Below are positions 1 to 64,000 of a stretch of 64,000 nucleotides of DNA, piece after piece. Every line of letters starts with the position of its first letter. Positions within the stretch are counted from its first letter, which is position 1. Made by a program: the position numbers and the translations under genes. Source of the DNA: Chloroflexota bacterium (GTDB taxonomy: Bacteria; Chloroflexota; Dehalococcoidia; SM23-28-2; RBG-16-64-32); NCBI GenBank assembly GCA_037441345.1, contig JBBISJ010000006.1, forward strand, positions 3,530 through 67,529, written 5' to 3'. A model generated the notes under the pieces. The model was given only the letters and a program-made list of their open reading frames with translations, did not search any database and had not been told where the DNA came from.

Positions 1-974
1 ACGGCCCGGCGATCCTCGGCACTGCCCGGGCGGTCGCCGAGATAGACGTGTCGGCCACCCTGGCCGAGGTTGCCGCGCAGCGCGCGTACGTCCGGCCGCA
101 GGTAGACGACGGCGACGAGATCATCATTCGCGACGGCCGCCATCCGGTCGTCGAGCTGCAGACCGGTGGCTCAGGTTACGTGCCGAACGACGTCTTTCTG
201 TCCTGCGCGGACGCCCAGGTGATCCTCCTCACCGGCCCGAACATGGCCGGCAAGTCCACGTACCTGCGGCAGGTGGCGCTGACGGTGATCCTGGCCCAAC
301 TCGGTTCCTTCGTTCCCGCCCGGGAGGCCCGAATCGGGATCGTGGACCGCGTGTTCTCACGAATCGGGGCCCTCGACGATATCGCGGCTGGCCAATCGAC
401 GTTCATGGTGGAGATGCTGGAGACAGCCGGCATGCTGCGCGGCGCGACCTCCCGCTCACTTCTCATCTTCGACGAGATCGGCCGCGGAACCAGCACCTAC
501 GATGGGATGGCGATCGCCCGCGCCGTCGCCGAGTACATCCACAACCGGCCGGACGCGCGCCCGCGCACGTTGTTCGCAACGCACTACCACGAACTGACCG
601 AACTGGCGGCGGCCCTGCCACGGGTGCGCAATTTCAACGTCGCGGTCGCCGAAGAGAACGGCGCCGTGGTGTTCCTGCACCGGATCATGCCGGGCGGGGC
701 GGACCGCTCCTACGGCGTTCACGTGGCGCAACTCGCCGGCCTGCCAAAACCGGTCGTGGCCCGCGCGCAGGAGATACTCGAAACCCTCGAGGCCGGCGGC
801 GCCCCGGCCGAAGGGCTTCCACTCGTAGCCCGCGCTCAGCTCTCGCTCTTCGAGCCGCCCGATGACGGGCTGCGACGCGAGCTGGCGGAACTCGAACCGG
901 ACTCGATGACGCCGCTCGACGCGCTCCGCCGCCTGTATGAGCTGGCGGACAAGGCCAGAGCCCTCCGGCAGTGA
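1..974 (+). CDS. mutS: DNA mismatch repair protein MutS, C-terminal ATPase part (5'-truncated by window edge)
   Basis: Walker A TGPNMAGKST, the FATHYHELT motif and a C-terminal helix-turn-helix region; the ORF is open to position 1. Confidence 0.9.
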   Translation, partial: GPAILGTARAVAEIDVSATLAEVAAQRAYVRPQVDDGDEIIIRDGRHPVVELQTGGSGYVPNDVFLSCADAQVILLTGPNMAGKSTYLRQVALTVILAQLGSFVPAREARIGIVDRVFSRIGALDDIAAGQSTFMVEMLETAGMLRGATSRSLLIFDEIGRGTSTYDGMAIARAVAEYIHNRPDARPRTLFATHYHELTELAAALPRVRNFNVAVAEENGAVVFLHRIMPGGADRSYGVHVAQLAGLPKPVVARAQEILETLEAGGAPAEGLPLVARAQLSLFEPPDDGLRRELAELEPDSMTPLDALRRLYELADKARALRQ

Positions 975-1621
975 GATCAGCTGCCGGCATACTCGCACTG
1001 GCCGCTCTGACGCTAGTCGTCGCCTGCGACAGCGGCCCGAAGGCCCCGTCGACCACGACCGGGAGCCCCGCCATTCGGCTGGAGGTCCCGGCCAGCCCAC
1101 CCGAAGCACTTGCCCCGGGGACCTACATCACGACGAACTTTCAGCCGCCGGCCAGCTTCAGGCTGGGCGATGGCTGGTCCGCGGCTGTCGTCGACACCGC
1201 CGCCATTGCCCTGGTGCGCGAGACCCCCGACAGCGACTGCCTCTGCATCGTCCGCCCGGACGGCGTCTTCGATCCGGTCGGCGCCGGACCGGCGGAGCTT
1301 CCCGCGGACCTGACGGTGTGGCTCCAGGAGCACCCCGGCCTCGAGACGACGAACCCCTCTTCCGTTCAGGTGGGAAACCGTGCGGCGCGGCAGATGGAAG
1401 CTCGCGTCGCGGCTGGCGCCACTCTCATCAATGGACGTCTTCCCCTCTTCACGGCCGGTGACCAGGATTACGCGATGTCACCCGGAGACCGGGGACACAT
1501 CATCGTCATCGACCACCCGACCGGCCCGGTCGTCGTGGCCGTCCGCGCCCCCGCGGATTCGTTCGGGGACTACTTCCGCGCCGTCGAAACGATGGTAGGT
1601 TCGCTCGGCTTTAGCGACTGA
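971..1621 (+). CDS. putative secreted lipoprotein (hypothetical)
   Basis: GTG start overlaps the mutS stop (GTGA); signal peptide with a lipobox LVVAC-DSG; no recognisable domain. Confidence 0.5.
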   Translation: MRSAAGILALAALTLVVACDSGPKAPSTTTGSPAIRLEVPASPPEALAPGTYITTNFQPPASFRLGDGWSAAVVDTAAIALVRETPDSDCLCIVRPDGVFDPVGAGPAELPADLTVWLQEHPGLETTNPSSVQVGNRAARQMEARVAAGATLINGRLPLFTAGDQDYAMSPGDRGHIIVIDHPTGPVVVAVRAPADSFGDYFRAVETMVGSLGFSD

Positions 1622-1710
1622 CAGCAACGTACCATCCACAAACCGGTGCCAGTTCCTTCTTCAGGCGCGCCGGTCGTCCCCGTTACAATCGCCGCGAGGT
1701 AGCCTGCCCT

Positions 1711-3483
1711 TTGCCGATCCGAATCCTCCCCGCCGCCGTCGCCGCCCGCATCGCCGCCGGGGAGGTCGTCGAGCGCCCGGCTTCGGTAGCCAAGGAACTC
1801 GTCGAGAACTCCCTGGACGCGGGCGCCTCTGCCATCTCAGTGGAGATCGCAGCCGGTGGCACGCTGCTCATCCGCGTCACCGACGACGGCTGTGGCATCG
1901 AAGCGGACGAGATCGAGCGCGCGTTCGAGCGCCATGCCACAAGCAAGCTCGCGGACGACGCCGACCTCGAACGGATCCTCACGCTCGGTTTCCGCGGCGA
2001 GGCCCTGCCCTCGATCGCCGCCGTAGCCGATGTTGAGATCGTCTCCCGGCCGCTCGGAGCGGACGCCGGCGCGTTCCTCCGGCTTCGCGACGGCCTGCCC
2101 ACTGATTCCGGGAGCCGCGGCGCGCCCGTCGGCACCACCATCCGCGTCGAGAAGCTCTTTGAGCGGCTCCCGGCCCGCCGCAAGTTCCTTCGCTCCACCT
2201 CTGCCGAGACGAACGCCGTCGCCTCCGCTGTCAGCCACTACGCCCTGGCCTATCCCGAGGTCCGCTTCCGGCTCGTCGTGGATGGACGGCAGACGTTCCA
2301 CACGCCCGGAAGCGGCGACCTCCGCGACGCGGCGGCGGCCGTGTACGGACTGGATACGGCCGCCGCGCTGCTGGTCGTCGGCCTCGCGCGAGACGATCTC
2401 GACGGCCAGGGTGGCCCCGGCGCCAGCGTCTCCGGGCTGGCCGGCCCGCCGCACCTCTCGCGTGCCTCCCGCAACTACATCAGCCTCTTCGTCAACCGCC
2501 GCTGGATCCAGAACCGCCGCCTCGCTTTCGCGGTCGAAGAGGCCTACAGGGGGATGCTGATGGTAGGCCGGCACCCGGTCGCCATCTTGAACCTGAATGT
2601 TCCCTGCGGTGAGGTGGACGTGAACGTGCACCCGACGAAGGCCGAGGTGCGCTTCCGCGACGAATCGGCTGTCTTCGGCATCGTCCAGAAGGCCATCCGC
2701 GCCGCTCTCGTTGAGCATTCCCCGGTCCCGGCCGGCGCCCGCGAAGCAGCGACCATCGAACCTGTCCCAACGCTGAGCATGTCGCCTCTCCCCTGGTCGC
2801 CCCCGCTCTGGGAAGCCGCCGTACGACGGGAGGCCGCCGCGACGACCACCGGCAGCGTGGCCGGAATCGTCGATAACGACGGCGGGCCAGGCAGTGGCGC
2901 CACGATCGGCGAGGCGCTGCCGGTCCTCCGCGTAATCGGGCAGTTCGGCGGCGTCTACATCATCGCCGAGGGTCCGGACGGCATGTACCTCATCGACCAG
3001 CACGCTGCCCACGAACGGGTTCTCTACGAACGGTTCGCGTCAGCGCGGGCCCTGCAGTCGCCGGACGTGCAGGGCCTCCTCGAGCCCGTGGCGCTGGAAC
3101 TCCCGGCGCGTCAACGCGCCCTGATCGACACCGAGGGCGAATCCATGTCGGGCCACGGCTTCGAGCTTGAGCCGTTCGGAGAGGCGTCGCTGCTCGTGCG
3201 CGCCCTCCCCCGCGCCCTCGCCGCCGGCGACCTCCGCGAGAACATTGCGCGCTTTCTGGACGTGATGCTGGAGGAGGGGGAATCCGACGGGCGCGACCGC
3301 GTCGCCATGTCGCTCGCCTGCCACGGCGCTATCCGCGCCGGCAAGACACTGGCACCGGATGAGATGCGGGACCTCGTCCGCCAGCTCGAGGCAACCGAAA
3401 CGCCGCACACCTGCCCGCACGGGCGGCCCACGATGGTTCACGTCAGCGCAGAGATGCTGGCGAAGGGGTTCGGCCGGCGATAG
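1711..3483 (+). CDS. mutL: DNA mismatch repair protein MutL
   Basis: N-terminus [39 protein letters not shown] (GHKL ATPase); TTG start; a TACAAT -10-like hexamer about 22 nt upstream. Confidence 0.9.
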   Translation: [590 protein letters not shown]

Positions 3484-3498
3484 CCAGCGCGTTTGGGG

Positions 3499-4974
3499 TC
3501 AGGGCGTTCGCCCAGCCCGGCGCTCGTACCAGCGGACCAGCTTCGCGATCGCGTTCCCCGCGCGGGGAATACTGGGAAAGACCGGGAAGCCCGCACGCCA
3601 CAGCCGCTCCTGGAGCACTGACGCGCGCTCCATTCCTTCCACGTCGAGCGGCGGACGCAACACAATAACAACCGGGACGCCGCAGGCATCGCGGCCGCGC
3701 ACAACCTGATCCACCACCATGTCGACCAGCTGCTCCGGGTTGAAGCCGCCCATGCCCCGCAGAGCACGGCGCCCCGCGCCCAGGCTAACGCTGGCGTGGA
3801 ACATCACCGCGTGGATGTTCGGCGCGCCGCCGGTCAGCGCGATGGTGCGCTCCAGGCTCGGCGGGTCATACGTCGCCATCGTATCCACGGGATTTCGGAC
3901 ACTGGTCCCGGCCGCCGGCGTGAACTCGCTGAGCGCGGCCTGCACATCGGCCGGCAGCGGCGGGCATTCGAGCCCCGCCTCGTCGATCTCGTCCGCCGCG
4001 TGAACGCTGAAGCCGCCACCACCGCCGACAACCGCCACACCGCGTCCTTCCGGCGGCGCCATGAAGCGGAAGGCCGTGACGACGTCAACCATCTCGTCAA
4101 CGCTGTTCACGCTGACCGCGTTCACCTGCCGGCAGAGCGCCGCGAACACCTCGGCCGAGCCGGCGAGGCTTGCTGTGTGCGACATGACGGCACGCGTCCC
4201 CGCCGCGGTGCGCCCGCCCTTCAGAATGACCACGGGCTTGATCGCCGCGGCCTTCTTCAGCGCGCTGAAGAAGCGCCGGCCGTCCCTGACTCCCTCCACG
4301 TACGTCGCGATCACCTCGGTCTCCGGGTCCCCCGCCAGGTAATCCAGTAACTCCGACTCACCGAGGTCGGCCGCGTTCCCGTAGCTCACAACTTTCGAGT
4401 ACCTGATCCCGCGCACAGCGGAGGTGAAGATCATGTCGCCGGCATTCCCGCCGCTCTGGGAGACGAATCCAACCGCGCCGCGCTCAACCGGCGACCCCGG
4501 CATGAAGGCAAGCCCGCTGCCCGGCACGTAGAGCCCCATGCAGTTCGGGCCGATCGCGCGGATACCCGCCGCCGTCACCTTCGCGATCAGGCGCCTCTCC
4601 ATCGCCGCCATCTCCTCGTCGCCGGTCTCCGTGAACCCGGCGGTGAAGAAGTGGATGCTCCGCACACCCTTGGCGATGCAGTCGTCCACTAAGGCGTCGA
4701 CCACGCGAACCGGGACACAGGAGATGACGTGGTCGACCGGCCCGGGGATGTCACGGACGCCCGGGTAGCAGCGCAGCCCCTCGATCTCGTCGTACTTCGG
4801 GTTGACCGGATAGAGGTTCTCGCAGCCGGCTTCCTTGCAGGCGAGGAGAAAGCCCAGGCTGACGCCGCTGAACCCCTTCACCGCCTTTGAGACGCCCACG
4901 ACCGCGACGGACCGGGGGTGGAAGATCTCGTCCAGCGATGCGGACGGCCGCGAAATCGTATCTTCGGTGGTCAT
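3499..4974 (-). CDS. CoA-binding / acetate--CoA ligase (ADP-forming) family protein, alpha-type domains
   Basis: CoA-binding N-terminus (VAVVGVSKAVKGFSG), a succinyl-CoA synthetase alpha-like glycine-rich region (VSQSGGNAGD) and a second flavodoxin-like half. Confidence 0.75.
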   Translation of the reverse strand: MTTEDTISRPSASLDEIFHPRSVAVVGVSKAVKGFSGVSLGFLLACKEAGCENLYPVNPKYDEIEGLRCYPGVRDIPGPVDHVISCVPVRVVDALVDDCIAKGVRSIHFFTAGFTETGDEEMAAMERRLIAKVTAAGIRAIGPNCMGLYVPGSGLAFMPGSPVERGAVGFVSQSGGNAGDMIFTSAVRGIRYSKVVSYGNAADLGESELLDYLAGDPETEVIATYVEGVRDGRRFFSALKKAAAIKPVVILKGGRTAAGTRAVMSHTASLAGSAEVFAALCRQVNAVSVNSVDEMVDVVTAFRFMAPPEGRGVAVVGGGGGFSVHAADEIDEAGLECPPLPADVQAALSEFTPAAGTSVRNPVDTMATYDPPSLERTIALTGGAPNIHAVMFHASVSLGAGRRALRGMGGFNPEQLVDMVVDQVVRGRDACGVPVVIVLRPPLDVEGMERASVLQERLWRAGFPVFPSIPRAGNAIAKLVRWYERRAGRTP

Positions 4975-5116
4975 ATCCAGGAGGCCATCAACCTTAACGT
5001 GCGCGTCAGGTTTCGCGTTGCAGCCTATCAGGGCGCGGGCGCAGGGGTCAAACGGCGTTACCTGAAGAGGCGGCCAATCGGCCGCCTCTTTCCGTTCCTG
5101 CTTCGCCGGACAGCGC

Positions 5117-6160
5117 CTAGCTCAGCCCCATCTCCTGCTTGACGCCGGCCACCGCCTCGACCATGACGCGGAGCTTGTCTTCGCTCTCCTCGACGGTCCG
5201 CGTCTTGAGGCCGCAGTCGGGCAGTACCCAGATCCGCTCGGGGGGCAGACGCTTCAGCGTCCGCCGCAGCCCATCTTTTACCTCGTCAACGGTCTCCGTG
5301 AACCGGGTGTGCACGTCGGTCACGCCCAGCCCCAGGTCCTTGGCGTCGTCATAGCCAAACTCGTCGATCAGGTCAAGGTAGGCGAAATCAGTGTTCTTGA
5401 ACGCCAGATGGATCTGCTTCACGGGCAGCCGCAGCATCGCCGGGTAGATCTTCTCGACTTCGCCGTAGCAGATGTGCGTGTGGAACTCCGCGTCGATGCC
5501 GTCCACCGTGACGTGCATCGCCTCGACGGCCATGTCGAAGTCGGTGTCCGGGCGCGTGTGGATCGCGGGCTCGTCGATCTGGATGTACTTCGCGCCGGCC
5601 TCGACCAGCGCCTCGACCTCACGCCGGATCACCTTCGCCATGTCGAGCACTGCGTCGCGGCGCGACGGGTAGTGCTCGTCGAACGACCACTCCACCATCG
5701 TGTAAGCGCCGGTGAGCATCCCCTTGACCGGTCGCTCCGTCAGGCCCTGCGCGAACTTCCACATGTCGACCGTCATCGGCCCCGGCCACTCGAGCCGGTC
5801 GAAGATGATCGGCTTGTGATAGTAGCGATTGCCATACGAGCGCACCAGTCCACCCAGCTTCATCCCCTTGATCGGCGTCCCGCCCGGCTCCCCCGAGAAG
5901 TAAGCGACCATGTCGCCGCGCTCCATCTCGCCGTGGACGAGGACATCCAGGCCCACCTTCTCCTGGACGCGGATCCAGTACTCGGTCGCCTGCTTCTCCA
6001 GCCTGTCCAGCTCCTCGCGGCCGATCTTGCCCTGGGAGAACTCCGTGCGTGCCTTTGCCAGGTAGTCTGGCTTGGCGTAGCTACCGACGGCCGTCGTAAC
6101 GAGCGTCGTGGGCACGCCGCTCCAGGTCGTTGTTCGCCCGCTTGTCTGCTGTGTAACCAT
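5117..6160 (-). CDS. metE: cobalamin-independent methionine synthase, catalytic (C-terminal-type) domain protein
   Basis: Zn-binding motifs HTHICYGE and LPDCGLKTRT, plus IQIDEPA; about 347 aa, a single-barrel MetE-like protein. Confidence 0.8.
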   Translation of the reverse strand: MVTQQTSGRTTTWSGVPTTLVTTAVGSYAKPDYLAKARTEFSQGKIGREELDRLEKQATEYWIRVQEKVGLDVLVHGEMERGDMVAYFSGEPGGTPIKGMKLGGLVRSYGNRYYHKPIIFDRLEWPGPMTVDMWKFAQGLTERPVKGMLTGAYTMVEWSFDEHYPSRRDAVLDMAKVIRREVEALVEAGAKYIQIDEPAIHTRPDTDFDMAVEAMHVTVDGIDAEFHTHICYGEVEKIYPAMLRLPVKQIHLAFKNTDFAYLDLIDEFGYDDAKDLGLGVTDVHTRFTETVDEVKDGLRRTLKRLPPERIWVLPDCGLKTRTVEESEDKLRVMVEAVAGVKQEMGLS

Positions 6161-7134
6161 TACGCCGGCACTCCTTCCGCTCGCTTCGCGCCTTCCACGA
6201 GCACTTTCAGCTTCTCGAACGCCGTCTCCCGCGGCAGGTACTCGACGCCGCAGGACGGGTTGAGGTAGAGCCCGTCCGCTGGCACCAGGGCAGTCACACG
6301 CTCCACGGCGGCGGCGATCTGATCCGGCGTCTCGATCCTGGTGTTGCGTCCGTTAATCGCTCCGAACCCGAGCTTCTTGCCGAAACTCACCTTCGCCAGC
6401 GCCTCCCAGTTGGCCGGGCCAGCAACGAAGTCGAGTCCGATCACATCCGCCGGCGTATCGAGAAGCGCATCAAGAATACCCCCGCAATCGCCGAACCAGG
6501 TGTAGATGCCGGTCTCAGCGTTGACGCCGTCAAGCATCCGCGTCAGCGCGGCCGTGAACGTCCCCACCTGGTCCTTGTTCTTCACGATCATCGGATCGTT
6601 CACCTGGATGTGCGCGCAACCGGCGTCCACGAGGGCATCGATCTCGCTCCGCAGCGCCTCGGCATACGCCAGTGCCAGGCGGTTCCTGTCGTTATAGTGC
6701 TTGTCCAGCGAGAGGACAGCCAGCGTGAACGGGCCCGGCAGGATAGCCTTCACCGGGCGGCTGCTGTTCTCCTGCGCGAACCGCCAGTCCGCGGCGAGCA
6801 CCGGCTTCTGCCAGCCGATCTCGCCGACTACCTCTGGCTCGCGGAAGTAGGTGTTCGTATCCATGTACCGCTGCAGGCCGCCGATCTCGACGCCTTTGAA
6901 GTTGCGCGCGACATAAGTCTGGTCGTCGTCCCAGCGCACCTGGCCGTCCGTGATCACGTCGATCCCGGCGTCGATCTGCTCCTGGATCACCTCGATCGTG
7001 ACCTCGTTCCGCACCTGCTCGAGTTCTTCGTTGGAGAGCTCCCCGCGGTCGCGCTTGTTGATCGCATTGCGCAGCCGCGCCGGCCGGGGACGGTTTGGAA
7101 TTTTGGGATAGTTGCCTACGACTGTTGTCTGCAT
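6160..7134 (-). CDS. MetE N-terminal-domain-like protein (non-catalytic UroD/MetE barrel); its stop overlaps the start of the downstream metE-like gene
   Basis: MQTTVVGNYPKIP start, preceded by an AAGGAG Shine-Dalgarno 6 nt upstream; MetE-fold similarity but it lacks the His-x-Cys zinc motif (YTWFGDCGG, NPSCGVEY); the ORF in the track is extended to 7185 without support. Confidence 0.7.
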   Translation of the reverse strand: MQTTVVGNYPKIPNRPRPARLRNAINKRDRGELSNEELEQVRNEVTIEVIQEQIDAGIDVITDGQVRWDDDQTYVARNFKGVEIGGLQRYMDTNTYFREPEVVGEIGWQKPVLAADWRFAQENSSRPVKAILPGPFTLAVLSLDKHYNDRNRLALAYAEALRSEIDALVDAGCAHIQVNDPMIVKNKDQVGTFTAALTRMLDGVNAETGIYTWFGDCGGILDALLDTPADVIGLDFVAGPANWEALAKVSFGKKLGFGAINGRNTRIETPDQIAAAVERVTALVPADGLYLNPSCGVEYLPRETAFEKLKVLVEGAKRAEGVPA

Positions 7135-7431
7135 ACAGCTCCTTGTGACTGGCGGGGCCGGGGGGGGCGGCCCGCATCTTGCCACTGTAGCTTATCGTGG
7201 CCGGAGCGCGGGGTCGAGTGCCCCAATGACACCTGGCTCTTGGAGATCCACAGCCATGCGCGGCATCATGTGCCGGACATGCTGTCGGGCAATACCCTAC
7301 CTGAGGACATGCCAAATTTCCTAACTGAAGTATTGCTTATTGTCATTGACACACCTACGATATTAGCAGAGGCTAATATGCATCCGATGGCTCCGACAGA
7401 TGCACCAGCCGCTAGGAAGCAGACTCTTTAA
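7135..7431 (-). promoter_or_regulatory. long 5' leader/promoter of the split metE operon; a GC-rich hairpin lies just before the SD; candidate riboswitch, class not assignable
   Basis: about 300 nt of non-coding sequence upstream of a methionine-synthase gene; GCGGGCCG-C7-GGCCCCGC hairpin adjacent to the AAGGAG SD. Confidence 0.3.
7360..7379. promoter_or_regulatory. AT-rich palindrome ATATTAGC-AGAG-GCTAATAT upstream of the FTR1 permease gene; candidate metalloregulator (DtxR/IdeR- or Fur-like) operator
   Basis: perfect 8-bp arms around a 4-bp spacer, about 55 nt upstream of the 7432 start, in a GC-rich genome; 12 of 18 positions match the IdeR box TTAGGTTAGGCTAACCTAA. Confidence 0.35.
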
Positions 7432-8295
7432 ATGACGTTCTCGTTCCTCGTAACCGCCAGGGAAGGGCTGGAGATGGCCCTCATCGTTACGATCTTGCTC
7501 GGCTATCTCCGGTCGGTGGACCAGAAGCAGCACTTCCGGGCTATCTGGGCCGGCGTCGCTGCGGCAGTGGCCATCTCGGTCGGCTTCGCCGCCGGCCTTG
7601 AGATCGCCTCCCGCGAACTCGACGGCCGCGTGCTGGAGGCGTTCGAGGGCTTTACGATGCTCTTTGCCGTTGGCGTCCTGACGTGGATGCTGTTCTGGAT
7701 GCGCAGCCAGTCCACCGGGATATCCAGGGACCTGCGGGCCAGGATGGACCTGGCCCTTTCGACCGGGTCCGTCACGGCCCTCGCCCTTCTCGCGTTCTCC
7801 TCGGTTGGGCGCGAGGGCATCGAAACTGCCCTGTTCCTCTTTGCCGGGTCGACCAACCAGGGATCGGACATGTCCTTCCTCGTGGGCGGCCTGCTTGGCT
7901 TCGGCGTGGCGGCCGCCGCCGGAGTCGTCATCTACTACGGCTTTGCCACACTCCCACTCAAACACTTCTTCAGCGTTTCTGCAGTCGTCCTCATGGTCCT
8001 CGCCGCAGGCCTTCTCACGAACGCTCTGACCGAACTGCACGAGGCCACGATCATCCCCGACCTCGGTGTGCGACCCTGGGACACCGAGGAGACGCTCCCC
8101 ATGACTTCCGACCTCGGCAAGTTCCTCCACACCGTCCTGGGATACGACTCCGCACCCGCGATCAGCCAGATCGCCCTCTACTGGTCATACATCTCGCTGG
8201 CCTTGGCCGCCTACTTCGCCTTACCCCTGGTCCTTCCGGCGCGGCCGCCCGCCCGGGCCATGACCCCTGAACCATCACAAGCAACGCCCCGATAA
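7432..8295 (+). CDS. FTR1/EfeU-family high-affinity iron permease
   Basis: two REGxE motifs (TAREGLEMALIV and GREGIETALFLFAG) in transmembrane segments; about 7 TM helices. Confidence 0.7.
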   Translation: MTFSFLVTAREGLEMALIVTILLGYLRSVDQKQHFRAIWAGVAAAVAISVGFAAGLEIASRELDGRVLEAFEGFTMLFAVGVLTWMLFWMRSQSTGISRDLRARMDLALSTGSVTALALLAFSSVGREGIETALFLFAGSTNQGSDMSFLVGGLLGFGVAAAAGVVIYYGFATLPLKHFFSVSAVVLMVLAAGLLTNALTELHEATIIPDLGVRPWDTEETLPMTSDLGKFLHTVLGYDSAPAISQIALYWSYISLALAAYFALPLVLPARPPARAMTPEPSQATPR

Positions 8296-8318
8296 CAGGC
8301 TAGAAGGGAAACTACAGG

Positions 8319-9083
8319 ATGTTTCGTACCGCAGTGACCGCTTGCCTCGCACTGCTCGCACTCGCCATCGCCGCCTGTTCCGCAAGTGGTGAAGGCGGCC
8401 GCGAAATCCTCATCACTCAGACGGACGACGGCTGCACGCCTGAGTCAGTGGTGGTGAAGACGGGCGAGAAACTGAAGCTTACAGGAAAGAACGAAAGCGG
8501 CCAGACCTACGAACTCGAAGGCACCAACGGGACCCGGCTCGAGGAGATTCTGATTCCGGAAGGCCGCAAGCGCTCCGTTGGCTACGCGGTGCCTGACGAA
8601 GAGGGTACTTACGACGTCAAGTGCTACCAGCCCGGCGGGAAGTCCACGATCATCAAGCTCGTCGCCACTGCGGCCGGCAAGGCCGGCTCTGACGGGTCCG
8701 CCGATCCGGCCGGCGAAAGCGCGAACGAGCCCGAGATCGTCGGGGGGAACGACGACCCTGCCGACGATACCGTAGCTGTCCAGTTGTCAGAGTACGAGGT
8801 GTCAGCGGACAAGCTGACGGTAAAGGCGGGCAACATTGAGTTTGCGGCTGTCAACACCTCAGCCCGTGAGGTCCACGAACTGGCCGTTCTGCAGGTCAAG
8901 GAGTCAGGCGGCTTCAACGTCATCGGCGAGATCGAGGATATGCCTCCAGGGACTGATGCGTCGGTCCGGCTGAAGCTGGAGCCCGGTTCCTATGAACTGG
9001 CGTGCCTGATCGTGCCCGGAGAAGAAGGCAGCACCGCCGACCACTACGCCGAAGGCATGCACACAGCCTTTACCGTCGAATAG
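8319..9083 (+). CDS. lipoprotein with two cupredoxin-like domains (FtrB/EfeO-N-like partner of the FTR1 permease)
   Basis: lipobox LAIAAC-SAS; C-terminal Cys...His...Met copper-site-like motif (ACLIV...HYAEGMHTAF); immediately downstream of the FTR1 gene. Confidence 0.55.
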   Translation: MFRTAVTACLALLALAIAACSASGEGGREILITQTDDGCTPESVVVKTGEKLKLTGKNESGQTYELEGTNGTRLEEILIPEGRKRSVGYAVPDEEGTYDVKCYQPGGKSTIIKLVATAAGKAGSDGSADPAGESANEPEIVGGNDDPADDTVAVQLSEYEVSADKLTVKAGNIEFAAVNTSAREVHELAVLQVKESGGFNVIGEIEDMPPGTDASVRLKLEPGSYELACLIVPGEEGSTADHYAEGMHTAFTVE

Positions 9084-9096
9084 CGCTGGGCCGCGC

Positions 9097-9768
9097 CTAT
9101 TCGCAGTAGGCCTGAAGCCCTTCAGGGTCGCGGATCACGATCTTTCGGCCCTCGTTCCTTACCAGCCCTCGCTTTCGGAACGCCGAAAGGTTCCGGTTGA
9201 CGCTCTCACGGGTGACGCCGATCATCGTCGCCAGCTCCTCCTGGGTCAGCCGGGTGTTGAGAAGGATCCCGTCCGCACGCCTCAGCCCGTGGTCCGCCGC
9301 GAGGTCCAGCAGCCGCCGCGCCAGGCGGCCGCCGGCGTCCAGATAGCGCAGGTCAGAGATCATCTCGTCGCTCCCGCGCAGTCGCTGCGTCATCACCGCA
9401 AGGACCGATAGCGCCGCCTCCGGGTGCCGTGTGATCAGGTCCGTGAAGTCCCTGCGCTCCAGCACGAGGAGACGGGAGTCGGCCACGGCGGTTGCGCTCG
9501 CGGACCGGGGACTGCCGTCAAGGATCGCCATATCGCCGAAGAACTCACCGGACCCAAGGCGGGCGAGGGTCAGGTCCGCACCGTCAGCTCCGGGTACATG
9601 GATCACCACCGCGCCCGTCTCGACGATGAACAGTGACTCTCCCGGGTCGCCCTTCTGGAAGATGATGTCGCCGCGCGCATACGAACGCTTGTGGACACGC
9701 TCCGCTAGCCAGTCGAAGTCCTCCGGCGCCAGCGCCGCCAGGAACGGGACCCGTTGCAGGAGTTGCAT
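9097..9768 (-). CDS. Crp/Fnr family transcriptional regulator
   Basis: cNMP-binding domain (GDIIFQKGDPGESLFIVETGAV) and a C-terminal HTH (RLTQEELATMIGVTRESVNRNLSAF); internal start MQLLQRVPFL chosen over the extended ORF. Confidence 0.8.
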   Translation of the reverse strand: MQLLQRVPFLAALAPEDFDWLAERVHKRSYARGDIIFQKGDPGESLFIVETGAVVIHVPGADGADLTLARLGSGEFFGDMAILDGSPRSASATAVADSRLLVLERRDFTDLITRHPEAALSVLAVMTQRLRGSDEMISDLRYLDAGGRLARRLLDLAADHGLRRADGILLNTRLTQEELATMIGVTRESVNRNLSAFRKRGLVRNEGRKIVIRDPEGLQAYCE

Positions 9769-9910
9769 CGTTGTAATGCCTCTAATCGCATAGTGCAGGC
9801 TGAACGACGAGACACGCAACCGCCCGCTATCGTGCGATACCGGCTGGTGCGCTACGATAGGTGTCGTTCCCCGCCCCCGGGCGGGGCCATTCAGGCCGTG
9901 GAGGACGCCC

Positions 9911-11098
9911 TTGCACCTCGCCAGGAGAATCGAAAAGCTGCCGCCATACCTCTTCGCCGGGATCAGTAAGAAGATCGCCGAGAAGCGGGGGCAGGGAGTT
10001 GACGTAATCTCGTTCGGCATCGGCGATCCAGACCTGCCCACTCCCTCCCATATCCTCGACTCGCTCGCTGCCGCCTCGCGGGACCCGGTGAACCACAGGT
10101 ACCCGGAGAGTGAGGGTCTCCCCGAGCTGCGGCAGGCGATCGCCCGCTGGTACGGTCGCCGGTTCGCCGTAGAGCTCGATCCGTCGACGGAAGTGCTGCC
10201 GCTGATCGGCTCGAAGGAGGGCATAGGCCACATCGCCCTCTGCTTCATTGACCCCGGCGACATCGCGCTCGTCCCCGACCCGGGCTATCCGGTCTACGGA
10301 GTCGGCACGCTCCTGGCCGGTGGTGAACCCTATTACCTGCCCCTGACCGAGGAGAACGAATTCCTGCCGGACTTCGATGCCGTTCCCGCCCCCGTCGCCG
10401 ACAGGGCGAAGGTCCTCTGGCTGAACTACCCCAACAATCCCACCGGCGCCGTGGCTGATATCGAGTTCTTTGATCGCGCCGTCGCCTTTGCTCGCCGGCA
10501 CGATCTCGCCGTACTTCATGACGGCCCCTACTCTGAGGTCGTATTCGATGGATATCGCCCGGTCAGCTTCCTCCAGGCGGACGGAGCGAGAGAAGTCGGC
10601 ATCGAGTTCCATTCGCTGTCCAAGTCCTACAACATGACGGGATGGCGCATCGGCATGGCCGTGGGCAACCCGGAGATCATCGACGCCCTGATGCGTGTCA
10701 AGTCCAACCTCGACTCTGGCATTCCCCAGGCAATCCAGCAGATGGCGATAACAGCTCTGGACGGCCCTCAGGACGTGATCGCCGAGAACAACACCGTCTA
10801 CCAGCGCCGACGGGACCGGCTGGTCGAGGCGTTATCGAAGCTGGGGCTGCGGGTTAGCCCGCCGAAAGCCAGTCTCTACCTCTGGGCGCGGGTCCCGGAG
10901 ACCATGACGAGCGTCCAGTTCGCCACGCGTCTCCTCGACGACGCCGGTGTGGTCGTGACGCCGGGGAACGGCTACGGCCCAACGGGAGAAGGCTACGTCC
11001 GCCTTTCCCTCACGATCCCGGATGCGCGCCTCGAGGAGGCGGTGCGGCGAATCGAAGCCCTGGCGACGAGCTGGGGCCAGGGAAGCAGCGGGCCGTAG
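9911..11098 (+). CDS. class I/II PLP aminotransferase, LL-diaminopimelate aminotransferase (DapL)-like
   Basis: [11 protein letters not shown]-terminus, the [20 protein letters not shown] motif, and [14 protein letters not shown] (PLP-binding lysine region). Confidence 0.8.
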
Positions 11099-11186
11099 AT
11101 ATTCCCGTTAGCGCGAATCGAGACTACCAACCGTATCGCTGCTGCTTCTGTTACCACTGGATGTACCTTTTCGGGAGGTAACAGAT

Positions 11187-11590
11187 GTGGCGCGCAGCCA
11201 CTATCATTGGGCCGTACTCGCAGCCATCACCGTCCTGCTGGCGGCCCTCCTCGCGATTGCCCGTTCCGGTGCACCAGCCAGCGCAGCAACATTCACCGTT
11301 GACTACACCGCGGACGCGGTGGGCGCAGCCCCCGGTGACGGGGTCCGCGCCACGGCGGGACGCCAGTGCAGCCTCCGCGCCGCCATCCAGGAAGCGCGAA
11401 CGCTCTCGCAGATCCTCCTCCTCCGATGGCGCCGGCTGTCACACCTGTGACCGGCCCCAGCGGGCTGCCGCCCACAGGCGGTTCTCCCGGCAATTCGGAT
11501 CCGACGCGGGACGTGGTTACTGCAATGCTGGTCGCGGCCGGCCTGATAGCGGGGGGTTCACTCCTCCTGGCAACCAGCCGGAGGAGATAG
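11187..11590 (+). CDS. small secreted LPXTG-anchored protein; reading frame broken (0 to +2) near a CCTCCTCCTCC run
   Basis: frame 0: signal peptide HWAVLAAITVLLAALLAIARSGAPASA; frame +2 C-terminus: LPPTGG followed by a hydrophobic TM segment and an RRR tail (sortase sorting signal); frames 0 and +2 overlap between about 11366 and 11450. Confidence 0.4.
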
Positions 11591-11614
11591 CCAGGCGGTT
11601 CTACGAAATAAAGA

Positions 11615-11652
11615 GGGGCCGCGCGAGCTGCGCGGCCCCCTTGTCCATTATT
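11615..11652. terminator. bidirectional intrinsic terminator between the LPXTG gene (+) and ssrA (-)
   Basis: GGGGCCGCGC-GAGCT-GCGCGGCCCC stem-loop flanked by TTGTCCATTATT on the + strand and TCTTTATTTCG on the - strand. Confidence 0.7.
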
Positions 11653-11657
11653 GGAAT

Positions 11658-12015
11658 TGGTGGAGACGGAGGGGAATTGAACCCCTCGTCCAGAAGAAAC
11701 CCGGCCTGGATGTCCTACAAGCTTAGCCGTCGCTTTGATCTTGCCCGCCGTACCGCCGTCGGCCACGTAACCGGCAGGCCAGCCGATGGTCTTTTGTCCC
11801 CCTTATCGGCGTGGGGAGGACAGCACCCCGACATTACGTCGCCGGACTCCGCCCATCGGGGTGAGGCCTGAGCCAGGCGTCGCTAGCCTAAATTAGGCGG
11901 CGAGAGCGTACTGGTTAGTGTTGCCAGTTGCTTTTGCGCCGGTCGATTAACGAGGATCCGGCGTCCTCGGCTTGCAATCCGGGCCCAACTTTCCCTGTCG
12001 AACCCTTGCGTCCCC
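11658..12015 (-). ncRNA. ssrA: tmRNA (SsrA), about 358 nt; tag reading frame ends ...NQYALAA-UAA
   Basis: 5' GGGGACGCAAGGGUUCGACAGGG and 3' GGGGUUCAAUUCCCCUCCGUCUCCACCA (tRNA-like acceptor and T-arm); tag codons GGC AAC ACU AAC CAG UAC GCU CUC GCC GCC UAA at 11893..11925 (- strand). Confidence 0.85.
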
Positions 12016-12026
12016 AGATGACCACA

Positions 12027-12467
12027 TTATAGCAGGAGATCGTGGTTTCCGGGGCGAATGAACTCCGCAAGTCCCAGCGCTACCAGTTGCCAGGGCCCCT
12101 GAACCACGGTCGTCTCAAAGTCAATCCAGGGTGGAAGACCGATCAGTTCGGCAACCTTACGGTAAACCGCCAGATAACACGACATGAACGCTTCCTCATT
12201 CAGGACCGGGCGCCAGCGGCCGAGGCACAAATTCATTGGATCCCCGTCAAGCTCAATGTATATCAGTACAGAGTCGATTCCCCAGACTCCGTAGTAATTG
12301 TCGCACTGGATCACCGGTTGTCTGTGTTCCAGCGCGCTCCACATGAGGTCGTAAAGGCCTCCGAACTCCATTAGGTCCCGGGCCCGGGAGTCGTAGTCTA
12401 TTTCGCCTGGGCGTTCGTCATCGTACTGGTCTGCGAGGAAACCCTCCCTCAAGAGGTCGGCGAGCAA
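12027..12467 (-). CDS. hypothetical protein, low-GC (~54%); likely the 3' part of a frameshifted ~200-aa gene that continues from a 56-codon ORF at 12448..12615
   Basis: only a TTG start is available in this frame; the upstream 56-codon ORF (MGDKVLERYVQERLMERLDALIDLHSKAPGVVMTPEYQ...) overlaps and is translationally coupled to the smpB stop (TGATG). Confidence 0.45.
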   Translation of the reverse strand: MLADLLREGFLADQYDDERPGEIDYDSRARDLMEFGGLYDLMWSALEHRQPVIQCDNYYGVWGIDSVLIYIELDGDPMNLCLGRWRPVLNEEAFMSCYLAVYRKVAELIGLPPWIDFETTVVQGPWQLVALGLAEFIRPGNHDLLL

Positions 12468-12615
12468 CTCATAGAGTATAGGTGAGATGTGAATCTCGTT
12501 AATTGGTACTCGGGCGTCATGACCACCCCGGGTGCCTTCGAGTGCAGGTCGATTAGAGCATCAAGGCGTTCCATGAGTCGCTCTTGGACATAACGTTCGA
12601 GTACTTTGTCCCCCA

Positions 12616-13074
12616 TCAGCCCCTGCGTCTCACCGCCCTCTGCATCGCCCGCTCTGCCTCGCGCTTCGCTATGTCCTGGCGCTTGTCGTACTTCCGTTTC
12701 CCGCGGGCCAGCGCGATCTCGAGCTTGGCGCGTCCGTTCTTGAGGTAGAGACGCAGGGGGATGATCGCAGCTCCGGACGTCGTCGCTTCACGTTCCAGGT
12801 CGTGGATCTCACGCTTGTGCAGCAGTAGCGGCCGACTCCGGGTCGGCTCGTGGTTCATACGGCTCGCCGGGGCGTAGTGGGCGATGTGCGCCCCGACCAG
12901 AAACATCTCGCCGTCCCCTGGACGGATATAAGCCTCGCGGATGCTCGCGTGGCCCTGCCGTATCGACTTGATCTCCGTTCCCGTCAGGGAAAGGCCTGCT
13001 TCCAGCGTACGCAGGATAGCGTAGTCAAACCCCGCCCGGCGGTTGGTCGCGACGGTTTTCTCGCCCGCGTTCAC
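12616..13074 (-). CDS. smpB: SsrA-binding protein SmpB
   Basis: N-terminal motif NRRAGFDYAILRTLEAGLSLTGTEIKSIRQG and a C-terminal basic tail. Confidence 0.9.
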   Translation of the reverse strand: MNAGEKTVATNRRAGFDYAILRTLEAGLSLTGTEIKSIRQGHASIREAYIRPGDGEMFLVGAHIAHYAPASRMNHEPTRSRPLLLHKREIHDLEREATTSGAAIIPLRLYLKNGRAKLEIALARGKRKYDKRQDIAKREAERAMQRAVRRRG

Positions 13075-13112
13075 TTCCTTATCTTCTCACGGGGAGCGCT
13101 CGACATAACTCC

Positions 13113-14405
13113 TTATCTGGCCCTGGCGGCAAGTTCTTGCTCAAGCAGGTCGATTGCCGCGCTCATCTGCGGGCCGTAGCCGCTCTGGAGTTCGTCGCTC
13201 AGTTCCTGCGGTGTCAACTCCACCGGTACGTCCGGCGCCAGGCCGACACCTTCGATAAGAGTGCCGTTGGGGGTCAGCCAGCGGGCGATCGTGACGTACA
13301 GGGCGCCCCCGTTCGACAGCTCCCTCAGGTGGTTGACCGACCCTTTGCCGAACGTCTGCGACCCGACGAGCTTCGCCCGCCCGTGGTCGCGCAACGCCCC
13401 GGCCAGCACTTCCGAGCCGGACGCCGAACCGCCGCTCACGAGAATCACCACGGGTATGTCGGTGGCCTCACCGCCGCCTTTGGCGTTGTACTCCGTCTTG
13501 TTGCCCTCACGGTCCACCTGGGTGAGGACGAGGCCGCCGTCGAGAAACATGTCGGCCACGGATACCGTTGCATCCAGGCCGCCGCCTGGGTTCCGCCGAA
13601 GGTCGAGGATCAGGCCTTCGTACCCCTCATCGCTAATCCGCTCCAGCTCAGTTCGTAGGTCGTTGACCGTCTGCTCGGTGAACTGCTGGATTTCGATATA
13701 CGCCAGGCCGGGCACCGCGTCGCCGTTCTCGTCCTGCGCATCGTGCGCAAAGACGGTCGGGATGACGATCGTGCCACGCGTGATCACGAGCTCCTCCTCC
13801 TGGCGGTCGCTGTGCCGTACCGTTAGGGTTACCTTTGTACCCTGTTCACCACGGATCTTCTGCACGGCGTCTTGCACGCTCCAGCCTTCGGTGGACTCGC
13901 CATTAACCTCAAGGATCACGTCGCCGGGCAGGATGCCCGCCTTTTCGGCAGGTGAGCCGCGGAACGGGGTAACTATTGTGATCTCGCCCGTCGTCGGGTC
14001 CTGGTCGACATTCGCCCCGATCCCCTCGAAACTCCCGGAGATGATGTCAATCCCGCTCTGGTATTCCTCCGGGGTGATGTACACGCTGTGCGGATCCCCC
14101 AGAGAAGCGATGATCCCGTCGATCGCGCCCTTTTCCAGTGCGTCGTGCGTGATCGCGTCCGGGTTGACGAAATCCTCGCCCAGGATCGACTCGATCTCGT
14201 CGAGGATGCTGTATCCATCGTCGTCACTACTGCCGTCGCCGGGGTCGATGTCGGTGACAGTCGTCCGGCTGCCCCCTCCATCGCCCACTGCGTACCCAAC
14301 GACGCCGGCCAGCGCAACGGTCAGCGCCACAATCAGGCCGGCAAGTGTCCACTTAAGGGTGTTCCACATTCGAATTACCTCCGGGGTTGCTACCCCGATT
14401 GACAT
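13113..14405 (-). CDS. ctpA: carboxyl-terminal processing protease (S41 family, CtpA/Prc-like) with PDZ domain
   Basis: N-terminal TM segment, PDZ motif (GILPGDVILEVNGEST), and the S41 catalytic region (RRNPGGGLD, SGGSASGSEVLAGALRDHG). Confidence 0.85.
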   Translation of the reverse strand: MSIGVATPEVIRMWNTLKWTLAGLIVALTVALAGVVGYAVGDGGGSRTTVTDIDPGDGSSDDDGYSILDEIESILGEDFVNPDAITHDALEKGAIDGIIASLGDPHSVYITPEEYQSGIDIISGSFEGIGANVDQDPTTGEITIVTPFRGSPAEKAGILPGDVILEVNGESTEGWSVQDAVQKIRGEQGTKVTLTVRHSDRQEEELVITRGTIVIPTVFAHDAQDENGDAVPGLAYIEIQQFTEQTVNDLRTELERISDEGYEGLILDLRRNPGGGLDATVSVADMFLDGGLVLTQVDREGNKTEYNAKGGGEATDIPVVILVSGGSASGSEVLAGALRDHGRAKLVGSQTFGKGSVNHLRELSNGGALYVTIARWLTPNGTLIEGVGLAPDVPVELTPQELSDELQSGYGPQMSAAIDLLEQELAARAR

Positions 14406-14757
14406 AAGGGCCGCACCAGCGACCGGACGCCCTGATCATTCGACGCAACTCGGCCGCCCCGCGTTGCCTGGCGGGGATATCCCGGCCCGGCTTCCAGACT
14501 GAGTGTAGCATTGGGTGCGCATCCGTCGCCAATGCACGGCGACCGCTTGCCGCAGGCTCGCGCGACAGTCATCACTAGTTCGCTACGATCCGACCAGGGC
14601 CCTCGGTTCTCGCCTCACTCCCCTATCCCCACGCCACATAACATATATAGTGCGAACCGCCCTCACAATGCGGAAGCACGCTCACGGGGCGACGCGCCCG
14701 GACTTGCGGCACATCTCGGATGACACTGCCGGCGCCCGGAAGGTATGCTCGTCCGGC

Positions 14758-15243
14758 ATGACTCACAGGATAACGCTCGAACGGAACACGCTGAGGTTCG
14801 CCGCGGCCCACTTCACTACCGCCGGGAGCGAGTGCGAACCCCTGCACGGCCACAACTACGATGTCGTCATCCATATCGAGGGCGAACTCACCGGGGATGG
14901 CTGGATTCTTGACTTCGGCGTGGTGAAGCAACTCGCTCGCGGCGTGGCGCAGGAGCTGGACCACCGCTTCATCCTCCAGGCAGCCGGCGGCCGCATCTCC
15001 TGGCACCATAGCGGGAGCGAGATTGAGGTGCGGCACGGCGAACGGCGTTATGTCATCCCCTCGAGCGATGTCGCCGTGCTCGACATCGACAATTCCACCG
15101 CCGAGCGGCTGGCCGAGTGGTTCGCCCGCCGCTTGTGGCGGGAGTTGGAGCAACGGGGAGCCACCAACATATCCCGGGTGTCGGTCGGCATCGAGGAAAT
15201 GCCGGGCCAGACGGGATGGTTCACGCTGGATGTGCGCGGCTAG
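14758..15243 (+). CDS. 6-pyruvoyl-tetrahydropterin synthase family protein (QueD/PTPS-like)
   Basis: CEPLHGHNYDVVIHIEGEL (Zn-binding His triad region); internal start MTHRITLERN chosen over the extended ORF. Confidence 0.75.
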   Translation: MTHRITLERNTLRFAAAHFTTAGSECEPLHGHNYDVVIHIEGELTGDGWILDFGVVKQLARGVAQELDHRFILQAAGGRISWHHSGSEIEVRHGERRYVIPSSDVAVLDIDNSTAERLAEWFARRLWRELEQRGATNISRVSVGIEEMPGQTGWFTLDVRG

Positions 15244-15368
15244 CGGCATCAAATCGGCCGGGTGCCTGTTGACAGCCTTGTCAAAAGCCATAAGATAGGT
15301 GCTTGCCGATTGGCCTGCGCGCCGTCCACAGGGGGGTGGGCGCCGACGCGGCCTTCAAGGAAGGGGCT

Positions 15369-15914
15369 ATGAAGATCGACTGGCAGCAGGCAATCAACGA
15401 TATCCTGGCGAAGAAGCTATCGTGCCCCCGCTGCGGCACGTTGACCGACGACGTCTTCGTCGGCTTCCTGCGAATACCCGAGGCGTCAGAGTGGGCGCCG
15501 CTTTGCGAAGGCTGCACCAAGAAAGAGAGCTGCGATGCTCGCAAGTTCGTGCTCCTCTGCGAGGACTGCGCCAACCACCTGCGACTCCGCGGCCGCAAGG
15601 TGGACGAGGAAGGCTTCATGCGCGCCCTCCTGGAGGAGTGCCGCCGCAACCTCGAGGAAACGCTCGACTACCTCGCCGACTTCTGGCGCGAGGACCTCGA
15701 CATCGACCCGGACGAGATGGACAAACGCCTCGAAGACGTGGATCCGGAGCTGTTTGACGAGGAGAACACATGGCGCTGCTACCTCGAGGAGCAGTACCTC
15801 AAGATCCACGCCTGGTTCCGCGAACGCCACCTCGGGATACCGGATCCAGGCTGGCGCTCAGAGTACGCCGAGGACATCATCGCCACCGGGTACAGCACCA
15901 TCCTGGGCGACTGA
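15369..15914 (+). CDS. hypothetical Cys-rich (CxxC x3) zinc-ribbon-like protein with an acidic C-terminal half
   Basis: CPRC, CEGC and CEDC motifs; no recognisable family; start MKIDWQQ. Confidence 0.5.
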   Translation: MKIDWQQAINDILAKKLSCPRCGTLTDDVFVGFLRIPEASEWAPLCEGCTKKESCDARKFVLLCEDCANHLRLRGRKVDEEGFMRALLEECRRNLEETLDYLADFWREDLDIDPDEMDKRLEDVDPELFDEENTWRCYLEEQYLKIHAWFRERHLGIPDPGWRSEYAEDIIATGYSTILGD

Positions 15915-15998
15915 CCGGCTAGCCGCAGCAACTACTGGCAACATCAAGCAGACACGGGCCGGCGCCCGTCCCACTGGAACTGTTAAGGAGGGACAACA

Positions 15999-17552
15999 GT
16001 GACGCTATTCAATAGCCCATGGTTCTCCATCGAACCTTATCCGGAGCTCTCGCTTCCCGACTTCCTCGCTCCCGCTGCCGATAGGTACGCCGAGAGAACC
16101 GCGTTGATCAGCTTCGATGGCCAGACCTACAGCTTCGCCCACACGTGGGAGTCCTGCCGGCGCCTCGGAAGGTTCCTTCAGGACGCCGGCATCAGCAAGG
16201 GTGACCGAGTGGCCATCTTCTCGGCGAACTCACCCGAGTACTTCGTCACCTTTTTCGGCATCCTCTGTGCCGGTGCCACGGTCACTACCCTCAACCCCCT
16301 TTACAAGGAACGCGAACTCCTCCACCAACTCGAGGACTGCAGCGCCACCGCGATCTTCGCCATGGGTGCCCTTTCCCCCATCGTCGAGAGCGTTCGTGCC
16401 CACCTCCCTTCTCTCAAGCACGCCTTCATCATCGAAGACGTCTGGAAGATCGCCGCGGACGCACCTCCGGACCTCGGCCCCGTCAGCATCAATGCCCGCG
16501 AGGACATCGCCGCCCTCCCCTACTCCTCGGGCACCACTGGTCTTCCCAAGGGCGTTATGTTAACTCACTACAACCTGGTGTCTAACGTTCGCCAGACACT
16601 CACAACCGGCATCAGTTCCGGCTACGGCACCTACCTCGACTTCCTGCCGTTCTTCCATATCTACGGCATGGTCGTGCTCATGGCCTGCGGTTTCGCCGCC
16701 GGCCTGCCCCAGGTCATCATGCCTCGGTTTGACCCCGCCCTCTGCCTCGACCTCATACAGAGGTACAAGGTCACCAACCTCTTCGCCGTTCCGCCCGCCC
16801 TGCTGGCGTTGTCCCACTTCCCTGACACCGCTAAGTACGACACCTCCAGCCTCTCCATGATCATGAGCGGCGCCGCTCCCCTTCCCGCGGAAGTCGCGCG
16901 CGCAGCAGCGAAGGCGCTCGACACCACCGTCCTCCAGGGCTACGGCATGACGGAGACCAGCCCTGTCACAAACGTCAACCCCGTTACCCGCATCAAGGAC
17001 TCCACTGTCGGCCCGCCCGTCGCCGACACGGTCCAGAAGGTCGTCTCGCTGGACGACGGCCGGGACCTGGGTGTTGGCGAAGTCGGTGAGCTCCTGACCT
17101 TTGGCCCGCAGGTTATGAAGGGATACTGGAACGCCCCGGAGGCGACCGCTGAAACACTCCCCGGCGGCGGCTGGATACGCACCGGTGACATCGTCTCGGT
17201 GGATCAGGAGGGTTATGTGACGATCCTCGACCGCAAGAAGGAGATGATCAAGTACAAGGGATACCAGATCGCGCCGGCCGAACTTGAAGCGCTTCTGCTC
17301 GAGCACCCGGCGGTGATGGATTCGGCAGTCATTCCGAAGCGTGACGATGAGTCGGGAGAGATCCCCAAGGCGTTCGTCCTGCTGAGGGAAGGCCACGAAA
17401 CGAGTGTCGAAGACCTCATGCGCTTCGTCGAACAGCGCGTTGCCCCCTACAAGAAAGTCCGCGAGATCGAATTCGTTGAAGCGATCCCGAAGACCGCGTC
17501 CGGCAAGATCCTGCGCCGGGAGCTTATCGAACAAGAGCGCGCAAAGGCGTAG
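15999..17552 (+). CDS. AMP-dependent synthetase/ligase (acyl-CoA synthetase, 4-coumarate-CoA-ligase-like)
   Basis: AMP-binding motif LPYSSGTTGLPKGVMLTH, plus YGMTETS, GWIRTGDI and KILRREL. Confidence 0.85.
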   Translation: MTLFNSPWFSIEPYPELSLPDFLAPAADRYAERTALISFDGQTYSFAHTWESCRRLGRFLQDAGISKGDRVAIFSANSPEYFVTFFGILCAGATVTTLNPLYKERELLHQLEDCSATAIFAMGALSPIVESVRAHLPSLKHAFIIEDVWKIAADAPPDLGPVSINAREDIAALPYSSGTTGLPKGVMLTHYNLVSNVRQTLTTGISSGYGTYLDFLPFFHIYGMVVLMACGFAAGLPQVIMPRFDPALCLDLIQRYKVTNLFAVPPALLALSHFPDTAKYDTSSLSMIMSGAAPLPAEVARAAAKALDTTVLQGYGMTETSPVTNVNPVTRIKDSTVGPPVADTVQKVVSLDDGRDLGVGEVGELLTFGPQVMKGYWNAPEATAETLPGGGWIRTGDIVSVDQEGYVTILDRKKEMIKYKGYQIAPAELEALLLEHPAVMDSAVIPKRDDESGEIPKAFVLLREGHETSVEDLMRFVEQRVAPYKKVREIEFVEAIPKTASGKILRRELIEQERAKA

Positions 17553-17567
17553 GATAGACCGGGACAG

Positions 17568-18200
17568 ATGAGAACACCCTTCTCTGGCTTCATCAGCCTG
17601 CTGATGACCATCGCGGCGATCTTCGTCGCAGTGATCGTGCTGTTCAGTTTGCTTACGAGCGGCGACCTCGGCCCGCAAGACGGATGCAAAGACGCTGACA
17701 CAGGGGATATCCGCAGTATCCCGCTAAGCGACGCTCTCGCCGGCGAGTTTGACCAGGCATGGGATGCGGCCAATGCGGCCGTCGACGGCGGACAGGCGGA
17801 GGCATCGTTCACGCTGACTGAGGCGCAGGTCTCGTCCCGTGCAAACAGCTTCCTGGAAGCCGGCGACGCACCGGTCACTGAGGTCACGGTCTGCTTCCAC
17901 GACGGCTCCGCGGAGGCGCGGGCGAAGGTGGAAGTGCCGACGCTGGCCACCCTCCCCCTGGTTGGGAGCGTCTTCGAGCCGGACGTCAAAGCCGCCGGCA
18001 ATGTGGACTTCCGGGGCGAGCGCCCCAGCCTCGATCTAACGGAGCTGGATGCCGGTGGGCTTCCCGGTTTCATCGAGGATGCGATCAAGGATCGCGCCGA
18101 GGACGAGGTCAACAAGCTCCTCGATGACCTCCAGCTGGACCATGCCTACTCACTCACCTTCACCGAGGGCCAGATCCAGGTAACAGTCCGGCCGAAGTAG
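17568..18200 (+). CDS. hypothetical membrane-anchored protein
   Basis: N-terminal TM segment (ISLLMTIAAIFVAVIVLFSLL); acidic extracytoplasmic domain; no known domain. Confidence 0.5.
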   Translation: MRTPFSGFISLLMTIAAIFVAVIVLFSLLTSGDLGPQDGCKDADTGDIRSIPLSDALAGEFDQAWDAANAAVDGGQAEASFTLTEAQVSSRANSFLEAGDAPVTEVTVCFHDGSAEARAKVEVPTLATLPLVGSVFEPDVKAAGNVDFRGERPSLDLTELDAGGLPGFIEDAIKDRAEDEVNKLLDDLQLDHAYSLTFTEGQIQVTVRPK

Positions 18201-18203
18201 CGC

Positions 18204-18410
18204 TTACCTTCCGGCCTTCAGGCGTTTCAGCAGCTCGCGTGAGGCATCGGCAATCTGCGCCACCGCTCCGTTGAACGCCTCCTCGTTGGCCCGCGACGGA
18301 GCCCGGTAGCCGCTGACCTTGCGCACGAACTGGAGCGCGGCCGCCCGGATCTCGTCGTCAGTTGCGGGCGACTCAGCGCGGCGTAGCTGCTTGATGCTCC
18401 GGCACATCAC
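18204..18410 (-). CDS. DUF2277-like small protein
   Basis: 68 aa; the PATDDEIRAAALQFVRKVSGYRAPSRANEEAF pattern matches the conserved actinobacterial DUF2277 family. Confidence 0.55.
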   Translation of the reverse strand: MMCRSIKQLRRAESPATDDEIRAAALQFVRKVSGYRAPSRANEEAFNGAVAQIADASRELLKRLKAGR

Positions 18411-18890
18411 TCACACCTCCCTGTCCGGCTGGCCGACGCCACCGGCAACTCCGGATTCGCGATGCATCATTACCTGGGTCGGGCTGGGGTGGAAATCGTT
18501 GCGCGCATAGAAGGCCACACGCTCCGGCTCGCAGAACAAGGAGATGACGTGCACCGGGCCGATCTCCTTGACGAGGCGTGCGACCAGTCGCTCACCTATC
18601 TGCCGGCCCCTGTAGTCCGGGTCGATCACCACATCCTCGACGTACGCACGGTGCACGCCGTCAGAGAGAGCCCTGGCGAAGCCGACCAGTCGGTCGCCGT
18701 CCCAGGCGCCGACGGATATCGATTGCGCAATGGCCCGCCGGATACCTTCCGCCTCCCACCCGGGCCACCAACCCGCCCCGTCATACAGGCGGCGTACATC
18801 GCCGGCGGGGATTGGACGCGCGCTGGCCCCGGCCAGTACGATCTCCCCGATCACGGCTTCCGCGCCCGCATGAAGGTCTCGCTCCGACAC
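18411..18890 (-). CDS. GNAT family N-acetyltransferase
   Basis: motif A region YVEDVVIDPDYRGRQIGERLVARLV; its stop abuts the DUF2277 start. Confidence 0.8.
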   Translation of the reverse strand: MSERDLHAGAEAVIGEIVLAGASARPIPAGDVRRLYDGAGWWPGWEAEGIRRAIAQSISVGAWDGDRLVGFARALSDGVHRAYVEDVVIDPDYRGRQIGERLVARLVKEIGPVHVISLFCEPERVAFYARNDFHPSPTQVMMHRESGVAGGVGQPDREV

Positions 18891-19013
18891 GTTTCCCTCC
18901 TCGTCGAAATGAGACGATTATACGACCGCAGCGCTCCCTCAAAGGTCTGAAGACCTGCAGCTACTTACCGCCCAAATCCGGGCCGGCCTGAAGGCGCGGC
19001 TGCGGTTCTCGCG

Positions 19014-21794
19014 TCAGGCCCTCGCTACGTCGACCGCTATTCCCCGGTCGATCGGAACCGGCTGAAGTTGCATCAGCCAGTAGCGCAGGTGGCCGTATCC
19101 GCCGGCCAGGTGGAGCCATTTGACCATGCCCGGTTCGCTGTTCGTCGGGTCGTCCCACTTCTCGAACTGGTAGGGCTCCCAGCCGTTGTACATGATGAGT
19201 TGGCCCGGCCGGACCGACGGCGAGATCTTGGCAGTGCAGATGTACGAAGACACGTCGTTGAACACGCGCACTTTGCCGCCGTTCTCGATACCGCGCACTT
19301 CCGCGTCCCGCGGGCTCAGCATGACCGACGGCTCTCCCCTGTGCGTCTGGAGCATCAGCGGGTTTACTGAGTTGGCCGAGTGAACGGTCCAGCGCGAATG
19401 CCCGCTCGTCATCGTTAGCGGGTGATCGCCCCCCTGCCTGGGATTCGGCTTGTGCACAGGCAACTGCTCGTTCGCTTCCAGGAACCAGTCGTGGTCGATG
19501 TAGAACTGCGCACGCCTGGTTAGCGTTGGGTACGGCATCTTCTTCTCTGTGTGCCAGCGGAAAGGGTTGTGCGTGCTGTCCGGCGCCAGGTCCGATGCCT
19601 GGGCGAGGGCGAAGGGCACGGCGCCCCAGTTCGTGAAGCGGACGATCCCCTTCTCCTTCATCTTCGCCAGGTCCGTATCGGCGGGGATGTTGCCGAATGC
19701 CGCCGTGTCCTTGATCCACTCGTCGGCCAGCTTCACCGGGGTATCGATCGCGCCTCCCTTGGTGAACTTCTCGACGAGCGCGTCCAGCCGGTGCACGCCG
19801 CCGCGCGCGTCCTTGCACTCGACGAAGTCTCGCGCCTTCGCCCGCTCCTCGATCTTCGCCGCAAGCAGCTTGAAGATCTCGAACTCGGGCTTCGCCTCGC
19901 CGGGCGGCGGCACCGCCTCGTCGGAGAACGTCAGGTTCATGATGTCCGGCGTCGGGATGTGGAACGTCAGCTTCTCGTAGCTCAGGGCCACCGGCAGGAC
20001 GAAGTCGGACCACATCGCCGTCGTCTGCATGCGCCAGTCCACGGTGACGATCATCTTGAGCTTCGGCCAGAGGTTCTCGATAGCCAGTTTCTGCCCGCCC
20101 CGGAGCCGCCGCAAGAAGTTGCCACCCACCTCGAACAGTACGCGCGGGGGATTGTCCGGACCCGGCCGGTCAAGGCCCATCCACCAGCCCTTGCCGAGCG
20201 CCTCCTTGAACCGTGAATCGAAGCCCTCGCCGATCGCAGGGTCGTTCCACGCCGCCTGGTTCCAGCGATCCCGTAAGCCGCAGTGGTAGTACCAGAGGAA
20301 CGCCGGCGGCACGGTGTTGCCAATTGGCGCCGCCATGCGCATCAGCTCGATCGAGGCCATCTCGTCAGTCATCTCGGGGTCCTGGGCCTTGATCGCGGTG
20401 GCCATCATGTTGCGCATCGTGAGGACGCGCGTCGCCTCCTCCGTGCCTGCCGTGTTCTTCATCGACGAAAGGTAAGCCCCGTCGAACATTCCCACCGACC
20501 AACTGCGTGTTCCTGTACCCTTCTTCCCCCAGTTGCCCGTCAGCCCCAACAGCAGGCACATCGAACGCTCGATCAGGTCGCCGTGGTAGTACTTGCCGGC
20601 GTTGAAGCCGAGGAGGATGTTGGTGCGCTTCGCCGCTACCTTGCGGGCCAGCGAGCGGATCATCGCGGCATCCGCGCCGCAGAGCGCCGCCGCCTTCTCC
20701 GGCGTGTACTCAGCTTCCAGCAGCTCCTTCAACAACGCGTACGCCGGCGCGACCTCCACGCTGCTCCCATCCGCCAGCGTCGCCTGGAACCGACCTTCAA
20801 GCGCAGGCTCAGCGCCACCCGTGTCCAGCGTCCCCCGCGGCGCGGGGACAACAGCGCCTGACTTCGCGTCGTACCAGTAGAACTGGTCGATCCGAGCGCC
20901 CTCGGCGACCTCCGGCCCGCGGAGAAAGCGCTTCGTGTCCGTGCGCACGAGCAGCGGCAGATCGGTCTGCTCGCACACGAACCGGCGGTCGATCAGCCCT
21001 TCCTCGGCGATCACCTGGCACATGCCGAGCGCCAGCGCCGCGTCGCTCCCCGGCTCGACCGTCAGATGGTAGTCGGCGTGGATCGCTGAGGGGCTGTAGT
21101 CCGGCGCAATCGTCACGACCTCGCCGCCGTTGTACCGCGACTCGAGCACGAAGTGGTACCAGGGAATCGACGTGTACGCCGGATTCCGGTGCCAGACCAG
21201 CGTCAGCTCCGCGTGGAACCAGTCGTCGACGCTGCTGGCCGAGTTCACCTTCCCGTACGTTATGTAGAGTCCCGGATTGAAGTCGTTGATGTCGGCGTTC
21301 ACGTCCGTGGTCGTCCCGCCCAGCCCCTCGATCAGAGGACCCATCAGCATCCCCGCCATCAGACCGCCCTCGTTCGGCGTCGCTACGTGCAGCACCGAGT
21401 CCGGGCCGTACTCCTGGATCGCGTCCAGCGTCGTGTCTGCGATCTCGGTCAGCGCCTGGTCCCAGGAGACTCGCTCCCAGCTGCCGCCGCCGCGCTCGCC
21501 CGCGCGCTTCATCGGGTACAGCACTCGCTCGGGGCTTTGGAGCATCCGGCTCCAGGCGCTCCCCTTCTGGCAGCCCATCGGATTCATGTCCGGTACGCCG
21601 TCCTCGATCACCGGGAAGACCCCTGCCGGCTCCTCGCCGACAACCTGGCCATCCTTCACAAAGACGCGGTACACGCAGTTGCCCGGGTAGCAGTTGATGC
21701 AGTGGCTGGCGAACGCGGTCTTCTCCCACGTCCACCGGGTGCCGTACCGCTCACCGGCCGGACGGCCCGTCGGCGCTTTCGATCCGTTGCCCAT
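19014..21794 (-). CDS. molybdopterin (bis-MGD) oxidoreductase catalytic subunit, NarG-like (type II DMSO-reductase family), cytoplasmic, function unknown
   Basis: FS0 motif HCINCYPGNC...NPMGCQKGSAWS (matches the NarG His-x3-Cys...GCxxGxSxSW pattern); 926 aa from the ATG with a GGAGGT SD; no twin-arginine signal. Confidence 0.7.
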   Translation of the reverse strand: MGNGSKAPTGRPAGERYGTRWTWEKTAFASHCINCYPGNCVYRVFVKDGQVVGEEPAGVFPVIEDGVPDMNPMGCQKGSAWSRMLQSPERVLYPMKRAGERGGGSWERVSWDQALTEIADTTLDAIQEYGPDSVLHVATPNEGGLMAGMLMGPLIEGLGGTTTDVNADINDFNPGLYITYGKVNSASSVDDWFHAELTLVWHRNPAYTSIPWYHFVLESRYNGGEVVTIAPDYSPSAIHADYHLTVEPGSDAALALGMCQVIAEEGLIDRRFVCEQTDLPLLVRTDTKRFLRGPEVAEGARIDQFYWYDAKSGAVVPAPRGTLDTGGAEPALEGRFQATLADGSSVEVAPAYALLKELLEAEYTPEKAAALCGADAAMIRSLARKVAAKRTNILLGFNAGKYYHGDLIERSMCLLLGLTGNWGKKGTGTRSWSVGMFDGAYLSSMKNTAGTEEATRVLTMRNMMATAIKAQDPEMTDEMASIELMRMAAPIGNTVPPAFLWYYHCGLRDRWNQAAWNDPAIGEGFDSRFKEALGKGWWMGLDRPGPDNPPRVLFEVGGNFLRRLRGGQKLAIENLWPKLKMIVTVDWRMQTTAMWSDFVLPVALSYEKLTFHIPTPDIMNLTFSDEAVPPPGEAKPEFEIFKLLAAKIEERAKARDFVECKDARGGVHRLDALVEKFTKGGAIDTPVKLADEWIKDTAAFGNIPADTDLAKMKEKGIVRFTNWGAVPFALAQASDLAPDSTHNPFRWHTEKKMPYPTLTRRAQFYIDHDWFLEANEQLPVHKPNPRQGGDHPLTMTSGHSRWTVHSANSVNPLMLQTHRGEPSVMLSPRDAEVRGIENGGKVRVFNDVSSYICTAKISPSVRPGQLIMYNGWEPYQFEKWDDPTNSEPGMVKWLHLAGGYGHLRYWLMQLQPVPIDRGIAVDVARA

Positions 21795-21986
21795 GGTTAC
21801 CTCCAGGGTTTTGTGTGCGGGTACCGCGCCCTGAAGGGCACGGCATAGCCGGGGCGCACAACGCGCCATCCTGCCCCGATTGTCCGCGACTCCAGCGGCA
21901 ACGTAAGTCAGGCGGCATCCCCGGATTCCTGTCAGGTTCTCGCCCACGGGCGCAGGGTGATCACCATCAGTTGCAGGCACAAATGA

Positions 21987-22016
21987 CGTAGGGGCGCGTC
22001 ATGATGCGCCCCTACG
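21987..22016. repeat. REP-like 30-nt palindrome, copy 1 (CGTAGGGGCGCGTCATGATGCGCCCCTACG)
   Basis: identical 30-mer also at 28657..28686; near-perfect inverted repeat. Confidence 0.8.
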
Positions 22017-22038
22017 GTGCGTGGTACGTTCGTTGCGT

Positions 22039-22905
22039 TTAGCAGCAGGTGCCCGGCTCGCAGGCGTTGGCCGCGACCACCGGGATCATGTCCGCGGTCG
22101 CCGCAGGCTTGCGGGCCCGGACGACGCCGCTGAAGATGCCGAGGTTGTCCGCGCCGGCCAGGCCAAACTCCCGCAGCTTGTCGCCGAGGCCGCTCCTCTC
22201 GGCGTCGGCGCCCGTGTACTCGCGGAAGGACTCGATTTCGGCGGCTTCGAAGCCGGCGGAGGAGAGCTTGTCGATGTACTCGCTCTCGGAGAGCGCGCCG
22301 GCGATGCAGCCGGTCCAGAGCGGCATGCTCTGCTTGACGGCGGCCGGGATATCCTGTCGCGTGACGATGTCCGAGATCGCGATGCGACCGCCGGGCTTGA
22401 GCACGCGGTAGGCCTCCCGCAGGACGGCGTCCTTGTCCGGCGAGAGGTTGACAACGCAGTTGCTGATGACTACGTCCACGGTGTTGGACGGCAGCGGGAT
22501 GTTCTCCATCTCACCGCGGAGGAACTCGACGTTCTTGACGCCAGCCCTGGCGGCGTTCTGGCGGGCCAGGTCGAGCATCTCGTCCGTCATGTCCAGGCCG
22601 TAGGCCTTGCCCTCCGGGCCCACGCGACGGGCCGAGAGAAGGACGTCGATACCGCCGCCGGAGCCGAGGTCGAGAACGACCTCGCCCTCATTGAGTGCGG
22701 CGACGGCGACGGGGTTGCCGCAGCCCAGCGAGGCGGCGACGGCCTCCTGCGGCAGATGCTGCAGTTCGTCGGTGGCGTAGAGCCGCGAGGTTACGGGGTT
22801 CTCCGGCACGGCGGTGCTGCCGCAACAGCGGCTCTCCTGCGCGGCCTTCGCGGCCGCGCCGTAGCGCCTGCGGACCTCTGTCTTGATCTCCTGTCCGGTT
22901 GTCAT
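22039..22905 (-). CDS. arsM: arsenite S-adenosylmethionine methyltransferase ArsM
   Basis: Cys pair CCGS, SAM motif VLDLGSGGGIDV, ISNCVVNLSPDK and WTGCIAGAL. Confidence 0.85.
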   Translation of the reverse strand: MTTGQEIKTEVRRRYGAAAKAAQESRCCGSTAVPENPVTSRLYATDELQHLPQEAVAASLGCGNPVAVAALNEGEVVLDLGSGGGIDVLLSARRVGPEGKAYGLDMTDEMLDLARQNAARAGVKNVEFLRGEMENIPLPSNTVDVVISNCVVNLSPDKDAVLREAYRVLKPGGRIAISDIVTRQDIPAAVKQSMPLWTGCIAGALSESEYIDKLSSAGFEAAEIESFREYTGADAERSGLGDKLREFGLAGADNLGIFSGVVRARKPAATADMIPVVAANACEPGTCC

Positions 22906-22931
22906 GTCATCGACCTCCTATCGATGCATTT

Positions 22932-23279
22932 CTATACAGCGAATTCGCTAAGCTGGCGGATTGCACCCATGAGGGCGCGCTGATTGACGCGGTGCCAGAC
23001 CCACTGGCCGCGCCGCTGCGACGTGATCAGGCCGGCCTCGCGCAGCACCTTCAGGTGGTATGAGATGGTGGGCTGGGAGAGGCCGAACTCGGGGACGATA
23101 TTGCACTCGCACGTCTCCTGGACATGGGAGATCGCCGTGAGGATACGGAGCCGCGTCTCGTCGGAGAGAGCACGGAACACGGCGGCCGCGGTGCGAACAT
23201 CGCCGTCCGCCGGAGCGATCTCCGTGACCGGGCAGCAGAGAGCTGCCGGGGTGTGGGCGGTGCTGGTCTGCCTAGTCAC
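22932..23279 (-). CDS. arsR: ArsR/SmtB family transcriptional regulator
   Basis: LSDETRLRILTAISHVQETCECNIVPEFGLSQPTISYHLKVL (HTH with a metal-binding CxC). Confidence 0.85.
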   Translation of the reverse strand: MTRQTSTAHTPAALCCPVTEIAPADGDVRTAAAVFRALSDETRLRILTAISHVQETCECNIVPEFGLSQPTISYHLKVLREAGLITSQRRGQWVWHRVNQRALMGAIRQLSEFAV

Positions 23280-23310
23280 TGCAGGAGTATCTTAAGGATT
23301 ATATAGATGC

Positions 23311-23358
23311 TTGTCAATATCCCTTGAAGCAATTGAACAAAAGAACAATCGAACAAGC
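23311..23358. repeat. GAACAA 8-bp-periodic array, locus A (TTGAACAA AAGAACAA TCGAACAA), in the arsR/decarboxylase divergent promoter region
   Basis: three tandem xxGAACAA octamers; AT-rich relative to the genome; similar arrays at 47419, 49735 and 50284. Confidence 0.6.
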
Positions 23359-23418
23359 GGAGCGATGGGCCCCTTTCATTACTCACCACCCCCCTCCGTG
23401 GTATCGTTTCGTGCTGGT

Positions 23419-24849
23419 ATGAACGGCCGACCGGCAGAGATGACTCCAGACGAGTTCCGGCGCTATGGCCACGAGCTGATCGACTGGATCGCCGAGTACC
23501 TGGAGAACGCCGAGCGCTACCCTGTCCTCTCGCCGGTGAAGCCCGGCGAGGTTCGCTCCCGGCTGGCCGCTTCGCCACCCCAAAACGGGGAGCCGTTCGG
23601 GGCGCTCCTGCGCGACGTGAACGAGGTGATCTTGCCGGGCATCACGCACTGGCAGTCGCCGAACTTCTTCGCCTTCTTTCCGTCGAACAACTCCTACCCC
23701 GCCATCCTCGGCGACCTGCTGTCGTCCGGCCTCGGCGTTCAGGGCATGCTCTGGTCGACGAGTCCGGCGTGCACCGAGGTGGAGACGCTGGTGATGGACT
23801 GGCTGGTGGAGATGCTCGGCCTCCCGGAGCGATTCCGCTCGTCCTCGCCCGGAGGCGGCGTCATCCAGGACAGCGCGTCGACCGCAACGCTCGTGGCCCT
23901 GATCGCCGCGCGGGAGCGGGCGACGCGCGGCCGCAGTAGCCGGGCGGGGGCTAGCGGCGAGCGGCTGGCGGTGTACACGTCGTCGCAGGCGCACTCGTCT
24001 GTCGAAAAGGGCGTCCGGATAGCGGGGATCGGCAGCGACAACCTGCGTTTGGTGGACGTGGACGAGTCGTTCGCAATGCGGCCGGAGGAGCTGGCGCGCC
24101 TGATCCGGGCCGACCGGGAGGCCGGCATCAGCCCGGCGATGGTCTGCGCCACGGTGGGGACCACGTCGTCCGGCGCCATCGATCCGCTGGGAGCGACCGG
24201 GGCGATCTGCCGCGAAGAGGGCATCTGGCTTCACGTCGACGCCGCGATGGCCGGCACGGCGGCCGTGTGCCCCGAGTTCCGCTGGATCCAGGACGGCCTC
24301 GAATACGCAGACAGCTACGTCTTCAACCCGCACAAGTGGATGGGCGTCCAGTTCGACTGCAGCGCCTTCTTCGTCGCCGACCGGTCGGCGCTCACCTCCG
24401 CCCTGAGTATCGTCCCCGAGTACCTGCGTAACGCCGCGAGCGAGTCCGGTGAGGTGATCGACTACCGGGACTGGCAGCTTCAGCTGGGACGTCGCTTCCG
24501 GGCGCTCAAGCTCTGGTCTCTGATCAGATCAGAGGGGGTCTCGGGGCTACAGGAGATGGTGCGCCGTCATGTTGCGCTTGCCCGGGAGTTCGCATCGTGG
24601 GTCGAGGCGGACCCGGAGTTCGAGATCGCCGCGCCGCACCCGCTGAGCCTGGTCTGCTTCCGCCACAAGGGAGGCGATGACGTAAATCGCGCCATCATGG
24701 ACCGCGTCAATGTCGGCGGCAAAGCATACTTCACCCACACGGTGCTGGACGACAGAGTCACCTTGCGCATGTCCATAGGTCAGCGCCGGACTGAACTCTC
24801 TCACGTACGGGCGGCGTGGGAGGCCATCCGCACGGCCGCGATGGGCTAA
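23419..24849 (+). CDS. pyridoxal-dependent (group II) amino-acid decarboxylase, aromatic-L-amino-acid/glutamate decarboxylase-like
   Basis: FFAFFPSNNSYPAILGDLLSSGLG and the PLP-lysine region NPHKWMGVQFDCSAFFV. Confidence 0.8.
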   Translation: MNGRPAEMTPDEFRRYGHELIDWIAEYLENAERYPVLSPVKPGEVRSRLAASPPQNGEPFGALLRDVNEVILPGITHWQSPNFFAFFPSNNSYPAILGDLLSSGLGVQGMLWSTSPACTEVETLVMDWLVEMLGLPERFRSSSPGGGVIQDSASTATLVALIAARERATRGRSSRAGASGERLAVYTSSQAHSSVEKGVRIAGIGSDNLRLVDVDESFAMRPEELARLIRADREAGISPAMVCATVGTTSSGAIDPLGATGAICREEGIWLHVDAAMAGTAAVCPEFRWIQDGLEYADSYVFNPHKWMGVQFDCSAFFVADRSALTSALSIVPEYLRNAASESGEVIDYRDWQLQLGRRFRALKLWSLIRSEGVSGLQEMVRRHVALAREFASWVEADPEFEIAAPHPLSLVCFRHKGGDDVNRAIMDRVNVGGKAYFTHTVLDDRVTLRMSIGQRRTELSHVRAAWEAIRTAAMG

Positions 24850-24869
24850 TTCCACTCTCCACTCTCCAC

Positions 24870-25835
24870 TCACGGCACCATCACGACCCGCCCGAACGCC
24901 TGCCGGCTCTCGATGTACCGGTGCGCCTCAGCGGCCTCGGACAGCGGATATGTCCGGTCGATCACGACACGCAGCTTCCCATCGGCCACGTCGCGGATCA
25001 GGCCCTCGACCAGCGGCCGCCCGCGCATCGGCTCGAACATGAGAGAGCCGCCGAAGAACACGCCGGTCAGGGAGCGGTTCATCTCGCTCAGCTTGCCCAC
25101 GTCGAGAGCACGCGACTCCGAACGGCCGGCGTTACCCACGCTCACGATCCGCCCGTGGTAGGCCGTCGCGTCGATGCTCCCAAGCAGCGTCGTCCCCACC
25201 GAGTCTACGACGAGGTTGACGCCCCCGCCCGACGCCGCCTTCACCTTCGCCACCCAGTCGCCCTCGCGGTAGTTGATGCCGTGGTCCAGGCCGAAGTCCT
25301 TTAGCCGATCCAGCCTCTCGTCGCTCGACGCGGTCGCCAGCACCGTCGCACCGGCCTGCTTCGCCAGCTGGATCGCCGCCAGCCCAACGCCCCCCGCGCC
25401 GGCCTGGATCAGCACCTTCTCGCCCGCCTGCAACTTCCCGAACTCGAACAGGCAGTCGTGCGCAGTGCCGTACGCTATCGGCACGCAGGCCGCCTGCGCC
25501 GGATCCATGCCGTCGGGTACCGGAAACGTCTGCATTGCCGCCACGGCAACCCGCTCGGCGTGCGACCCAAACGGCATCACTGCCACGACCATCTGCCCCA
25601 CCTGCCGGTCGGTCACTGCCGAGCCGACCTCTCGAACGATGCCCGCACACTGGTAGCCGACGATGTGCGGCCTGGACGCCATCTCGCCACCCGCCCGATT
25701 CAGCACGTCGCCGCCCTCGATCGAGATCGCCTTCACGTCAAGGGCCACAGCCCCCGGCGCGCATTCCGGATCGGGCCTGTCCTCGTAGCGGAACACGTCG
25801 GGCGATCCGGTCTCATAGTAAACAGCGGCTTTCAT
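24870..25835 (-). CDS. zinc-type alcohol dehydrogenase / NADPH:quinone oxidoreductase (MDR family)
   Basis: MKAAVYYETGSPDVFRYEDRPDP N-terminus and a Rossmann GAGGVGLAAIQLAK. Confidence 0.8.
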   Translation of the reverse strand: MKAAVYYETGSPDVFRYEDRPDPECAPGAVALDVKAISIEGGDVLNRAGGEMASRPHIVGYQCAGIVREVGSAVTDRQVGQMVVAVMPFGSHAERVAVAAMQTFPVPDGMDPAQAACVPIAYGTAHDCLFEFGKLQAGEKVLIQAGAGGVGLAAIQLAKQAGATVLATASSDERLDRLKDFGLDHGINYREGDWVAKVKAASGGGVNLVVDSVGTTLLGSIDATAYHGRIVSVGNAGRSESRALDVGKLSEMNRSLTGVFFGGSLMFEPMRGRPLVEGLIRDVADGKLRVVIDRTYPLSEAAEAHRYIESRQAFGRVVMVP

Positions 25836-25894
25836 CGTGGTGGTCCCTCCTCACCGTTTGTTTCGCCCGCACGGGATGTTAGAATCGGTGGGGC

Positions 25895-25971
25895 GGGCGA
25901 TTAGCTCAGTTGGTTAGAGCGCAGCGTTGACATCGCTGAGGTCGTAGGTTCAAATCCTACATCGCCCACCA
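25895..25971 (+). tRNA. tRNA-Val (anticodon GAC)
   Basis: GGGCGAT acceptor paired with ATCGCCC, D-arm GCTCAGTTGGTTAGAGC, anticodon loop TTGACAT, T-arm GGTTCAAATCC, CCA encoded. Confidence 0.85.
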
Positions 25972-26218
25972 CGAATTGAACATCACAGGCGACGACCGGG
26001 ACGAGTAGCCACGGCAAGGTCACCAGGGAAGCGAGCCACGACTGAAAGCGAGCCGGCCCCCTGCCACGGCGAAAACCACCCGCGAGCCGGCCGCCAACCC
26101 GTCAGACGAAGGCCGGACTTCAGCCCGGCAATCTGGCGTCAGGCGGCCCCGGAGGCACCCGTTACCGGCCGAATGAGCCCCCGCGACAGCGGGAGGAAGC
26201 TGGGTGGAACCACGGTAA

Positions 26219-26255
26219 CCCCCGTCCCACAATCGGGATGGGGGCTTCTCTTTTT
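26219..26255 (+). terminator. intrinsic terminator (CCCCCGTCCC-ACAATC-GGGATGGGGG + CTTCTCTTTTT)
   Basis: 10-bp GC stem followed by a U-rich tract; about 250 nt downstream of tRNA-Val with no convincing ORF in between. Confidence 0.65.
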
Positions 26256-26313
26256 CGAGGGGGGCCACTCTCCGTAGCGGAAGGATTCAGCCTTCCACGG
26301 AAGCCGAAAATAA

Positions 26314-26556
26314 ATGAGCGAGAAGAAAGCGAGCGTCATCACCGACAACAGCCTGGGCATGCTCGTCCTGCGCGCCTGGCTCTGGCTCGTCCCCATCGCG
26401 ATGCTGCTGGCGGCGCTCGGCTTCGGCGCTTATGCCGCCGCGGACGCCCGCTGGGCGCTGTTCGGCATCATGGTCGTGATGGCGTTCGTCGCGGTCGGCC
26501 TCCTCGCCTTTCACTGGTGGATCCTCTACCGCTTCGGCAAGGAACCGCCGCCGTGA
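26314..26556 (+). CDS. small membrane protein (2 TM), hypothetical
   Basis: 80 aa with two hydrophobic helices; its stop overlaps the next small ORF start (GTGA). Confidence 0.4.
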   Translation: MSEKKASVITDNSLGMLVLRAWLWLVPIAMLLAALGFGAYAAADARWALFGIMVVMAFVAVGLLAFHWWILYRFGKEPPP

Positions 26557-26885
26557 AGCTCCTCTACCGCTGGCTCGGCGCCGAGATCGTCTTCGTCCAC
26601 GTCGGCCACGGCCTCGTCGGCGTCGGCATCATCGCGGTTCTCGCGGTCAGCATCCCGTGGTGGTTCACGCTCGCGCTGACGCCCCTGATCGCCTTCTCCC
26701 TCGCCTTCTGGCTGAAGGAGTCGCAGTTCGTGATGCCCGTCGCCCGCCGCTACCTGTCCGGCAACCCGCATCCGGAAGGAAACTGGATATCGGGGATTGG
26801 CGACGGGCCCGATACCAACACCCCCATTCCCCATTTCCTATCTCCCGCCGACTCCCCCCACCGACCACCGGACACCAACCACTAA
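26553..26885 (+). CDS. small membrane protein (2-3 TM), hypothetical, GTG start
   Basis: VKLLYRWLGAEIVFVHVGHGLVGVGIIAVLAVSIPWWFTLALTPLIAFSLAFWL; ends 10 nt before thrS. Confidence 0.4.
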   Translation: MKLLYRWLGAEIVFVHVGHGLVGVGIIAVLAVSIPWWFTLALTPLIAFSLAFWLKESQFVMPVARRYLSGNPHPEGNWISGIGDGPDTNTPIPHFLSPADSPHRPPDTNH

Positions 26886-26894
26886 AGGAGCCAC

Positions 26895-28652
26895 ATGCCT
26901 GACCTCCAATCCCTCCCCAAAGACGAGCGCCTCGAGCGCATGCGTCACTCCGCCGCCCACATTATGGCCGAGGCCGTCCTCGAGATGTTCCCCGAGGCGA
27001 AGCTCGGCATCGGGCCGCCCATCGACACCGGCTTCTACTACGACTTCGACCTCCCCCGCGCGCTCTCAACCGACGACCTGCCGGAGATCGAGGAGCGCAT
27101 GCGCCGGCGCATCGAGTCCGACGCGGCGTTCCAGCCGTCCACCATCACCAGGGACGAGGCTCGCGCCATGTTCGCCGACCAGCCGTACAAGATCGAGCTG
27201 ATCGACGAGATCCCCGAGGACGAGGAGATCGGCCTCTACCGCCAGGGCGAGTTCGTCGACCTCTGCCACGGCCCCCACGTCAGCACCTGCGGCCAGGTGC
27301 CGGCCTTCAAGCTCATGTCCGTCGCCGGCGCCTACTGGCGCGGCAGCGAGGACCGGCCGATGCTCCAGCGCATCTACGGCGCCCTCTTCGACACGCAGGA
27401 GGAGCTGGACGAGTACCTCCACAACCTGGAGGAAGCGCAGCGCCGCGACCACCGCCGCCTCGGCCGGGAACTCGACCTCTTCTCCTTCCACGAGGACTTC
27501 GGCCCCGGCCTCGTCTACTGGCACCCAAAGGGCGGCCGCGTCCGCACGATCATCGAGGACTTCTGGCGCCGCGCCCACTTCGACGCCGGCTACGACCTCG
27601 TCTACACGCCCCACATCGGGAAGTCCACGCTCTGGCAGACGAGCGGCCACCTGGACTTCTACAACGAGAACATGTACTCGGCGATGGATATCGACGGGCA
27701 GGACTACTACGTCAAGCCGATGAACTGCCCCTTCCACATCCAGATCTACAAGAGCGACGTCCGCAGCTACCGCGACCTCCCTATCCGCATGGGCGAGCTC
27801 GGCACCGTCTACCGCTACGAGCGCTCCGGCGTCCTCCACGGCCTCCTGCGCGTCCGTGGCTTCACCCAGGACGACGCCCACATCTTCTGCCGCCCGGACC
27901 AGGTCCGCTCGGAGGTCGAGCGCTGTGTCGACTTCATGATGTTCTTCCTCGGAGCCTTCGGCTTCGAGAAGTTCCACGTTTACCTCTCCACCCGCGACCA
28001 GGCCGGCAAGTGGGCCGGCTCGCTCGAGGACTGGGACATGGCGACGAACACCCTCCGCGACGTGATCGAGGACCGCAAGCTGCCCTACGACGTCGACGAG
28101 GGCGGCGCGGTCTTCTACGGGCCCAAGATCGACGTCAAGATGATCGACGCCATCGGCCGCGAGTGGCAGTGCACCACCATCCAGTTCGACTTCAACCTGC
28201 CGGAGCGGTTCGACGTCAGCTTCATCGGCGAGGAAGGCTCGCGGCAGCGGCCGTTCATGGTCCACCGGGCACTGCTCGGCTCCATCGAGCGCTTCTTCGG
28301 CGTGCTCGTCGAGCACTACGCCGGCGCCTTCCCGATGTGGCTCGCGCCCGTCCAGGCGTCCGTCATCCCCATCGCCGACCGCCACATCCCCTACGCCGAC
28401 GAGGTCGCCGCCGAGCTGCGGGCCGCCGGCCTGCGCGCCGAGGTCGACGCCCGCAACGAGCGGATGCAGGCCAAGATCCGCGACGCCCAGCTCCAGAAGG
28501 TGCCGTACATGCTCGTTGTCGGCGACCGCGAGGCCGAGGCCCGCGCCGCCGCCGTCCGCCTCCGCTCAGGCGAGGACCTGAAGGCCCTGCCCGTGACGGA
28601 GATCATCGCCCGCATGCAGGCCGAGGCCGCCGTCCAGGAGTTCCGGGCCTAA
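26895..28652 (+). CDS. thrS: threonine--tRNA ligase (short form lacking the N-terminal TGS domain)
   Basis: editing-domain HSAAHIMAEAV, class II motifs (FRYERSGVLHGLLRVRGFTQDDAHIF) and the anticodon-binding C-terminus. Confidence 0.9.
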   Translation: MPDLQSLPKDERLERMRHSAAHIMAEAVLEMFPEAKLGIGPPIDTGFYYDFDLPRALSTDDLPEIEERMRRRIESDAAFQPSTITRDEARAMFADQPYKIELIDEIPEDEEIGLYRQGEFVDLCHGPHVSTCGQVPAFKLMSVAGAYWRGSEDRPMLQRIYGALFDTQEELDEYLHNLEEAQRRDHRRLGRELDLFSFHEDFGPGLVYWHPKGGRVRTIIEDFWRRAHFDAGYDLVYTPHIGKSTLWQTSGHLDFYNENMYSAMDIDGQDYYVKPMNCPFHIQIYKSDVRSYRDLPIRMGELGTVYRYERSGVLHGLLRVRGFTQDDAHIFCRPDQVRSEVERCVDFMMFFLGAFGFEKFHVYLSTRDQAGKWAGSLEDWDMATNTLRDVIEDRKLPYDVDEGGAVFYGPKIDVKMIDAIGREWQCTTIQFDFNLPERFDVSFIGEEGSRQRPFMVHRALLGSIERFFGVLVEHYAGAFPMWLAPVQASVIPIADRHIPYADEVAAELRAAGLRAEVDARNERMQAKIRDAQLQKVPYMLVVGDREAEARAAAVRLRSGEDLKALPVTEIIARMQAEAAVQEFRA

Positions 28653-28656
28653 CACC

Positions 28657-28686
28657 CGTAGGGGCGCGTCATGATGCGCCCCTACG
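28657..28686. repeat. REP-like 30-nt palindrome, copy 2, immediately after the thrS stop
   Basis: identical to 21987..22016; may serve as a thrS transcript-end hairpin. Confidence 0.8.
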
Positions 28687-29168
28687 CCCATCATGGACCT
28701 CTGTCGAAGCCCTTCAGGCCCGTTGGGGACCGCATTCCGCCCATCCTGAGGACCGCAGCATCTCGAAGGGCCGTCATTCCCGCGCAGGCGCCTGCCCGCC
28801 TTGTGAGGGGGAATCCATGGCTCAATCAGAGGGGATTTATACCCGCCGGTTGATTGTGTTTTCGCGGTCAGGTTCAGTCTTTGATTGTGCCGCGGCTGAA
28901 TAATTGCTTTTCTCGCGACAGGCCGGGCGTTTTGTGTCTGCGGGGCCGGTGAGGAACACCCTCGCTGTTTGATTGCCTCCGATCCATGGGCGTGACCCGG
29001 AGGATTCAATTCGAGCGGCGGTCTTGCTGGGCAGGGAGCATGTGGGCATGAGAGCATCGTAACGGAGGGGCGGGGCGATCTCCGAGGGGGAAGTGGCGCG
29101 GGCGGGTGAACGGGAGCCTGGCCCCGGCGGCCGACCCCACCGTCATTCCGGCGAAAGCCGGAATCCCA

Positions 29169-29330
29169 TCACGTGCCATTGGCGCCTGGTGACTCGTCCG
29201 CATCCTCACCGATAGCCCCCACCCAGGCCCTCGCGGTGCTCCAAACGCGCTTGACCAGGTCGCTCGTCACTCCCGTGTACAGGGTGCCGTTGCGCTTGCT
29301 GGCCATGATGTAGACGAACGGCTGTTTGTC
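29169..29330 (-). pseudogene. GIY-YIG nuclease (UPF0213/YhbQ-like) remnant, frameshifted and truncated
   Basis: PFVYIMASKRNGTLYTGVTSDLVKRVW (GIY...YIG) in frame; the expected continuation EHREGLGGGYR is in the +2 frame and then hits a stop; no ATG start. Confidence 0.45.
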
Positions 29331-29440
29331 CAATGCAGGCCAATCGTCATTGATTCCGGCCCTGCAGGCCCGTTGGGCGTTCGCCGGAACGACGGAATGG
29401 CACGAATAAGCTGAACGGGGTGAGGGCAGCCTGCCGGGTC

Positions 29441-29542
29441 GCTGGCTCCCTGGCTGCTGGCTCCTGGCTCCCGGCTCCCGGCTCCTCGGCTCCTGGCTCC
29501 TGGCTGCTGGCTCCTGGCTGCTGGCTCCTGGCTGCTGGCTCC
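29441..29542. repeat. tandem heptanucleotide repeat (GGCTSCY) x ~14
   Basis: GGCTCCT/GGCTGCT/GGCTCCC units are contiguous; translation of this repeat explains the QQPGASSQEP low-complexity N-terminus of ORF 29169..29597. Confidence 0.85.
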
Positions 29543-29623
29543 TTCCGTTTGATGGCGCCCAAACGCCTGTGCTATTATCCGGACATAGCAGTGACATCAG
29601 CCATTACCAAGGGGAACTAGACT

Positions 29624-30214
29624 ATCGCCCGCGAGCTTCGCACGAACGAGCGGATCCGCGCGCGCGAAGTCCGCGTCATAGGAGCGAACGGGGAAAACTA
29701 CGGCGTTATCCCCTTCTCCGAGGCGATGAACCGGGCCAGGGAAACCGGCCTTGACCTCGTGGAGGTTGATGCCAACGCGAACCCTCCCGTCTGCCGGATA
29801 CTGGACTACGGCAAGTTCAAGTACGACCAGGCGAAGAAGGAGCGCGAGGGACGCAAGCACCAGAAGGGGACGATGATCCACGAGGTGCGCCTCCGCCCCC
29901 GGACGGGACAACATGATATCGACCTGAAGGTACGGATCGCCGGCCGGCTGCTGGCGGAAGGCGACAAGGTGAAGCTCTCCGTCATGTTCAGGGGCCGCGA
30001 GATGTCTCACCCAGAGGTGGGCCAGGAAGTGCTGGACAAGGCGCTGGCCGGGCTTGGAGACCTGGTGAGCGTCGAGAAGCCGCCCGGCATGGAGGGCCGC
30101 TTCCTGACGGTGATCCTGACGCCGAACGCGAAGAAGCCAGTGGCCGCGAAAGCGGCGGTGGTGGAGGCAGCGCCGGAGGCGGAACCAGAGAAGGCAGAGG
30201 AAAAAGTTGGCTAA
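29624..30214 (+). CDS. infC: translation initiation factor IF-3, with a non-AUG (AUC) start
   Basis: ...ERIRAREVRVIGANGENYGVIPFSEAMNRARETGLDLVEV...; an in-frame TAG lies at 29618-29620, so the N-terminal domain must start at ATC 29624, 8 nt after an AAGGGG SD; the first ATG (29726) would delete the N-domain. Confidence 0.75.
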   Translation: MARELRTNERIRAREVRVIGANGENYGVIPFSEAMNRARETGLDLVEVDANANPPVCRILDYGKFKYDQAKKEREGRKHQKGTMIHEVRLRPRTGQHDIDLKVRIAGRLLAEGDKVKLSVMFRGREMSHPEVGQEVLDKALAGLGDLVSVEKPPGMEGRFLTVILTPNAKKPVAAKAAVVEAAPEAEPEKAEEKVG

Positions 30215-30221
30215 ATACAAG

Positions 30222-30410
30222 ATGAAGACACACTCCGGCGCCAAGGGCCGCTTCTGGATTACCGGGAGCGGCAAGATCCTGCGCCGCAAGATCGGGGCCA
30301 ATAACTTCCGCCGCAAGAAGCGCGGCGAGACACTGCGCGATATCTCCGGCAAGGTCGCCGTTTCCCCGCACGTCGTCAAGCGGCTGCGGAAGATGCTGCC
30401 CTACGCCTGA
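30222..30410 (+). CDS. rpmI: 50S ribosomal protein L35
   Basis: MKTHSGAKGRFWITGSGKILRRK...LPYA. Confidence 0.85.
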   Translation: MKTHSGAKGRFWITGSGKILRRKIGANNFRRKKRGETLRDISGKVAVSPHVVKRLRKMLPYA

Positions 30411-30429
30411 CCACGAGGAGTAACGAGAG

Positions 30430-30798
30430 ATGCCACGAGCACGAGGCGGAGTTGTCACTCGCCGCCGGCACAAGAAGATCATCAAGCAGGCCAAGGGTCA
30501 CAGGGGCGGCCGTCACAAGATATTCAAGCTGGCGAACGAGTCCGTCATGCACGCCCTCCGCTACGCTTACGAGCACCGGCGGGACCGCAAGGGCGACTTC
30601 CGGCGGCTGTGGATCCAGCGGATCAACGCGGCGGCGCGCCTGAACGGCCTGAGCTACTCCCGCCTGATATTCGGCCTCTCAAAGGCCGGCGTGGACGTCG
30701 ACCGCAAGATGCTCGCCGACCTGGCGGTGCGCGACGAGAAGGCGTTCGCGAGCATAGCGAAGACCGCGAAAGACGCGATCGCTGCGCCCGCAGCCTGA
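30430..30798 (+). CDS. rplT: 50S ribosomal protein L20
   Basis: [70 protein letters not shown]. Confidence 0.9.
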
Positions 30799-30871
30799 CA
30801 CAAGCCGACGAGGCCAGGCCGGCGCCTGCAGAGCCAGGCTCTCACGTGAGCTGGTGATTGCTCCGGATGAC

Positions 30872-30946
30872 GGGGCAGTACCTCAAGGGTAGAGGATCAG
30901 TCTTATAAACTGACGGTTGCGGGTTCGAGTCCTGCCTGCCCCACCA
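30872..30946 (+). tRNA. tRNA with anticodon UAU (tRNA-Ile, AUA-decoding type), CCA encoded
   Basis: acceptor GGGGCAG paired with CTGCCCC, D-stem CCTC/GAGG, anticodon stem TCAGT/ACTGA with loop CTTATAA, T-arm GCGGG-TTCGAGT-CCTGC, discriminator A. Confidence 0.7.
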
Positions 30947-30978
30947 GGGACAACTTCGCAGATCGCGGCGCCCGGTTG

Positions 30979-33387
30979 TCAGCCGCGGAGTTCCGCGTCC
31001 ACTTCCCGCTTGAGCCGCTCGACGATGCGGCTCCGCTGCTTCGCCACGTCGGCATCCTGGAGCGTCCGGTCGGACGCCTGGAAGCTGACCGCGAACGCCA
31101 GGGACTTGCGCCCCGGCGGAATCGGATCGCCCGTGTACACGTCGAAGATCCGCGCGGACGCCACGAGCGGGAACGAGCGGATGATCGCCAGCAGCCGGCC
31201 GGCGGGAACGTCCGCGGGAACGATCACGGCGATGTCCTGCTCGACCGCGGGATACGGCGACAGCGGCTGGAAGTGGGTTGCGCCGGACACATGCGGGAGT
31301 AGCGACTCAATATCCAGTTCAAACATCGCCGCCGGCGCGTCTATGTCGAAGCTCGCAAGTACGCGCGGGTGGACCTCTCCCACCGTGCCGACCCGCTCGC
31401 CGCCGACGCAGACATGAGCCGTCCTGCCCGGCAGATACGCGAAATCGTGCGCTTCCATGTATTCGGCGGCCACGCCGAGGCCGTCCAGCACGAACTCCAT
31501 GCCGGCTTTCGCGTCGAAGAAGCCCGCGAAGTCGCCCGACGGCGCTCCCCACCGGTCCGGAGCGCGCCCGCTAACGACGCCGCACAGCGTCTCAACTTCG
31601 CGGGGCAGATCGTCCTCCCGGGGGATGTACACGCGCGCCACTTCGAACAGCGCCACCCGGTCCGGCGCGGCCCGGACGTTGGAGGCCAGCGCCTGGAGCA
31701 AGGCGTGCCGCAGCGTGGTGCGGGCATACTCGTGCTGGCGGCTGAGCGGATTGGCGAGCCGCAGCGGTGGGCTGACGGCGAGGTCCTCGGCTGGCAGCAC
31801 TCGCCCCAGGCTCTCCATGTCTGTCATCGAATAGGAAATAATCTCCTGCATCCCGGCGCCCGCCGCCAGATCCCTCACGCGTTCGCGCAGGTCCCGCGCC
31901 GGCTGGGGCACGTGGTCCGGGATCGCCCCGGAAAGGAGGCTCGTCGGCAACTCGTCGTAGCCCAGGATCCGCGCCACTTCCTCGATAACGTCGTCGGCAA
32001 TCGCCACATCGGTCCGCCAGTACGGCACCCTGACGATGAAGTGGTCCGGAGGCATCCAGCGGCAGCCAAAGCCGAGCGAGCCGAGTATGCGGCGCACTTC
32101 GGTTGTCGCGATGTCGATCCCCAGCACGCGGGTCAGTCGCTCCATCGTGACCGCGATCCGGTGCTCTTTCTCCTTGCGGGGGTAGACGTCGATCAGTCCC
32201 TGGAGCGCGCGGCCGCCCGCAAGTTCCACCATCAGCTTCACCGCGCGCGCGGCAGCGATCGGCGGCAGTTGCCGGCTCAACCCCTTCTCGAACCGCGTCG
32301 AGGCATCGGTCCTGAGCTTTAGCGCCTGGCTCGTCCGGCGGATGCTCGGGCCGCTGAAATTCGCCGCCTCCAGGAGGACGGTCCGCGTCTCGCCCGTCAC
32401 TTCGCTATCGCCGCCGCCCATCACACCGGCCACCGCCGTGGGTCCGTCCCCGTCACAGATCAAGAGCATCCCGGGCGCCAGGTCATGCTTGCTGCCGTCG
32501 AGGAGCGTGATCTGTTCGCCCGGAACAGACCGCCGCACGACGATCTTCTTGCCCCGCACCCTGTGGTAGTCGAAGGCGTGCAGTGGCTGCCCCACCTCCA
32601 GCATCACGTAGTTGGTGATGTCCACGATGTTGTTGATCGGCCGCATCCCCGCCGCGAGCAGCCTCTCCTGCATCCACTGCGGCGATGCTTCCACCTTCAC
32701 GTCTTCGATGATCGCGCCGACGTAGCGGTGGCAGAGGTCCGGGTCAGCGATCTCGACTTTCGCGAGCGTTGACGCTGCTTTCCTGCCCTCGGCGTACTCG
32801 ATCGACGGATCGCGCACGGCCTGGCCGGTCAGCGCTGCAACCTCCCGCGCAATGCCCAGAACGGAGAGCCAGTCCGGCCGGTTCGCCGTGACTTCGATCT
32901 CGAGGATGGTATCCCCGATGACCGAGCGCAGCGGCGCGCCGATCGGGGCGTCATCCGGCAGCACCAGGATTCCCGTGTGCTCGTCTGACAGGCCTAGCTC
33001 CTTTTCAGAGCAAATCATCCCCTGCGACTCCACACCGCGGATCCGGGCGGCTTTCAGAACCGCCGGCTTCCCGGTGTGCCCATCGATGAGGCTGGCCCCG
33101 ATGCCAGCGTACGCGATTTTCTGGCCGGCGCGGACGTTCGGTGCGCCGCAGACGACCTTCGGGTGATCCCCGCCGCCGAGATCGACAGTGGCCAGGACAA
33201 GTCTGTCGGCGTTTGGATGCGGCTCGACGTTCTCGACGAATCCGACGACGATGCCATCCCACTCCCCGGTGGAGAGCATCTCACTGACCTCAGCGCCGGC
33301 CACGGTGAGCCGCCGGGCGAGCTCCAGCGGCTCGACGGTCAGGTCGACGTAGTCGGCCAGCCAGCTAAGCGGTAACCGCAAAGTCAT
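30979..33387 (-). CDS. pheT: phenylalanine--tRNA ligase beta subunit
   Basis: 802 aa; tRNA-binding, B3/B4, B5 and FDX-ACB domains (e.g. GVMGGGDSEVTGETRTVLLEAANF). Confidence 0.9.
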   Translation of the reverse strand: MTLRLPLSWLADYVDLTVEPLELARRLTVAGAEVSEMLSTGEWDGIVVGFVENVEPHPNADRLVLATVDLGGGDHPKVVCGAPNVRAGQKIAYAGIGASLIDGHTGKPAVLKAARIRGVESQGMICSEKELGLSDEHTGILVLPDDAPIGAPLRSVIGDTILEIEVTANRPDWLSVLGIAREVAALTGQAVRDPSIEYAEGRKAASTLAKVEIADPDLCHRYVGAIIEDVKVEASPQWMQERLLAAGMRPINNIVDITNYVMLEVGQPLHAFDYHRVRGKKIVVRRSVPGEQITLLDGSKHDLAPGMLLICDGDGPTAVAGVMGGGDSEVTGETRTVLLEAANFSGPSIRRTSQALKLRTDASTRFEKGLSRQLPPIAAARAVKLMVELAGGRALQGLIDVYPRKEKEHRIAVTMERLTRVLGIDIATTEVRRILGSLGFGCRWMPPDHFIVRVPYWRTDVAIADDVIEEVARILGYDELPTSLLSGAIPDHVPQPARDLRERVRDLAAGAGMQEIISYSMTDMESLGRVLPAEDLAVSPPLRLANPLSRQHEYARTTLRHALLQALASNVRAAPDRVALFEVARVYIPREDDLPREVETLCGVVSGRAPDRWGAPSGDFAGFFDAKAGMEFVLDGLGVAAEYMEAHDFAYLPGRTAHVCVGGERVGTVGEVHPRVLASFDIDAPAAMFELDIESLLPHVSGATHFQPLSPYPAVEQDIAVIVPADVPAGRLLAIIRSFPLVASARIFDVYTGDPIPPGRKSLAFAVSFQASDRTLQDADVAKQRSRIVERLKREVDAELRG

Positions 33388-33392
33388 TCACC

Positions 33393-34439
33393 TCAGAACT
33401 GGCGCAAAAACCGAATATCGTTCGCGTAGAAATGGCGGATGTCGTCAACGCCGTAGCGCAGCAGGGCGATCCGCTCGATCCCCACGCCGAACGCGAAGCC
33501 CGTGTACCGCTGCGCGTCGTAGCCCATGTTTGTCAGGATCTCGGGGTGGACCATCCCGGCGCCCAGGATCTCGATCCACCCGCCGCCGTGGCACGTCCGG
33601 CATCCGGTCCCGCGGCAGAGGAAGCAGTCAATGCTTACTTCCATTCCTGGTTCAACGAAGGGGAAGTATGAGCAACGGAATGTCACGCGCCTGTCCTGCC
33701 CGAACATCTGCCGCGCGAACTCGGCCAGCGTGCCCTTGAGGTCGGTGAGGCTGATCCCCTCGTCAACGGCCAGACCCTCGATCTGGGTGAGCATCCACTC
33801 ATGCGTGGCATCGGTGGCCTCGAACCGGTAGCACTTCCCGGGGACGACGATGCGGATCGGCGGTTCGTGCGTCTCCATGAACCTCACCTGATTTGGCGAG
33901 GTGTGCGTCCGCAGGAGCATCGGCCGCCGTCCTTCCACCTCGTAGTCGATCCAGAGCGTGTCCCACATGTCTCGCGCCGGGTGGTCCGGCGGGATGCGGA
34001 GAGCCTCGAAGTTGTAGCGGTCCCACTCGACCTCCGGGCCCTCCACCACCTGGAACCCCATCCCCACGAAGATGGCGAGCATATCGCGCGTAGTCTGCGT
34101 TATCGGGTGCAGGCGGCCGCGGGGAAGGGCCGGGCCGGGCAGCGTTACGTCAAGGCGCTCGGACTCGATCACCTCTTCGAGGCGGCGCCTCTCCAGCGCG
34201 TCCAGCCGGAGGGTGTGCTCCTGCTCCAGCAACTCTTTCAGCTCATTGCCCCGGGCGCCGACTGCACGCCGCTGGTCGATAGCGAGCTGCGGAAGCGCTC
34301 GCAGGAGCTGAGTCAGCCGCCCCTTCCGGCCCAGGTACGCGATGCGCCATTCGTCGAGGGCGCCTCGATCGGTTGCAGCACTGAGGTCGCGGAGCGCGTC
34401 GGCCTCGATTGCGGCCAGGGATTCCAGTTCTGTCGTCAT
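33393..34439 (-). CDS. pheS: phenylalanine--tRNA ligase alpha subunit
   Basis: class II motifs (FRCSYFPFVEPGMEVSIDC, GFAFGVGIERIALLRYGV); start taken at MTTELESLAA; a TATAAT -10-like hexamer about 40 nt upstream. Confidence 0.9.
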   Translation of the reverse strand: MTTELESLAAIEADALRDLSAATDRGALDEWRIAYLGRKGRLTQLLRALPQLAIDQRRAVGARGNELKELLEQEHTLRLDALERRRLEEVIESERLDVTLPGPALPRGRLHPITQTTRDMLAIFVGMGFQVVEGPEVEWDRYNFEALRIPPDHPARDMWDTLWIDYEVEGRRPMLLRTHTSPNQVRFMETHEPPIRIVVPGKCYRFEATDATHEWMLTQIEGLAVDEGISLTDLKGTLAEFARQMFGQDRRVTFRCSYFPFVEPGMEVSIDCFLCRGTGCRTCHGGGWIEILGAGMVHPEILTNMGYDAQRYTGFAFGVGIERIALLRYGVDDIRHFYANDIRFLRQF

Positions 34440-34613
34440 AGGAGCAATGCGGATTGCGGCAGGGGCGCGACGGCTATTATAGGTTGGCGTCGCGGCGGGC
34501 GGCAATCGATCAGCAGCCCCCTGCCGGACGCGCGAGCCAGCGCCCGCTTTGTTGACCCCAACGTGGACGCGATGCTAACGTGCCGGTGAGCGCTTACCTT
34601 AGCACTCGTTCAG

Positions 34614-35285
34614 GTGAACATGGTCGCCAGCCGCGAAACCCCAGCCGGAACTCCCACCAGGCGGACACGACGCGGACCGCACACCCGTCAGCAGATTCTT
34701 GACGCATCCCTGCACCTCTTCTCAGAGCGCGGCTTCGCCCGTACAACGGTGCGGGACATCGCCCGAATGGCGGGCATTACGGATGCCGCGATCTACTACC
34801 ACTTCGAGTCCAAGCGTGACGTGCTGGAGGCGCTGGTCGAAGAGCGCGGGTTCCTGACCAGCCTCCAGAACCTGGCGCGCGTGGAGGCGGCCCTGCCACT
34901 GCGGGAGATGATCGTCTGGATGGCCGCCGGCGCTATCAACCTGATGGACGCCAACCGGGATTTCCTCCGCCTTATCACGATGGAGGGTCTCGGCGGCGAC
35001 GAAGCCGCGCTCGAGCAGTACAACCGCCTCCTTGACCTGTGGGAGAGCGCACTGTCAACCGTCCTGCGGCGCTACGAAGCGCGCGGCGATCTCTGTGACG
35101 GTTGCTCGGACGACCTCGCCCGGCAGGTCATTTACACGATCCTCATGGCATTTCAGGACAGCCTCCTGGGCCGACACGGTCTGTTCGGGGACAACGCCGA
35201 GGAGCGCCAGGGGGCCCTGCGGTCGTTCCTTGTGCCCAGCCTTCACCGCTTGCTGGCCGGGGAAGCCGTCACAACTGTCGCGTGA
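34614..35285 (+). CDS. TetR/AcrR family transcriptional regulator
   Basis: HTH ILDASLHLFSERGFARTTVRDIARMAGITDAAIYYHFESK. Confidence 0.8.
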   Translation: MNMVASRETPAGTPTRRTRRGPHTRQQILDASLHLFSERGFARTTVRDIARMAGITDAAIYYHFESKRDVLEALVEERGFLTSLQNLARVEAALPLREMIVWMAAGAINLMDANRDFLRLITMEGLGGDEAALEQYNRLLDLWESALSTVLRRYEARGDLCDGCSDDLARQVIYTILMAFQDSLLGRHGLFGDNAEERQGALRSFLVPSLHRLLAGEAVTTVA

Positions 35286-36346
35286 CGCTGAACGTCGCGC
35301 TCATCGGCTGTGGCCTGAACGGGCGCTTTCACTCCACGGCTATCCGGGCGATCGCGCGGCGTGGCCTCCTGGATATCGACTACGTCGCCGTTTGTGATGC
35401 AGACCCGGACCGCGCGCGCTCATTCGCCGAAGCGACAGGCGCGCGGCCAGTCACCGATTGGCGCGAGATCATCGATTCACCCCAGGTCGACGTCGTCTAC
35501 GTCTGCGTTCCCACCGCCTTCCACAAGGAGATCGTCCTCTCGGCCGCCCGGAACGGGAAGCACGTGTTCTGCGAGAAACCCCTGGCGACGAACCTCGCCG
35601 ATGTTCGCCAGATGGTTCAGGCTGTCGAAGCCGCGGGTGTCTCAGCTGGAGTCGGCCTCGTCCTCCGGCACTCCCCTATCCTGACGGTATTGAAGGAATT
35701 GACCGACGACGCCAGCCTGGGCCGGCTGATGACGATCATCTTCCGCGACGACCAGTTCTTTCCCATCACCGGGCACTACGCGAGCGAGTGGCGCAAGGAT
35801 CGCGAGGTGGCAGGCGCGGGTACGCTCCTTGAACATTCCATCCACGATGTCGATGTACTTCGCTGGTTCGGCGGCGATGTACGGTCCGTTCGCGGCAACA
35901 CCCGGAACTTCGCGGGCCACGAGGGTGTGGAGGATCTCGCGCTGGCAACGCTGGACTTCGAAAGCGGCGCCCAGGCCAGCCTCGCCTCGATCTGGCACAG
36001 CGTGCTCGGCCGCCCTTCCACGCGCCGGCTGGAGATCTTCTTCGAAAAGGGGTGCTTCTTGGTCGACCACGACTTCATTGGCCCGATCAACCTCCAGGTC
36101 CACGCTCAGAGCGCGCAGGTTATTCCTGAAGAGGAGGTCCGGAGCCGCTACCTGGCGACACTCGGCCTGGGCGATGAGGTCTTTGAGGGGCTACTCAGGT
36201 ACTCGCTGGAGGACTTCTTCTTCTTGAAGGCCATCATCGATGGACAGCGGCCCTATCCAGATTTCGGCGTTGCCCTGAAGGCGCACGAGGTGGTTGATGC
36301 GGTATACCGCTCTGCGGAGCGTGACGGCGATGTCGTGAAGCTCTAG
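35282..36346 (+). CDS. Gfo/Idh/MocA family NAD(P)-dependent oxidoreductase
   Basis: GTG start overlaps the tetR stop (GTGA); LNVALIGCGLNGRFH Rossmann and EKPLATNLADV. Confidence 0.8.
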   Translation: MTLNVALIGCGLNGRFHSTAIRAIARRGLLDIDYVAVCDADPDRARSFAEATGARPVTDWREIIDSPQVDVVYVCVPTAFHKEIVLSAARNGKHVFCEKPLATNLADVRQMVQAVEAAGVSAGVGLVLRHSPILTVLKELTDDASLGRLMTIIFRDDQFFPITGHYASEWRKDREVAGAGTLLEHSIHDVDVLRWFGGDVRSVRGNTRNFAGHEGVEDLALATLDFESGAQASLASIWHSVLGRPSTRRLEIFFEKGCFLVDHDFIGPINLQVHAQSAQVIPEEEVRSRYLATLGLGDEVFEGLLRYSLEDFFFLKAIIDGQRPYPDFGVALKAHEVVDAVYRSAERDGDVVKL

Positions 36347-36468
36347 GGAAGCGACCGAGTCCTTAACCGCGCCTCATCCCTGATTTCCCCCTGCGTTCAC
36401 CCCGCCACACGCCACACCTGACCCCATTCGCACGTCTAAAGCAGTGACAGCAGGACGGAGGAGGCGCA

Positions 36469-36633
36469 ATGGAAGCAATGGTCCAACTGGTTCGCCAGCT
36501 CAAGAATGAAGACGGTCAGGCGCTCGTCGAGTTCGGGTTGATCCTGACTTTCATAGCCGCGGTCTGCATCATCGCCGTAACAGCCCTGGGTCTGGCGGCG
36601 CTCGTACCGCTCCAGGACTTCATGGACGGCTTC
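36469..36633 (+). CDS. Flp/Fap family type IVb pilin (55 aa; too short to appear in the ORF track)
   Basis: MEAMVQLVRQLKNEDGQALVEFGLILTFIAAVCIIAVTALGLAAL: the Flp motif G-Q-A-LVEFGLI with a GGAGGAGG SD upstream. Confidence 0.6.
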
Positions 36634-36651
36634 GGCGGCTAGTCAGATTCG

Positions 36652-36684
36652 TTACCCAACCTCGAGCCCGGCAGGCGGAAACCG
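36652..36684. terminator. GC-rich hairpin between the convergent flp and moeA genes (GAGCCCGGC-AGGCGGAAACCGCC-GCCGGGCTC)
   Basis: perfect 9-bp outer stem with a nested inner stem; flanking U tracts are weak. Confidence 0.4.
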
Positions 36685-36711
36685 CCGCCGGGCTCTGCAC
36701 TTCTCCGCCTC

Positions 36712-38016
36712 CTAGAACTCCGCCCCCTCATCCGACAGGAATGACCCGAAATCCTCGCCGCGGCTCCAGTCCAGCATCATCACCCGGACCTGGTCGCCGG
36801 CTTCTACGACATCAACGTCCGGCGGGATCAGTGTCAGACCGTTCGCCCGCATCATGGACGTCAGGATGCCGGAACTCTGGCTGCCGGTGAGCCTCGCGTA
36901 GTAGCGGCCCTCACGCTCGGTCACAATGCAGCGCGCCAGGAAGACCCGCGGGTCGTTCCTTTTAGTTATCGCATCCTCCGCCGTCGCCGTGACAATCGGC
37001 CGGCGGAAGTCGGTCTTCCCCATCATCTTGAGCATTGCCGGCCGCCCGAACAGCTCGAACGCCACCATTGAGCTAACCGGGTTGCCCGGCAGTCCGATAT
37101 GGGGGATGCGACGCCCACCCGACTGGAAGGCGCCAAACGCCAGCGGCTTGCCCGGCTTCATCGCCACCGTCCAGAAGGCGACCTCGCCCTCCCGGGCCAG
37201 AACATCCTTCACCACATCGTAGTCGCCGCGCGATACACCCGCGGAGGTGATGACCATATCGGCAACGAGCGCCTCGTGGATCTTCGCAGTCAGCGCCTCC
37301 ACGGTGTCCTTCGCAATCCCCAGCAACAGCGGCTCCCCGCCGCAGCGCTTCACGAGGCCACCCACGCTGTAGGCGTTGGCGTCGTAGATGCGCGCGCCCG
37401 ACCGCGGCTGTCCAGGCTCGATCAACTCGTCGCCCGTTGACAGCACCGCCACCACCGGCCTCCGGATCACACGCACCCGGTCGCGCCCGACGGAAGCGAT
37501 AACGCCGATCTCCTGAGGGCGCAGAACTGTACCCTTCCGCACGACAACCTCGCCCGCATGTACATCCTCACCGGCACGCCGGATGTTCGCCCCTTCTCGA
37601 GCCTCCTTACGAACGCGGACGGTCGCCCGGACCCGGCCCGTCTTCTCGGGCGCCCTATCGAATGGCTCGTCGGTTTCTTCGAAGGGGACGATGGCATCCG
37701 CGCCGGCGGGCACCGGTGCGCCGGTCATGATCCGCACGGCGGTGCCGGTCCGAACGGCGCCATCGTAGATATACCCGGCCGCCACCTCTCCGACCACTTC
37801 GAGCTCCCGAGGCGATGTCTCGGTCGCGTCCCGGGTATCCGCCGCGATCACCGCGTAGCCGTCCATTGCCGTGTTGTCCAGCGGCGGGATATCGAAGTCT
37901 GCCGTCACATCCTCGTCCAGCACCTGGCCGAGCGCCTCCATGGGGTGCTTTCCCTCGGAGGGAAGCACGCTCACATACGCCAGGATTCTCTCCAGCGCCT
38001 CTTCAATGCCGATCAC
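36712..38016 (-). CDS. moeA: molybdopterin molybdotransferase MoeA
   Basis: PPLDNTAMDGYAV and GLPGNPVSSMVAFELF (MoeA N- and C-terminal signatures). Confidence 0.85.
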   Translation of the reverse strand: MIGIEEALERILAYVSVLPSEGKHPMEALGQVLDEDVTADFDIPPLDNTAMDGYAVIAADTRDATETSPRELEVVGEVAAGYIYDGAVRTGTAVRIMTGAPVPAGADAIVPFEETDEPFDRAPEKTGRVRATVRVRKEAREGANIRRAGEDVHAGEVVVRKGTVLRPQEIGVIASVGRDRVRVIRRPVVAVLSTGDELIEPGQPRSGARIYDANAYSVGGLVKRCGGEPLLLGIAKDTVEALTAKIHEALVADMVITSAGVSRGDYDVVKDVLAREGEVAFWTVAMKPGKPLAFGAFQSGGRRIPHIGLPGNPVSSMVAFELFGRPAMLKMMGKTDFRRPIVTATAEDAITKRNDPRVFLARCIVTEREGRYYARLTGSQSSGILTSMMRANGLTLIPPDVDVVEAGDQVRVMMLDWSRGEDFGSFLSDEGAEF

Positions 38017-38086
38017 ACAGGTCCCCCGTCCAACAAGAAATGGTGGCGGTCTCCCGCCACCATTCTAGCCGCGCTGAAGATACCGT

Positions 38087-38335
38087 TCAGCCAAGGCGCA
38101 CAACCAGGCACGTCGTAGTCCGTTGCACGCCCGTCACCTGCTGGATCCCATCGGTGATGGCCCGGCCCAGCTTGTCCAGATCGTCCGACTCCAGCAGGGC
38201 GATGACGTCAAACGGGCCGGTTACGGCATCAACGGAAACGATCTTCGTGTCGGCAAAGGTAATATCCCTTACCCCGTGAGCCACCTCGCTCGCCTTGCCT
38301 ACGGCACATTCGATGAGCACATACGCTCGCATCAT
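38087..38335 (-). CDS. Lrp/AsnC ligand-binding-domain-only small protein
   Basis: 82 aa; MMRAYVLIECAVGKASEVAHGVRDITFADTKIVSVDAVTGPFDVIALLES (RAM/ACT-like fold pattern). Confidence 0.55.
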   Translation of the reverse strand: MMRAYVLIECAVGKASEVAHGVRDITFADTKIVSVDAVTGPFDVIALLESDDLDKLGRAITDGIQQVTGVQRTTTCLVVRLG

Positions 38336-38423
38336 GACTGCGGGCCTCCTTCAGGTTCATCCGGGTTGCGTTTCACAAGCATATCGCGAGAGGGTTGCAT
38401 GTCAAGCGTGATTCGGGCTTCGG

Positions 38424-39164
38424 TCAATACGGGATCACGTAGCGGGCGAACGGCAGTTCCGAGTCGACCTCGCACAATACAGCGGATACCACGTTCCGGC
38501 AGGGCATCGTGGTCCACGTATTCCCGCCCGGCCGGTCGCCGTATGTCACCGTTCCCTTGCCGCGCGCTGCCTTGCGGATTTCGGTTTCCGGATCGATCTG
38601 CGCCAGTTGCACCAGGTCGTGCCGGACATCGCCCCGCAACGACGGCGACAGCCTCAGCGTCAGCAACGGGTCGAAGCGGACCAGGTCGGGCTCAATCGCT
38701 TCCAGCCCGGTGACCGAAACCTCGCACACACCGGATCCCGCAGCGCCGGCGGTCGCAGTCGCGCGTCCGCGGCCACGGCGCAGGCTGACCGTGCCGGCAA
38801 CGCAGGGGAACCCCCACCCTTCCCGGAGCGCGACCAGGGCGCGGGGGTTATCCACCACTGACTGCAGCGCAAAGACGCGGACGAAGTGGCCAGCCCGGCA
38901 GCCGATGAACTGATGGGCGACGCTGAACGGCCCAACGGGGGACCGTGGATACTGCTCAAAGGTGATCACTGCGTACGGCGGCGAGGACCGCGTCAGCTTC
39001 GGCGGCAGCCAGTCCAGCACCGGATCGCTATCGGTCTCGAAGATCACCTTGAGAATCCGGGCGCCCGGCAGCTTCCAGGGCGGCGGTGGATAGAGCGGAG
39101 CGATGGCGGGAACGGCGTGCGCCAACAGGTCCTCGGTGAGCCTGCCCTGGTCCGGCATCAGGGC
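38424..39164 (-). CDS. acetoacetate decarboxylase (ADC)-family protein
   Basis: PLYPPPPWKL motif typical of the ADC superfamily; about 247 aa from the internal start MPDQGRL. Confidence 0.65.
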   Translation of the reverse strand, partial: ALMPDQGRLTEDLLAHAVPAIAPLYPPPPWKLPGARILKVIFETDSDPVLDWLPPKLTRSSPPYAVITFEQYPRSPVGPFSVAHQFIGCRAGHFVRVFALQSVVDNPRALVALREGWGFPCVAGTVSLRRGRGRATATAGAAGSGVCEVSVTGLEAIEPDLVRFDPLLTLRLSPSLRGDVRHDLVQLAQIDPETEIRKAARGKGTVTYGDRPGGNTWTTMPCRNVVSAVLCEVDSELPFARYVIPY

Positions 39165-40297
39165 ATTACCGGCCAGGATTCCACGACTGACGCACCGGCA
39201 TCCGGAGCGGCGGTACGGTTCAGCGCGGGCATGACGTGCTCCGCAAACAGGCGCAGGGATTCCAGGACTCTTTCCTGCGGGACGACTTCGGCCGTGTTGA
39301 TGATGAAGACCATCCGGTCGACGCCTATCTCCTCCCACATGCGCAGGTTCTTGATGACCGTTTGCGGACTGCCAACGCCCATCCCCTCCCGGATCACACC
39401 GCCGCCGCCCGGTGCCTTCTCGTCACGCCCGCCTGCGCGGAGGCCAAAGAGCAGACCAGGTGTCTTGTAGGCGGCCGTTGGGTAGACAGTGCTGATTCCA
39501 ATGAGATGCGCCGCCAGGTAAGCGAAGTTATATGCCAGCTTCGTGCCCCATTCCTGCGCCTCCGCGTCAGTCTCCGCCACGTGGAGGAAGGTCACTCCAT
39601 TTACCTGCTCGTTGACGAACTCGCCGATCGGCTGGCAGCCCCTGATGATCCGCCGGTAGTCCTTCACGCGCCGTTCGTACTCGCCCGGTGTTCCGATGGA
39701 CACGCCGAGGCAACCGAGGCCGCGCTCTGCCGCCTGGACCGCGGTCTCCGGGCTGGATACGGCGACCCACATGGGTGGATGGGGCTTCTGGTACGGTTTC
39801 GGGATCACGCTACGTTCCGGCATCGAAAAGAACTTCCCCTCCCACGAGATGGTCTCCTGCGTCCACATTTTCGGGATCGCCGCGACGGCCTCCGACCACA
39901 TCTCCTTGGTCAGGTCCGGATCGCAGCGGAAGCCGCCGAGCTCCGTCCAGGTGGCGGAACGGCCGGTGCCGAATTCGAGCCTGCCTTTCGAGATTATGTC
40001 GAGCGTTGCTGCCCTTTCGGCACAGCGTACCGGGTGGTTGAACGGCGGCAGCACCATCATCACGCCGTGGCCAAGGCGGATTTGCTCAGTGCGCGCCGCT
40101 GCGGCGGCGAGGAACACCTCCGGCGCTGAACAGTGCGAGTATTCCTCCAGGAAGTGGTGCTCGACAGCCCAGGCCTGGTCGAAGCCGAGCTTGTCGGCGA
40201 GTTCTACCTGATCCAGCGCGTTGTTGTAGACGTCAAGCTCCGAGACCGGCCCCCAGGGTTTGCCGACGGAGAGCTCATGGAAGATGCCGAATTTCAT
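39158..40297 (-). CDS. LLM-class flavin/F420-dependent oxidoreductase (luciferase-like monooxygenase family)
   Basis: MKFGIFHELSVGKPWGP...WAVEHHF...TEQIRLGHGVMMV. Confidence 0.8.
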   Translation of the reverse strand: MKFGIFHELSVGKPWGPVSELDVYNNALDQVELADKLGFDQAWAVEHHFLEEYSHCSAPEVFLAAAAARTEQIRLGHGVMMVLPPFNHPVRCAERAATLDIISKGRLEFGTGRSATWTELGGFRCDPDLTKEMWSEAVAAIPKMWTQETISWEGKFFSMPERSVIPKPYQKPHPPMWVAVSSPETAVQAAERGLGCLGVSIGTPGEYERRVKDYRRIIRGCQPIGEFVNEQVNGVTFLHVAETDAEAQEWGTKLAYNFAYLAAHLIGISTVYPTAAYKTPGLLFGLRAGGRDEKAPGGGGVIREGMGVGSPQTVIKNLRMWEEIGVDRMVFIINTAEVVPQERVLESLRLFAEHVMPALNRTAAPDAGASVVESWPVMP

Positions 40298-40336
40298 CGC
40301 CGGGCTATCGTAACACCGATCTGCCCGGGCCGGACG

Positions 40337-41548
40337 CTAGTGGATTATTTCCCGCTCCGTCAGGTCGGCGATCTCCGCGGGTGACATGCCGAGCAGTTCG
40401 CCGTAGACGTACTCGTTGTCCTGCCCAATCGTGGGGGCTGCCCGCCAGACACGGCAAGGCGTCTCCGACATCTTCCAGGGGATGCCGGCGTGCTTGCGCA
40501 CACCCACCTCGGGGTGTTCCTTCTCCGCGAAGAATCCGCGTTCGTTCAGGTGCGGATCCTCGGCAAGGTCCTTGTTTGTCATCGGCGGGAACGCCGCAAC
40601 CCCGACCGCCTGCAGGCGGTCGCGCACCTCGAAACGGTCGAGCTCCGATGTCCAGGCTTCGACGATCGCGTCGAGTTCGTCTTCGTTCGCCTTGCGGTCC
40701 GCCAGGGTGGCGAAGCGCGCGTCGGATGCGAGTTCCGGCTGGCCGATCGCGCCGCAGAACGCCTGCCACTCTTCGTCGGTCAGCACAGCGATGCTGACCC
40801 AGCGATCCTCGCCGGCACAGTGGTAGATTCCGTGCGGCGCCATGTACTGGATGCGGTTTCCCATGCGCGGCGGCTGCGTGCCGTTGAACGCCTGGTCCAT
40901 CAGGCCCTCGGCGACGACCGCGAGGCTGGATTCCCACTGCGACATGTCGATGTACTGGCCTTCGCCGGTGCGCTCGCGGTGGAACAGTGCCGAAAGGATA
41001 GCGAAGGCGGCGTGCATACCGGCGTTCGGATCGCCGTAGGACATGCCAACGTGCATGGGCGGCCAGCCGGCGTAGCCGGTCAGCGACGAGAGGCCGGACA
41101 GCGGCACCTGGGCAGGCCCGTAGGAGACGAACCCGGCGTCGGGGCCAGTCTGGCCGTAGCCGGACATGCTGATCATGATGATGTCCTGCTTCACCTTCTT
41201 CAGTTCGTCGTATCCGAGGCCGAGGCGGTCAATGACCCCGCCGGCGAAGTTCTCCACGGCGATGTCGCTGATCGCGACCAGCCTCTTCGCGATCTCCGCC
41301 GCCTCCGGTTTTGAGATATCGAGCAGGATGCTGCGCTTGCCCTGGTTGTACTGGTTGAAGTAGCCGGAGCGGTTGAGGCCGGGCTGGGCGTCTGGCCAGG
41401 GGGGCAGAGCGCGCAAGAGGCAGGGCCGCCGCATGGACTCCATCCGGATCACCTCGGCCCCCATATGGGCGAGTTGCATCGTGCAGCTGGGGCCGGCCCA
41501 CACCCAGGTGAAGTCGGCGACGCGGTAGCCGGAGAGCGGGCCGTTCAT
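40337..41548 (-). CDS. CoA-transferase family III (CaiB/BaiF) protein
   Basis: LSGYRVADFTWVWAGPSCTMQLAHMGAEVIRME. Confidence 0.85.
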   Translation of the reverse strand: MNGPLSGYRVADFTWVWAGPSCTMQLAHMGAEVIRMESMRRPCLLRALPPWPDAQPGLNRSGYFNQYNQGKRSILLDISKPEAAEIAKRLVAISDIAVENFAGGVIDRLGLGYDELKKVKQDIIMISMSGYGQTGPDAGFVSYGPAQVPLSGLSSLTGYAGWPPMHVGMSYGDPNAGMHAAFAILSALFHRERTGEGQYIDMSQWESSLAVVAEGLMDQAFNGTQPPRMGNRIQYMAPHGIYHCAGEDRWVSIAVLTDEEWQAFCGAIGQPELASDARFATLADRKANEDELDAIVEAWTSELDRFEVRDRLQAVGVAAFPPMTNKDLAEDPHLNERGFFAEKEHPEVGVRKHAGIPWKMSETPCRVWRAAPTIGQDNEYVYGELLGMSPAEIADLTEREIIH

Positions 41549-42753
41549 GCAATCACCCCGCTGGACCGGAGAGATTCGATCTCATCGACGCTCATTCCCA
41601 ACCGCTCCCCCAGCACCAGGCTGCTGTGCTGGCCCAGAGTCGGCGCCGGAGTCCGCAGCTCCCACGGGGTGCCGCTCAGCTTGTACGGCGCGCCGGGGTA
41701 CATGGCGGCGCCAGCTTCGGGGTGGGCGATCTCCGCGAAGAAGCCGCGGGCCTTCAGGTGCGGCGAGTCGATCAGGTCCGCCATCGTTGAAACGGGCGCG
41801 AACGGGATGCGCTTCGCCTGGGCCGCCCGGTACAGGTCGTCGACGGTCCAGTCCGCCACGAATTCGGCGATGAACGGCTTAAGGACGTCCCAGTTGGAGG
41901 CCCGCACGAAGGCGTTATCGAAAACGTCCCACTCCGCCCACTCAGGGTTGCCCATCATCTCGACGAAGGACCGCCACTGCTTCTCCTCCAGGCAGAGCAC
42001 GAATATCCAGCCGTCCTTGCACTCGAAAAAGTCGATCGGGTGAAGGGGCCTTTGCCCGTATCGGACGACTTCCACACCCATGTACGGCCACGTTACGTAC
42101 GTGAGTTCCAGGATCGAGGCGATGCACTCCTGGGCCGACACCTCGACGTGCTGGCCCCGGCCGGACTTGAGGCGCCAGACGACGGCGCCCATCGTCGCGA
42201 CGGCGGCGTTCACGCCCGCCTGGTAGGCAGCCTGGTGGCCGAACGCGCGCAGCGGCGGCATCTCCGGGGCGCCGGGCTGACCGTTAACGGTCGTCCAGCC
42301 TCCGGCGCTCGCGACGGTCAGGTCGTAGGCGTTGAAGTCGCGGTACGGGCCGCTGAGGCCAAAGGGCGTGAGAGAGGTGAGGATCAGCCGGGGGTTTACG
42401 TCGTGGACCCGCTCCCAGGTGATGCCGGCGGAGCCCGCGTCGACGGAGGCGTAGTCGTGCACCAGGACGTCCGCAGTCGCGAGCAGCCGGTCCAGCACGT
42501 CGCGGCCGGCGGCCGTCGTAATGTCGAGCGCAACACCCTGCTTGTTGCAGTTGAGGTAGAGAAACGTCCCGCTCTTCTCCGGGTGCGGCTCACCGCCGGC
42601 GAACGGCGGCATCCCGCGGACGGGATCGCCTGTCGGCGGCTCGACCTTGATGACCTCGGCACCGAGGTCGGCCATCAGCTTACCGGTGTAAGACGCCGCG
42701 AACCTGCGGCTCAGTTCGACGACGGTAAGGCCGCTGAGCGCTCCGTTCCCCAT
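41545..42753 (-). CDS. CoA-transferase family III (CaiB/BaiF) protein, paralog
   Basis: LSGLTVVELSRRFAASYTGKLMADLGAEVIKVEPP; its stop overlaps the downstream paralog start. Confidence 0.85.
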   Translation of the reverse strand: MGNGALSGLTVVELSRRFAASYTGKLMADLGAEVIKVEPPTGDPVRGMPPFAGGEPHPEKSGTFLYLNCNKQGVALDITTAAGRDVLDRLLATADVLVHDYASVDAGSAGITWERVHDVNPRLILTSLTPFGLSGPYRDFNAYDLTVASAGGWTTVNGQPGAPEMPPLRAFGHQAAYQAGVNAAVATMGAVVWRLKSGRGQHVEVSAQECIASILELTYVTWPYMGVEVVRYGQRPLHPIDFFECKDGWIFVLCLEEKQWRSFVEMMGNPEWAEWDVFDNAFVRASNWDVLKPFIAEFVADWTVDDLYRAAQAKRIPFAPVSTMADLIDSPHLKARGFFAEIAHPEAGAAMYPGAPYKLSGTPWELRTPAPTLGQHSSLVLGERLGMSVDEIESLRSSGVIA

Positions 42754-42836
42754 GATTGGCGCTTATCATAGGGAACGGCCCGAAGGCTGGCAACGGCGTG
42801 TCCAGCGCTGCAACGGACTCTATACTGGGCCGCGGT

Positions 42837-43976
42837 ATGTCGATTGACCGGACGACAATCATCGCGGCCTTCGAACAGACTTACAGTTACCAGCCGCGCC
42901 TCGTCTCCGAGGCGCCGGGACGGGTCAACCTCATCGGCGAGCACACGGACTACAACGGCGGCCTTGTCTTTCCCGTGGCGATCGACCGGACGGTGGCGGT
43001 CGCCGCCGCACGGCGGGACGATGACGTCGTCCGCGTCAAGTCTCTGGACTTCGACCAGTGCGACGAGTTCCGGATCGACGCCGTCAAACGGTTCATGGGC
43101 AGCCGGGGCTGGCGCGACTACGTCCGCGGGGTGGCCTGGGCGCTGCAGGACGAGAACATTCCGTTGCGCGGATGCGACATGGTTATCACGGGCGACGTCC
43201 CGCAGGGCGCGGGACTGTCGTCTTCGGCCGCAATCGAGGTGGCCGCCGCGGGCGCGCTTGCCGCCGTTGCCGGGGCGACAACCGCAGGCCGTGAACTCGC
43301 CCTGGTCTGCCAGAAGGCCGAAAACCTGTTCGTCGGCGTGCAGTGCGGCATCATGGACCAGTTGGTCTCGGTGCTGGGAAAGGCCGGTCACGCCATGCTG
43401 ATCGACTGCCAGAGCCAGACGTATGAATACGTGCCACTGCCCGAGGCCGTTGCGATCGTGATCGTCGACTCAAAAGTGCCGAGACGGCTCAGCGATACGG
43501 ACTACAATCTGAGGCGTGAGGAATGCGCCCAGGCCGCTCAGGCGCTTGGCATGGACTCGCTGCGAGACGCGACCGAATCTATGCTCGCCGCACTCCAGGA
43601 CCCGCTCAGGAAGCGGGCCCGCCACGTTATCACCGAGAATGAGCGGGTGATCAGGATGGTGGACGCCCTGAGGACTCGCGACCTGTCGACGGCGGGCAAC
43701 CTGATGTATGACTCACACAAGAGCCTGCGCGATGAGTTCGAAGTCTCAACGCCCGAGCTTGACCTGCTGGCCGATCTCTCGCGCGCCTGCCGGGGAGTGA
43801 TCGGTGCGCGACTGACGGGCGCCGGGTTCGGCGGCTGCACCGTGAACCTGTTGGAAACAGAATCAATCGGTCGATTCCAGATCAACGTTGTCGACCGGTA
43901 CTGCGAACGCACTGGCCTTGTCGCCGAAACCTATGTTTGCCAGGCCGTCGACGGATTGAGGGTGGCAGATGTCTGA
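42837..43976 (+). CDS. galK: galactokinase (GHMP kinase)
   Basis: PGRVNLIGEHTDYNGGLVFPVAID and the GHMP ATP motif GAGLSSSAA; start taken at MSIDRTT. Confidence 0.85.
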   Translation: MSIDRTTIIAAFEQTYSYQPRLVSEAPGRVNLIGEHTDYNGGLVFPVAIDRTVAVAAARRDDDVVRVKSLDFDQCDEFRIDAVKRFMGSRGWRDYVRGVAWALQDENIPLRGCDMVITGDVPQGAGLSSSAAIEVAAAGALAAVAGATTAGRELALVCQKAENLFVGVQCGIMDQLVSVLGKAGHAMLIDCQSQTYEYVPLPEAVAIVIVDSKVPRRLSDTDYNLRREECAQAAQALGMDSLRDATESMLAALQDPLRKRARHVITENERVIRMVDALRTRDLSTAGNLMYDSHKSLRDEFEVSTPELDLLADLSRACRGVIGARLTGAGFGGCTVNLLETESIGRFQINVVDRYCERTGLVAETYVCQAVDGLRVADV

Positions 43977-46203
43977 TCGAGTCGGCCTGGAGGAGACAGA
44001 GCACGGGACGGCGCTGGACAACGGGGTGGTGAGGGTGGAGGTGTATCTCAAGCGGGGTACGTACGACGTCATTGACGCGGGGGGCGCGACAGTCCTCGCC
44101 GGAGGGGCCGCTTCTGTCCGGTTGAGCGACGGTTCCCGCTTCACGACCCGGGGTGAGGAACTTGAGGTCGCAGGGGCGAAAGATGTCGAGGACGCGCACG
44201 GCAAAGGCGTTTCCCTGTTCCTTTCCCGTGAGGCCTCGAATAGCGACCCTGAGCTACACCTCATCGTCACCCTGTACGAAAGCCAGCCGTTTGCCGTGGT
44301 ACAGGCCGACGTCCAGAACCTCGCGCCTGCTCCGGTGCAGGTGCAGGAGATGCGGCCGATGGACGGCGCAACGCTTCACCTGGGCGCCCCGGCCGAGACG
44401 CTGCGGTTCTACAAGCACGGCTGGCAGAGCTGGTCGCCGACGATCGTCCTGGACTGTTCCGGAGACGACGTGCACGCCTCCCCGCCGGTCATCGGCCCCG
44501 GGACACAGCCCAACCCCGAGCCCGGCCGGTTCGTGTCCGACCTATTGACGGTGATCGTCGACTCTCCCACCGATCGGGGCGTTATCGCCGGCTTCATCTC
44601 GGCAGCGGATCAGCTATCCCAGGTCTGGTTCGACCGCGACCCGTCACAGCTGACAGCGGCCTCGTACGCCGACGGCGTTTCCCTGGCCCACCGTGAAACG
44701 CTCGCGTCCGAGCGTCTCTACATCGAGCCCACGACCCGTCCCCTGGCCGCCCTCGAATCGTACGGCGACGCGCTTGGGCGTGAGATGGGCGCTGCCCCAG
44801 GTGAGCAGGTCACGAGCGGCTGGTGCAGCTGGTACTACTACTGGCAGGGGGTCAGCGAGGCCGAAGTCATCGCAAACCTCGAACACCTCGCCGCCAACCG
44901 CGACGGCCTCCCCGTTGAATACGTCCAGATCGACGACGGTTACCAGTCCGAGATCGGCGACTGGCTAACAGTGAACGAGAAGTTCCCGCACGGCATGAAA
45001 TGGCTGGCGGATGAGATCCACGCGAAGGGATACAAGGCGGGGCTCTGGGTCGCGCCTTTCCTGGCGGGAGCGAAGTCGCGACTGTTCCACGAGCACCCGG
45101 ACTGGTTCGCGAAGTTCAGCACGGGTGAGCCGGCCATCGCGACGCTGAACTGGGGACAGCTCTGCTACGCCATTGACCTGACCCACCCCGACGTACAGCA
45201 GTGGCTACGCGACGTCTTCCGGACCATCTGCGACGAGTGGGGTTACGACTACGTGAAGATCGACTTCATCTTTGCGGGAGCGGTCGACGGTGTGCGACAC
45301 GATCCCAACGTGACCCGGGCCCAGGCCTACCGGAAGGGCGTTGATATCATCCGCGACGCCGTGGGCGGCCGGTTCATCCTGGCCTGTGGCAACCCCCAGG
45401 GGCCGAGCGTCGGCCTGGTGGACGGTGCACGCGTCAGCCCCGACACCGCGCCGTACTGGCTCGCGTTCGACCGCCCCGGCCCGCGCACGCCGCTGAGTGA
45501 CCCCGCCGCGATCAACAGCATCCGCAACAGCATCGACCGGTTCTGGATGCACGGACGCCTCTGGATGAACGACCCCGACTGCCTTATCGTCCGCGCAACC
45601 GACACGGCGCTCACACTCGACGAAGTGCGCTCCCTCACGGCCATGATCGGCATGACGGGAGGGATGGTGCTGAGCAGCGACAATCTCACGAAGTTGACGC
45701 CGGAACGCCAGGAATTGATCTCGTTGCTCCTCCCGGTATACGGCAAGAGCGCCGTACCGCTCGACCTGTTCAGCGGGCCCGAAGTCCCGCAGGTGCTGGA
45801 ACTGGACTGCGGTACTCACCGCATGCTGGCGCTGTTCAACTGGAGCGACCAGGAGGCGGTGGTCGAGGGGCCGATTCCGGACGGCGAGTGGCACGCCTTT
45901 GAGTTCTGGGCCGAGGCGTACCTGGGGCGCCTGAGTTCGGTGCTCTCGCTCGCGATCCCCGCGCACGACTGCAAGCTGATGCGGCTCACGCGCGCCACCG
46001 GTCATCCGCAGGTCGTCGGCAGTACGCTCCACCTGCTGCAGGGCGCGATGGAGATCGCGTCCGAGGAATGGGATGGGCGATCGCTTCGGGTTGAGCTACG
46101 CCCGGTCGCGAAGAAGGATGGCGCGATCTACGTTTGGCGAGACGGCGGGGTCGAACGCGTGGCGATCGAAGGACTGCGCGAACCCCAGACGCTGATCCTC
46201 TAG
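43969..46203 (+). CDS. alpha-galactosidase, glycoside hydrolase family 36
   Basis: IDDGYQSEIGDWL, KAGLWVAPF and DYVKIDF (GH36 catalytic barrel); its start overlaps the galK stop. Confidence 0.85.
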   Translation: MSDRVGLEETEHGTALDNGVVRVEVYLKRGTYDVIDAGGATVLAGGAASVRLSDGSRFTTRGEELEVAGAKDVEDAHGKGVSLFLSREASNSDPELHLIVTLYESQPFAVVQADVQNLAPAPVQVQEMRPMDGATLHLGAPAETLRFYKHGWQSWSPTIVLDCSGDDVHASPPVIGPGTQPNPEPGRFVSDLLTVIVDSPTDRGVIAGFISAADQLSQVWFDRDPSQLTAASYADGVSLAHRETLASERLYIEPTTRPLAALESYGDALGREMGAAPGEQVTSGWCSWYYYWQGVSEAEVIANLEHLAANRDGLPVEYVQIDDGYQSEIGDWLTVNEKFPHGMKWLADEIHAKGYKAGLWVAPFLAGAKSRLFHEHPDWFAKFSTGEPAIATLNWGQLCYAIDLTHPDVQQWLRDVFRTICDEWGYDYVKIDFIFAGAVDGVRHDPNVTRAQAYRKGVDIIRDAVGGRFILACGNPQGPSVGLVDGARVSPDTAPYWLAFDRPGPRTPLSDPAAINSIRNSIDRFWMHGRLWMNDPDCLIVRATDTALTLDEVRSLTAMIGMTGGMVLSSDNLTKLTPERQELISLLLPVYGKSAVPLDLFSGPEVPQVLELDCGTHRMLALFNWSDQEAVVEGPIPDGEWHAFEFWAEAYLGRLSSVLSLAIPAHDCKLMRLTRATGHPQVVGSTLHLLQGAMEIASEEWDGRSLRVELRPVAKKDGAIYVWRDGGVERVAIEGLREPQTLIL

Positions 46204-46838
46204 CCAGTCTCGTCCAGCAAGAACACCCGCGCGGGCGCCCCGTCCGCACCGACCACCGGCAGCGGCGCGCAGACGATCGTGTATTCGCCGGGCGGCACGT
46301 CCCGCAGGTCCAGTCCCTCAAGTATCACGACGTTCTTCGCCAGCAAAGCGTGGTGCACGGCGTGGGTCGGCGAGCGGAACCGCTCGATGGACATGTAGTC
46401 GATGCCGACCAGGACGAGCCCGCGCTCTGTCAGCCATTCGCCTGCGTCCTCCGCAAAGCCGATGAACTCCTCGTGAAACCCATCGTCGTCCCACAGGCCA
46501 GCGTTGCGGGTCTTCGCGAGCAGCCGGGTTGTGCCGGGCGGAATGTGCGCCGCATCGAGGTCCGCGGCGGTGATGTGCGACCCGCCTGGGAACTCCACGA
46601 CCCGGCAGGGGCCCACCAGGTGTTCGATCGGCATCTGCTCCACTGTCACGCCGTTGTCCAAGAAGTGGTCCGGCGCGTCGACGTGCGTGCCGGTGTGCGA
46701 ACCGAGGGAAAGCTCGCTCACGTTGGCGGAGTCGCCGCGACTCATCAGTGAATGGAATCGAAGCCTTGGACCGGGCTCATCGTCGGCGTAGGTGGGGATT
46801 GTCGGTCTCAGCGGAACGGTGATGTCGTGGATGCGCAA
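46200..46838 (-). CDS. cyclase-family protein (kynurenine formamidase-like)
   Basis: HSLMSRGDSANVSELSLGSHTGTHVDAPDHF (HxGTHxDxPxH metal site). Confidence 0.75.
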   Translation of the reverse strand: MRIHDITVPLRPTIPTYADDEPGPRLRFHSLMSRGDSANVSELSLGSHTGTHVDAPDHFLDNGVTVEQMPIEHLVGPCRVVEFPGGSHITAADLDAAHIPPGTTRLLAKTRNAGLWDDDGFHEEFIGFAEDAGEWLTERGLVLVGIDYMSIERFRSPTHAVHHALLAKNVVILEGLDLRDVPPGEYTIVCAPLPVVGADGAPARVFLLDETG

Positions 46839-46897
46839 CGGCGGACTCCTGAATGCCCATTATGCGGCATATTCCGCGGTGATACCCTGAGGATGCA

Positions 46898-47230
46898 ATG
46901 CCTGAACCCACACCGCTTTCTGAGTCCCAGATCCAATCGGCCATCGCCGAACTCGATGGGTGGGAGATCCGCGACGGCCGGCTGCGCAAGCCGTTCACGT
47001 TCCGGACGTTCCTGCGGGCGATCGCCTTCGTCAACTCGGTGGGCTACCTCGCGGAGGGCGCCGGTCATCACCCGGACATCACGATCAACTACAACAAGGT
47101 GACGTTGCGGATCATCACGCACGCTGTCGGTGCGCTCACCGAGCGAGATTTCTCGCTTGCCGCGGAGATTGACGCAAAGCTGGGGTCGAAGCTGATGATC
47201 CAGCCGGAGGGGAAAACAAAAAGCGCCTGA
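46898..47230 (+). CDS. 4a-hydroxytetrahydrobiopterin (pterin-4-alpha-carbinolamine) dehydratase
   Basis: GWEIRDGRLRKPFTFRTFLRAIAFVNSVGYLAEGAGHHPDITINYNKVTL. Confidence 0.85.
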   Translation: MPEPTPLSESQIQSAIAELDGWEIRDGRLRKPFTFRTFLRAIAFVNSVGYLAEGAGHHPDITINYNKVTLRIITHAVGALTERDFSLAAEIDAKLGSKLMIQPEGKTKSA

Positions 47231-47418
47231 ACGCCGGCCAGATTCGCTTCCAGATCTCCCGGGTTGCCCCGCGAGTCCCTTTCGCTGCACCGCACCGGCC
47301 GCTCAGGCAACGACAAGCATGCTCCCGCCGCGATAAGAAGTCAATACCGTTCGCCCACGAAATTCTCACCCTTATCGAAACGACAACGAAAACGGGTGGC
47401 GGCGAGCCAGCGACTCCC

Positions 47419-47443
47419 GTGTTCCATTGTTCAACCGTTCCCC
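47419..47443. repeat. GAACA octamer array, locus D (GGGAACGG TTGAACAA TGGAACAC on the - strand), in the purB leader
   Basis: GTGTTCCATTGTTCAACCGTTCCC lies about 65 nt upstream of the purB ATG. Confidence 0.55.
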
Positions 47444-47506
47444 GTAAGATGGGCACGTGGTCACCGCCCAGGGCCCTCAAGACAGCGCAGGCCTGCGTCT
47501 CTCCAG

Positions 47507-48796
47507 ATGATCGAGCGCTACACACGCCCCGAGATGGGCGCCGTCTGGTCCGAGAAGAACAAGGCGGACACGTGGCTGCAGGTCGAAATCGCCGTCTGCG
47601 AAGCCTGGGCTGAACGCGGCGTAATCCCTGCGCAAGACATGGCGAAGATTCGCGGCGCCTCGTACAACCTCGAGAAATGGCGCGAGTACGAGCGCGAGAT
47701 GCACCACGACTTCAACGCCTTCGTGCGGTCCGTTGCCGACTCACTGGGCGAGGAGTCGCGGTGGGTTCACTTCGGGTTGACCTCGTACGACGTCGAGGAC
47801 ACCGCGCTCGCCCTGCGCCTGGTGCAGGCGACGGAGATCCTGCAGGCCGGCATCGAGACTCTGCTCGACGTCATCGCCGTGCGGGCCCGCGAGCACAAGC
47901 ACACACCGACGATGGGCCGCAGCCACGGCGTCCACGGCGAGCCGATCTCCTTCGGGCTGAAACTGGCGGGCTGGTGGGACGAGATGCGGCGGAACTCGCA
48001 CCGCCTGGTTCACGCGAAAGAGCAGGTCGCAGTCGGGAAGATCTCGGGCCCAGTCGGTTCTCATGCCACGGTGCCGCCGGACCTCGAAGACGACGTCTGC
48101 GGGCGCCTGGGCCTGCTGGTGGAGCCGATCTCAACGCAGATCGTACACCGAGACCGCCACGCGCATTTCATCGCGACGCTCGGCGTGATCGCTTCGTCGC
48201 TGGACCGCATCGCGACCGAGATCAGGCACCTGCAGCGGACCGAGGTCCTGGAGGCCGAGGAGCCGTTCTCCACGGGGCAGACCGGGTCGTCGTCGATGCC
48301 GCATAAGCGAAACCCGGAGAAGTGTGAGCGCATCTCTGGACTCGCCCGCCTGATCCGCGGGTTCGCAGCGCCGGCGATGGAGAACGTAGCGCTCTGGCAC
48401 GAGCGGGACATTTCGCACTCGTCGGTGGAACGGGTCATGTTGCCGGATGCGTGTATTGCGCTCGATTACGTCCTCGACCTGATGACCTACGTTATCCGCG
48501 GGATGCAGGTCTACCCTGACCGCATGGCAGCCAACATGGAGATGAGCTTCGGTCTCCCGTTCAGCCAGCGCGTCCTGCTGGCGCTGATCGACAAGGGGAT
48601 GAACCGGCAGGAGGCGTACAAGATCGTGCAGTCGAACGCTATGAAGGCATGGGAGGCGAAGCAGCCATACCTGGGCTTCCTGCAGGGAGACCAGCGGGTC
48701 ACTGACCTGTTGTCCGGCGATGAACTCGCATCGCTGTTTGATACGGCCTGGTACCTCCGTTATGTCGACCAGAGTTTTGAGAGGTTGGGCTTATGA
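47507..48796 (+). CDS. purB: adenylosuccinate lyase
   Basis: MIERYTRPEM start and the fumarate-lyase signature GSSSMPHKRNP. Confidence 0.9.
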   Translation: MIERYTRPEMGAVWSEKNKADTWLQVEIAVCEAWAERGVIPAQDMAKIRGASYNLEKWREYEREMHHDFNAFVRSVADSLGEESRWVHFGLTSYDVEDTALALRLVQATEILQAGIETLLDVIAVRAREHKHTPTMGRSHGVHGEPISFGLKLAGWWDEMRRNSHRLVHAKEQVAVGKISGPVGSHATVPPDLEDDVCGRLGLLVEPISTQIVHRDRHAHFIATLGVIASSLDRIATEIRHLQRTEVLEAEEPFSTGQTGSSSMPHKRNPEKCERISGLARLIRGFAAPAMENVALWHERDISHSSVERVMLPDACIALDYVLDLMTYVIRGMQVYPDRMAANMEMSFGLPFSQRVLLALIDKGMNRQEAYKIVQSNAMKAWEAKQPYLGFLQGDQRVTDLLSGDELASLFDTAWYLRYVDQSFERLGL

Positions 48797-49689
48797 CCGC
48801 AGTCCTCACTGAATCAGTCCTTGACCTTCCACTCCTGTCACGGGGCAAGGTCCGCGACATCTACGACCTGGGCGACAAGCTGCTGATCGTCGCTACCGAT
48901 CGCCTGTCCGCCTTCGATGTCGTGCTGCCGACGGGAATACCCGACAAGGGCGCCGTCCTCACCCAGATGTCCGCGTTCTGGTTCGAGAAGACGGGCGATA
49001 TCGTCCCCAACCATTTCATCCGCGTCGTCGACGGAACCCCTGTGCCCGAGGTGCCGGTCGACATGCCGCGCGAGATGATCGGCAGGGCGATGGTCGTGAA
49101 GAAGGCTGAGCGGCTGGACGTGGAGTGCGTCGTGCGCGGGTACATAACCGGGTCCGGCTGGGCGGACTACAGGAGATCGGGCGCCATCTGCGGCGTCGAG
49201 CTGCCGGACGGACTCGAGGAGAGCCAGGAGCTGCCGGAGCCGATCTTCACACCGACGACGAAGGCAGAAGAGGGCCACGACCTCCCGATCTCCTACGCCG
49301 AGGTCGTTGACCTGGTGGGTGAGCGGGCGGCCAACGCAACCCGCGTACGAGCCCTCGCCCTCTACCGCTTCGGTCGGGACTTCGCCCGCGAGCGCGGGAT
49401 TATCATCGCCGACACCAAGTTCGAGTTCGGCTGGCTCGACGATGAAGTGATCCTGATCGATGAGGCGCTGACGCCGGACTCCAGCCGTTTCTGGCCCGCG
49501 GACCACTACCGCACCGGCGGGTCGCTGCCGAGCTTCGACAAGCAGTTCGTGCGGGACTACCTGAACGACATCGGCTGGGACAGGACGCCGCCGGGGCCGG
49601 AACTGCCGCCGGAGATCGTCGATAGGACGGCCGCGAAGTATCGCGAGGCGTTCGAGCGGATCACGGGCCGGACGCTGATCCGGGCCTAG
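48793..49689 (+). CDS. purC: phosphoribosylaminoimidazole-succinocarboxamide (SAICAR) synthase
   Basis: LLSRGKVRDIYDLGDKLLIVATDRLSAFDVVLP; its start overlaps the purB stop. Confidence 0.9.
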   Translation: MTAVLTESVLDLPLLSRGKVRDIYDLGDKLLIVATDRLSAFDVVLPTGIPDKGAVLTQMSAFWFEKTGDIVPNHFIRVVDGTPVPEVPVDMPREMIGRAMVVKKAERLDVECVVRGYITGSGWADYRRSGAICGVELPDGLEESQELPEPIFTPTTKAEEGHDLPISYAEVVDLVGERAANATRVRALALYRFGRDFARERGIIIADTKFEFGWLDDEVILIDEALTPDSSRFWPADHYRTGGSLPSFDKQFVRDYLNDIGWDRTPPGPELPPEIVDRTAAKYREAFERITGRTLIRA

Positions 49690-49734
49690 AGGTTGGATGG
49701 TCCACAGATGACACGGATGACTCAGACTTGCGAT

Positions 49735-49812
49735 GTGAACAGTAGCGTATCGGAACAATGGAACAGTAGAACAATGCCGTCCTGTTCAATTCTTCTATTG
49801 CTCAACTGTTCC
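49735..49812. repeat. GAACAAT 8-bp-periodic array, locus B (GGAACAAT GGAACAGT AGAACAAT then TGTTCAAT TCTTCTAT TGCTCAAC TGTTCC)
   Basis: three direct octamers followed by four inverted-type octamers; lies between purC and the PPOX-family gene. Confidence 0.65.
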
Positions 49813-49844
49813 GGAAACCCGCGGTCCGCGGAGCTTGAATAGAC

Positions 49845-50270
49845 GTGCCGGTCCTGGCGCCGGACGTCGAGGAGTTCTTGCGCGGGGCGCACGTCGCGGC
49901 GCTCGCCACCATCCGGCCGGAAGGGCGCCCTCACGTCGTGCCGGTCTGGTACGAGTGGGACGGCCGCGAGTTCACGATGGCCTCGTTCCGGCAGATGCAG
50001 AAGGTGAAGAACATCACCCAGAAGGGGTTCGCAGCGCTGAGCATCTTCACGAGCGATCTGCCTTACTTCCAGGTGACCGTCGAGGGCCCTGCCCGCATCG
50101 GCGGGGCGATCGACAACGTCTGGCGCGAGCGCGTCGCCGTGCGCTATCTTGGCGAGGCAGCGGGGCGCGCCTACGCGCAGGACACGATGGATCTCGATGC
50201 GGTCGCCATCACTCTCCGGCCGCTGAAATGGCACCTGGAGGGGTTTGGAGAGGTGCGAGGTCACAGGTGA
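49845..50270 (+). CDS. PPOX-class (pyridoxamine 5'-phosphate oxidase-like) F420/FMN-binding split-barrel protein
   Basis: AHVAALATIRPEGRPHVVPVWYEWDGREFTMAS. Confidence 0.7.
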   Translation: MPVLAPDVEEFLRGAHVAALATIRPEGRPHVVPVWYEWDGREFTMASFRQMQKVKNITQKGFAALSIFTSDLPYFQVTVEGPARIGGAIDNVWRERVAVRYLGEAAGRAYAQDTMDLDAVAITLRPLKWHLEGFGEVRGHR

Positions 50271-50283
50271 GAGCATGGGACCA

Positions 50284-50350
50284 GTGGAACAATAGAACAA
50301 TGGAACAACTGAACAATTCTGCATCTATTCAATTGTTCGACTGTTCAATT
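50284..50350. repeat. GAACAAT 8-bp-periodic array, locus C (GGAACAAT AGAACAAT GGAACAAC TGAACAAT TC...TTCAATTG TTCGACTG TTCAATTG)
   Basis: four direct octamers, a 10-nt spacer, then three inverted octamers; contains the GAACAATT-N12-AATTGTTC palindrome. Confidence 0.7.
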
Positions 50351-50367
50351 GCTCCCTCCGAAGGAGG

Positions 50368-50910
50368 ATGCCGATGACACAGCAGCAGAATGATTTCGTC
50401 GCGCAGGCCGTCAACTACTGCCGCCACCAGGCCGGCAAGGGGACGGACTCTCTCGCGGCGCTGATGGAACGCACTGCTGCGGACTGGCAACAGACGCTGG
50501 AGGGGATGAGCGAGGAGCAGGCCGACTTCGCCCCCGGGCGCGAATGGTCCGCGAAGCAGGTAATCAATCACTTCCTGGAGGTGACGGCCGGCGTGAACAA
50601 GCAGGTCGCGAAGCTCACCGGCGGCAGACTGGACTCCCTGGAGGTGGACGAGGAGAAGCTCGCGGCGCAGGGTAAAGCGCCGCCCGCGGCGACTGTGCCC
50701 GAGATGCGAGACCGGCTATCCGCCATTTTCGGGGAGATCGTCGGGCTGACACGGTCACTGGAGGACAACGAGCACCTGCAGGAGGAGTTCCCGCACCCGA
50801 TGTTCGGCAAGCTCAACATCCTCGAGTGGATCGCCTTTCAGCGCCTGCACTCGATGGACCACATGCAGCAGATCGCGAAGAACAAGGCCGACGCGGGGTA
50901 TCCGGCGTGA
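50368..50910 (+). CDS. DinB/YfiT-like (DinB_2) putative metal-dependent hydrolase family protein
   Basis: His-rich helical bundle motifs (VINHFLEV, HSMDHMQQI). Confidence 0.55.
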   Translation: MPMTQQQNDFVAQAVNYCRHQAGKGTDSLAALMERTAADWQQTLEGMSEEQADFAPGREWSAKQVINHFLEVTAGVNKQVAKLTGGRLDSLEVDEEKLAAQGKAPPAATVPEMRDRLSAIFGEIVGLTRSLEDNEHLQEEFPHPMFGKLNILEWIAFQRLHSMDHMQQIAKNKADAGYPA

Positions 50911-51161
50911 GCTACCTGGCGCGCGTATACGTCACCCTCAAGCCCACGGTAAACGACCCACAGGGGCTGACGATCCAGGGCGCCCTGAAGTCGCTGGGCT
51001 TTGCGGCCGTCCAGTCTGTCCGGGCCGGCAAGTACATGGAGGTGCGGCTGGACGCGCCGGACAAGGCCGCGGCCGAGTCAGCGGCGACGGAGATGTGCAA
51101 GAAGCTGCTGGCGAACCCGGTGATCGAGGAGTTCCGGGTTGAGGTGGGTGAGGCGAGCTAA
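50907..51161 (+). CDS. purS: phosphoribosylformylglycinamidine synthase subunit PurS
   Basis: GTG start overlaps the preceding stop (GTGA); VSYLARVYVTLKPTVNDPQGLTIQGALKSLGF...MCKKLLANPVIEEFRVEV. Confidence 0.8.
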   Translation: MSYLARVYVTLKPTVNDPQGLTIQGALKSLGFAAVQSVRAGKYMEVRLDAPDKAAAESAATEMCKKLLANPVIEEFRVEVGEAS

Positions 51162-52273
51162 GCTGCCTTAAACCCTAGCTTCCCCAGCGCCTCCTCTAGT
51201 GCGTCCAGCGTCTCGCGGATGTCCTGCTCCTCGACGAGGCCGAGGTGGCCGATGCGGAAGATCTTGCCGCTGAGTTTAGCCTGCCCGCCGGCCAGCACGA
51301 TGCTGTACTCGTCCTCCATCAGGTTGCGCAGCTCGCCCACGTCGATCCCCTCGGGGCATTTCACCGCGGTCACCGTGTCTGAAGCGAAGCGCTCGTCCTG
51401 GCAGAGCAGTTCGAGGCCCAGCGCCTTCACACCCGCGCGCGTCTGGTTGGCGATGTTGCGGTGGCGCGTGAAGATGCCTTCCAGTCCCTCGACGGCCATC
51501 CGCTCCAGCGCAATGTCCAGGCCGAAGAAGACCGACATGGTCGGTGTGAACGGCGTCTGGCCCTTGGCCTGCGAGTCGCGGTGCTTGGCGAGGTCGAAGT
51601 AGAAGCGCGGCATCTTCGCCGTCTCGTGCGCCTTCCATGCCCGCTCGCTCATCGCGACGAAGGCGAGTCCGGGCGGCACCATCCAGCCCTTCTGCGAGCC
51701 GGTGGCGACGACGTCGAGCCCCCAGGCGTCCATCTCGAGCGGGATCGCACCAAGGCTGCTCACAGCGTCGACGAGGACCAGCTTGTCCGCCTCGCGCGCG
51801 ACCTCGGCGATCTGGGCGAGCGGGTTCGTGACGCCGGTAGAGGTCTCGTTGTGGGTGACGAGCACGGCCTTGATGTCCGGCTCGGCCTGGAGCGCCTTCC
51901 GCACGTCGTCGGCGTGGGCTGCCTGCCCCCACTCGTACGGGAGCATCGTGACCGTGGCACCGTAGTTTTCGGCGATCGTCGCGAACCGCTCGCCGAAGGC
52001 GCCGATGCTCACCGCCAGCACCTTGTCACCGGGTGAGAGGACGTTGACCACGGCCGCCTCGAGGCCGCCGGTGCCGGAGCATGAGAGCAGCATCACTTCC
52101 TGATTCGTGAGGAAGAAGTCCTTCAATCGCTCCGCCGCCCGCTTGATTATCCCCGCGAACTCGCGGCCGCGGTGGTTGACCATCGGCCGGCCGACGGCCT
52201 CCAGGATGTCGTCCGGGACGGGAGTGGGGCCGGGGATCCGGAGGTTGACTGTGCGGCTCTTCTGCTGAGTCAT
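51158..52273 (-). CDS. class V aminotransferase (serine--glyoxylate / alanine--glyoxylate aminotransferase family)
   Basis: IPGPTPVPDDILEAV and the PLP-lysine region GSQKGWMVPPGLAF. Confidence 0.85.
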   Translation of the reverse strand: MTQQKSRTVNLRIPGPTPVPDDILEAVGRPMVNHRGREFAGIIKRAAERLKDFFLTNQEVMLLSCSGTGGLEAAVVNVLSPGDKVLAVSIGAFGERFATIAENYGATVTMLPYEWGQAAHADDVRKALQAEPDIKAVLVTHNETSTGVTNPLAQIAEVAREADKLVLVDAVSSLGAIPLEMDAWGLDVVATGSQKGWMVPPGLAFVAMSERAWKAHETAKMPRFYFDLAKHRDSQAKGQTPFTPTMSVFFGLDIALERMAVEGLEGIFTRHRNIANQTRAGVKALGLELLCQDERFASDTVTAVKCPEGIDVGELRNLMEDEYSIVLAGGQAKLSGKIFRIGHLGLVEEQDIRETLDALEEALGKLGFKAA

Positions 52274-52412
52274 GATGACGCCTCGCTGTAGGTGGGGGTG
52301 AGTTCAGGTAACAGGTTACCGCCTCCGCCGCGCTGGGAGAAGGCATAATTGCCAAACAAACCGGCCGGGTCTGCGGTTGACTTCGGACCCCGCGCCGGGC
52401 GAGCCTTTGGAC

Positions 52413-53231
52413 ATGCCGGAGCTACCGGAGGTCGAGACGATCCGCCGCGACCTGCTGCCTCTCGTCAAGGGCCGCACGATCACCAGCGCCTGGATCTCCG
52501 AGAACGCCCCGCGCTTAGTGCAACTGCTGCCGCCGGAGGAGTTCGAGCGGGCGCTGCCGGGCCGCGTGATCCAGGACGTCTCGCGGCGCGGCAAGTACCT
52601 GATCTTCAACCTGGACGCCGGCATGATGTGGGTCGTCCACCTGCGGATGACGGGCCGCCTCAGGCACCAGGCCGTCCGGTGCGCGGACGAAGATTACCTG
52701 CGAGCCTCGTTCTCGCTCGACGACGGGACGTGGCTCTGCTTCAACGACCTGCGCAAGTTCGGGACTATGTGGCTGGTCGACGACTGGGCGCTGGTGAAGG
52801 CAGACCTCGGTCCGGAGCCGCTGGATGACGAATTCGATCTCAACCACTTCCGGCGGCACCTCAAGCGCCGCAAGGCACCGGTCAAGTCGGTGTTGCTGGA
52901 CCAGACCGTGCTGGCCGGCGTCGGCAACATCTACGCGGATGAAGCGCTCTTCGTTGCCGGCGTCGACCCGCGCAAGGCCGCAAACCGCGTCAGCGCCCCA
53001 GGGGGTGCGAAGCTCCATGCCGCCGTCATCGCCGTCCTGCATGAAGCGTTGGGCGACCGGGGATCAAGCTTCAGCGATTATGTTGACGGGAAGGGCAACG
53101 AGGGCACCCATCACCTGAAGGTCAAGGTCTTCAGGCGGACGGGCCAGCCGTGCTTCGAGTGCGGCACGCTAATCAGGCGGGTCAAGGTCGCGGGCAGAAG
53201 CACCCACTTCTGCCCAAAGTGCCAGCGTTAG
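52413..53231 (+). CDS. mutM: formamidopyrimidine-DNA glycosylase
   Basis: MPELPEVETIRR N-terminus (catalytic Pro2/Glu3) and a C-terminal zinc finger CFECGTLIRRVKVAGRSTHFCPKCQ. Confidence 0.9.
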   Translation: MPELPEVETIRRDLLPLVKGRTITSAWISENAPRLVQLLPPEEFERALPGRVIQDVSRRGKYLIFNLDAGMMWVVHLRMTGRLRHQAVRCADEDYLRASFSLDDGTWLCFNDLRKFGTMWLVDDWALVKADLGPEPLDDEFDLNHFRRHLKRRKAPVKSVLLDQTVLAGVGNIYADEALFVAGVDPRKAANRVSAPGGAKLHAAVIAVLHEALGDRGSSFSDYVDGKGNEGTHHLKVKVFRRTGQPCFECGTLIRRVKVAGRSTHFCPKCQR

Positions 53232-53258
53232 CCGCTTCGCGGGTTTTCGGGTTGCCGT

Positions 53259-54818
53259 TCAGGAGCTGAAGCCGTGGATGGAGTCGTCGTCGCGCATCCG
53301 CCAGGTTGTCGGCCAGGAGTAAGGCGCCCGTGGACGAACCGGCTCCCCGCTTCCGCCGGAACTCGCACCGTTTCCCGCGATGGCACTGTCAACGGCCGCC
53401 ATCAGTTCGTAGTCATCCTCTGTGCGAGCGATCCGCAGTTTGGCGTCCGCGACTAGCGCCTGCAGGACCGCGCGGGACAGAGTGTGCCACATGACCCTCT
53501 CGTCTTCCCGGCGCCTGCACTCACTTCCGGCCTCCGCCAGCGTGCCGCTGATGTTGCGCCAGGCGTTGACCGCACGGCGGTACCGGCGCGCCGCTTCGCA
53601 GGCCTCGGCGAGCGCGGAGGCGATGCTGAGCCAGGCCTCGCTCGCGGTGGCACGGAAGGTGGCGAGTTCCGCAGCCTCGGCGGCCGCGACACAGATGACG
53701 TGCCAGCGCCTCCTGTTCGACTCACGAACGGCCATCTCCACTTCGGCCGCCTCCGCGATCGCGGACGTGGCATTCCGCCAGGCCAGGCACGCGGCTGAGT
53801 GGTACGCCCGAGCGGTCGCGGCGCTGCCAAGCTCTTCGGTCGCGACCTGCCAGCATGCGTTCAGAGCAGCCCTTCTCAGATTCGACTGAGTTGCTTCGGC
53901 AAGCGCGGCTGTTGCATTGCGCCAGCACCCACGCAGCCACTCATCGCGCGCAGCTTTTGCGGCCAGAGCGGACTCCAGCGCGTAAGAGATGGAGCGCCAG
54001 GTCCGCGAGGCCGCCGCTCGCTGTTCAAGCGAATTCGCGTGATGCGCGTCTGCCAACGCAACGCCGACGTTCCACCAGATCTGACGCGCGGCGCGATCCC
54101 TGTCGGCGAGACAATGAAGTTCCGCGGCCTCCGCTAGCGCACGGGCCGCACGGCTCCAGACAACCTTGCCCGAAGCCTCCCTGACAGCCCGGGCGTCCAG
54201 GGCCTCTTCCAGCGCCAGGAAGAAGTTACCCCAGGCAGTCTGCGAAGCGGCCTTTGCCCGGACGCGTTGAGAGGCACCTTCGAAATGGATTATCCGCACC
54301 GCCGGCTCCCCTGCGCCGGTGTCGGGAGACGCGCCCAGAAGGCCCCGCGGGCGAACCGGGGGTGACGCCGGGCTTATTGACGCCCGACCCCAGAAGTCGG
54401 CTTCCAATCGCGCTGGAAGCGCCCAGTAGAGCATGACGTGCTGGATGTCCAGTCCGCGCTCAATTTCGTGGCGTACGAACTCGTGAGCCGAATCGAGATC
54501 AGCGAACGAGAACGGGTAGACAACGCCCCGGTAGGTGTCGCGGATCAGGACGAGCGCCTCCGCCTGCGCGCCGCCGGGATCCCACTGAAGCCCCCAGAAC
54601 AGCACCGAACCGTGCGGGAGGTTGCCCCGAAGGACGGAGTCAACGAACAGTTCGGCGGATCCGGCAGATGAAAAGCAGTTCAACTGATAGCTTGCGACCC
54701 CGGCGTGGTCCGGCAGAAGCACGAACAACTGCGCAGAGGCCGAAGGGCCTTCGCGCCCGAACGAGGGGGTGTCTCCGTTCCTGCGTTCCCGTCCCAGTAA
54801 TTCCCTCATGATTCCCAT
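53259..54818 (-). CDS. hypothetical protein with an N-terminal ~190-aa domain followed by ~10 tandem 24-residue Trp-initiated repeats (W-x-N-x3-ALAEA-x13)
   Basis: start ATG with a GGGAGGG SD; repeats such as WRNATAALAEATQSNLRRAALNAC and WRNATSAIAEAAEVEMAVRESNRRR; no known family recognised. Confidence 0.5.
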   Translation of the reverse strand: MGIMRELLGRERRNGDTPSFGREGPSASAQLFVLLPDHAGVASYQLNCFSSAGSAELFVDSVLRGNLPHGSVLFWGLQWDPGGAQAEALVLIRDTYRGVVYPFSFADLDSAHEFVRHEIERGLDIQHVMLYWALPARLEADFWGRASISPASPPVRPRGLLGASPDTGAGEPAVRIIHFEGASQRVRAKAASQTAWGNFFLALEEALDARAVREASGKVVWSRAARALAEAAELHCLADRDRAARQIWWNVGVALADAHHANSLEQRAAASRTWRSISYALESALAAKAARDEWLRGCWRNATAALAEATQSNLRRAALNACWQVATEELGSAATARAYHSAACLAWRNATSAIAEAAEVEMAVRESNRRRWHVICVAAAEAAELATFRATASEAWLSIASALAEACEAARRYRRAVNAWRNISGTLAEAGSECRRREDERVMWHTLSRAVLQALVADAKLRIARTEDDYELMAAVDSAIAGNGASSGGSGEPVRPRAPYSWPTTWRMRDDDSIHGFSS

Positions 54819-54976
54819 GTCTCGAACCCTCCCTTTTGGCCCCGCCAGGGGTTGATTCCGGCTCCGGCACGGCCGGGTCCCTGTGACGCCTGAGTCAAGT
54901 GTCGCCAACGAGGGTGAACAGGGCGGTGAAGGGCAAGGTTGTCTGGGTAAAGATTCGGTTAAGGTCGGCCCCGGCG

Positions 54977-55966
54977 CTATCTACCGTCCGATGCCCAATC
55001 CCGGGCCGCCGGCAGGCCGGGAAGAGACACAGCTTCACGCACTGCCCGCAGGACCGCCCTCTCGACCGCGCGCGCTGCCAGCGCTCCGAGTTGCATGACG
55101 TCCACGTCCGCGTCACTTTCGCACGTAGCCAGCGCGAACACGATATCGCCGTCTACCGGGGTGTGAACCGGCCGGATAGTCCGGGCAAGGCCGGTCTGAG
55201 CCATGACTGCCAGCCGCTGAGCCTGGTCCTTCGTCAGACCTGCGTCCGTGGCGACAACCGCCAGGGTGCTGTTTTCCGCCGCGGCGAAGGGAGAGGCGGA
55301 GGCCCGGTCGCGCAGGACATCGATCGACGAATGGAATTCACCGCGCAGTTCGGCCCGCACACCGGCCACGACAGAGCCGTTCGCGGGGTCCAGGACCTCT
55401 CCCCAGCTGTTCACGGCGACCACGGCACCGACCTGTACACCCGAAGCCGCTTGCTCCACGGCGCTTCCAAGCCCGCCGCGCATCGCCCGTTCGGCGCCGA
55501 GCGCCTTGCCAACGGTCACGCCGGCGCCCGCACCAACGCTCCCACAGACCACGGGGTCCGACGACGCGGACCGGCAGGCATCGTACCCAGCCGACGCGTC
55601 AGGCCGGACTTTGCCCTCCGTGATAGTGAAATCGTACAGGCAAGCTGCGGGCACGATGGGGACAACGCCGGCGGTGACCGGGAACCCATGGCCCCGCTCC
55701 TCCAGCCAGCGCATCGCGCCCGACGCCGTGTCCAGGCCGAAGGCGCTGCCGCCGGACAGCATCACCCCGTGAACCCGATCGACCAGGTTGCCCGAGCGCA
55801 GGAGATCGGTTTCCCGGGTGGCCGGCGCGCCGCCGCGCACGTCCACCGACGCGATGGCGCCGGCGGGAGCCAGTACCGCGGTACAGCCGGTCAGCCCGGT
55901 CTCGTGGGTCCAGTGTCCCGCCGTGATTCCTGAAACCGCGGTGATCGTATCGTTTGGCATTTGCAT
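54977..55966 (-). CDS. P1/S58 family peptidase (DmpA/L-aminopeptidase D-Ala-esterase-like)
   Basis: ITAVSGITAGHWTHETGLTGCTAVL...VDVRGGAPATRE (S58 N-terminal signature). Confidence 0.8.
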   Translation of the reverse strand: MQMPNDTITAVSGITAGHWTHETGLTGCTAVLAPAGAIASVDVRGGAPATRETDLLRSGNLVDRVHGVMLSGGSAFGLDTASGAMRWLEERGHGFPVTAGVVPIVPAACLYDFTITEGKVRPDASAGYDACRSASSDPVVCGSVGAGAGVTVGKALGAERAMRGGLGSAVEQAASGVQVGAVVAVNSWGEVLDPANGSVVAGVRAELRGEFHSSIDVLRDRASASPFAAAENSTLAVVATDAGLTKDQAQRLAVMAQTGLARTIRPVHTPVDGDIVFALATCESDADVDVMQLGALAARAVERAVLRAVREAVSLPGLPAARDWASDGR

Positions 55967-56047
55967 CCTTTTGGCCGCCGCGATCGTCTACGTTAGCAGG
56001 GCCGTTAAACCCCCTTATAATAAAGGCAGGACGAATCGGACATAGAC

Positions 56048-56761
56048 ATGAGGCTTTCAAGCTTGGGCGGACCGCGGCGAATGCTCCTCGGAGCAGGTAT
56101 CGCCGCATTCTTCGTGGGCGCGGCCTTGTTCGGCGTCGGCGTCTACCAGATGACGACATCGGGTGGAGAAGAGGAAGGTTCCGACGTGCCGGTGATCGAC
56201 GTGGGCAACCTGCCGACACCGTACGCGACTGCCACCCCCGTCTCCGCGACGCCCACACCGGTGCCCACACCGCCGCTGGGCGATGCACCGTTCACCATGA
56301 TCATCGACAAGCTCGGCGTTGACGCGCCAGTCCAGACGTTCGGTCTTGACGAAAACGCCGTGCCGGAGGTGCCGGTCGACGCCAACGCGGCCAGGATTGT
56401 CGCCTGGTACGACTTCTCGGCAAAGCCGGGCACGGGCAGCAACGCCGTGTTCGCGGGGCATGTGACCTGGAACGGCCAGGCCGTGTTCTACAATCTCAGT
56501 TCAGTGGTTGCGGGCGACCGGGTGCAGTTGAAGGGCGACGATGGCACTTTGCTTGTTTACCGTGTCACCGATGTCTTCCAGGTCGACCCCAACGACCCCG
56601 ATTCACTGAACGTGATGAAGGGGACACCGGACGACGTCATTACGATCATCACCTGCGATGGGGTCTACTCGGACACGAACGACCCTGTGTTCGGGGGTGA
56701 GTACAACCGCCGCCTGGTCGTACGTGCGGCCCTCGAGAGCGTCACACCCGGCGCCGCTTAG
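56048..56761 (+). CDS. sortase (class E/F-like, N-terminal membrane anchor)
   Basis: TM anchor, conserved His FAGHVTWNG, catalytic ITIITCDG (TLxTC) and an Arg-containing C-terminus. Confidence 0.8.
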   Translation: MRLSSLGGPRRMLLGAGIAAFFVGAALFGVGVYQMTTSGGEEEGSDVPVIDVGNLPTPYATATPVSATPTPVPTPPLGDAPFTMIIDKLGVDAPVQTFGLDENAVPEVPVDANAARIVAWYDFSAKPGTGSNAVFAGHVTWNGQAVFYNLSSVVAGDRVQLKGDDGTLLVYRVTDVFQVDPNDPDSLNVMKGTPDDVITIITCDGVYSDTNDPVFGGEYNRRLVVRAALESVTPGAA

Positions 56762-58221
56762 CCCGCCGCGGCTGCCAGCCGCGCCCTGGCCGAGCGGAGC
56801 CGTTCGAGCGTCGTCTCGCGGCCGAGCACTTCCATCGTCTCGAACAGGGGAGGGGTGGCCGTCTTACCCGTCACGGCCACACGCACCAGGCCGAATAGGT
56901 CTCCAGCCTTGACCCCGGCCTCTTCGGCCAAAGGGCGAATAGCGTCCTCCAGTGCCTCGTGCGTCCAGACCTCAACGGCCTCCGCGCGTCCAATGACCCG
57001 ATCCAGGGCGCCCAAGGCATCCTCCAACCGGCCGGCGAACTTCTTTCCGAGCAGCGTGGCCACATCGTACGCGAGTGGGCCATCGGTGAAGAAGAAATCG
57101 GCCATGTCGACGATTTCGTTTAGCAGTTTGATCCGCTCCCGCACGAGGGGGATGACCCTCCCGAGCAGTTCCATGTCCACCCGCCCCCCGATCGCATCTT
57201 CTAGGTACGGGCGCACGGCCGCCGCAAGGCCGTCCGCATCCATCTCCCGGATGTAGACGCCGTTCATCCACAGCAGCTTCTCCGCGTTGAAGACTGCGGG
57301 GTTTGGGATGAGGCGCTTCAGATCGAAGTGCTCAACCAGGGTCTGGCGCGAGATTATGTCCGTGTGGTCGTCCAGGGACCAGCCGAGGAGCGCGAGGAAG
57401 TTGATTACGGCGTCGGGCAGATAGCCCTGCTCCCGGTACTCGAGGACGGAGTGCGCGCCGTGTCGCTTGGACAGCTTCGCGCGGTCTGGTCCGAGGATCC
57501 GCGATACGTGGGCGATCAGGGGCGGCTTCCAGCCAAACGCCCGGTAGACCAGGAAGTGCCGGGGAGCGCTGGGCAGCCATTCCTCACCCCGGATCACGTG
57601 CGTGATCTCCATCAGGTGATCGTCGACGATCGCCGCAAGATGGTACGTCGGGTAGCCATCTGACTTCACCAGGACGAAGTCGTCCAGCGTGTCGTTCTGA
57701 AAGACGACGCTGCCACGCAGCACGTCATGGGTCGCCGTCTCACCGCTGAGCGGGGTCTTGAACCGGATAACCGGCGTCAGACCCTGCGCCTCGAAATCCT
57801 CTCGCTGCTCCGGCGCCAGGCTGCGGCAGAACCGGTCATACCGGGGAGGCTCGCGCCGCGCCTGCTGCTCATGGCGGACCTGTTCCAGCCGCTCAGGGGA
57901 GCAGTAGCACAAGTAGGCATGATCGTTACGGAGCAACCGATCGGCGTGCTGGGCGTAGATCTCCAGCCGCTGCGACTGCACGTACGGACCGAAGGCGCCA
58001 CCAACGTCCGGCCCCTCGTCCCACTCGAGACCCAGCCAGCGGAGGGCAGACATTTGCGCTTCCACTCCGCCGCCGACCTGGCGCTTCTGGTCCGTGTCCT
58101 CGATGCGGAGGATGAACGTCCCGCCGTGGTGGCGGGCCAAAAGCCAGGCATAAAGCGCCGTGCGGATGTTTCCGAGGTGGGGCTCGCCGGTGGGCGAGGG
58201 AGCGTAGCGGGTGCGAACCTT
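56758..58221 (-). CDS. gltX: glutamate--tRNA ligase
   Basis: MKVRTRYAPSPTGEPHLGNIRTA (HIGH) and KLSKRHG (KMSKS); the upstream in-frame extension is translation of a heptamer repeat and is rejected. Confidence 0.9.
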   Translation of the reverse strand, partial: KVRTRYAPSPTGEPHLGNIRTALYAWLLARHHGGTFILRIEDTDQKRQVGGGVEAQMSALRWLGLEWDEGPDVGGAFGPYVQSQRLEIYAQHADRLLRNDHAYLCYCSPERLEQVRHEQQARREPPRYDRFCRSLAPEQREDFEAQGLTPVIRFKTPLSGETATHDVLRGSVVFQNDTLDDFVLVKSDGYPTYHLAAIVDDHLMEITHVIRGEEWLPSAPRHFLVYRAFGWKPPLIAHVSRILGPDRAKLSKRHGAHSVLEYREQGYLPDAVINFLALLGWSLDDHTDIISRQTLVEHFDLKRLIPNPAVFNAEKLLWMNGVYIREMDADGLAAAVRPYLEDAIGGRVDMELLGRVIPLVRERIKLLNEIVDMADFFFTDGPLAYDVATLLGKKFAGRLEDALGALDRVIGRAEAVEVWTHEALEDAIRPLAEEAGVKAGDLFGLVRVAVTGKTATPPLFETMEVLGRETTLERLRSARARLAAAAG

Positions 58222-58232
58222 CATAGGATTCA

Positions 58233-58260
58233 GGGTCGAGGGTCGAGGGTCGAGGGTCAA
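58233..58260. repeat. tandem heptamer (GGGTCGA)x4 (TCGACCC x4 in the gltX orientation), ending 8 nt before the gltX ATG
   Basis: GGGTCGAGGGTCGAGGGTCGAGGGTCAA is contiguous. Confidence 0.85.
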
Positions 58261-58304
58261 GTGACGTTCTGCTGGCGCCGAGACGGGCGCGGGTTTGATT
58301 GCGT

Positions 58305-58910
58305 CTAGTTTGTTAACCCCGGGAACGATTCCTGGAGGCCACCAACGATGAAGTCCACCGCTATCGCGACCAGGAGGATTCCCACCAGGCGCGTCATCAG
58401 GCGGAACGCGGAGGCGCCGAACAGGCCGAACAGCCGGTGGGACGCAACGTAGGCCACAAAGGAGATCGCCAGCACAGACGAGAAGCCCGCGATCGTCTCC
58501 GCTTCACCGAGCTGGTCGGAGAGTGAGGCCGCTGCGGCAAGCGCGCCGGGCCCCGCCATGAGTGGGGTTGCGAACGGCACCAGGGCAATATCGGGCGGCG
58601 CCGGCGCGGCTTCGGCCGCTGGTTCGTAGAACGCGCCCTGCGACACCATGCGATACGCCGGGATGAGCAGCAACAGGCCCGCGGCGATGCGGAATCCGGG
58701 CTCTGAGATGTTCAGGAAGTCCAGGACCTCCAGGCCGACCAGAGCGAACAACACGAGCATCAGGCCGGCCGTGGCGGCCGCGAGCAGTGCCACCTGCACC
58801 TGCTGGCGCGACGACATACGGGAGGTCATCAGGTGGAACACCACGAGGTTCCCGACGGGATCGATCATGACGAAGAACGAGACGAATGCTCGAGCGAAGT
58901 CGTCGCCCAT
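58305..58910 (-). CDS. MarC-family (UPF0056) integral membrane protein
   Basis: FVSFFVMIDPVGNLVVF N-terminus and 6 predicted TM helices. Confidence 0.75.
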   Translation of the reverse strand: MGDDFARAFVSFFVMIDPVGNLVVFHLMTSRMSSRQQVQVALLAAATAGLMLVLFALVGLEVLDFLNISEPGFRIAAGLLLLIPAYRMVSQGAFYEPAAEAAPAPPDIALVPFATPLMAGPGALAAAASLSDQLGEAETIAGFSSVLAISFVAYVASHRLFGLFGASAFRLMTRLVGILLVAIAVDFIVGGLQESFPGLTN

Positions 58911-58919
58911 GCCCAGATT

Positions 58920-59238
58920 CTATAGCTCCAAAAGCAGGTCCGTGATCTCGGCGGCATTCGTCCATCCCGGCAGAACGGCGATCGCCAGGCCGACCGGCTT
59001 CGCGTCCACCTCGGCCACGGCGAAGAAATCAGCGCGAGCCGCCGCACCGCGAAGCCACTCCTGATCGTATTGCGCATATGCCCTTTCGCCGGACCCGCGC
59101 GTCCGCCATACCAGCCGAAACGTCATCTGAGGCGGCGAGCCGGCTCGCTCGATGTGCAGATAGCGCGCGGTGGGATACCGCAGGTCGAGCCGCGCCAGCG
59201 GCGCGAAGTCACCAGGGCTCACCGGCCGGACGATCACA
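58920..59238 (-). CDS. GNAT-like acetyltransferase N-terminal fragment (ends just before motif A); possibly a truncated gene
   Basis: GTG start overlaps the nitroreductase stop (GTGA); ...FFAVAEVDAKPVGLAIAVLPGWTNAAEITDLLLEL-stop lacks the R/QxxGxG/A acetyl-CoA motif. Confidence 0.35.
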
Positions 59239-59851
59239 CCCCCGGGCTGCGTTGCGCTCCCCACGAGTCCCAGTGCGTCACTTCTTCTACGGGGCGCCGC
59301 TGACCGGTGCCGAACTTGCCGAGCGGCCAACCCATCGGGATCATCGCAACCGACTCCAGATTCGCCGGGATGCCCAGCAGCGCCTTCACCTCATCGTCAT
59401 GCGTCTTGTGCAGGGTGGTAAGGGTGGTACCGAGGCCAAGAGCCCGCGCGGCCAGCATTAAGTTCTGCACCGCAGGGAAGATGTTCGCGCCAGCACCCGA
59501 GACGGCGGCTACACCGGCCGGGTCGACGCAGGGGAAGATCAGGACCGGCACGCCCGCGATGTTTCGCGCCAGATAATCGGCCGAGCGGAACGTCGCAGCA
59601 CCTGCCGGGTTCGCCAGCGCTGCGTCCCGCATGGAGCCATACGATTTCTCCCAGCCATCCAGGTACCACTCCCCGATTCGCCGTTTCTTCGCGGCATCTG
59701 TGACAACCACGAAACTCCAGGGTTGCCGGTTGCCGCCGGATGGCGCGCGGATCGCCGCATCCAGCACCTTCCATATCAGTTCCTCCGGCACGGGATCGGG
59801 CTTCAACCGCCGCATCGCGCGGAGCGTGTACATCGCTTCGAAAACGTCCAT
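59235..59851 (-). CDS. nitroreductase family protein
   Basis: MRRLKPDPVPEELIWKVLDAAIRAPSGGNRQPWSFVVV. Confidence 0.8.
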
Positions 59852-59905
59852 AGGTGCCTCCCTCGTGTTCAGTCGCGGCTCAGCGTAGCACAGGGCCGGG
59901 CACCG

Positions 59906-60724
59906 CTACCGTCGGTCCGGCGCCGTCCGCAGGAAGCCGATCAGGAGGGGATTGAACACCTCCGGCTTCTCGATGCTGGGCAGATGCCAGCAACCGTCGA
60001 GAACGACACTTCGGGCATTCGGAATCGCCTCGGCCATCAGCTCAGCGATGAGGCGGAAATCCTCGATGTCGCGCTCGCCGACCACCACCAGCGCCGGCAC
60101 CGGGATCTCGTGCAGGTGTGAGACCAGATCAGGCTGCTCGTAACCCGGCTCGCCCTCGTAGTCCGCGCGGTACTCCGGCGCCTGGTAGGCCAGCACAACC
60201 TCTCGCAGTTCAGCAAACCGGTCCGGGTGGCGACGGACACCGTCGAAGAAGGCGTGGTTCAGCCAGATCCGCTCGAATGCCCGCGGCACCCCCTCGGCCT
60301 GCACGGCGGCAACAAGTTCCTCCAGTTCGGCGCTAAACTCAGGGCTGTAGCTGAACCCCGGCAGGGCGCTGTCCACCAGCGTGAGCGACGCCACCCGCGA
60401 GGGGTAATCGACGGTGAACTTGAGTGCGATCGCACCGCCCATCGACGAGCCGACCAGGTGCGCAACCTTAATGTCGCGCGCATCCAGGAGGTCAGCGAGA
60501 TCCCCGGCGTAGTTGTCCCAGGTGTATCCCGTGGCCGGCACATCGGTTCGCCCGTGCCCGCGAACGTCGTACGTGATGACACGGAACCCGGCTTGCCCAA
60601 GATCATCGATCTGGTAGCGCCACGTACTCAGGTCCGCGCTGTGCCCGTGCACCAATACCACGGGAGGGCCATTTCCCCGATCCTCGAAATACGTGCTGAT
60701 ACCGTTGGTGCTTACGTGAGGCAT
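59906..60724 (-). CDS. alpha/beta-fold hydrolase
   Basis: PPVVLVHGHSADLSTWRYQ and the nucleophile elbow GSSMGGAIAL. Confidence 0.8.
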   Translation of the reverse strand: MPHVSTNGISTYFEDRGNGPPVVLVHGHSADLSTWRYQIDDLGQAGFRVITYDVRGHGRTDVPATGYTWDNYAGDLADLLDARDIKVAHLVGSSMGGAIALKFTVDYPSRVASLTLVDSALPGFSYSPEFSAELEELVAAVQAEGVPRAFERIWLNHAFFDGVRRHPDRFAELREVVLAYQAPEYRADYEGEPGYEQPDLVSHLHEIPVPALVVVGERDIEDFRLIAELMAEAIPNARSVVLDGCWHLPSIEKPEVFNPLLIGFLRTAPDRR

Positions 60725-61345
60725 TCACCGCTCGATCAGGAAGTCTTCGATTCTTGCCGGCGCTCGCTCCTGCGGACGACCGCCAACTGTCGGGAAACCG
60801 AGCAGCACGAGGAACGCCGGGTGCCAGTCTGCGGGCAGGTCGAGAGCGTCACGAACGGCGTCCGCGCAGAACAGGGGCGCGCCCTTCAGGTAGCCCACGA
60901 TCCCCCGCTCGAACGCGGCCAGCAGGATGTTCTGGAGCGCCGCCCCCAGGCTCTGGACGAACATGTCTCGCTCGGCCCGGCGCCGCGCCTCGTCGGCCCA
61001 GGGCTGAACCCCGTCGAGCGTGAAACCAGCGACAAGCAGGGCCGGCGCATTCATAATCTGGTCCCGCGAGCGAGCGATGAGCCTGTCGATTTCTACGACC
61101 GGCCGGTTCACGCTCACCAGGTCCTGCAGCCACGCCTCGCCCATCGCGTCGGCAAGTCGCTCGCGACCGTCAGCCGAGGCCACGTGGACGAACCGCCACG
61201 GGCGCAAGTGATGCGGCGCCGGTGCAGCACAGGCGAGGGTCACCAGCTCCCTGACAATCAAAGGTGGTACCGGATCCGGGGCGAAGTTTCGCACGGAGCG
61301 CCGATGCAGGATGACGTCCGATACCGGCCGGTATTCCGTGCTCAT
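60725..61345 (-). CDS. nitroreductase-like protein, stand-alone FbiB C-terminal-domain-like (candidate dehydro-F420-0 reductase)
   Basis: ILHRRSVRNFAPDPVPPLIVRELV; immediately downstream of cofD-cofC; its start abuts the a/b hydrolase stop. Confidence 0.55.
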   Translation of the reverse strand: MSTEYRPVSDVILHRRSVRNFAPDPVPPLIVRELVTLACAAPAPHHLRPWRFVHVASADGRERLADAMGEAWLQDLVSVNRPVVEIDRLIARSRDQIMNAPALLVAGFTLDGVQPWADEARRRAERDMFVQSLGAALQNILLAAFERGIVGYLKGAPLFCADAVRDALDLPADWHPAFLVLLGFPTVGGRPQERAPARIEDFLIER

Positions 61346-61992
61346 GCGATCACCAGGCGATCTGCGAGACCCAGGCGAGCGAGAAGCTGCTGAGTCATTG
61401 TTGTCTCCGGGCGGGTAAGCAGCTCCCGCAGGTCCTCGGGTGTATCCATGTCCCGGGACAGGGAAGGCAGCCGGACTACTCGGAATTCCACCCGGGCACG
61501 CCGGGCCTCCCGCCTGTGGGCCGCAAACGACTCCCGGCCAAACCGGAACGGGATGACCCCGGGCGGGCGAAGCGCGAGGGCACTGGTTCCGCCGTCGCTC
61601 GAAGGCGCCGCGGCGACTCCACGCTCCGGCATGGCGGCCAGAAGCCGTCCGATGTCATCGCGAGTAACCTCCGGCAGATCGCCCAGCACCACGAGCACGG
61701 CGCCGGGCGGCGGCGACAGCGCGCTGACGGCGCGGTTGAGCGCCTGGTTCATGCCGCGAACGTCCGCCGTCTCGGCGATCGGCTGGGCGCCTAGACGGGC
61801 CGCGAGTTCCAGAACTTCCCGGGACGGACTTACAACGGAGACACCGGTGATCGCCCGGACGTTCATGAGGGCGCCGAGCACATCCTGGAGCATCGCCAGG
61901 ACGAGATCGCGGCGCTCAATAGCCGAGAGCGCAGACGCCAGCCGGCCCTTGGCCTCGGCCAGAGTCTTGGCCGGCACCAGTGCGTGGATCAC
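61342..61992 (-). CDS. cofC: 2-phospho-L-lactate (or PEP) guanylyltransferase CofC/FbiD
   Basis: MIHALVPAKTLAEAKGRLASAL...VVSPSREV...MNQALNRA (MobA-like nucleotidyltransferase fold pattern of CofC). Confidence 0.7.
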   Translation of the reverse strand: MIHALVPAKTLAEAKGRLASALSAIERRDLVLAMLQDVLGALMNVRAITGVSVVSPSREVLELAARLGAQPIAETADVRGMNQALNRAVSALSPPPGAVLVVLGDLPEVTRDDIGRLLAAMPERGVAAAPSSDGGTSALALRPPGVIPFRFGRESFAAHRREARRARVEFRVVRLPSLSRDMDTPEDLRELLTRPETTMTQQLLARLGLADRLVIA

Positions 61993-62918
61993 GTTACGTT
62001 GAGAGCGTCCAGCAGGGTGCGGGCCAACTCAGTCTTCTTTTCCATGGTGCTCATTATCGTGTCCGTCACGACGGCCTGCACACCCAGTTCCTCGATCGCC
62101 GGGGCAAGTTCTGCGTCGACGGTGTCGATAACCAGAACATCAAGGAAGTCCTTGTAGAGCCGGGCAACTGCAACAACGCTCGCCTCCAGCCCCTTGTCGC
62201 GCAGCATACGGTCGGCGGGACCCTTCAAGGTCTTGCCGCCGACGATTGGGCTGACGGCGCCCACCAAACCGGCCGTGTCGCGGAGCGCCTCTCGCACGCC
62301 CGGGACCGCCAGGATAGGGCCGATGCTGACAAGCGGGTTCGAGGGGGTCAGGAGGACCGCCTGTGCCATCCTGATTGACTGGATCACACCCGGGGCGGGG
62401 GCGGCCGCCTCCACGCCGTCGAAACTGATCTCCCAAGCGTGACCTTCCGTCCGCCGCTTAACGAAGTACTCTTGGAAGTCCACCACGGCGTCGTCGGTGC
62501 GGATCTTTGTCCGCAGCCGGTCGTTCGTAACGGGCGTTATCGCCACGGGGACGAGCAAAGCCGTGGCCAGCTCGGCGGTGGCTTCCGCCAGCGATTTGCC
62601 CTTGCGGAGGAGATGCGTGCGGGTGATGCAGGTGGCGAGGTCGCGATCTCCAAGTTGAAACCAGGTGTCGTACCCGTAGCGGCCCATCGCCTTGAGCACG
62701 TTGAACGTGTCGCCCTTGACGCCAAAGCCGCGCTCCTCATCTGCCAGGCCGGCAAGGTGGTAGAGGACGATGTCAATGTCCGGCGAGACATGCAGGCCGA
62801 AGAACTCGGCGTCATCACCGACGTTCGAAATAACCGTAATGTCGGAAGGCGGATGCGCTGCCACAAGCCCCTGGATGAAGCGGGCGGCGCCCACACCGCC
62901 GGCGAGAACCGCGATCAT
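61989..62918 (-). CDS. cofD: 2-phospho-L-lactate transferase CofD/FbiA
   Basis: MIAVLAGGVGAARFIQGL...GDRDLATCITRTHLL...LLTPSNPLVSIGPILAVPGV. Confidence 0.85.
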   Translation of the reverse strand: MIAVLAGGVGAARFIQGLVAAHPPSDITVISNVGDDAEFFGLHVSPDIDIVLYHLAGLADEERGFGVKGDTFNVLKAMGRYGYDTWFQLGDRDLATCITRTHLLRKGKSLAEATAELATALLVPVAITPVTNDRLRTKIRTDDAVVDFQEYFVKRRTEGHAWEISFDGVEAAAPAPGVIQSIRMAQAVLLTPSNPLVSIGPILAVPGVREALRDTAGLVGAVSPIVGGKTLKGPADRMLRDKGLEASVVAVARLYKDFLDVLVIDTVDAELAPAIEELGVQAVVTDTIMSTMEKKTELARTLLDALNVT

Positions 62919-62990
62919 AGGCCCGGCGGGAGAAGGTTGTTACGCATCATCGTGCCAATCCGCACAGCAGCCGTCCCCGGAACTACGCCC

Positions 62991-63464
62991 TCAGCGTGCG
63001 TCCCAGAGCTGCCGGGTTAGAGTTACGTGGGCGACGTGCTGACTGAAGTGCTCTACCGCGTGAAGGAGTGCATAGGCCGCCGGTATGTAAGGCGGGAGGT
63101 CAGGGTCCGGCGGGATGAGCGCGCGGCGGTTTTCCGCCCAGTTAACTTCGCCCGCGCCGTCCAGCAGCCCCAGGATCTGACCGCCGAGGTCGTCGATGAG
63201 GGCGAGGAGTTCGCCGGCGTTGTGTGCCCGCGCGACGAACTCCGGATCCCTATCTCGCTCAGGCAGGGGAGCGCCGGCCGCGATGCAGAGCCAAGAGCGA
63301 GTGCTGTTCAGCGTGTGGGTGAGAAGGACCGCGACTGAGTTTGTGTCCTCTCCCGCCGGCGCCCAGTTGACGGCTTCGTCCGGAAGGCCCTGGACGGCGG
63401 ACCGGAACTCGTCGAGGTAGTCCCCCAGGATGTGGCGCGCGGAGGCGAGAAACGGGTCGGGCAT
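62991..63464 (-). CDS. DinB-family (DinB_2 / mycothiol-maleylpyruvate-isomerase N-terminal-like) protein
   Basis: HILGDYLDEFRSAV...LLTHTLNSTRSWL...HAVEHFSQHVAHV (three-His metal site pattern). Confidence 0.6.
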   Translation of the reverse strand: MPDPFLASARHILGDYLDEFRSAVQGLPDEAVNWAPAGEDTNSVAVLLTHTLNSTRSWLCIAAGAPLPERDRDPEFVARAHNAGELLALIDDLGGQILGLLDGAGEVNWAENRRALIPPDPDLPPYIPAAYALLHAVEHFSQHVAHVTLTRQLWDAR

Positions 63465-63477
63465 GTCGCTGTTGATG

Positions 63478-63753
63478 CTACACCGCGAGTTCGACGACCG
63501 TCACGCCTTCTCCGCCGGCATTGGGCGACGCGGGGAAGAAGCGAACGACCGTTGGGTGGTGGGCCAGCATATCGCGGACGGCGGACCGCAGCGTGCCGGT
63601 ACCCTTGCCGTGGTTGATGCGGATAAATCGCTCGCGGAACCGAATGGCATCGTTGATCTCCACTGAAAGGCGCAGCAGCGCATCGTCCACGATCATCCCG
63701 TGCAGGTCAATCTCCTTCCCGTCAATCGGGCGTAGAGGCCGGTCCTTCCGCAC
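63478..63753 (-). CDS. Smr-domain protein (small MutS-related nuclease domain)
   Basis: IDLHGMIVDDALLRL...INHGKGTGTLRSAVRDML (Smr LDLHG / HGKG signatures). Confidence 0.7.
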   Translation of the reverse strand: MRKDRPLRPIDGKEIDLHGMIVDDALLRLSVEINDAIRFRERFIRINHGKGTGTLRSAVRDMLAHHPTVVRFFPASPNAGGEGVTVVELAV

Positions 63754-63754
63754 T

Positions 63755-64000
63755 TCAGACCGTCAATTCCACGATAGTGACGCCATCCCCGCCGGCGCGC
63801 TGTTCCGCAGGGGCCTGACCACGCACGAGGGTGTGTTTGCGGAGCAAATCCCTAACCGCGGCCCGAAGCGCGCCCGTGCCCTTGCCGTGGATGATTCGCA
63901 TCTCGGCGACGCCCGAACGGACAGCTTCGTCGAGCCGCTGGTCGACAAGAGACAGGGCCTCATCAACCGTCATGCCCCGCAGGTCAAGCTCAGGCGGTAG
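63755..64000 (-). CDS. Smr-domain protein, paralog (5' end outside the window)
   Basis: LDLRGMTVDEALSLV...IIHGKGTGALRAAVRDLL; the frame is open to the window edge. Confidence 0.65.
   Translation of the reverse strand, partial: LPPELDLRGMTVDEALSLVDQRLDEAVRSGVAEMRIIHGKGTGALRAAVRDLLRKHTLVRGQAPAEQRAGGDGVTIVELTV

Follow-up and report, generated by a model that had tools for sequence, protein, structure and literature searches.

The 8-bp-periodic GAACA arrays found in the intergenic DNA of a 64-kb stretch of a Chloroflexota genome (the window, taken at its full length) are copies of an intergenic repeat that changes fast, and not a conserved purine-gene operator. They probably represent a dispersed, foldback-like, non-coding miniature repeat whose building blocks are short tandem units and for which a trans-acting factor is a candidate partner. 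Among the known kinds of bacterial repeats, the best reading of the GAACA family is a REP/MITE/STRR-like element.

An earlier note on this DNA had placed such arrays at four loci, and all four were recovered at the coordinates it gave; its gene identities were also confirmed by Pfam (arsR, PLP decarboxylase, purB, purC, PNPOx-like, DinB_2 and purS). The pattern GAACA-N3-GAACA has nine exact matches in the window, all of them within these loci, compared with 0.07 expected from dinucleotide shuffles, and a triple unit with up to two mismatches has 12 matches compared with 0.03 expected. A core-agnostic detector, which accepts any pentamer repeated three times at period 8, returned seven matches in the 64 kb, compared with 0.16 in shuffles; all were GAACA/AACAA, and no other pentamer was repeated in this way. 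The 8-bp unit, as displayed by its logo, consists of an invariant core GAACA and three loosely constrained bases, with the consensus GAACA-R-T-G. A possible degenerate fifth array of G[A/G]GCA units, GAGCATGT GGGCATGA GAGCA (29036-29056, + strand), was assigned with low confidence in the non-coding DNA downstream of thrS. One short tandem unit thus occupies many intergenic sites, at 4-5 loci per 64 kb, whereas each heptamer array in the window has a unit of its own. Because GAACA is the only period-8 core, recurs at 4-5 loci and keeps the same linker flavour, the arrays are regarded as one family and not as independent microsatellites.

Two of the arrays, delimited by motif counts, are one-armed. 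Array A (23327-23358, + strand) comprises four direct units, AAGCAATT GAACAAAA GAACAATC GAACAAGC, with AAGCA at 23327 and GAACA at 23335, 23343 and 23351. It lies directly upstream of the -35 hexamer of a sigma-70-like arsR promoter, TTGACA-17-TAAGAT (23289-23317, - strand), which is outside the repeat and matches at 10 of 12 positions, with 0.1 such sites expected. This promoter block is kept in a relative (L367), which has non-array sequence where array A stands. Array B (47420-47440, - strand) has three units, TGTTCCAT TGTTCAAC CGTTC on the + strand (TGTTC at 47420 and 47428, CGTTC at 47436), which read GAACG/GAACA/GAACA on the - strand. It ends 4 bp before a -10-like hexamer, TAAGAT (47445-47450), upstream of purB (ATG at 47507), and is not conserved in another relative (L243), where non-array sequence takes its place, though the flanks and the -10-like hexamer align.

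The other two arrays are composite, with direct and inverted units in two opposed arms; the earlier note had recognized this architecture and had assigned it to its second and third loci, whereas it belongs to the third and fourth, here C and D. Array C lies in an inserted block that extends from the purC stop to the PNPOx start (49690-49844), as delimited by alignment with L243, BLAST, TRF and a repeat finder. Motif counts and the repeat finder place its left arm at 49737-49776 (+ strand), with direct GAACA-type units at 49737, 49745 (degenerate), 49753, 49761 and 49769, and its right arm at 49783-49811 (- strand), with the inverted units TGTTC, TCTTC, TGCTC and TGTTC starting at 49783, 49791, 49799 and 49807. 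The same block also carries (CACRGATGA)x2.7 at 49703-49726 and a CCGCGGTCCGCGG palindrome. Array D lies in a block extending from the PNPOx stop to the DinB start (50271-50367), which was delimited by the gene overlap in relatives, alignment and BLAST, and the right-hand end of which is the SD-like sequence GAAGGAGG. By the same motif counts and repeat finder, its left arm (50271-50318, + strand) contains six direct units (GAGCA, GACCA and four GAACA) and so begins at 50271, not at 50284 as previously given; its right arm (50326-50354, - strand) contains the inverted units TATTC, TGTTC, TGTTC and TGCTC. The previously reported palindrome GAACAATT-N12-AATTGTTC was found in this array. Every linker differs between C and D, and the two are therefore not recent copies of one master.

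Comparison with relatives shows that the copies are recent and lineage-specific, and that C and D entered a previously gapless purC-PNPOx-DinB junction. According to the gene tables of relatives with 88%, 85% and 82% identical PurC, purC and PNPOx are 1-3 bp apart and PNPOx and DinB overlap, so both blocks are lineage-specific insertions; alignments and BLAST against L243 give ~155 bp (C) and ~97 bp (D) of extra DNA in the window. In 72 kb from related genomes, 42 kb of which is syntenic with the window, a single array was found, at a non-orthologous site: it belongs to L366 and stands beside a different gene. The 63 kb from L243, L244 and L367 contain no array at up to two mismatches. The inserted blocks are mosaics, and no target-site duplication or clean boundary was seen in these comparisons with diverged relatives. 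An independent replication of such an invasion with empty relatives is provided, in Bacteroidota, by an Alistipes contig (L154), in which three copies occupy three consecutive gaps around cydAB, whereas copies around cydAB are missing from syntenic A. timonensis-like genomes, whose CydA is 91% identical. In some lineages the GAACA family thus invades adjacent intergenic gaps, and their close syntenic relatives lack it.

Outside the window, the composite build was found at at least 66 distinct metagenome loci (from at least 120 pattern matches). It begins with about four direct GAACA-R-T-G units, which a spacer of variable length (2-35 bp, often a small GC hairpin) separates from two to four inverted units; whole elements span 50-90 bp, and the opposed arrays form imperfect inverted repeats of 25-40 bp. 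The collection patterns required GAACA, so that its apparent universality is partly circular and the metagenome excess over other cores is uncalibrated. The carriers include Methylomirabilota and FCPU426 MAGs, as well as a gut Alistipes; Alistipes contigs have 3-4 loci per 10 kb. Composites with GAGAC or GTAAC as the core were found too, as were everted GAACA versions; the opposed-array architecture is generic and spans several phyla and other cores. Arbitrary cores, too, commonly form direct 8-bp arrays: the control cores GACAA and ACGAA each gave at least 120 matches in viral DNA.

The copies are found beside unrelated genes and are biased to gene 3' ends. Among the metagenome matches listed, 95 immediate neighbours matched 128 Pfam families, none of them represented by more than two proteins; convergent gene pairs flank the copies 15 times versus 6 for divergent pairs, and contig-edge copies adjoin the neighbour's 3' end 9 times versus 4 for the 5' end. 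No gene family recurs among the 479 proteins from these listed loci, and neither a transposase nor any other partner gene was linked to the element among the listed neighbours and locus proteins. The repeat changes by gaining and losing whole 8-bp units: near-identical strains differ by indels of one unit (L192/L198) or two units (L136/L177), and a pair of orthologous copies (L149/L222) differs in both unit number and spacer. The evidence for a core-specific constraint is mixed, since in a pair of homologous phage loci (L303/L341) the cores match at 20 of 20 positions and the linkers at 7 of 12, whereas in another pair (L153/L178) cores and linkers decay at about the same rate.

Such elements could work as RNA hairpins in transcripts, serving as bidirectional terminators, 3'-end stabilisers or RNase III sites in the manner of enteric REP sequences, which we consider quite unlikely. 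Arrays C and D can fold, and for D the folding energies reach -29 kcal/mol (+ strand) and -37 kcal/mol (- strand), with z-scores of -2.9 and -4.6; the 3'-end bias, the filling of tiny convergent gaps by many copies (L174, 8/8 bp; L150, 16/16 bp) and the mild self-complementarity of the spacers (0.40 vs 0.29) agree with this possibility. Against it, A and B do not fold (z about 0), mirrored linkers are no more complementary than non-mirrored controls (0.57 vs 0.57), so that arm pairing displays no mirror-specific covariation, and the sense strand folds better than the antisense strand in 17 cases compared with 15 (p = 0.82), with no advantage of the kind expected from G.U pairing. Compared with the genome, the stems are rich in A+T, and they lack flanking T-runs; no sense-strand intrinsic terminator (GC-rich stem plus U-tract) was found at C or D, and the single terminator-like match, at D, is antisense and at shuffle level (1 found vs 0.5 expected). 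A search with 4227 Rfam covariance models gave only sub-threshold miRNA-precursor matches, such as any long hairpin gives. Efficient termination would, moreover, be harmful at C and D, because both lie upstream of DinB and purS in an operon with no downstream promoter. The lack of mirror-specific covariation together with the lack of strand asymmetry points to a DNA-level feature; the GAACA arrays would thus act as DNA, and their arms presumably match only because both are arrays of one unit. The arrays could instead have arisen separately, each as an in-situ microsatellite expanded by slippage of an 8-bp unit, with neither dispersal nor function. The whole-unit indels between strains, the abundance of arbitrary-core direct arrays and the unrelated 7- and 9-bp tandem arrays in the intergenic DNA of the window are in favour of this origin; nevertheless, it appears improbable, given that the same core and linker flavour recur within 64 kb whereas the other short tandem arrays are each unique, that units within one array are non-identical, that opposed arrays of the same unit are absent from all 397 control loci carrying direct arrays, and that two unrelated lineages each had three adjacent gaps colonised at once.

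A DNA-level role is also the premise of another explanation, according to which the arrays are operator or coating sites of a small cooperative DNA-binding protein, with one dimer or protomer per 8-bp unit, that would regulate or organise adjacent genes including purB and arsR. Candidates would be ribbon-helix-helix (RHH) proteins (MetJ, ParG, omega) or a BldC/Xis-like wHTH protein. MetJ metboxes, with a period of 8 bp, and omega heptads are sites of the same kind as those of ParG. The exact 8-bp precedent is given by the ParG sites OF and parH of plasmid TP228, where one dimer binds per ACTC box plus 4-bp spacer; like the GAACA arrays, they combine a short core and a spacer into a strict 8-bp period, with 8-12 direct and inverted boxes, a core read sequence-specifically and a loose spacer (PMC3130281). 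BldC, from a widespread family, binds 2-4 head-to-tail 9-bp repeats (PMC5859096). The earlier note fairly remarked that 8 bp is a non-helical period, yet this is not decisive, as MetJ and ParG operators share exactly this period. The invariant core with free linkers, the conserved cores of the phage pair, the absence of RNA-level signatures and the fact that A, B and the L366 array abut promoter hexamers, all in the same orientation, are further consistent with such binding. However, orthologous promoters lack the arrays, C and D are internal to an operon and have no promoter-like site found nearby, the neighbours are unrelated with gene 3' ends and convergent pairs favoured, no cognate gene is linked among the locus proteins listed, cores decay in L153/L178, and rapid change of unit number would be odd for a tuned operator. 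The fixed 8-bp period and the two orientations are those of an RHH-type multi-box operator, but the location and conservation at the promoter of a regulated or cognate gene are not; ParG-type arrays are single-locus operators or centromeres beside the gene of their binding protein, whereas GAACA arrays are dispersed, unlinked to any such gene, not conserved at orthologous sites and divided into two arms by a variable spacer. We therefore hold this explanation to be unlikely. Far less probable is the main proposal of the earlier note, in which a PurR-like repressor would control purine biosynthesis by binding the arrays as PurBox-type operators; the arrays are not a purine regulator site. The proposal drew on the adjacency of three of the four loci to purB, purC and purS and on a loose likeness of the core CGAACA-W-T to part of the Bacillus PurBox. 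The PurR operator of Bacillus contains CGAAC-like bases and has a paired-box geometry; in the arrays this geometry is absent and the consensus unmatched, with AWWWCCGAACWWT at up to two mismatches matching 4 times compared with 4.61 expected and the two matches inside arrays each needing two mismatches. Relatives also lack the arrays in their orthologous intergenic regions, pur promoters included, an outcome named beforehand as speaking against the proposal; C and D are inserted downstream of genes and not upstream of a promoter, the 95 neighbours among the matches listed include one purine gene (PurA), and Pfam screening of ten proteins that flank the arrays in the window detected no PRT-type (PurR-fold) family. 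The purB/purC/purS grouping arises because insertions cluster locally, as also seen around cydAB in Alistipes.

Two further known sites were rejected. None of the seven one-mismatch matches to the LexA Cheo box (GAAC-N4-GTTC) or to the verrucomicrobial TGTTC-N4-GAACA lies at an array, where the cores are direct repeats of period 8 bp or point towards each other with 9-18 bp between them. The 16-bp parS palindrome bound by ParB, TGTTNCACGTGNAACA, has no match at any array at up to three mismatches; GTGGAACA, which we take to equal one parS half-site, occurs in arrays as direct or everted halves that never form the full site.

The miniature-repeat reading that the earlier note kept as its fallback is essentially right, except that the repeat is not family-specific, given its occurrence in several phyla and with other cores. 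REP, BIME and REPIN elements (PMC3116915, PMC2817692, PMC3733652) resemble the GAACA repeat in being short, non-coding, strictly intergenic, palindromic overall and multi-copy, with a bias to 3' ends and convergent gaps, occurrence inside operons, mosaicism with other modules and a patchy distribution among close relatives. A REP is one imperfect palindrome of 20-40 bp that carries a GTAG or CGTC tag and is linked to RAYT transposases, whereas GAACA arms are tagless tandem 8-bp units, and GAACA copies within one genome, unlike REPs, are not near-identical. Membership in REP/REPIN was rejected on the basis of these tandem arms without a conserved terminal tag, and no RAYT (Y1 transposase) gene was found among the matches listed for the 66 metagenome loci. 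The terminal inverted repeats around a small non-coding body are those of a MITE, and arrays are present in some genomes and missing from their relatives; the relatives are diverged and the inserts mosaic, and no duplication was seen. One specific short tandem unit at many intergenic sites is, in turn, the hallmark of STRR/TAACTGA-type repeats: the TAACTGA heptamers of Beggiatoaceae, Cyanobacteria and Bacteroidetes, to which cyanobacterial STRR sequences are comparable, likewise consist of 2-6 copies of one unit per family, patchy across phyla without an evident transfer mechanism and with neighbours unrelated in function (PMC4679880). The TAACTGA unit has 7 nt, is almost always direct only and mostly lies just upstream of start codons (PMC4679880), whereas the GAACA unit has 8 nt with five fixed bases, two opposed arrays as its hallmark and a 3'-end bias. 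A resemblance in architecture, and in architecture only, exists to foldback (FB) elements, which end in inverted arrays of short tandem repeats with a variable unit number and whose centre can be minimal; no target duplication was seen here. The FB elements occur in eukaryotes, measure hundreds to thousands of bp and are built of 10-31-bp units, and their transposition and target duplications are documented.

Under the foldback-like repeat reading, C and D would be full copies of the foldback build, and A and B one-armed versions. A trans-encoded protein, responsible for copying or mobilising the element, may recognise the opposed arrays as multi-site platforms, much as happens at transposon ends or foldback elements. 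After insertion, the copies would be close to neutral, and slippage and point decay would make them drift. Any consequences for the pur operon are probably incidental; its translational coupling may have been lost, with SD-like sequences where the inserts end on the right taking over. There is, in addition, a slim chance that opposed GAACA arrays, and those of GAGAC and GTAAC, are loading platforms for an undescribed, widespread small DNA-binding protein that polymerises with one subunit per 8 bp over about four units of each arm and bridges the arms; this would account for the local clustering, for the modal number of four units in an arm and for the core being invariant. If so, the arrays would be chromosomal nucleoprotein elements of a new class, such as domain boundaries, supercoiling barriers or centromere-like sites, and would spread from one intergenic gap to its neighbours.

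The GAACA arrays were recovered at the four intergenic loci (A to D) where the earlier note had described them, with counts far above chance, and Pfam searches agreed with its naming of the flanking genes. Each unit spans 8 bp, consisting of the core GAACA and three linker bases. The one-armed locus A (23327-23358, + strand) holds four in-register units, AAGCAATT GAACAAAA GAACAATC GAACAAGC, and the one-armed locus B (47420-47440, - strand) holds three. The other two loci are two-armed composites: at C, five direct units (49737-49776), of which one is degenerate, precede four inverted units (49783-49811), and at D, six direct units (50271-50318) precede four to five inverted ones (50326-50354). 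A weak fifth locus (29036-29056) is made of G[A/G]GCA units. In the window, GAACA-N3-GAACA occurs 9 times versus 0.07 expected, and the triple unit with up to two mismatches 12 times versus 0.03 expected; a core-agnostic detector found no further pentamer that recurs three times with 8-bp spacing.

Other short tandem arrays are present in the window, each with a unique unit. Three of them have a 7-bp unit: (TCCACTC)x3 (24851-24871), directly 3' of the decarboxylase stop; (AGGGTCG)x3.9 (58232-58258); and CTGGCTC x14 (29442-29543), within a weak GIY-YIG-like ORF (29169-29597, - strand) that may be spurious. The insertion with locus C also holds (CACRGATGA)x2.7 (49703-49726), and a related array, (GGCCACAGAT)x3, lies 3' of purS in the relative L244 (about 12370-12400), which suggests that these Chloroflexi have a second family of short-unit repeats. 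A tmRNA gene (11658-12015, - strand) and two tRNA genes (25895-25968 and 30872-30943) are unrelated to the arrays.

Contig DAOTZW010000078.1 of the MAG GCA_034434195.1, a second assembly that contributes nothing further, matches the window at 99.98% identity. The nearest named PurC homologues (76-78% identity) belong to Dehalococcoidia and Chloroflexi MAGs, which identifies the source as a high-GC Chloroflexota. Gene order is kept in relatives with 88%, 85% and 82% identical PurC, in which the purC-PNPOx gap is 1-3 bp and PNPOx and DinB overlap. According to both alignment and BLAST, the window exceeds L243 by about 155 bp at the purC-PNPOx junction (49690-49844) and by about 97 bp at the PNPOx-DinB junction (50271-50367). 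Together, the tight junctions and the extra DNA indicate that C and D entered, as lineage-specific insertions, an operon that previously had no gaps. The region upstream of purB aligns with L243, the -10-like hexamer TAAGAT (47445-47450) corresponding to TAGAAT, and array B stands there in place of unrelated L243 sequence. At locus A, arsR of the relatives faces a ferritin/Dps-like gene, followed by the PLP decarboxylase gene (L366 2615-3130; L367 9465-9983). The ferritin gene has been lost from the window (23280-23420), and array A is found at that junction. Its start directly adjoins the arsR promoter block, TTGACA-17-TAAGAT, which is conserved. This strong promoter ends 9 nt before the GTG start, and the arsR transcript looks nearly leaderless (23279-23317, - strand). 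No array with up to two mismatches was detected in the relatives L243, L244 and L367 (63 kb together), and the only array of L366 is located at a different gene, gltX. This absence from the orthologous intergenic regions, an outcome that the earlier note had itself named as refuting, speaks against the pur operator proposed there. Other repeats (CCTCACCCC..GCGAGGGGCGATCTG and TTGAACAGAGCTGAAGCTCTGTCCGTACGA) are present in the purB-purC and purC-PNPOx gaps of L244 (9734-10000 and 10898-11026). Repeats seem to have landed recurrently at the junctions of the pur operon.

In metagenome contigs, a composite pattern of three direct GAACA units and, 5-35 nt away, two inverted ones (about 24 specified bases) was identified at at least 66 distinct loci after de-duplication, with less than one match expected by chance according to our estimate. 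Composites were also found in a Methylomirabilota MAG and in a MAG of candidate division FCPU426. The FCPU426 locus (L113 4190-4500, - strand) carries two tandem composites, with an assembly gap between them, just after a tRNA gene and its terminator hairpin. A scan of genome contigs for direct triples gave, among the matches listed, mostly chance matches and simple (GAACAGCC)n microsatellites; L106 and L113 were the sole informative cases. At least 69 composite instances derive from one human-gut organism, which CydA homology assigns to Alistipes (91% identity to A. timonensis) rather than to Desulfovibrio. In the Alistipes carrier, three successive gaps around cydAB hold three copies, and none is present in these gaps in syntenic A. 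timonensis-like genomes, which contain a different repeat. The latter, about 110 bp long in L645 (GTCATTCCGAGCGAACGGAGTGAGC...CCTCGCAATGACGTAA; about 7060-7170 and about 9465-9580), occupies gaps that hold GAACA arrays in the Alistipes carrier. The Alistipes case is a replication of the Chloroflexi result in another phylum, and the element is found in at least four phyla, with an abundant human-gut Alistipes among the carriers.

The anatomy of the element was derived from 65 distinct copies. The left arm most often has four units and the right arm two to four, the innermost cores are 2-35 nt apart, and the arms have no fixed mutual register. The unit logo reads G (.97), A (.99), A (.95), C (.99), A (.99), then R (.82), T (.46) and G (.4-.5), although the apparent universality of GAACA is partly circular, since the collection patterns required it. 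Linker flavour is lineage-specific, with AAT/AGT in the window and CGC/TGC in Alistipes. Unit number changes between near-identical strains, by exactly one unit in L192/L198 and two in L136/L177, and the orthologous copies L149/L222 share their site and differ in unit number and spacer. Some copies show genuine constraint on the core and others only weak constraint: cores match 20/20 and linkers 7/12 in the homologous phage pair L303/L341, and cores have decayed about as fast as linkers in L153/L178. The four GAACA units of the phage pair lie in non-coding regions (L303, about 168-196; L341, reverse strand, about 290), followed by two copies of a ..GCCACTCACTGGAACTACTATC motif and a terminator-like hairpin.

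Genomic context was classified for 65 non-Alistipes loci using a GC3-aware ORF caller. Co-directional genes flank 23 loci, convergent genes 15 and divergent genes 6; seven loci were called inside a gene, probably as miscalls, and at contig edges the adjoining gene presents its 3' end in nine cases and its 5' end in four. Tiny gaps between convergent genes are filled by several copies. The 95 immediate neighbours match 128 Pfam families, each represented in at most two proteins, and include a single purine gene, so that the suspected purine association does not hold for the other copies. No recurring protein family emerged from an all-against-all comparison of 479 proteins from composite loci, and no linked partner gene was revealed by this comparison or by the Pfam screen of the neighbours.

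Control cores were compared among viral four-unit direct arrays. Among the matches listed, GACAA and ACGAA are about as frequent as GAACA, and GTACA occurs 43 times. These frequencies indicate that direct 8-bp arrays are generic, and therefore neither of two phage findings was used as functional evidence. One came from a BLAST search with element D, which gave no plasmid match and found 85 mycobacteriophages with a four-unit direct array ending at the gp65 ATG (Adephagia JF704105 42863-42894, L245 1500-1533, and 84 related phages: GGAACAAC TGAACAAA GGAACAAC TGAACAAT). The gp65 protein is phrog_1911, of unknown function, and the annotated 61-aa gp64 overlapping these in-register units looks spurious. 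The other came from a viral scan for four direct units, which led to replication-initiator genes with iterons and (GGGGAACA)n. In prophage initiator genes (phrog_1408 and phrog_2149; L258 5499-6365, L300 about 825-1634 and many of L246-L365), three to four TCGCGAG repeats about 10-11 bp apart are followed by (GGGGAACA)4-7 within the ORF and encode ..RESVASPRETVAPGTGEQGNRGT.., a layout that recalls, by analogy, an origin inside the initiator gene. Composites were found in 0/397 loci carrying direct arrays. The core-agnostic detector identified the opposed-array architecture with the cores GAGAC (L400:900, L453:6352) and GTAAC (L559:2573), and everted GAACA versions, with TGTTC arrays followed by GAACA arrays, also exist. 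Further opposed arrays, other-core or everted, are at L016:212, L100:2945 and L115:3096 and 4703. The other-core composites indicate that opposed 8-bp-unit arrays constitute an element class, of which GAACA-R-T-G is the unit here and in several lineages.

The explanation with the best support is a miniature repeat, dispersed and foldback-like, that intergenic DNA gains in lineage-specific bursts. We infer that the repeat is copied; it would often enter neighbouring gaps, where units could slip and the array then decay. No target duplication or clean boundary was seen at the three insertion junctions, and no linked transposase among the proteins from composite loci. Arrays that arose purely in situ as microsatellites are a weaker alternative, as the recurrence of core and linker flavour at four to five loci of the window marks one family rather than independent microsatellites. 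An RNA hairpin is also a weaker reading. C and D can fold, D strongly, and A and B cannot; linkers of mirrored units are complementary in 57% of cases, equal to non-mirrored controls, with no mirror covariation, so the arms match only because both are arrays of one unit. Sense and antisense folding showed no strand asymmetry (17 to 15, p = 0.82), no Rfam match was obtained at gathering or E-value thresholds, and C and D, which lie upstream of purS, contain no sense-strand terminator and no new promoter. Collectively, these results favour a DNA-level feature, not selected as a precise RNA hairpin.

For the dispersed repeat, an invariant core that recurs in strict 8-bp phase suggests that a trans-encoded protein recognises the arrays. 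The closest structural precedents are ParG on OF/parH boxes, which have an 8-bp period and both orientations (PMC3130281), and BldC on two to four head-to-tail repeats (PMC5859096). At the DNA level, a regulatory multi-box operator is the remaining, likewise weaker, alternative; the one-armed arrays are consistently placed against promoter hexamers. The PurBox/PurR form of the operator idea failed every test made, namely consensus match, the orthologous pur loci of relatives and the survey of neighbour genes. The Cheo box (LexA) and parS were also tested against the arrays and rejected.

As a dispersed repeat, the GAACA element is of the same kind as the REP/BIME/REPIN, MITE and STRR/TAACTGA-type intergenic repeats (PMC3116915, PMC4679880). 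It departs from the defining form of REP elements, not being a single tagged palindrome, and it differs from the TAACTGA repeats by its opposed arrays and 8-nt unit (PMC4679880). No prior description was found in Rfam or the searchable literature, where literal sequence queries returned only primers and conceptual queries analogues other than this element.

For genome annotation, the arrays are unfit as a basis for proposing a purine regulon in Chloroflexi or a novel transcription-factor motif there, and the clustering of three copies around pur genes would mislead motif-discovery pipelines. Among the intergenic repeats of bacteria, the element represents a distinct architecture, in which two tandem arrays of 8-bp units with a 5-bp invariant core oppose each other. 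Its copies cluster locally, with a modal unit number of four per arm; it spreads into adjacent intergenic gaps in bursts, and strains differ by 8-bp steps, the arrays being potential strain-typing markers. The arrays also separate genes that were once translationally coupled, those of the pur operon in the window being an example. There are cultured relatives that carry the element and others that lack it, which makes it a tractable system for studying the spread of repeats without a linked transposase.

Follow-up and report, generated by a model that had tools for sequence, protein, structure and literature searches.

Debris of an apparent Ssn nuclease cassette, a REP palindrome and a heptamer microsatellite in the thrS–infC spacer of a Dehalococcoidia genome

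The 971-bp spacer between thrS and infC (28653–29623) is very probably a patchwork of selfish-element and gene-decay debris, bounded by the end of thrS on one side and by a promoter of infC that is independent and conserved on the other. In the same joint judgement, the core of the spacer (29141–29404) is very probably a single decayed SRM-ssn-SRM cassette. Ssn proteins are single-domain, site-specific ssDNA nucleases flanked by inverted hairpins, referred to as NTS or SRM (Chenal et al., 2025, Nat Commun, PMC11893778). It is directly shown what the spacer parts are, that they have decayed, that relatives lack them and that the infC promoter is conserved. The contents are ordinary genomic debris of known kinds and no new element, since the broken Ssn cassette, the REP and the microsatellite all lie upstream of an intact infC promoter.

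Composition of the spacer

The window, i.e., the whole 64,000-nt stretch of DNA that was analyzed, has a GC content of 65% and originates from a member of the Dehalococcoidia (Chloroflexota). The thrS stop codon ends at 28652 and the ATC start codon of infC is found at 29624. The original prediction of an expanded, non-coding spacer of ∼970 bp filled with repeat and nuclease debris held for every feature on its list, as all of them could be located in the sequence. The same sequence is found in the other assembly of this genome, GenBank GCA_034434195.1, where the contig breaks within the heptamer array. The features of the locus are as follows.

26895–28652, plus strand: thrS (ThrRS, 585 aa; Pfam tRNA_SAD, tRNA-synt_2b and HGTP_anticodon), left border of the spacer
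28657–28686, no strand assigned: REP-type palindrome with GTAG head, GTAGGGGCGC-gtcatgat-GCGCCCCTAC, with 15-nt arms, 5 nt after the thrS stop
28709–28727, plus strand: free-standing copy of the 19-nt repeat GCCCTTCAGGCCCGTTGGG, 18/19 identical to 29359–29377
28772–28817, plus strand: orphan SRM/NTS hairpin with a loop expansion of 18–23 nt, CGTCATTCCCGCGCAGGCG-cctgcccgccttgtgagg-GGGAATCCAT, with no nuclease gene after it
28818–29072, no strand assigned: segment of lower GC content in the composition profile (∼57% vs. 65% for the window) that contains TTGATTG three times
29073–29107, plus strand: tentatively, a remnant of a small Cys-rich ORF (5′ end; blastn, 84% over 37 nt to relative L008)
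29141–29168, plus strand: intact SRM/NTS hairpin, CGTC-ATTCCGGC-GAAA-GCCGGAAT-CCCA, the inverted 3′ hairpin of the cassette
29169–29225, no strand assigned: filler of 57 unrelated bases in place of the lost 3′ part of ssn, leading to the inverted hairpin
29226–29334, minus strand: putative ssn pseudogene with TTG start, codons ∼1–37 and a 1-nt deletion (frameshift) after ...KRVW
29350–29394, minus strand: 5′ SRM/NTS hairpin, loop-expanded, CGTCGTTCCGGCGAAC-gcccaacgggcctgcagg-GCCGGAATCAAT, 15 nt upstream of the ssn start
29395–29404, minus strand: 10 conserved nt just outside the 5′ hairpin, GTGCCATTCC, from the alignment with locus L082
29442–29543, no strand assigned: heptamer microsatellite (CTGGCTC) × 14.3 (TRF score 144, 86% matches)
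29549–29578, plus strand: predicted infC promoter with −35 TTGATG, 18-nt spacer and extended −10 TG-c-TATTAT, from a promoter scan
29624–30214, plus strand: infC (IF3; ATC start after AAGGGGA; Pfam IF3_N and IF3_C), right border of the spacer

The palindrome behind thrS folds as DNA with −15.1 kcal/mol (z = −5.8). An identical 30-nt copy is found 6.7 kb away at 21987–22016, with 0 expected by chance. Both copies are intergenic, with GTAGGGGCGC...GCGCCCCTAC at 28658–28685 and 21988–22015. Given the GTAG head, the near-perfect palindrome and the intergenic repetition, it belongs to the GTAG-class REPs and has no relation to the GIY-YIG cassette. The REP-like palindrome that had been noted in the spacer is therefore real, but it is a separate GTAG-headed element located outside the cassette. 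At most, it could serve as a 3′ stabilizer or attenuator for the thrS mRNA.

The array predicted to hold 14 heptamer copies has 14.3 copies of CTGGCTC. Another heptamer array of the window, TCCACTC at 24851, has three copies in one assembly and four in the other, and over 5.6 kb the two assemblies differ in this copy number only.

The segment of lower GC content (28818–29072, ∼255 bp) gave no match in Rfam, Pfam or the plasmid collection, and nothing was found in Pfam for six short ORFs within it. A blastn search of 28818–29139 against the plasmid collection was likewise without match, and the segment has no significant match to the genes in the spacers of the relatives.

The GIY-YIG remnant and its hairpins

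The hairpin motif GTCATTCC...GGAATCC together with the GIY-YIG debris represents a decayed copy of the published Ssn system. The predicted decayed GIY-YIG gene with a frameshift to EHREGLGGGYR-stop is present on the minus strand and scores above the cut-off of Pfam PF01541 (23.2 bits, cut-off 22.6). A profile made from 79 homologues matched only 29229–29330 in six-frame translations (profile positions 2–35, E = 2e-16). The remnant shares 25 of 34 residues (74%, E = 2e-18) with the 94-aa SsnA orthologue of Neisseria gonorrhoeae, which was taken from a gonococcal chromosome mislabelled as a plasmid in PLSDB. The sequence places the remnant among the Ssn nucleases, which are specific for sites in ssDNA, and the flanking hairpins are its NTS/SRM sites.

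Only the N-terminal third of Ssn is left in the window, i.e., ∼37 of ∼95 codons. The nearest relative at the DNA level is locus L082 (82% nt identity over 139 nt), and alignment with this homologue showed that one C is absent after GTTTGG and that the window has a TTG start codon where L082 has ATG. The single missing C accounts for the frameshift to EHREGLGGGYR-stop. Homology to both L082 and the Ssn proteins ends at GAGGGCCTGG, near 29226, and ∼180 nt of the 3′ part of ssn are gone. The two cassette hairpins are accordingly 182 nt apart, as opposed to ∼300 nt in intact units. The gene would thus have been inactivated in three ways, by the ATG to TTG change of the start codon, the 1-nt frameshift deletion and the loss of ∼180 nt at the 3′ end. 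The window copy does not encode an intact single-domain ORF of the Ssn type (about 94–100 aa) and, because of the frameshift and the ∼180 nt loss, represents a pseudogene of the family rather than a working member. Ssn-type cleavage of ssDNA cannot apply to this truncated copy.

Using the family profile, no second Ssn fragment was found in the spacer, including the region downstream of the orphan hairpin at 28772, or in the rest of the window. NCBIfam has no model for the family of the remnant and Pfam yields the generic GIY-YIG domain only. A PDB search returned one distant match, UPF0213 (1zg2, E = 8e-4), plus spurious WD40 rows. The suggested search for intact copies was productive, as homologues are abundant and intact genes of ∼95 codons are found in metagenomic loci.

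The original prediction had proposed that the spacer is the scar of a mobile element, possibly a free-standing homing endonuclease. The outline proved right as regards the non-coding debris, the dead GIY-YIG gene, the hairpin repeats and their restriction to this lineage, but the identity of the element has to be revised. Homing of a classical free-standing GIY-YIG endonuclease (like I-TevI or Seg) into the thrS–infC region would explain the GIY-YIG domain and the weak, sub-threshold similarity to the model of group-I-intron endonucleases, TIGR01453. This similarity amounts to 17–22 bits against a cut-off of 56, however, and the close homologues are all single-domain proteins of 94–101 aa without a DNA-binding module. 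The inverted NTS/SRM hairpins around the gene are moreover a signature of Ssn, as is the 74% identity to the gonococcal SsnA. We regard a homing endonuclease as extremely unlikely. Membership of this class was rejected, as there is no DNA-binding domain and TIGR01453 stays below its cut-off.

Three copies of the hairpin motif could be identified in the 64-kb window, all of them in the thrS–infC spacer and none elsewhere. The intact copy at 29141–29168 has an unpaired CGTC head, a stem of 7–8 bp, a short loop and a C directly 3′ of the stem, which are the defining features of NTS/SRM hairpins. It scores 36.1 bits with the covariance model R1 (E = 6.5e-10) and folds as DNA with −9 kcal/mol (z = −4.4). 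This copy was confirmed as the source of the spurious IPAFAGMT peptide, which is the translated hairpin within the ORF 29006–29209. The split copy that had been placed at 28764–28810 is real but lies at 28772–28817, and its fold equals that of shuffled sequences (z = −0.4). The prediction of just two copies does not hold, since a third, loop-expanded copy at 29350–29394 had been missed. This copy scores 11.1 bits in the covariance model and aligns to the L082 hairpin except for an 18-nt insert in the loop. A 20-nt inverted repeat (90%) connects the intact hairpin with 29376–29395. As the third copy is located 5′ of the gene and inverted relative to the intact copy, the ssn remnant is bracketed by inverted SRM/NTS hairpins on both sides, a layout that it shares with dozens of intact loci.

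The two loop-expanded copies have kept head, stem and tail, but their loops are 22–23 nt long with 18-nt inserts and they fold no better than shuffled sequences. The two predicted copies of the 13-mer CAGGCCCGTTGGG are exact. They are the only two and belong to the direct repeat of 19 nt (18/19 identical), whose second copy (29359–29377) forms part of the third hairpin's loop. No match in the spacer was obtained with the published SRM string, HGTCWYN(0-2)YYVSBRHN(0-5)WNVSBRGN(0-2)RNCYNB, which thus missed all three copies. The intact hairpin fails at the final position only, since its tail reads CCCA instead of CCAG and ends in A, whereas the string calls for B.

We surveyed the hairpins in 80 metagenomic loci that encode close homologues of the remnant. 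A hairpin of 27 nt with the form GTC-ATTCCCGC-GAAA-GCGGGAAT-CCAG is found upstream of the gene in 61 of the 80 loci, ending 6–36 nt before it. The consensus of these sequences, GTCATTCCCGCGAAAGCGGGAATCCAG, equals the published Neisseria Transformation Sequence (NTS), which is defined as CGTCATTCCCGCGMAVGCGGGAATCYRG (PMC11893778). For the closest homologue of the remnant, P0001, the hairpin has even been translated as VIPAQAGIH in the annotated N-terminus. Two-sided changes were seen in seven of the eight stem pairs. The fraction of paired cells was 98%, compared with 17–53% when the partner column was slid, a figure that is partly circular because the sequences were chosen for pairing. Our own loose regular expression for the hairpin gave ∼0.2–0.4 hits per kb in the control loci (GC-rich DNA) and was too noisy, so a covariance model was adopted instead. 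The model returned 297 matches in 188 kb of ssn loci vs. 4 in 654 kb of control loci.

In the arrangement that recurs, a hairpin on the plus strand is followed by a gene (median 96 codons) and by a minus-strand hairpin ∼300 nt from the first. An intact cassette measures ∼355 nt and consists of a 27-nt CGTC-headed hairpin, 10–30 nt, an Ssn gene of ∼95 codons and, immediately after it, the inverted hairpin. Some loci, e.g., L134, contain arrays with dozens of alternating hairpins, and the gonococcal SsnA orthologue is found amid 10 covariance-model hits in 1,079 bp. Hairpins with nested loop inserts, as in the window, are present in six loci. According to PMC11893778, loop extensions of the hairpin are tolerated by the Ssn enzyme.

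Locus L082 belongs to a Dehalococcoidia-like genome, as seen from its tetranucleotide composition and the named homologues of the neighboring gene, and its cassette is frameshifted too. The 82% DNA identity of this cassette to that of the window at an unrelated locus is a hint of mobility. A second hint is that the two are homologous from GTGCCATTYC onward, 10 nt beyond the 5′ hairpin.

The infC promoter and the site in relatives

The thrS–infC site was compared among species representatives with ThrRS 69–82% identical to that of the window; the ThrRS of the window is 75–82% identical to those of Dehalococcoidia. The gaps between the two genes range from ∼0.3 to 2.7 kb in these relatives and differ in gene content.

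L003, ∼300 bp: small Cys-rich ORF only
L005, ∼340 bp: a CGTC-type hairpin pair plus the vestige of a gene for a biotinyl carrier
L002 and L008, 2.2–2.7 kb: PNPOx-like gene, UbiA-like gene and small Cys-rich ORF
L006 and L007, 2.2–2.7 kb: accC and biotinyl carrier

Such variation in size and content makes the site a variable region in this clade and not a tight operon junction. The tight linkage of thrS and infC assumed in the original prediction does not apply here, with gaps of ∼300, 340, and 2200–2740 bp in the closest relatives. Upstream of the infC promoter, blastn found nothing that the spacer of the window has in common with any relative. None of the relatives examined has an ssn gene at the site. 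The proposed alignment across relatives showed that the spacer content is lineage-specific but did not yield a clean empty site.

Homology to the relatives resumes at the infC promoter, with TTGATG, 17–18 nt, TG-n-TAxxAT, a GGAG-like RBS and an ATT/ATC start. The promoter is conserved in L003, L008, and L002. Based on the promoter scan and this conservation, infC is predicted to be transcribed independently from this promoter. The heptamer array stops 5 nt short of the −35 box, and all other debris is likewise upstream of it. The idea that the debris sits inside an operon leader is thereby contradicted.

This arrangement also bears on the possibility that the spacer is a functional structured leader, in which the hairpins or the heptamer array control infC, possibly in a phase-variable manner by slippage. 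The position of the array so close to the −35 box, the variation of heptamer copy number in this population and the stable fold of the intact hairpin would fit such a role. Yet a change in array length would leave the −35/−10 spacing unaltered, only one of the three hairpins folds better than shuffled sequences and the coding remnant indicates a dead gene. Nor is the spacer upstream of the promoter conserved in any relative, and an Rfam search over the spacer gave nothing at the gathering threshold and nothing credible at E below 5. Control of infC by the spacer is, in our estimation, very improbable. A known thrS/infC/rplT leader RNA was rejected, with no match to an Rfam family and no conservation of the spacer in relatives. 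A thrS operator or leader was rejected too, since nothing upstream of the infC promoter is conserved. Most likely the debris has no present-day function; the intact hairpin could at most be cleaved by an Ssn encoded elsewhere in the genome.

Another explanation is that the spacer is mainly the residue of deleted ancestral genes between thrS and infC, with the Ssn cassette as an old resident and not a recent insertion. Relatives do hold 2.2–2.7 kb of genes at the site, the 340-bp spacer of L005 retains its visible biotinyl-carrier vestige, and the window has the possible vestige of the small Cys-rich ORF at 29073–29107. This ORF, which in L002, L003, and L008 is located just upstream of the infC promoter, is absent as such from the window, and the score of the 37-nt match was reached by 5 of 300 shuffled sequences (p about 0.02). 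Apart from this weak blastn match, searches with the intervening genes of the relatives (tblastn, tblastx) gave only noise and no significant similarity, and the lack of an ssn gene at the site in any relative also argues against an old resident. We consider gene deletion as the main origin unlikely, although it complements the best explanation and is compatible with it rather than exclusive.

Returning to a patchwork with a decayed cassette at its core, we infer the order of events (insertion or deletion), since the nearest relatives have ThrRS of 75–82% identity and different spacer contents. The cassette, or a cluster of its hairpins, may have entered a variable intergenic site and then decayed. 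Its entry would have replaced most of the small Cys-rich ORF found upstream of infC in relatives. The heptamer microsatellite may have expanded beside the cassette through replication slippage, and the GTAG-type REP presumably landed separately behind thrS. The window cassette occupies the place of the small conserved ORF upstream of infC, which is a further hint of mobility.

A correct annotation of the locus would list SRM hairpins, a REP and a microsatellite along with the ssn pseudogene, and two ORFs should be masked as spurious, i.e., the 142-aa ORF at 29169–29597 and the one giving the IPAFAGMT peptide. Beyond correct annotation the spacer has little significance, but three small points are of value. 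They concern the phylogenetic range of the Ssn/SRM cassettes, the link between two bodies of literature and a hint of movement.

Comparison with known systems

SsnA of Neisseria meningitidis is a 94-aa single-domain GIY-YIG protein (cd10448, GIY-YIG_unchar_3), which binds the hairpin solely as ssDNA and cleaves a few nt 5′ of it (PMC11893778). Ssn homologues number in the thousands, mostly flanked by Ssn-related motifs (SRM), and most of them are found in the Gram-negative Pseudomonadati (PMC11893778). The window resembles these systems in the N-terminal identity to the gonococcal orthologue and in the order of hairpin, gene and inverted hairpin. Its intact hairpin has the CGTC head, the 8-bp stem, the 4-nt loop and the C after the stem as seen for NTS. 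It differs in that the gene is a pseudogene with ∼37 of ∼95 codons, in its host, a member of the Dehalococcoidia, and in the CCCA tail of the hairpin. An expansion of hairpins was also not seen in the 64-kb window.

Already in 2013, hairpins of this kind were listed as family CGTC-1 of the CGTC-tagged REPs (Di Nocera, De Gregorio, and Rocco, BMC Genomics, PMC3733652). They were found in five phyla, Chloroflexi not among them, and were concluded to be without a dedicated transposase (PMC3733652). The hairpins of the window and of the surveyed loci share with them the unpaired CGTC head, the short stem, the 4-nt loop, the CCA-like tail and the frequent head-to-head pairs. CGTC-tagged REPs and NTS/SRM hairpins are the same objects. 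The association with ssn came later and the Ssn paper (PMC11893778) does not cite the 2013 REP paper (PMC3733652). Our analysis therefore links two mutually uncited papers, in that the "enzyme-less" CGTC-tagged REPs are the recognition hairpins of Ssn nucleases. It also places Ssn/SRM cassettes in the Dehalococcoidia (Chloroflexota), beyond the five phyla of the 2013 CGTC list.

The palindrome behind thrS is like the GTAG-tagged REPs in its GTAG head, its perfect stem and its identical recurrence in the window. The SRM-ssn-SRM arrangement may be seen as analogous to REPtrons, where a RAYT gene lies between inverted REPs, a likeness pointed out by the Ssn authors themselves (PMC11893778). Unlike in REP/RAYT systems, the protein tied to the CGTC hairpins is a GIY-YIG nuclease and not an HUH tyrosine transposase. 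The NTS-ssnA-NTS layout has been likened to an insertion sequence, with mobility as a hypothesis only (PMC11893778). That two Dehalococcoidia genomes carry closely related, decayed cassettes at different loci is a hint of movement as a unit. That SRM-ssn-SRM cassettes are mobile, as the GIY-YIG counterpart of the REP/RAYT "REPtron", and active in Dehalococcoidia is a speculative proposal which we think is rather less likely to be right than wrong. Direct evidence of cassette mobility would come for the first time from a filled and an empty site in this lineage.

Finally, the locus retains the gene order of the E. coli-type thrS-infC-rpmI-rplT operon and an infC with an atypical AUY start codon. 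Unlike in that operon, thrS and infC are 0.3–2.7 kb apart in this clade, with variable content between them and what appears to be a conserved promoter of its own for infC.

Cassette relatives and SRM hairpins

The nearest relative of the decayed ssn cassette in the thrS-infC spacer of the window is found at positions 3001–3335 of L082, a Dehalococcoidia-like metagenomic locus on another contig. Its gene is likewise broken by a frameshift, giving one ORF of 64 aa and another of 47 aa, and both known cassette copies of this lineage are thus decayed. The orthologue of SsnA (a single-domain GIY-YIG nuclease) and its NTS field were taken from Neisseria gonorrhoeae (L164, NZ_CP119140.1), a 2.17-Mb chromosome that is entered in PLSDB as a plasmid.

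Hairpins resembling SRMs, the CGTC-headed hairpins that flank ssn genes, also occur in the closest relative of the window (L002), about 0.9 kb beyond the end of infC and near the rplT-side end of the locus. They form a head-to-head pair at 6366–6391 (+) and 6471–6496 (-), with the sequences GTCATCCTGTC-CGCA-GACAGGAT-CTGG and GTCATTCTGGC-CGCA-GCCAGAAT-CTGG. The SRM hairpin class is therefore present elsewhere in the clade of the window.

The infC region of the window and its relatives

The closest relatives (L002, L003, and L008) have a small ORF directly upstream of the infC promoter, encoding a Cys-rich product of about 60–76 aa with the pattern CxxC...ARGSRF[YI]LC...YP..PVL.C.GY. The window lacks this ORF. 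These three loci start infC with the usual ATT, whereas ATC is the apparent start in both the window (29624–29626) and the related locus L005 (about 6063). At its start, the thrS-infC spacer of L005 has two CGTC-type hairpins arranged tail to tail (GTCATTGCGAGG...GAAGCAATCTCG), and it also contains an out-of-context vestige of a biotinyl-carrier gene that is intact in two further relatives, L006 and L007. Between rplT and pheT, the window encodes a tRNA-Ile with a UAU anticodon, which is uncommon in bacteria, as AUA is usually read by a lysidine-modified CAU tRNA.

L002 4443–4673, L008 4002–4220, L003 about 5220–5395: conserved Cys-rich small ORF
L005 5755–5835 and 5870–6000: CGTC-type hairpin pair; biotinyl-carrier vestige
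Window 30872–30946, + strand: tRNA-Ile, anticodon TAT

Tandem repeats of the window

The heptamer TCCACTC (24851–24871) has three copies in the window vs. four in the other assembly of the same genome (GCA_034434195.1). As this is the sole difference across 5.6 kb, it is a microsatellite polymorphism within the population. Two octamer arrays lie about 520 bp apart.

Window 49733–49776 and 50285–50317: octamer arrays, GGAACAAT (or GAACAATA)

SRM arrays and the CGTC-tagged REPs

SRM loops with inserts of 20–40 nt, often small palindromes themselves, recur among unrelated loci and may have arisen either by targeted insertion into the loop or by extension of the stem.

L097, L111, L133, L137, L138, and L154 (metagenomic ssn loci), upstream hairpins: SRMs with loop inserts
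Window 28772–28817 and 29350–29394: SRMs with loop inserts

The metagenomic locus L134 carries a very dense array of SRM hairpins (200–2310), more than 40 within 2.4 kb, alternating between the plus and minus strands beside ssn genes, and very dense arrays of alternating strand are also seen near the ssn genes of L122, L158, L106, and L100. These arrays are reminiscent of BIME-like REP clusters. The same hairpins have been described twice, in the 2025 Ssn paper (PMC11893778) and in the 2013 paper on CGTC-tagged REPs (PMC3733652), which the former does not cite. According to the 2013 paper the CGTC REPs have no dedicated enzyme, a statement that Ssn appears to answer.

Follow-up and report, generated by a model that had tools for sequence, protein, structure and literature searches.

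The window, a 64,000-nt stretch of DNA, carries a heptanucleotide tandem array directly upstream of the promoter of infC, the gene encoding IF3. We consider it likely that this array is an ordinary heptanucleotide LSSR (micro/minisatellite), recently expanded by slippage in junk DNA and ending just short of a conserved promoter. Using Tandem Repeats Finder, we located the array at 29442-29543 (period 7, 14.3 copies, 86% matches, 3% indels, score 144), and it is the single strongest repeat of the window, all others scoring ≤54. In-register parsing resolved it into 14 units of GGCTSCY on the plus strand (29444..29543), in agreement with the roughly 14 tandem copies reported in a preliminary description of this DNA. 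As expected of an LSSR, the units belong to the 5–11-nt class, are arranged head to tail and extend far beyond the length attributable to chance.

The array is built from GGCTCCT (7 units), GGCTGCT (4 units) and GGCTCCC (3 units). Contrary to the preliminary description, it is not perfectly contiguous, because units 1 (GGCTCCCT) and 6 (GGCTCCTC) are 8 nt long, giving 100 nt as 12 × 7 + 2 × 8 and, in the Tandem Repeats Finder alignment, the 3% indels. The proposed reading of its complement as (AGGAGCC)n was accurate for 7 of the 14 units, with the other 7 reading GGGAGCC or AGCAGCC. A two-unit pattern, GGCTSCYGGCTSCY, allowing ≤1 mismatch, matched 12 times in the 64-kb window where 1.07 matches were expected; 11 of the 12 lie within the array, and none of 100 shuffles reached this count. 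The six units nearest the promoter make up a perfect higher-order block with 14-nt spacing, (GGCTGCTGGCTCCT)x3 (29502..29543, plus strand), which is the youngest and most slippage-prone part of the array. Since the array has a perfect triplicated 14-mer on its promoter side and degenerate or 8-nt units on the opposite side, we infer that it originated by stepwise slippage followed by decay. Growth would have proceeded by replication slippage, in 7-nt and then in 14-nt steps, inside an expanded and debris-filled thrS-infC spacer.

infC occupies 29624..30214 on the plus strand, and its product has both the IF3_N and the IF3_C domain in complete form. Upstream, the frame is closed by a TAG at 29618-29620, and infC must therefore start at the non-canonical ATC codon at 29624, which is preceded by a Shine-Dalgarno sequence, AGGGGA, at 29610-29615. 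The distance of about 80 nt between array and infC given in the preliminary description was exact, as the array ends 80 nt before this codon. A consensus scan combined with the alignment of 21 loci defined a predicted infC promoter at 29549..29578 (plus strand), composed of a -35 hexamer, TTGATG (29549-29554), an 18-nt spacer and an extended -10, TGc-TATTAT (29570-29578), of which the TATTAT hexamer lies at 29573-29578. For this comparison, 80 related infC loci with an IF3 identity of 48-86% were fetched from metagenomes, the upstream 260 nt were read in the 29 closest, and the last 100 nt were aligned for 21 of these. The TTG of the -35 and an extended -10 of the form TGTGnTAnnnT are invariant in all 21 (IF3 identity ~61-86%), and the leader GTG, the Shine-Dalgarno sequence and the AT(T/C/A) start are likewise conserved in the aligned loci. 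Judged by sequence comparison, the conserved -35 and extended -10 are the phylogenetic footprint of a real infC promoter.

Five nucleotides separate the end of the array from the -35 hexamer downstream; with respect to the predicted transcription start, the array covers positions of about -42 to -141, so that it lies outside both the -35/-10 spacer and the predicted infC 5′UTR. A change in copy number therefore cannot alter the -35/-10 spacing, and the suggestion in the preliminary description that such an array changes promoter spacing did not survive, given that the -35 it stops short of is conserved in 21 relatives. The companion suggestion, that the complement provides decoy Shine-Dalgarno sites, gained no support; it requires a minus-strand transcript, and a consensus scan for a minus-strand promoter able to drive transcription through the array found no promoter-like site. 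Nor does the array qualify as a promoter UP element, an A/T-rich tract at about -40 to -60, since its G+C content exceeds 70% and its plus strand contains no A.

The array is absent from all 80 related infC loci, in none of which do so much as two GGCTSCY units stand side by side. The array is thus missing at the orthologous position while the adjoining promoter is conserved, which is the rapid turnover characteristic of LSSRs. This heptamer array was not found again in ~280 kb of sequence from relatives, and a search for further copies within the 64-kb window also returned none. On these comparisons, the array is lineage-specific. The genes that precede infC vary as well, with a small Cys-rich protein encoded upstream in the closest relatives and a biotinyl-domain protein in others. 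In two relatives (L148 and L152), thrS is the immediate upstream neighbour of infC and the spacer measures only ~60-190 nt, while the closest ThrS relative (L205, 90% identity) has a restriction-modification system, not infC, downstream of thrS. Named homologues carry the source labels Dehalococcoidia or Chloroflexi, and the organism is assigned to this group accordingly.

Further features were noted in the same promoter regions. All infC starts in the clade are non-canonical, with ATC in the window and in L126 and L142, ATT in most relatives and ATA in L144-L157. A GCGTCT box located ~7-12 nt upstream of the -35 is conserved in many relatives (L127-L141 and L143) and absent from the window, L125 and L126; it could be the site of an upstream regulator that was lost or displaced in the window. 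Relative L137, whose IF3 is 78% identical, carries (ATCTTCC)x3 (positions 532-552 of that locus) within its infC promoter, between TTGATG and TGTGCTAACAT. This insertion lengthens the promoter spacer by ~15 nt and may leave the promoter reliant on its extended -10.

In the E. coli paradigm, thrS, infC, rpmI and rplT form a cluster and infC has a non-canonical start codon. The window keeps this gene order and the non-canonical start; it differs from the E. coli-type cluster in that repeat debris, together with the heptamer array, has swollen the thrS-infC spacer to 970 nt. The upstream neighbour, thrS (threonyl-tRNA synthetase; 26895..28652, plus strand), encodes tRNA-synt_2b, HGTP_anticodon and tRNA_SAD domains, and infC is followed by rpmI, rplT, tRNA-Ile and then pheT on the minus strand. 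ARAGORN placed the tRNA-Ile at 30872-30946 with the anticodon TAT, which is uncommon in bacteria.

Directly 3′ of the thrS stop, the spacer begins with a REP-like 30-nt palindrome, CGTAGGGGCGCGTCATGATGCGCCCCTACG (28657..28686), a second copy of which lies at 21987-22016. Further along, a GIY-YIG nuclease pseudogene remnant on the minus strand (29241..29330; DKQPFVYIMASKRNGTLYTGVTSDLVKRVW) was recognized by its Pfam profile (23.2 bits against a cutoff of 22.6), covering positions 2-27 of the 78 in the profile. Its coding sequence is frameshifted, with ...DLVKRVW in one frame and EHREGL... in another, and is then truncated. The remnant is bracketed by 20-nt inverted repeats that are 90% complementary (29140-29159 and 29376-29395, together delimiting 29140..29395), and the left arm belongs to a hairpin, GTCATTCCGGCGAAAGCCGGAATCC (29136-29161), of which two further copies occur in L205. 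The array itself occupies a non-coding site, as expected of a unit length not divisible by three, with this pseudogene on one side and the infC promoter on the other; the ORFs that overlap it are artefacts, and its intergenic placement in the preliminary description was correct.

Two short-read assemblies of the same organism, the MAG GCA_034434195.1 and a Logan assembly of SRR11582173, were compared with the window. Both break inside the array, where MAG contig 101 (DAOTZW010000101.1) ends at 29470; MAG contig 78 begins at 29474 and the Logan contig at 29512. Short-read assembly is thus reproducibly interrupted at the array. Across stretches of 6.3 kb and 5.4 kb, the alignments to the window showed mismatches within the array only, namely T>A at 29526 and the opening base of the Logan contig. 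The precise number of units is uncertain, because these two assemblies break inside the array and the figure of 14 rests on the assembly of the window.

A sister heptamer repeat, (TCCACTC)x3, lies 4.6 kb from the array at 24851..24871 (plus strand). It is present in 4 copies in the MAG, and this change from 3 to 4 copies is the sole difference between the window and DAOTZW010000101.1 over 7.6 kb. The repeat sits in a short gap between convergent genes, straight after a TAA stop. The preliminary description had called heptamer arrays classic substrates of slipped-strand mispairing; for heptamers in this organism the claim held, the one-unit change being seen at the sister locus, and present-day copy-number instability of the infC-upstream array is most likely. 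Given its absence from relatives and its junk context, the array is also most likely selectively near-neutral.

Perfect repeats of at least 3 copies with a unit of 5–11 nt are, in the window, exclusively made of 7-nt units; 2 were observed, against 0 in 100 Markov simulations. Relatives bear additional heptamer repeats with unrelated units. One further perfect repeat of the window, (AGGGTCG)x3.9 at 58232-58258, is identical in the window, the MAG and the Logan contig. It is separated by 5 nt from the start codon (ATG at 58226, minus strand) of a gltX-like gene for a class-I aminoacyl-tRNA synthetase (PF00749), where the ribosome-binding site of that gene would be expected. The preliminary description regarded tandem repeats near a translation-factor gene as unusual; the point is weak, as this lineage also has heptamer repeats in the infC promoter of L137 and at the gltX-like start codon. 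Elsewhere in the window, two AT-rich blocks (49752-49815 and 50285-50350) each contain GAACAAT-type 8-mers in direct orientation and, after these, copies in inverted orientation (ATTGTTC); the blocks flank a small PNPOx-like gene and resemble large palindromic operator sites.

Heptanucleotides are the most abundant class of long SSR in most prokaryotic genomes, and polymerase slippage has been held responsible (Mrazek et al. 2007, as summarized in PMC4692102 and PMC4679880). A scan for (GGCTSCY)x4 across one genome per species returned at least 120 loci in unrelated genomes. The matches listed include Streptomyces, Amycolatopsis, Gemmatimonadales, Planctomycetota, Chloroflexota and others, with arrays of 4-27 units that are frequently located at contig ends. 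Of the 105 listed arrays in high-GC genomes, 71 were classed as intergenic by a rough gene heuristic based on GC3. The same heuristic apparently places arrays of 14-15 units inside long opposite-strand ORFs of high GC3 at three Streptomyces and Amycolatopsis loci (L015, L046 and L105), where the array is possibly a coding low-complexity repeat. None of the at least 120 listed loci resembles the window locus in its flanks. We therefore rejected a mobile element, as the flanks of the listed arrays in other genomes are unrelated to those in the window and the array is thus not part of a conserved element. We likewise rejected a special motif. In viral contigs, (GGCTSCY)x4 occurred at 33 loci, against 9, 52 and 8 for three permuted heptamers of the same composition, so that the controls are about equally common; with the motif not exceptional, its recurrence across phyla is convergent.

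No Rfam family matched near the array, either at the gathering score or at E values up to 5, and the only matches in the whole window were a tmRNA and two tRNAs. The tmRNA gene lies at 11658-12015 on the minus strand and encodes the tag peptide GNTNQYALAA. RNA folding of 29420-29660 gave z = +1.0 relative to shuffles, and the 521-nt segment 29040-29560 gave z = +0.57; the minimum-energy fold of the latter pairs a G-rich stretch (29060-29130) with the array, a pairing that has no statistical support. As single-stranded DNA, the array folded worse than shuffles on both the plus (z = +2.3) and the minus strand (z = +2.65). A structured RNA (leader or riboswitch) and slipped hairpin DNA were rejected on the basis of the missing Rfam match and of folds that are not better than those of shuffles.

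It is unlikely that the array is a contingency-type modulator, whose copy number would tune infC-rpmI-rplT transcription through DNA adjacent to the -35 or through a leader hairpin on thrS read-through transcripts. Its distance of only 5 nt from the -35 speaks for this role, as do the minimum-energy pairing of the array with 29060-29130 and the other heptamer repeats, in the L137 infC promoter spacer and at the gltX-like start codon; pressed against the -35 of the infC operon, the array could affect transcription via alpha-CTD/UP-type contacts or local topology. There is also a heptamer precedent in the (ATCTTTC)n repeat of H. influenzae hmw1A/hmw2A, which resembles the array in unit length (7 nt), in copy number (more than 10) and in lying upstream of a gene, and which is transcribed in the 5′UTR, where it forms an RNase III-processed hairpin that controls a surface adhesin (PMC12721329). 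The array, in contrast, lies upstream of the -35, outside the -35/-10 spacer and the predicted 5′UTR, has no significant structure (the long-range fold being no better than shuffles), precedes an essential translation operon and is missing from all relatives. infC is an essential housekeeping gene, already autoregulated through its non-canonical start codon. Repeats that make promoters phase-variable sit in the -35/-10 spacer, the 5′UTR or the ORF, or separate a regulator site from the promoter, so that expression follows unit number, and they govern genes that profit from stochastic ON/OFF or graded switching (surface, restriction-modification or host-interaction genes); the array lies outside the spacer and the predicted 5′UTR, has no known regulator site upstream of it, and is followed by infC, rpmI and rplT. 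A broader version of the idea, which we judge to be very unlikely, sees the heptamer repeats of this lineage as contingency loci, or mutable ‘tuning knobs’, for the translation apparatus, by which subpopulations would vary in translation capacity. It would draw on the infC array, the repeat in the ribosome-binding region of the gltX-like gene and the promoter-spacer repeat of L137; the array itself would work via contacts upstream of the promoter or, on read-through transcripts, via an HMW-like leader hairpin.

The array might instead be a cluster of protein-binding sites (for a nucleoid protein or regulator) or of CCNGG methylation sites, and thereby influence the infC promoter or the local chromosome structure. 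Its 7-nt phasing brings every third unit onto one helical face, CCYGG occurs at 10 of the 13 unit junctions, and the first 8-nt unit yields, on the letters alone, a loose sigma-54-like TGGCTC-N5-CTGCT. However, the paired heptamer occurs nowhere else in the 64-kb window or in ~280 kb of relatives, the array is not conserved at orthologous promoters and no candidate binding protein was identified, making this role highly improbable. An artefact of assembly, affecting the array or its length, would fit the breaks in both short-read assemblies, yet the sequence of the array is common to three independent assemblies: of its 100 nt, 97 are covered by the two MAG contig ends taken together, with one SNP, and the final 32 by the Logan contig. 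The existence of the array is therefore secure, and we regard an artefact as extremely improbable. Translation of the array, whether as the N-terminal part of the minus-strand ORF 29169..29597 or inside the plus-strand ORF 29420..29620, is scarcely credible, even though both ORFs are open across it and the MAG annotation calls a 99-aa gene here. The 7-nt period runs through all three frames, and the plus-strand ORF is simply the infC frame remaining open as far as the TAG in front of the ATC start. The minus-strand ORF fuses the GIY-YIG remnant with a translation of the array; its homology is confined to 26 residues (93-118) from a frameshifted, truncated domain, its ~33 N-terminal residues are translated array, and its ATG falls inside the infC leader/5′UTR. 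The preliminary description had already dismissed this ORF as an artefact, rightly in our analysis.

Among described repeats, the array most resembles the heptanucleotide LSSRs of prokaryotes, which are likewise made of head-to-tail 7-nt units, intergenic, lineage-specific and assembly-breaking. Their polymorphism by insertion or deletion of whole units is seen in this organism at the (TCCACTC) sister repeat, the 7-nt unit is the dominant long-SSR class in the window also, and nothing essential differs. Single-motif heptamer families, such as the STRR heptamers of cyanobacteria, GGGAATC in Xanthomonas and GGGGAYT in Nostoc (PMC4692102) or TAACTGA in Beggiatoaceae (PMC4679880), share with the array that they are intergenic heptamer repeats, often near gene starts or ends; they vary among close relatives and their function is unknown (PMC4692102, PMC4679880). 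In these families, however, a single motif is found at tens to hundreds of loci in each genome, whereas the motif of the array has no second locus in the 64-kb window, where the remaining heptamer repeats carry unrelated units (TCCACTC and AGGGTCG). Some of these families can form G-quadruplexes, while the array has GG runs only.

Read as an LSSR, the array, which lies just outside the infC core promoter, encodes nothing and forms no stable RNA or DNA structure; its maximal effect would be to have displaced older upstream DNA by 100 bp from the promoter. It explains the short-read assembly breaks between thrS and infC and the spurious ORF call there. Were the array to tune infC-rpmI-rplT expression, core translation genes would, unusually, be under the influence of a mutable repeat; the anatomy of the array argues against this. 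Our findings point to a new instance of a known LSSR class, located beside the infC promoter in the genome of an uncultured Dehalococcoidia-like bacterium. They add a Chloroflexota/Dehalococcoidia-like lineage to the genomes whose long SSRs are dominated by 7-nt units, with one one-unit polymorphism directly observed.

Follow-up and report, generated by a model that had tools for sequence, protein, structure and literature searches.

In the genetic code, the discrimination of AUA from AUG is the one place where a tRNA with a plain U34 risks misreading, and almost all bacteria avoid this problem through the essential enzyme TilS, which provides the minor tRNA-Ile2(CAU) with lysidine so that it reads only AUA. 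The tilS gene is near-universal in bacteria (PMC3575796), and genome-encoded UAU anticodons are still referred to as rare cases in the literature (PMC3575796; PMC8007984; bioRxiv 10.64898/2026.02.03.703510), in agreement with a sequence-only reading of the gene described here, which had called it rare in bacteria. Genes for tRNA-Ile(UAU) are documented in tilS-less species and in a few species carrying tilS, and 371 distinct tDNA-Ile(TAT) sequences had been counted in metagenomes by 2013 (PMC3575796). One described example is tRNA-Ile2(UAU) of Mycoplasma mobile, an otherwise canonical tRNA with an A37 suited to t6A, whose genomic UAU reads AUA as isoleucine; the AT-rich, reduced genome of this species lacks tilS and tRNA-Ile2(CAU), and a changed isoleucyl-tRNA synthetase (IleRS; Arg865) as well as a discriminating ribosome were needed (Taniguchi et al. 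2013, PMC3575796). The TilS-independent class of the M. mobile type is defined by the absence of tilS and tRNA-Ile2(CAU), together with an IleRS that is either of the eukaryote type or carries Arg or Lys at the position of E. coli Trp905. A different situation is represented by Cyanothece PCC 7424, Ferrimonas balearica and Lactobacillus casei, whose genomes are of ordinary size and contain a sporadic, lineage-restricted extra tRNA(UAU) in co-existence with tilS, so that AUA decoding is thought to be redundant (PMC3575796). Moreover, a laboratory suppressor of tilS in Bacillus subtilis, which carries a G34-to-U point mutation in the resident tRNA-Ile1(GAU), produces a UAU tRNA-Ile that takes over AUA with a normal IleRS and ribosome (PMC3919564; cited in PMC3575796). 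Finally, tRNA-Ile(UAU) genes are known from the tRNA arrays of phages. Of the bacterial cases that PMC3575796 names, most are AT-rich or live in association with hosts, and each natural bacterium with a UAU tRNA-Ile represents a test case for relaxing the dependence on TilS.

The gene analyzed here lies in a stretch of 64,000 nucleotides (the window) from an uncultured, Dehalococcoidia-like Chloroflexota bacterium. ARAGORN called a tRNA-Ile with the anticodon tat (Table 1; sequence GGGGCAGTACCTCAAGGGTAGAGGATCAGTCTTATAAACTGACGGTTGCGGGTTCGAGTCCTGCCTGCCCCACCA), which aligned with the full Rfam model RF00005 at 70.2 bits (cut-off 29, E 2.8e-13) with all pairs being standard, and the cloverleaf was both the minimum-energy and the centroid fold in ViennaRNA. 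By reading the sequence, we assigned an acceptor stem of 7 bp (GGGGCAG/CUGCCCC) with U8 and the discriminator A73, a D stem CCUC/GAGG with a D loop of 7 nt (AAGGGUA), an anticodon stem UCAGU/ACUGA closing the 7-nt loop C32-U33-U34-A35-U36-A37-A38 (CUUAUAA, 30902-30908), a variable loop of 5 nt and the T arm GCGGG-UUCGAGU-CCUGC. The tertiary partners U8-A14, A15-U48, G18/G19, U54-A58 and C13-G22-G46 are likewise in place. The single odd feature is the opening of the D stem by C10-G25, a pair that is uncommon at this position in bacteria. The sequence-only reading had described a canonical cloverleaf with a 7-bp acceptor stem, U33, A37 and the anticodon T-A-T, all of which we confirmed: ARAGORN and the Rfam model both put UAU at positions 34-36, and neither indicated another anticodon position or a pseudogene. 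The gene is therefore a genuine and intact tRNA gene showing no signs of a pseudogene, and its cloverleaf, tertiary nucleotides, U33, U34-A35-U36 and A37 are those of the bacterial tRNA-Ile(UAU) class at the sequence level.

Table 1. Coordinates of the tRNA-Ile(UAU) gene, its parts and its surroundings in the window.
Feature	Position	Strand	Evidence and remarks
tRNA-Val(gac)	25895-25971		ARAGORN; only other tRNA of the window, 5 kb from tRNA-Ile(UAU)
thrS	26895-28652		First gene of thrS-infC-rpmI-rplT
rpmI	30222-30410		In thrS-infC-rpmI-rplT
rplT (ribosomal protein L20)	30430-30798	+	Pfam PF00453, E 4e-43; last gene of thrS-infC-rpmI-rplT
Direct repeat, left copy GATCGCTGCGCCCG, 14 nt	30777-30790	+	Repeat search; inside the last rplT codons
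tRNA-Ile(UAU) gene, 75 nt	30872-30946	+	ARAGORN; Rfam tRNA, 70.2 bits; cloverleaf as MFE fold; identical in two further assemblies
Anticodon T-A-T (U34 A35 U36)	30904-30906	+	Sequence; Infernal alignment to the tRNA model; flanked by C32, U33 and A37, A38
Encoded CCA of tRNA-Ile(UAU)	30944-30946	+	Sequence
Direct repeat, right copy GATCGCGGCGCCCG, 14 nt	30961-30974	+	Repeat search; between the tRNA and the pheT stop
pheT (PheRS beta subunit)	30979-33387	-	Pfam B3_4, tRNA_synthFbeta, FDX-ACB, B5, tRNA_bind
pheS	33393-34505	-	

The identical 75 bases (75/75) are present in two further assemblies, the NCBI MAG GCA_034434195.1 and the Logan assembly of SRR11582173, whose corresponding contigs share 99.99% and 100% identity with the window and whose PheT proteins are 100% identical to that encoded here. 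A literature search for papers mentioning the assembly and run accessions returned none. In a set of 185,579 species genomes, MAGs of Chloroflexota/Dehalococcoidia came closest, with PheT identities of at most 68%, and the next-best PheT match in a set of 5.8 billion proteins reached 74%, indicating that the species is rather isolated. The G+C content of the window is 65.4%, which does not bear out the 67% assumed for the genome in the sequence-only reading.

The tRNA gene is located at the end of a block of housekeeping genes in the order tRNA-Val(gac), thrS, infC, rpmI, rplT and tRNA-Ile(UAU), followed by the convergent genes pheT and pheS on the minus strand. It starts 73 nt past the stop codon of rplT, and its 3' end is 32 nt away from the stop codon of pheT. 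Elsewhere, the window contains cellular genes such as mutS/mutL, metE-like genes, smpB with a tmRNA gene, gltX, purB/purC and cofC/cofD, and a Pfam search of most of its likely genes detected no phage genes in the 64 kb. Hence, the setting of the gene is a housekeeping one and not a prophage. While the phage genes for tRNA-Ile(UAU) share its anticodon and occur in tRNA arrays, this gene stands singly between rplT and pheT with an encoded CCA end, and its neighbours thrS, infC, rpmI, rplT, pheT and pheS do not include a tRNA cluster.

Because the anticodon is TAT in all three assemblies and not the CAU of a TilS substrate, lysidine is neither needed nor possible in this tRNA, although it would serve for the same job as tRNA-Ile2(CAU), that of a minor tRNA reading only AUA. 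An origin from tRNA-Ile2 by a C34-to-U change is unsupported, as the tRNA(CAU) genes of Dehalococcoidia relatives, such as the one in locus L140, match it at only about 49 of 72 positions. Regarding its charging, the identity set of E. coli IleRS, reportedly established by Nureki in 1994, consists of the anticodon, A37, A38, A73, U12-A23, C29-G41 and C4-G69. Of these elements, A35, U36, A37, A38, A73 and U12-A23 are present, while C4-G69 and C29-G41 are replaced by G4-C69 and A29-U41, with the reservation that the E. coli set need not hold in Chloroflexota. Compared with the lysidine form, a UAU variant is charged about 360-fold less efficiently by E. coli IleRS (PMC3575796), which suggests that an efficient use of the tRNA may need an adapted IleRS.

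We counted the isoleucine codons in 55 high-GC3 ORFs of the window comprising 17,948 codons and obtained 55 ATA, 79 ATT and 720 ATC. The sequence-only reading had expected AUA to be very rare in this genome, an expectation that did not hold: ATA accounts for 3.1 per 1000 codons and about 6% of the isoleucine codons, and the closest relatives, which have no tRNA at the rplT-pheT site, use it at 2.7-7.2 per 1000 codons. Pooled high-GC Chloroflexota loci showed 1.7 ATA per 1000 codons with a range of 0.26-6.7, so that the value of the window is unexceptional within the clade. Three of the eight isoleucine codons of rplT are ATA and none is ATT, and infC contains one ATA. Because AUA is used equally or more by relatives in which this site has no such tRNA, we rejected tRNA-Ile(UAU) as the cause of a raised AUA use. 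As a side observation, the rplT genes of the nearest relatives contain 0-1 ATA codons.

We also determined which residues of up to 80 homologues align with the AUA codons of infC, rplT, pheT, pheS and moeA, and found 45% Ile, 32% Leu, 17% Val and 6% Met, a profile indistinguishable from that of the AUU codons (38% Ile, 4% Met). Together with the codon counts, this indicates that AUA is in use and stands for isoleucine here, since the ATA codons align with I/L/V positions in the same way as ATT. These values leave very little probability to the view that the tRNA carries another amino acid such as methionine or lysine, or that a modified U34 also reads AUG, with AUA being reassigned or ambiguous. 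Such a view may draw on the ability of an unmodified or xm5-modified U34 to pair with G and on the binding of AUG as well as AUA by a UAU anticodon on E. coli ribosomes (PMC3575796), but A35, U36 and A73 suit IleRS and neither MetRS, which needs CAU, nor LysRS, which needs U35.

The history of the gene was followed by comparing the rplT-pheT site with those of relatives. In all of 80 genome relatives, the 6 kb around pheT were free of a tRNA(UAU). The convergent layout of pheST and rplT is shared by five of these more distant relatives (L123, L125, L126, L152 and L154), and relaxed ARAGORN runs identified neither a tRNA(UAU) nor a remnant of one in their gaps; among these five loci, only the L126 stretch gave a call, namely a 93-nt tRNA-Arg(tct). 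For the seven closest relatives, whose PheT identities are 71-74%, the gaps after pheT measure 8, 30, 48, 60, 61, 62 and 93 bp and are all devoid of a tRNA; the convergent rplT is kept in six of these, the seventh (P0007) having a different gene downstream. In two of these closest relatives, the pheT-rplT gap (L209, 7403-7463; L210, 7403-7496) contains a different element: a GC-rich hairpin is followed by a T run, likely representing a bidirectional terminator, which has no counterpart in the window. Moreover, the tRNA gene is bracketed by the direct repeat GATCGC(T/G)GCGCCCG with 13 of 14 positions matching (Table 1). With 100 nt taken from the upstream and 60 nt from the downstream side, a 13/14 match was reached in 3 out of 3000 Markov simulations and, in the real sequence of the window, at 16 out of 3000 positions, which puts the chance of such a bracketing repeat at about 0.001-0.005. 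From the tRNA-less gaps of the relatives, the hairpin and T run present instead in L209 and L210 and the bracketing repeat, we read tRNA-Ile(UAU) as an apparently lineage-specific and recent insertion. A simple target-site duplication was rejected as the origin of the repeat, because rplT has no stop codon once one copy and the insert are taken out; better readings of the repeat are microhomology used in an illegitimate insertion, or chance.

Searches for the source of the tRNA in the sets named below revealed no donor. A pattern of the exact D arm, UAU loop and T loop gave no matches in the 185,579 species genomes, a set in which the own species is absent, and was too strict in having A15 and T20 fixed. 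A relaxed D-arm pattern, which still required the same D stem, matched six metagenome contigs and one viral contig of 87.8 kb, the latter being one of the six. None of these matches is close, and five of the six contigs have the gene in a tRNA array or among phage-type genes. Altogether, a CCUC/GAGG D stem was seen in seven other tRNA(UAU) genes, located in tRNA arrays (L045/L205, L204, L207 and L208), next to phage-type genes (L206) or on L203, a contig whose shortness precludes a judgement; the phage-type genes near the matches of the relaxed pattern code, for example, for an RNA ligase, a helicase and an amidase. The tRNA on the phage-like contig L206 was the closest found, with 57 of 72 identical positions (79%). 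With a broad pattern, tRNA(UAU) genes proved to be very common in viral contigs among the matches listed, while the anticodon-arm pattern retrieved two unrelated jumbo-phage tRNAs from viral contigs and the pattern of T arm plus acceptor stem none. Searching phage and plasmid records with blastn revealed generic similarities of up to 79% to tRNAs whose annotated or called identity is Met, Lys, Trp, Arg or Gly, and a global comparison with all 699 tRNAs of the fetched loci identified no parent tRNA. Because 79% identity is ordinary between tRNAs, the match to L206 gives no evidence of direct descent, and because the search pattern demanded the CCUC/GAGG D stem, the phage bias of the matches partly mirrors where tRNA(UAU) genes abound. 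A phage may plausibly have been the source of the gene.

These observations bear on the possibility that the gene is a passenger: a foreign tRNA, perhaps of phage origin, which was inserted recently, is inefficiently charged or scarcely used, and is carried along as neutral cargo. Its lineage-specific gain with a direct repeat on both sides would fit such a fate, as would the abundance of tRNA(UAU) genes among the listed viral matches, the location of the seven other tRNA(UAU) genes with this D stem in arrays, phage-type surroundings or a too-short contig, and the absence of the C4-G69 and C29-G41 pairs recognized by an IleRS of the E. coli type. We regard it as quite unlikely, because the cloverleaf and its tertiary nucleotides are perfect, with a score of 70 bits and an encoded CCA end, and because the gene closes an operon of high expression with no phage genes nearby; furthermore, the similarity to L206 is usual between tRNAs and no proof of descent, and the D-stem demand of the pattern accounts in part for the phage bias of its matches.

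For the position of the gene relative to the lysidine pathway, we searched the window and about 14 kb of flanking MAG sequence (about 10 kb to the right and 3.6 kb to the left). Neither tilS nor ileS was detected in the window, using Pfam on most of its likely genes, or in the MAG flanks, and no gene for a CAU tRNA was found in either. The SGGxDS motif of PP-loop proteins did not occur in any frame of the 64 kb or in a protein of the flanks, and a scan of all cellular loci likewise gave no tilS. As these searches cover about 78 kb of a multi-megabase genome, the absence of tilS and a CAU tRNA there says little about the genome as a whole.

Taking these results together, we consider it likely that the gene codes for a chromosomal minor tRNA-Ile with a genome-encoded UAU anticodon, which was gained recently and specifically in this lineage and most likely occurs alongside TilS and tRNA-Ile2(CAU). 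According to this proposal, a piece of about 170 bp bearing the tRNA would have entered the narrow space that separates the converging genes rplT and pheT, where relatives contain a hairpin terminator or almost nothing. Because no promoter-like site of the sigma-70 type and no intrinsic terminator was recognized within 30300-31100, the tRNA is most likely co-transcribed with the rplT operon, forming the 3' end of the thrS-infC-rpmI-rplT transcript from which it would be released by RNase P and 3' trimming. By analogy with the E. coli identity set, the IleRS would recognize A35, U36, (t6)A37, A38, A73 and U12-A23, and U34 would pair with the A of AUA, so that this codon could be read as isoleucine without lysidine. 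The tRNA most likely works beside the ordinary TilS/tRNA-Ile2(CAU) system without replacing it, as the recent gain and the equal use of AUA in tRNA-less relatives make co-existence the parsimonious reading. By comparison with the described systems, the situation thus most likely corresponds to that of Cyanothece, Ferrimonas and L. casei, although these belong to other phyla and the co-existence demonstrated there is deduced here. It resembles M. mobile in its genomic UAU within an otherwise canonical tRNA with A37, but differs in a genome of 65% G+C, a free-living host and a recent gain. Compared to the B. subtilis suppressor, which arose by a point mutation in a resident tRNA-Ile(GAU), we are dealing with a separate gene, brought in by insertion, whose D stem is unusual and for which no resident parent was found.

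Alternatively, TilS and tRNA-Ile2(CAU) may have been lost or may be in the process of being lost, leaving tRNA-Ile(UAU) as the sole decoder of AUA, as in M. mobile, Bifidobacterium and Neorickettsia. Systems without tilS are documented (PMC3575796), a protein with the SGGxDS PP-loop motif and a CAU tRNA are absent from the window as tilS is from its flanks, and highly expressed genes, rplT among them, contain AUA codons. Such a replacement appears unlikely to us: the 78 kb seen are too small a part of the genome for an absence to mean much, the gain is recent, AUA is used equally or more by relatives that lack the tRNA in this position, implying that the ancestral decoder was working, and tilS is close to universal in bacteria. 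We give similarly little credence to the related proposal that a free-living, high-GC Chloroflexota lineage is caught early in a switch of AUA decoding, with a tRNA inserted by microhomology, possibly from a phage, that makes TilS and tRNA-Ile2(CAU) dispensable or has replaced them. If true, the lineage would represent a natural intermediate of the transition proposed for M. mobile.

The tRNA therefore belongs to a rare but already known kind in bacteria and gains added interest from its high-GC host and its clearly recent insertion. While this case alone changes nothing already known, an environmental Chloroflexota lineage of 65% G+C with a recent gain, which is datable against tRNA-less close relatives, would provide useful comparative material for two questions, namely from which source such tRNAs come and whether their arrival precedes the loss of tilS.

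Several minor observations were made in the surroundings of the gene. A sub-threshold match to a T-box leader (25983-26232, plus strand; 36.6 bits vs. a cut-off of 93, E 2e-5) lies directly 3' of tRNA-Val(gac) and 5' of thrS, and an ORF of 215 amino acids without a Pfam match (26238-26885) is placed between this match and thrS. The thrS-infC spacer (28750-29600) is about 1 kb long and contains, on the minus strand, a truncated ORF of the GIY-YIG type (29169-29597, Pfam E 9e-5) as well as hairpin repeats of the GTCATTCC...GGAATC type, and it resembles what is left of a small mobile element. A tandem repeat of about 14 copies of the 7-nt unit CTGGCTC precedes infC (29442-29543); the MAG contig DAOTZW010000078.1 ends within it at about window position 29474, suggesting that the repeat probably breaks short-read assemblies. 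The infC gene itself apparently starts with a non-AUG codon (window 29600-29730), as an in-frame TAG stop codon (29618-29620) stands before ACT ATC GCC..., the sequence coding for the conserved N-terminus of IF3. The sequence AAGGGG is found 9 nt 5' of the ATC at 29624, while the annotated ATG at 29726 removes about 30 residues of the IF3_N domain.

Further away, ARAGORN reported a 101-nt tRNA-Val(cac) within a called protein gene (L217, 6512-6612; L218, 4382-4482), which is probably a false positive. A one-piece tmRNA with the tag peptide GNTNQYALAA (165 bits) adjoins smpB (11658-12015 and 12616-13074, minus strand). Finally, a molybdopterin oxidoreductase of 988 amino acids is encoded in the window (19014-21980, minus strand) and the selA gene for selenocysteine synthase follows in the MAG flank just past its right end (L217, 2070-3434), which together hint at the use of selenoproteins.
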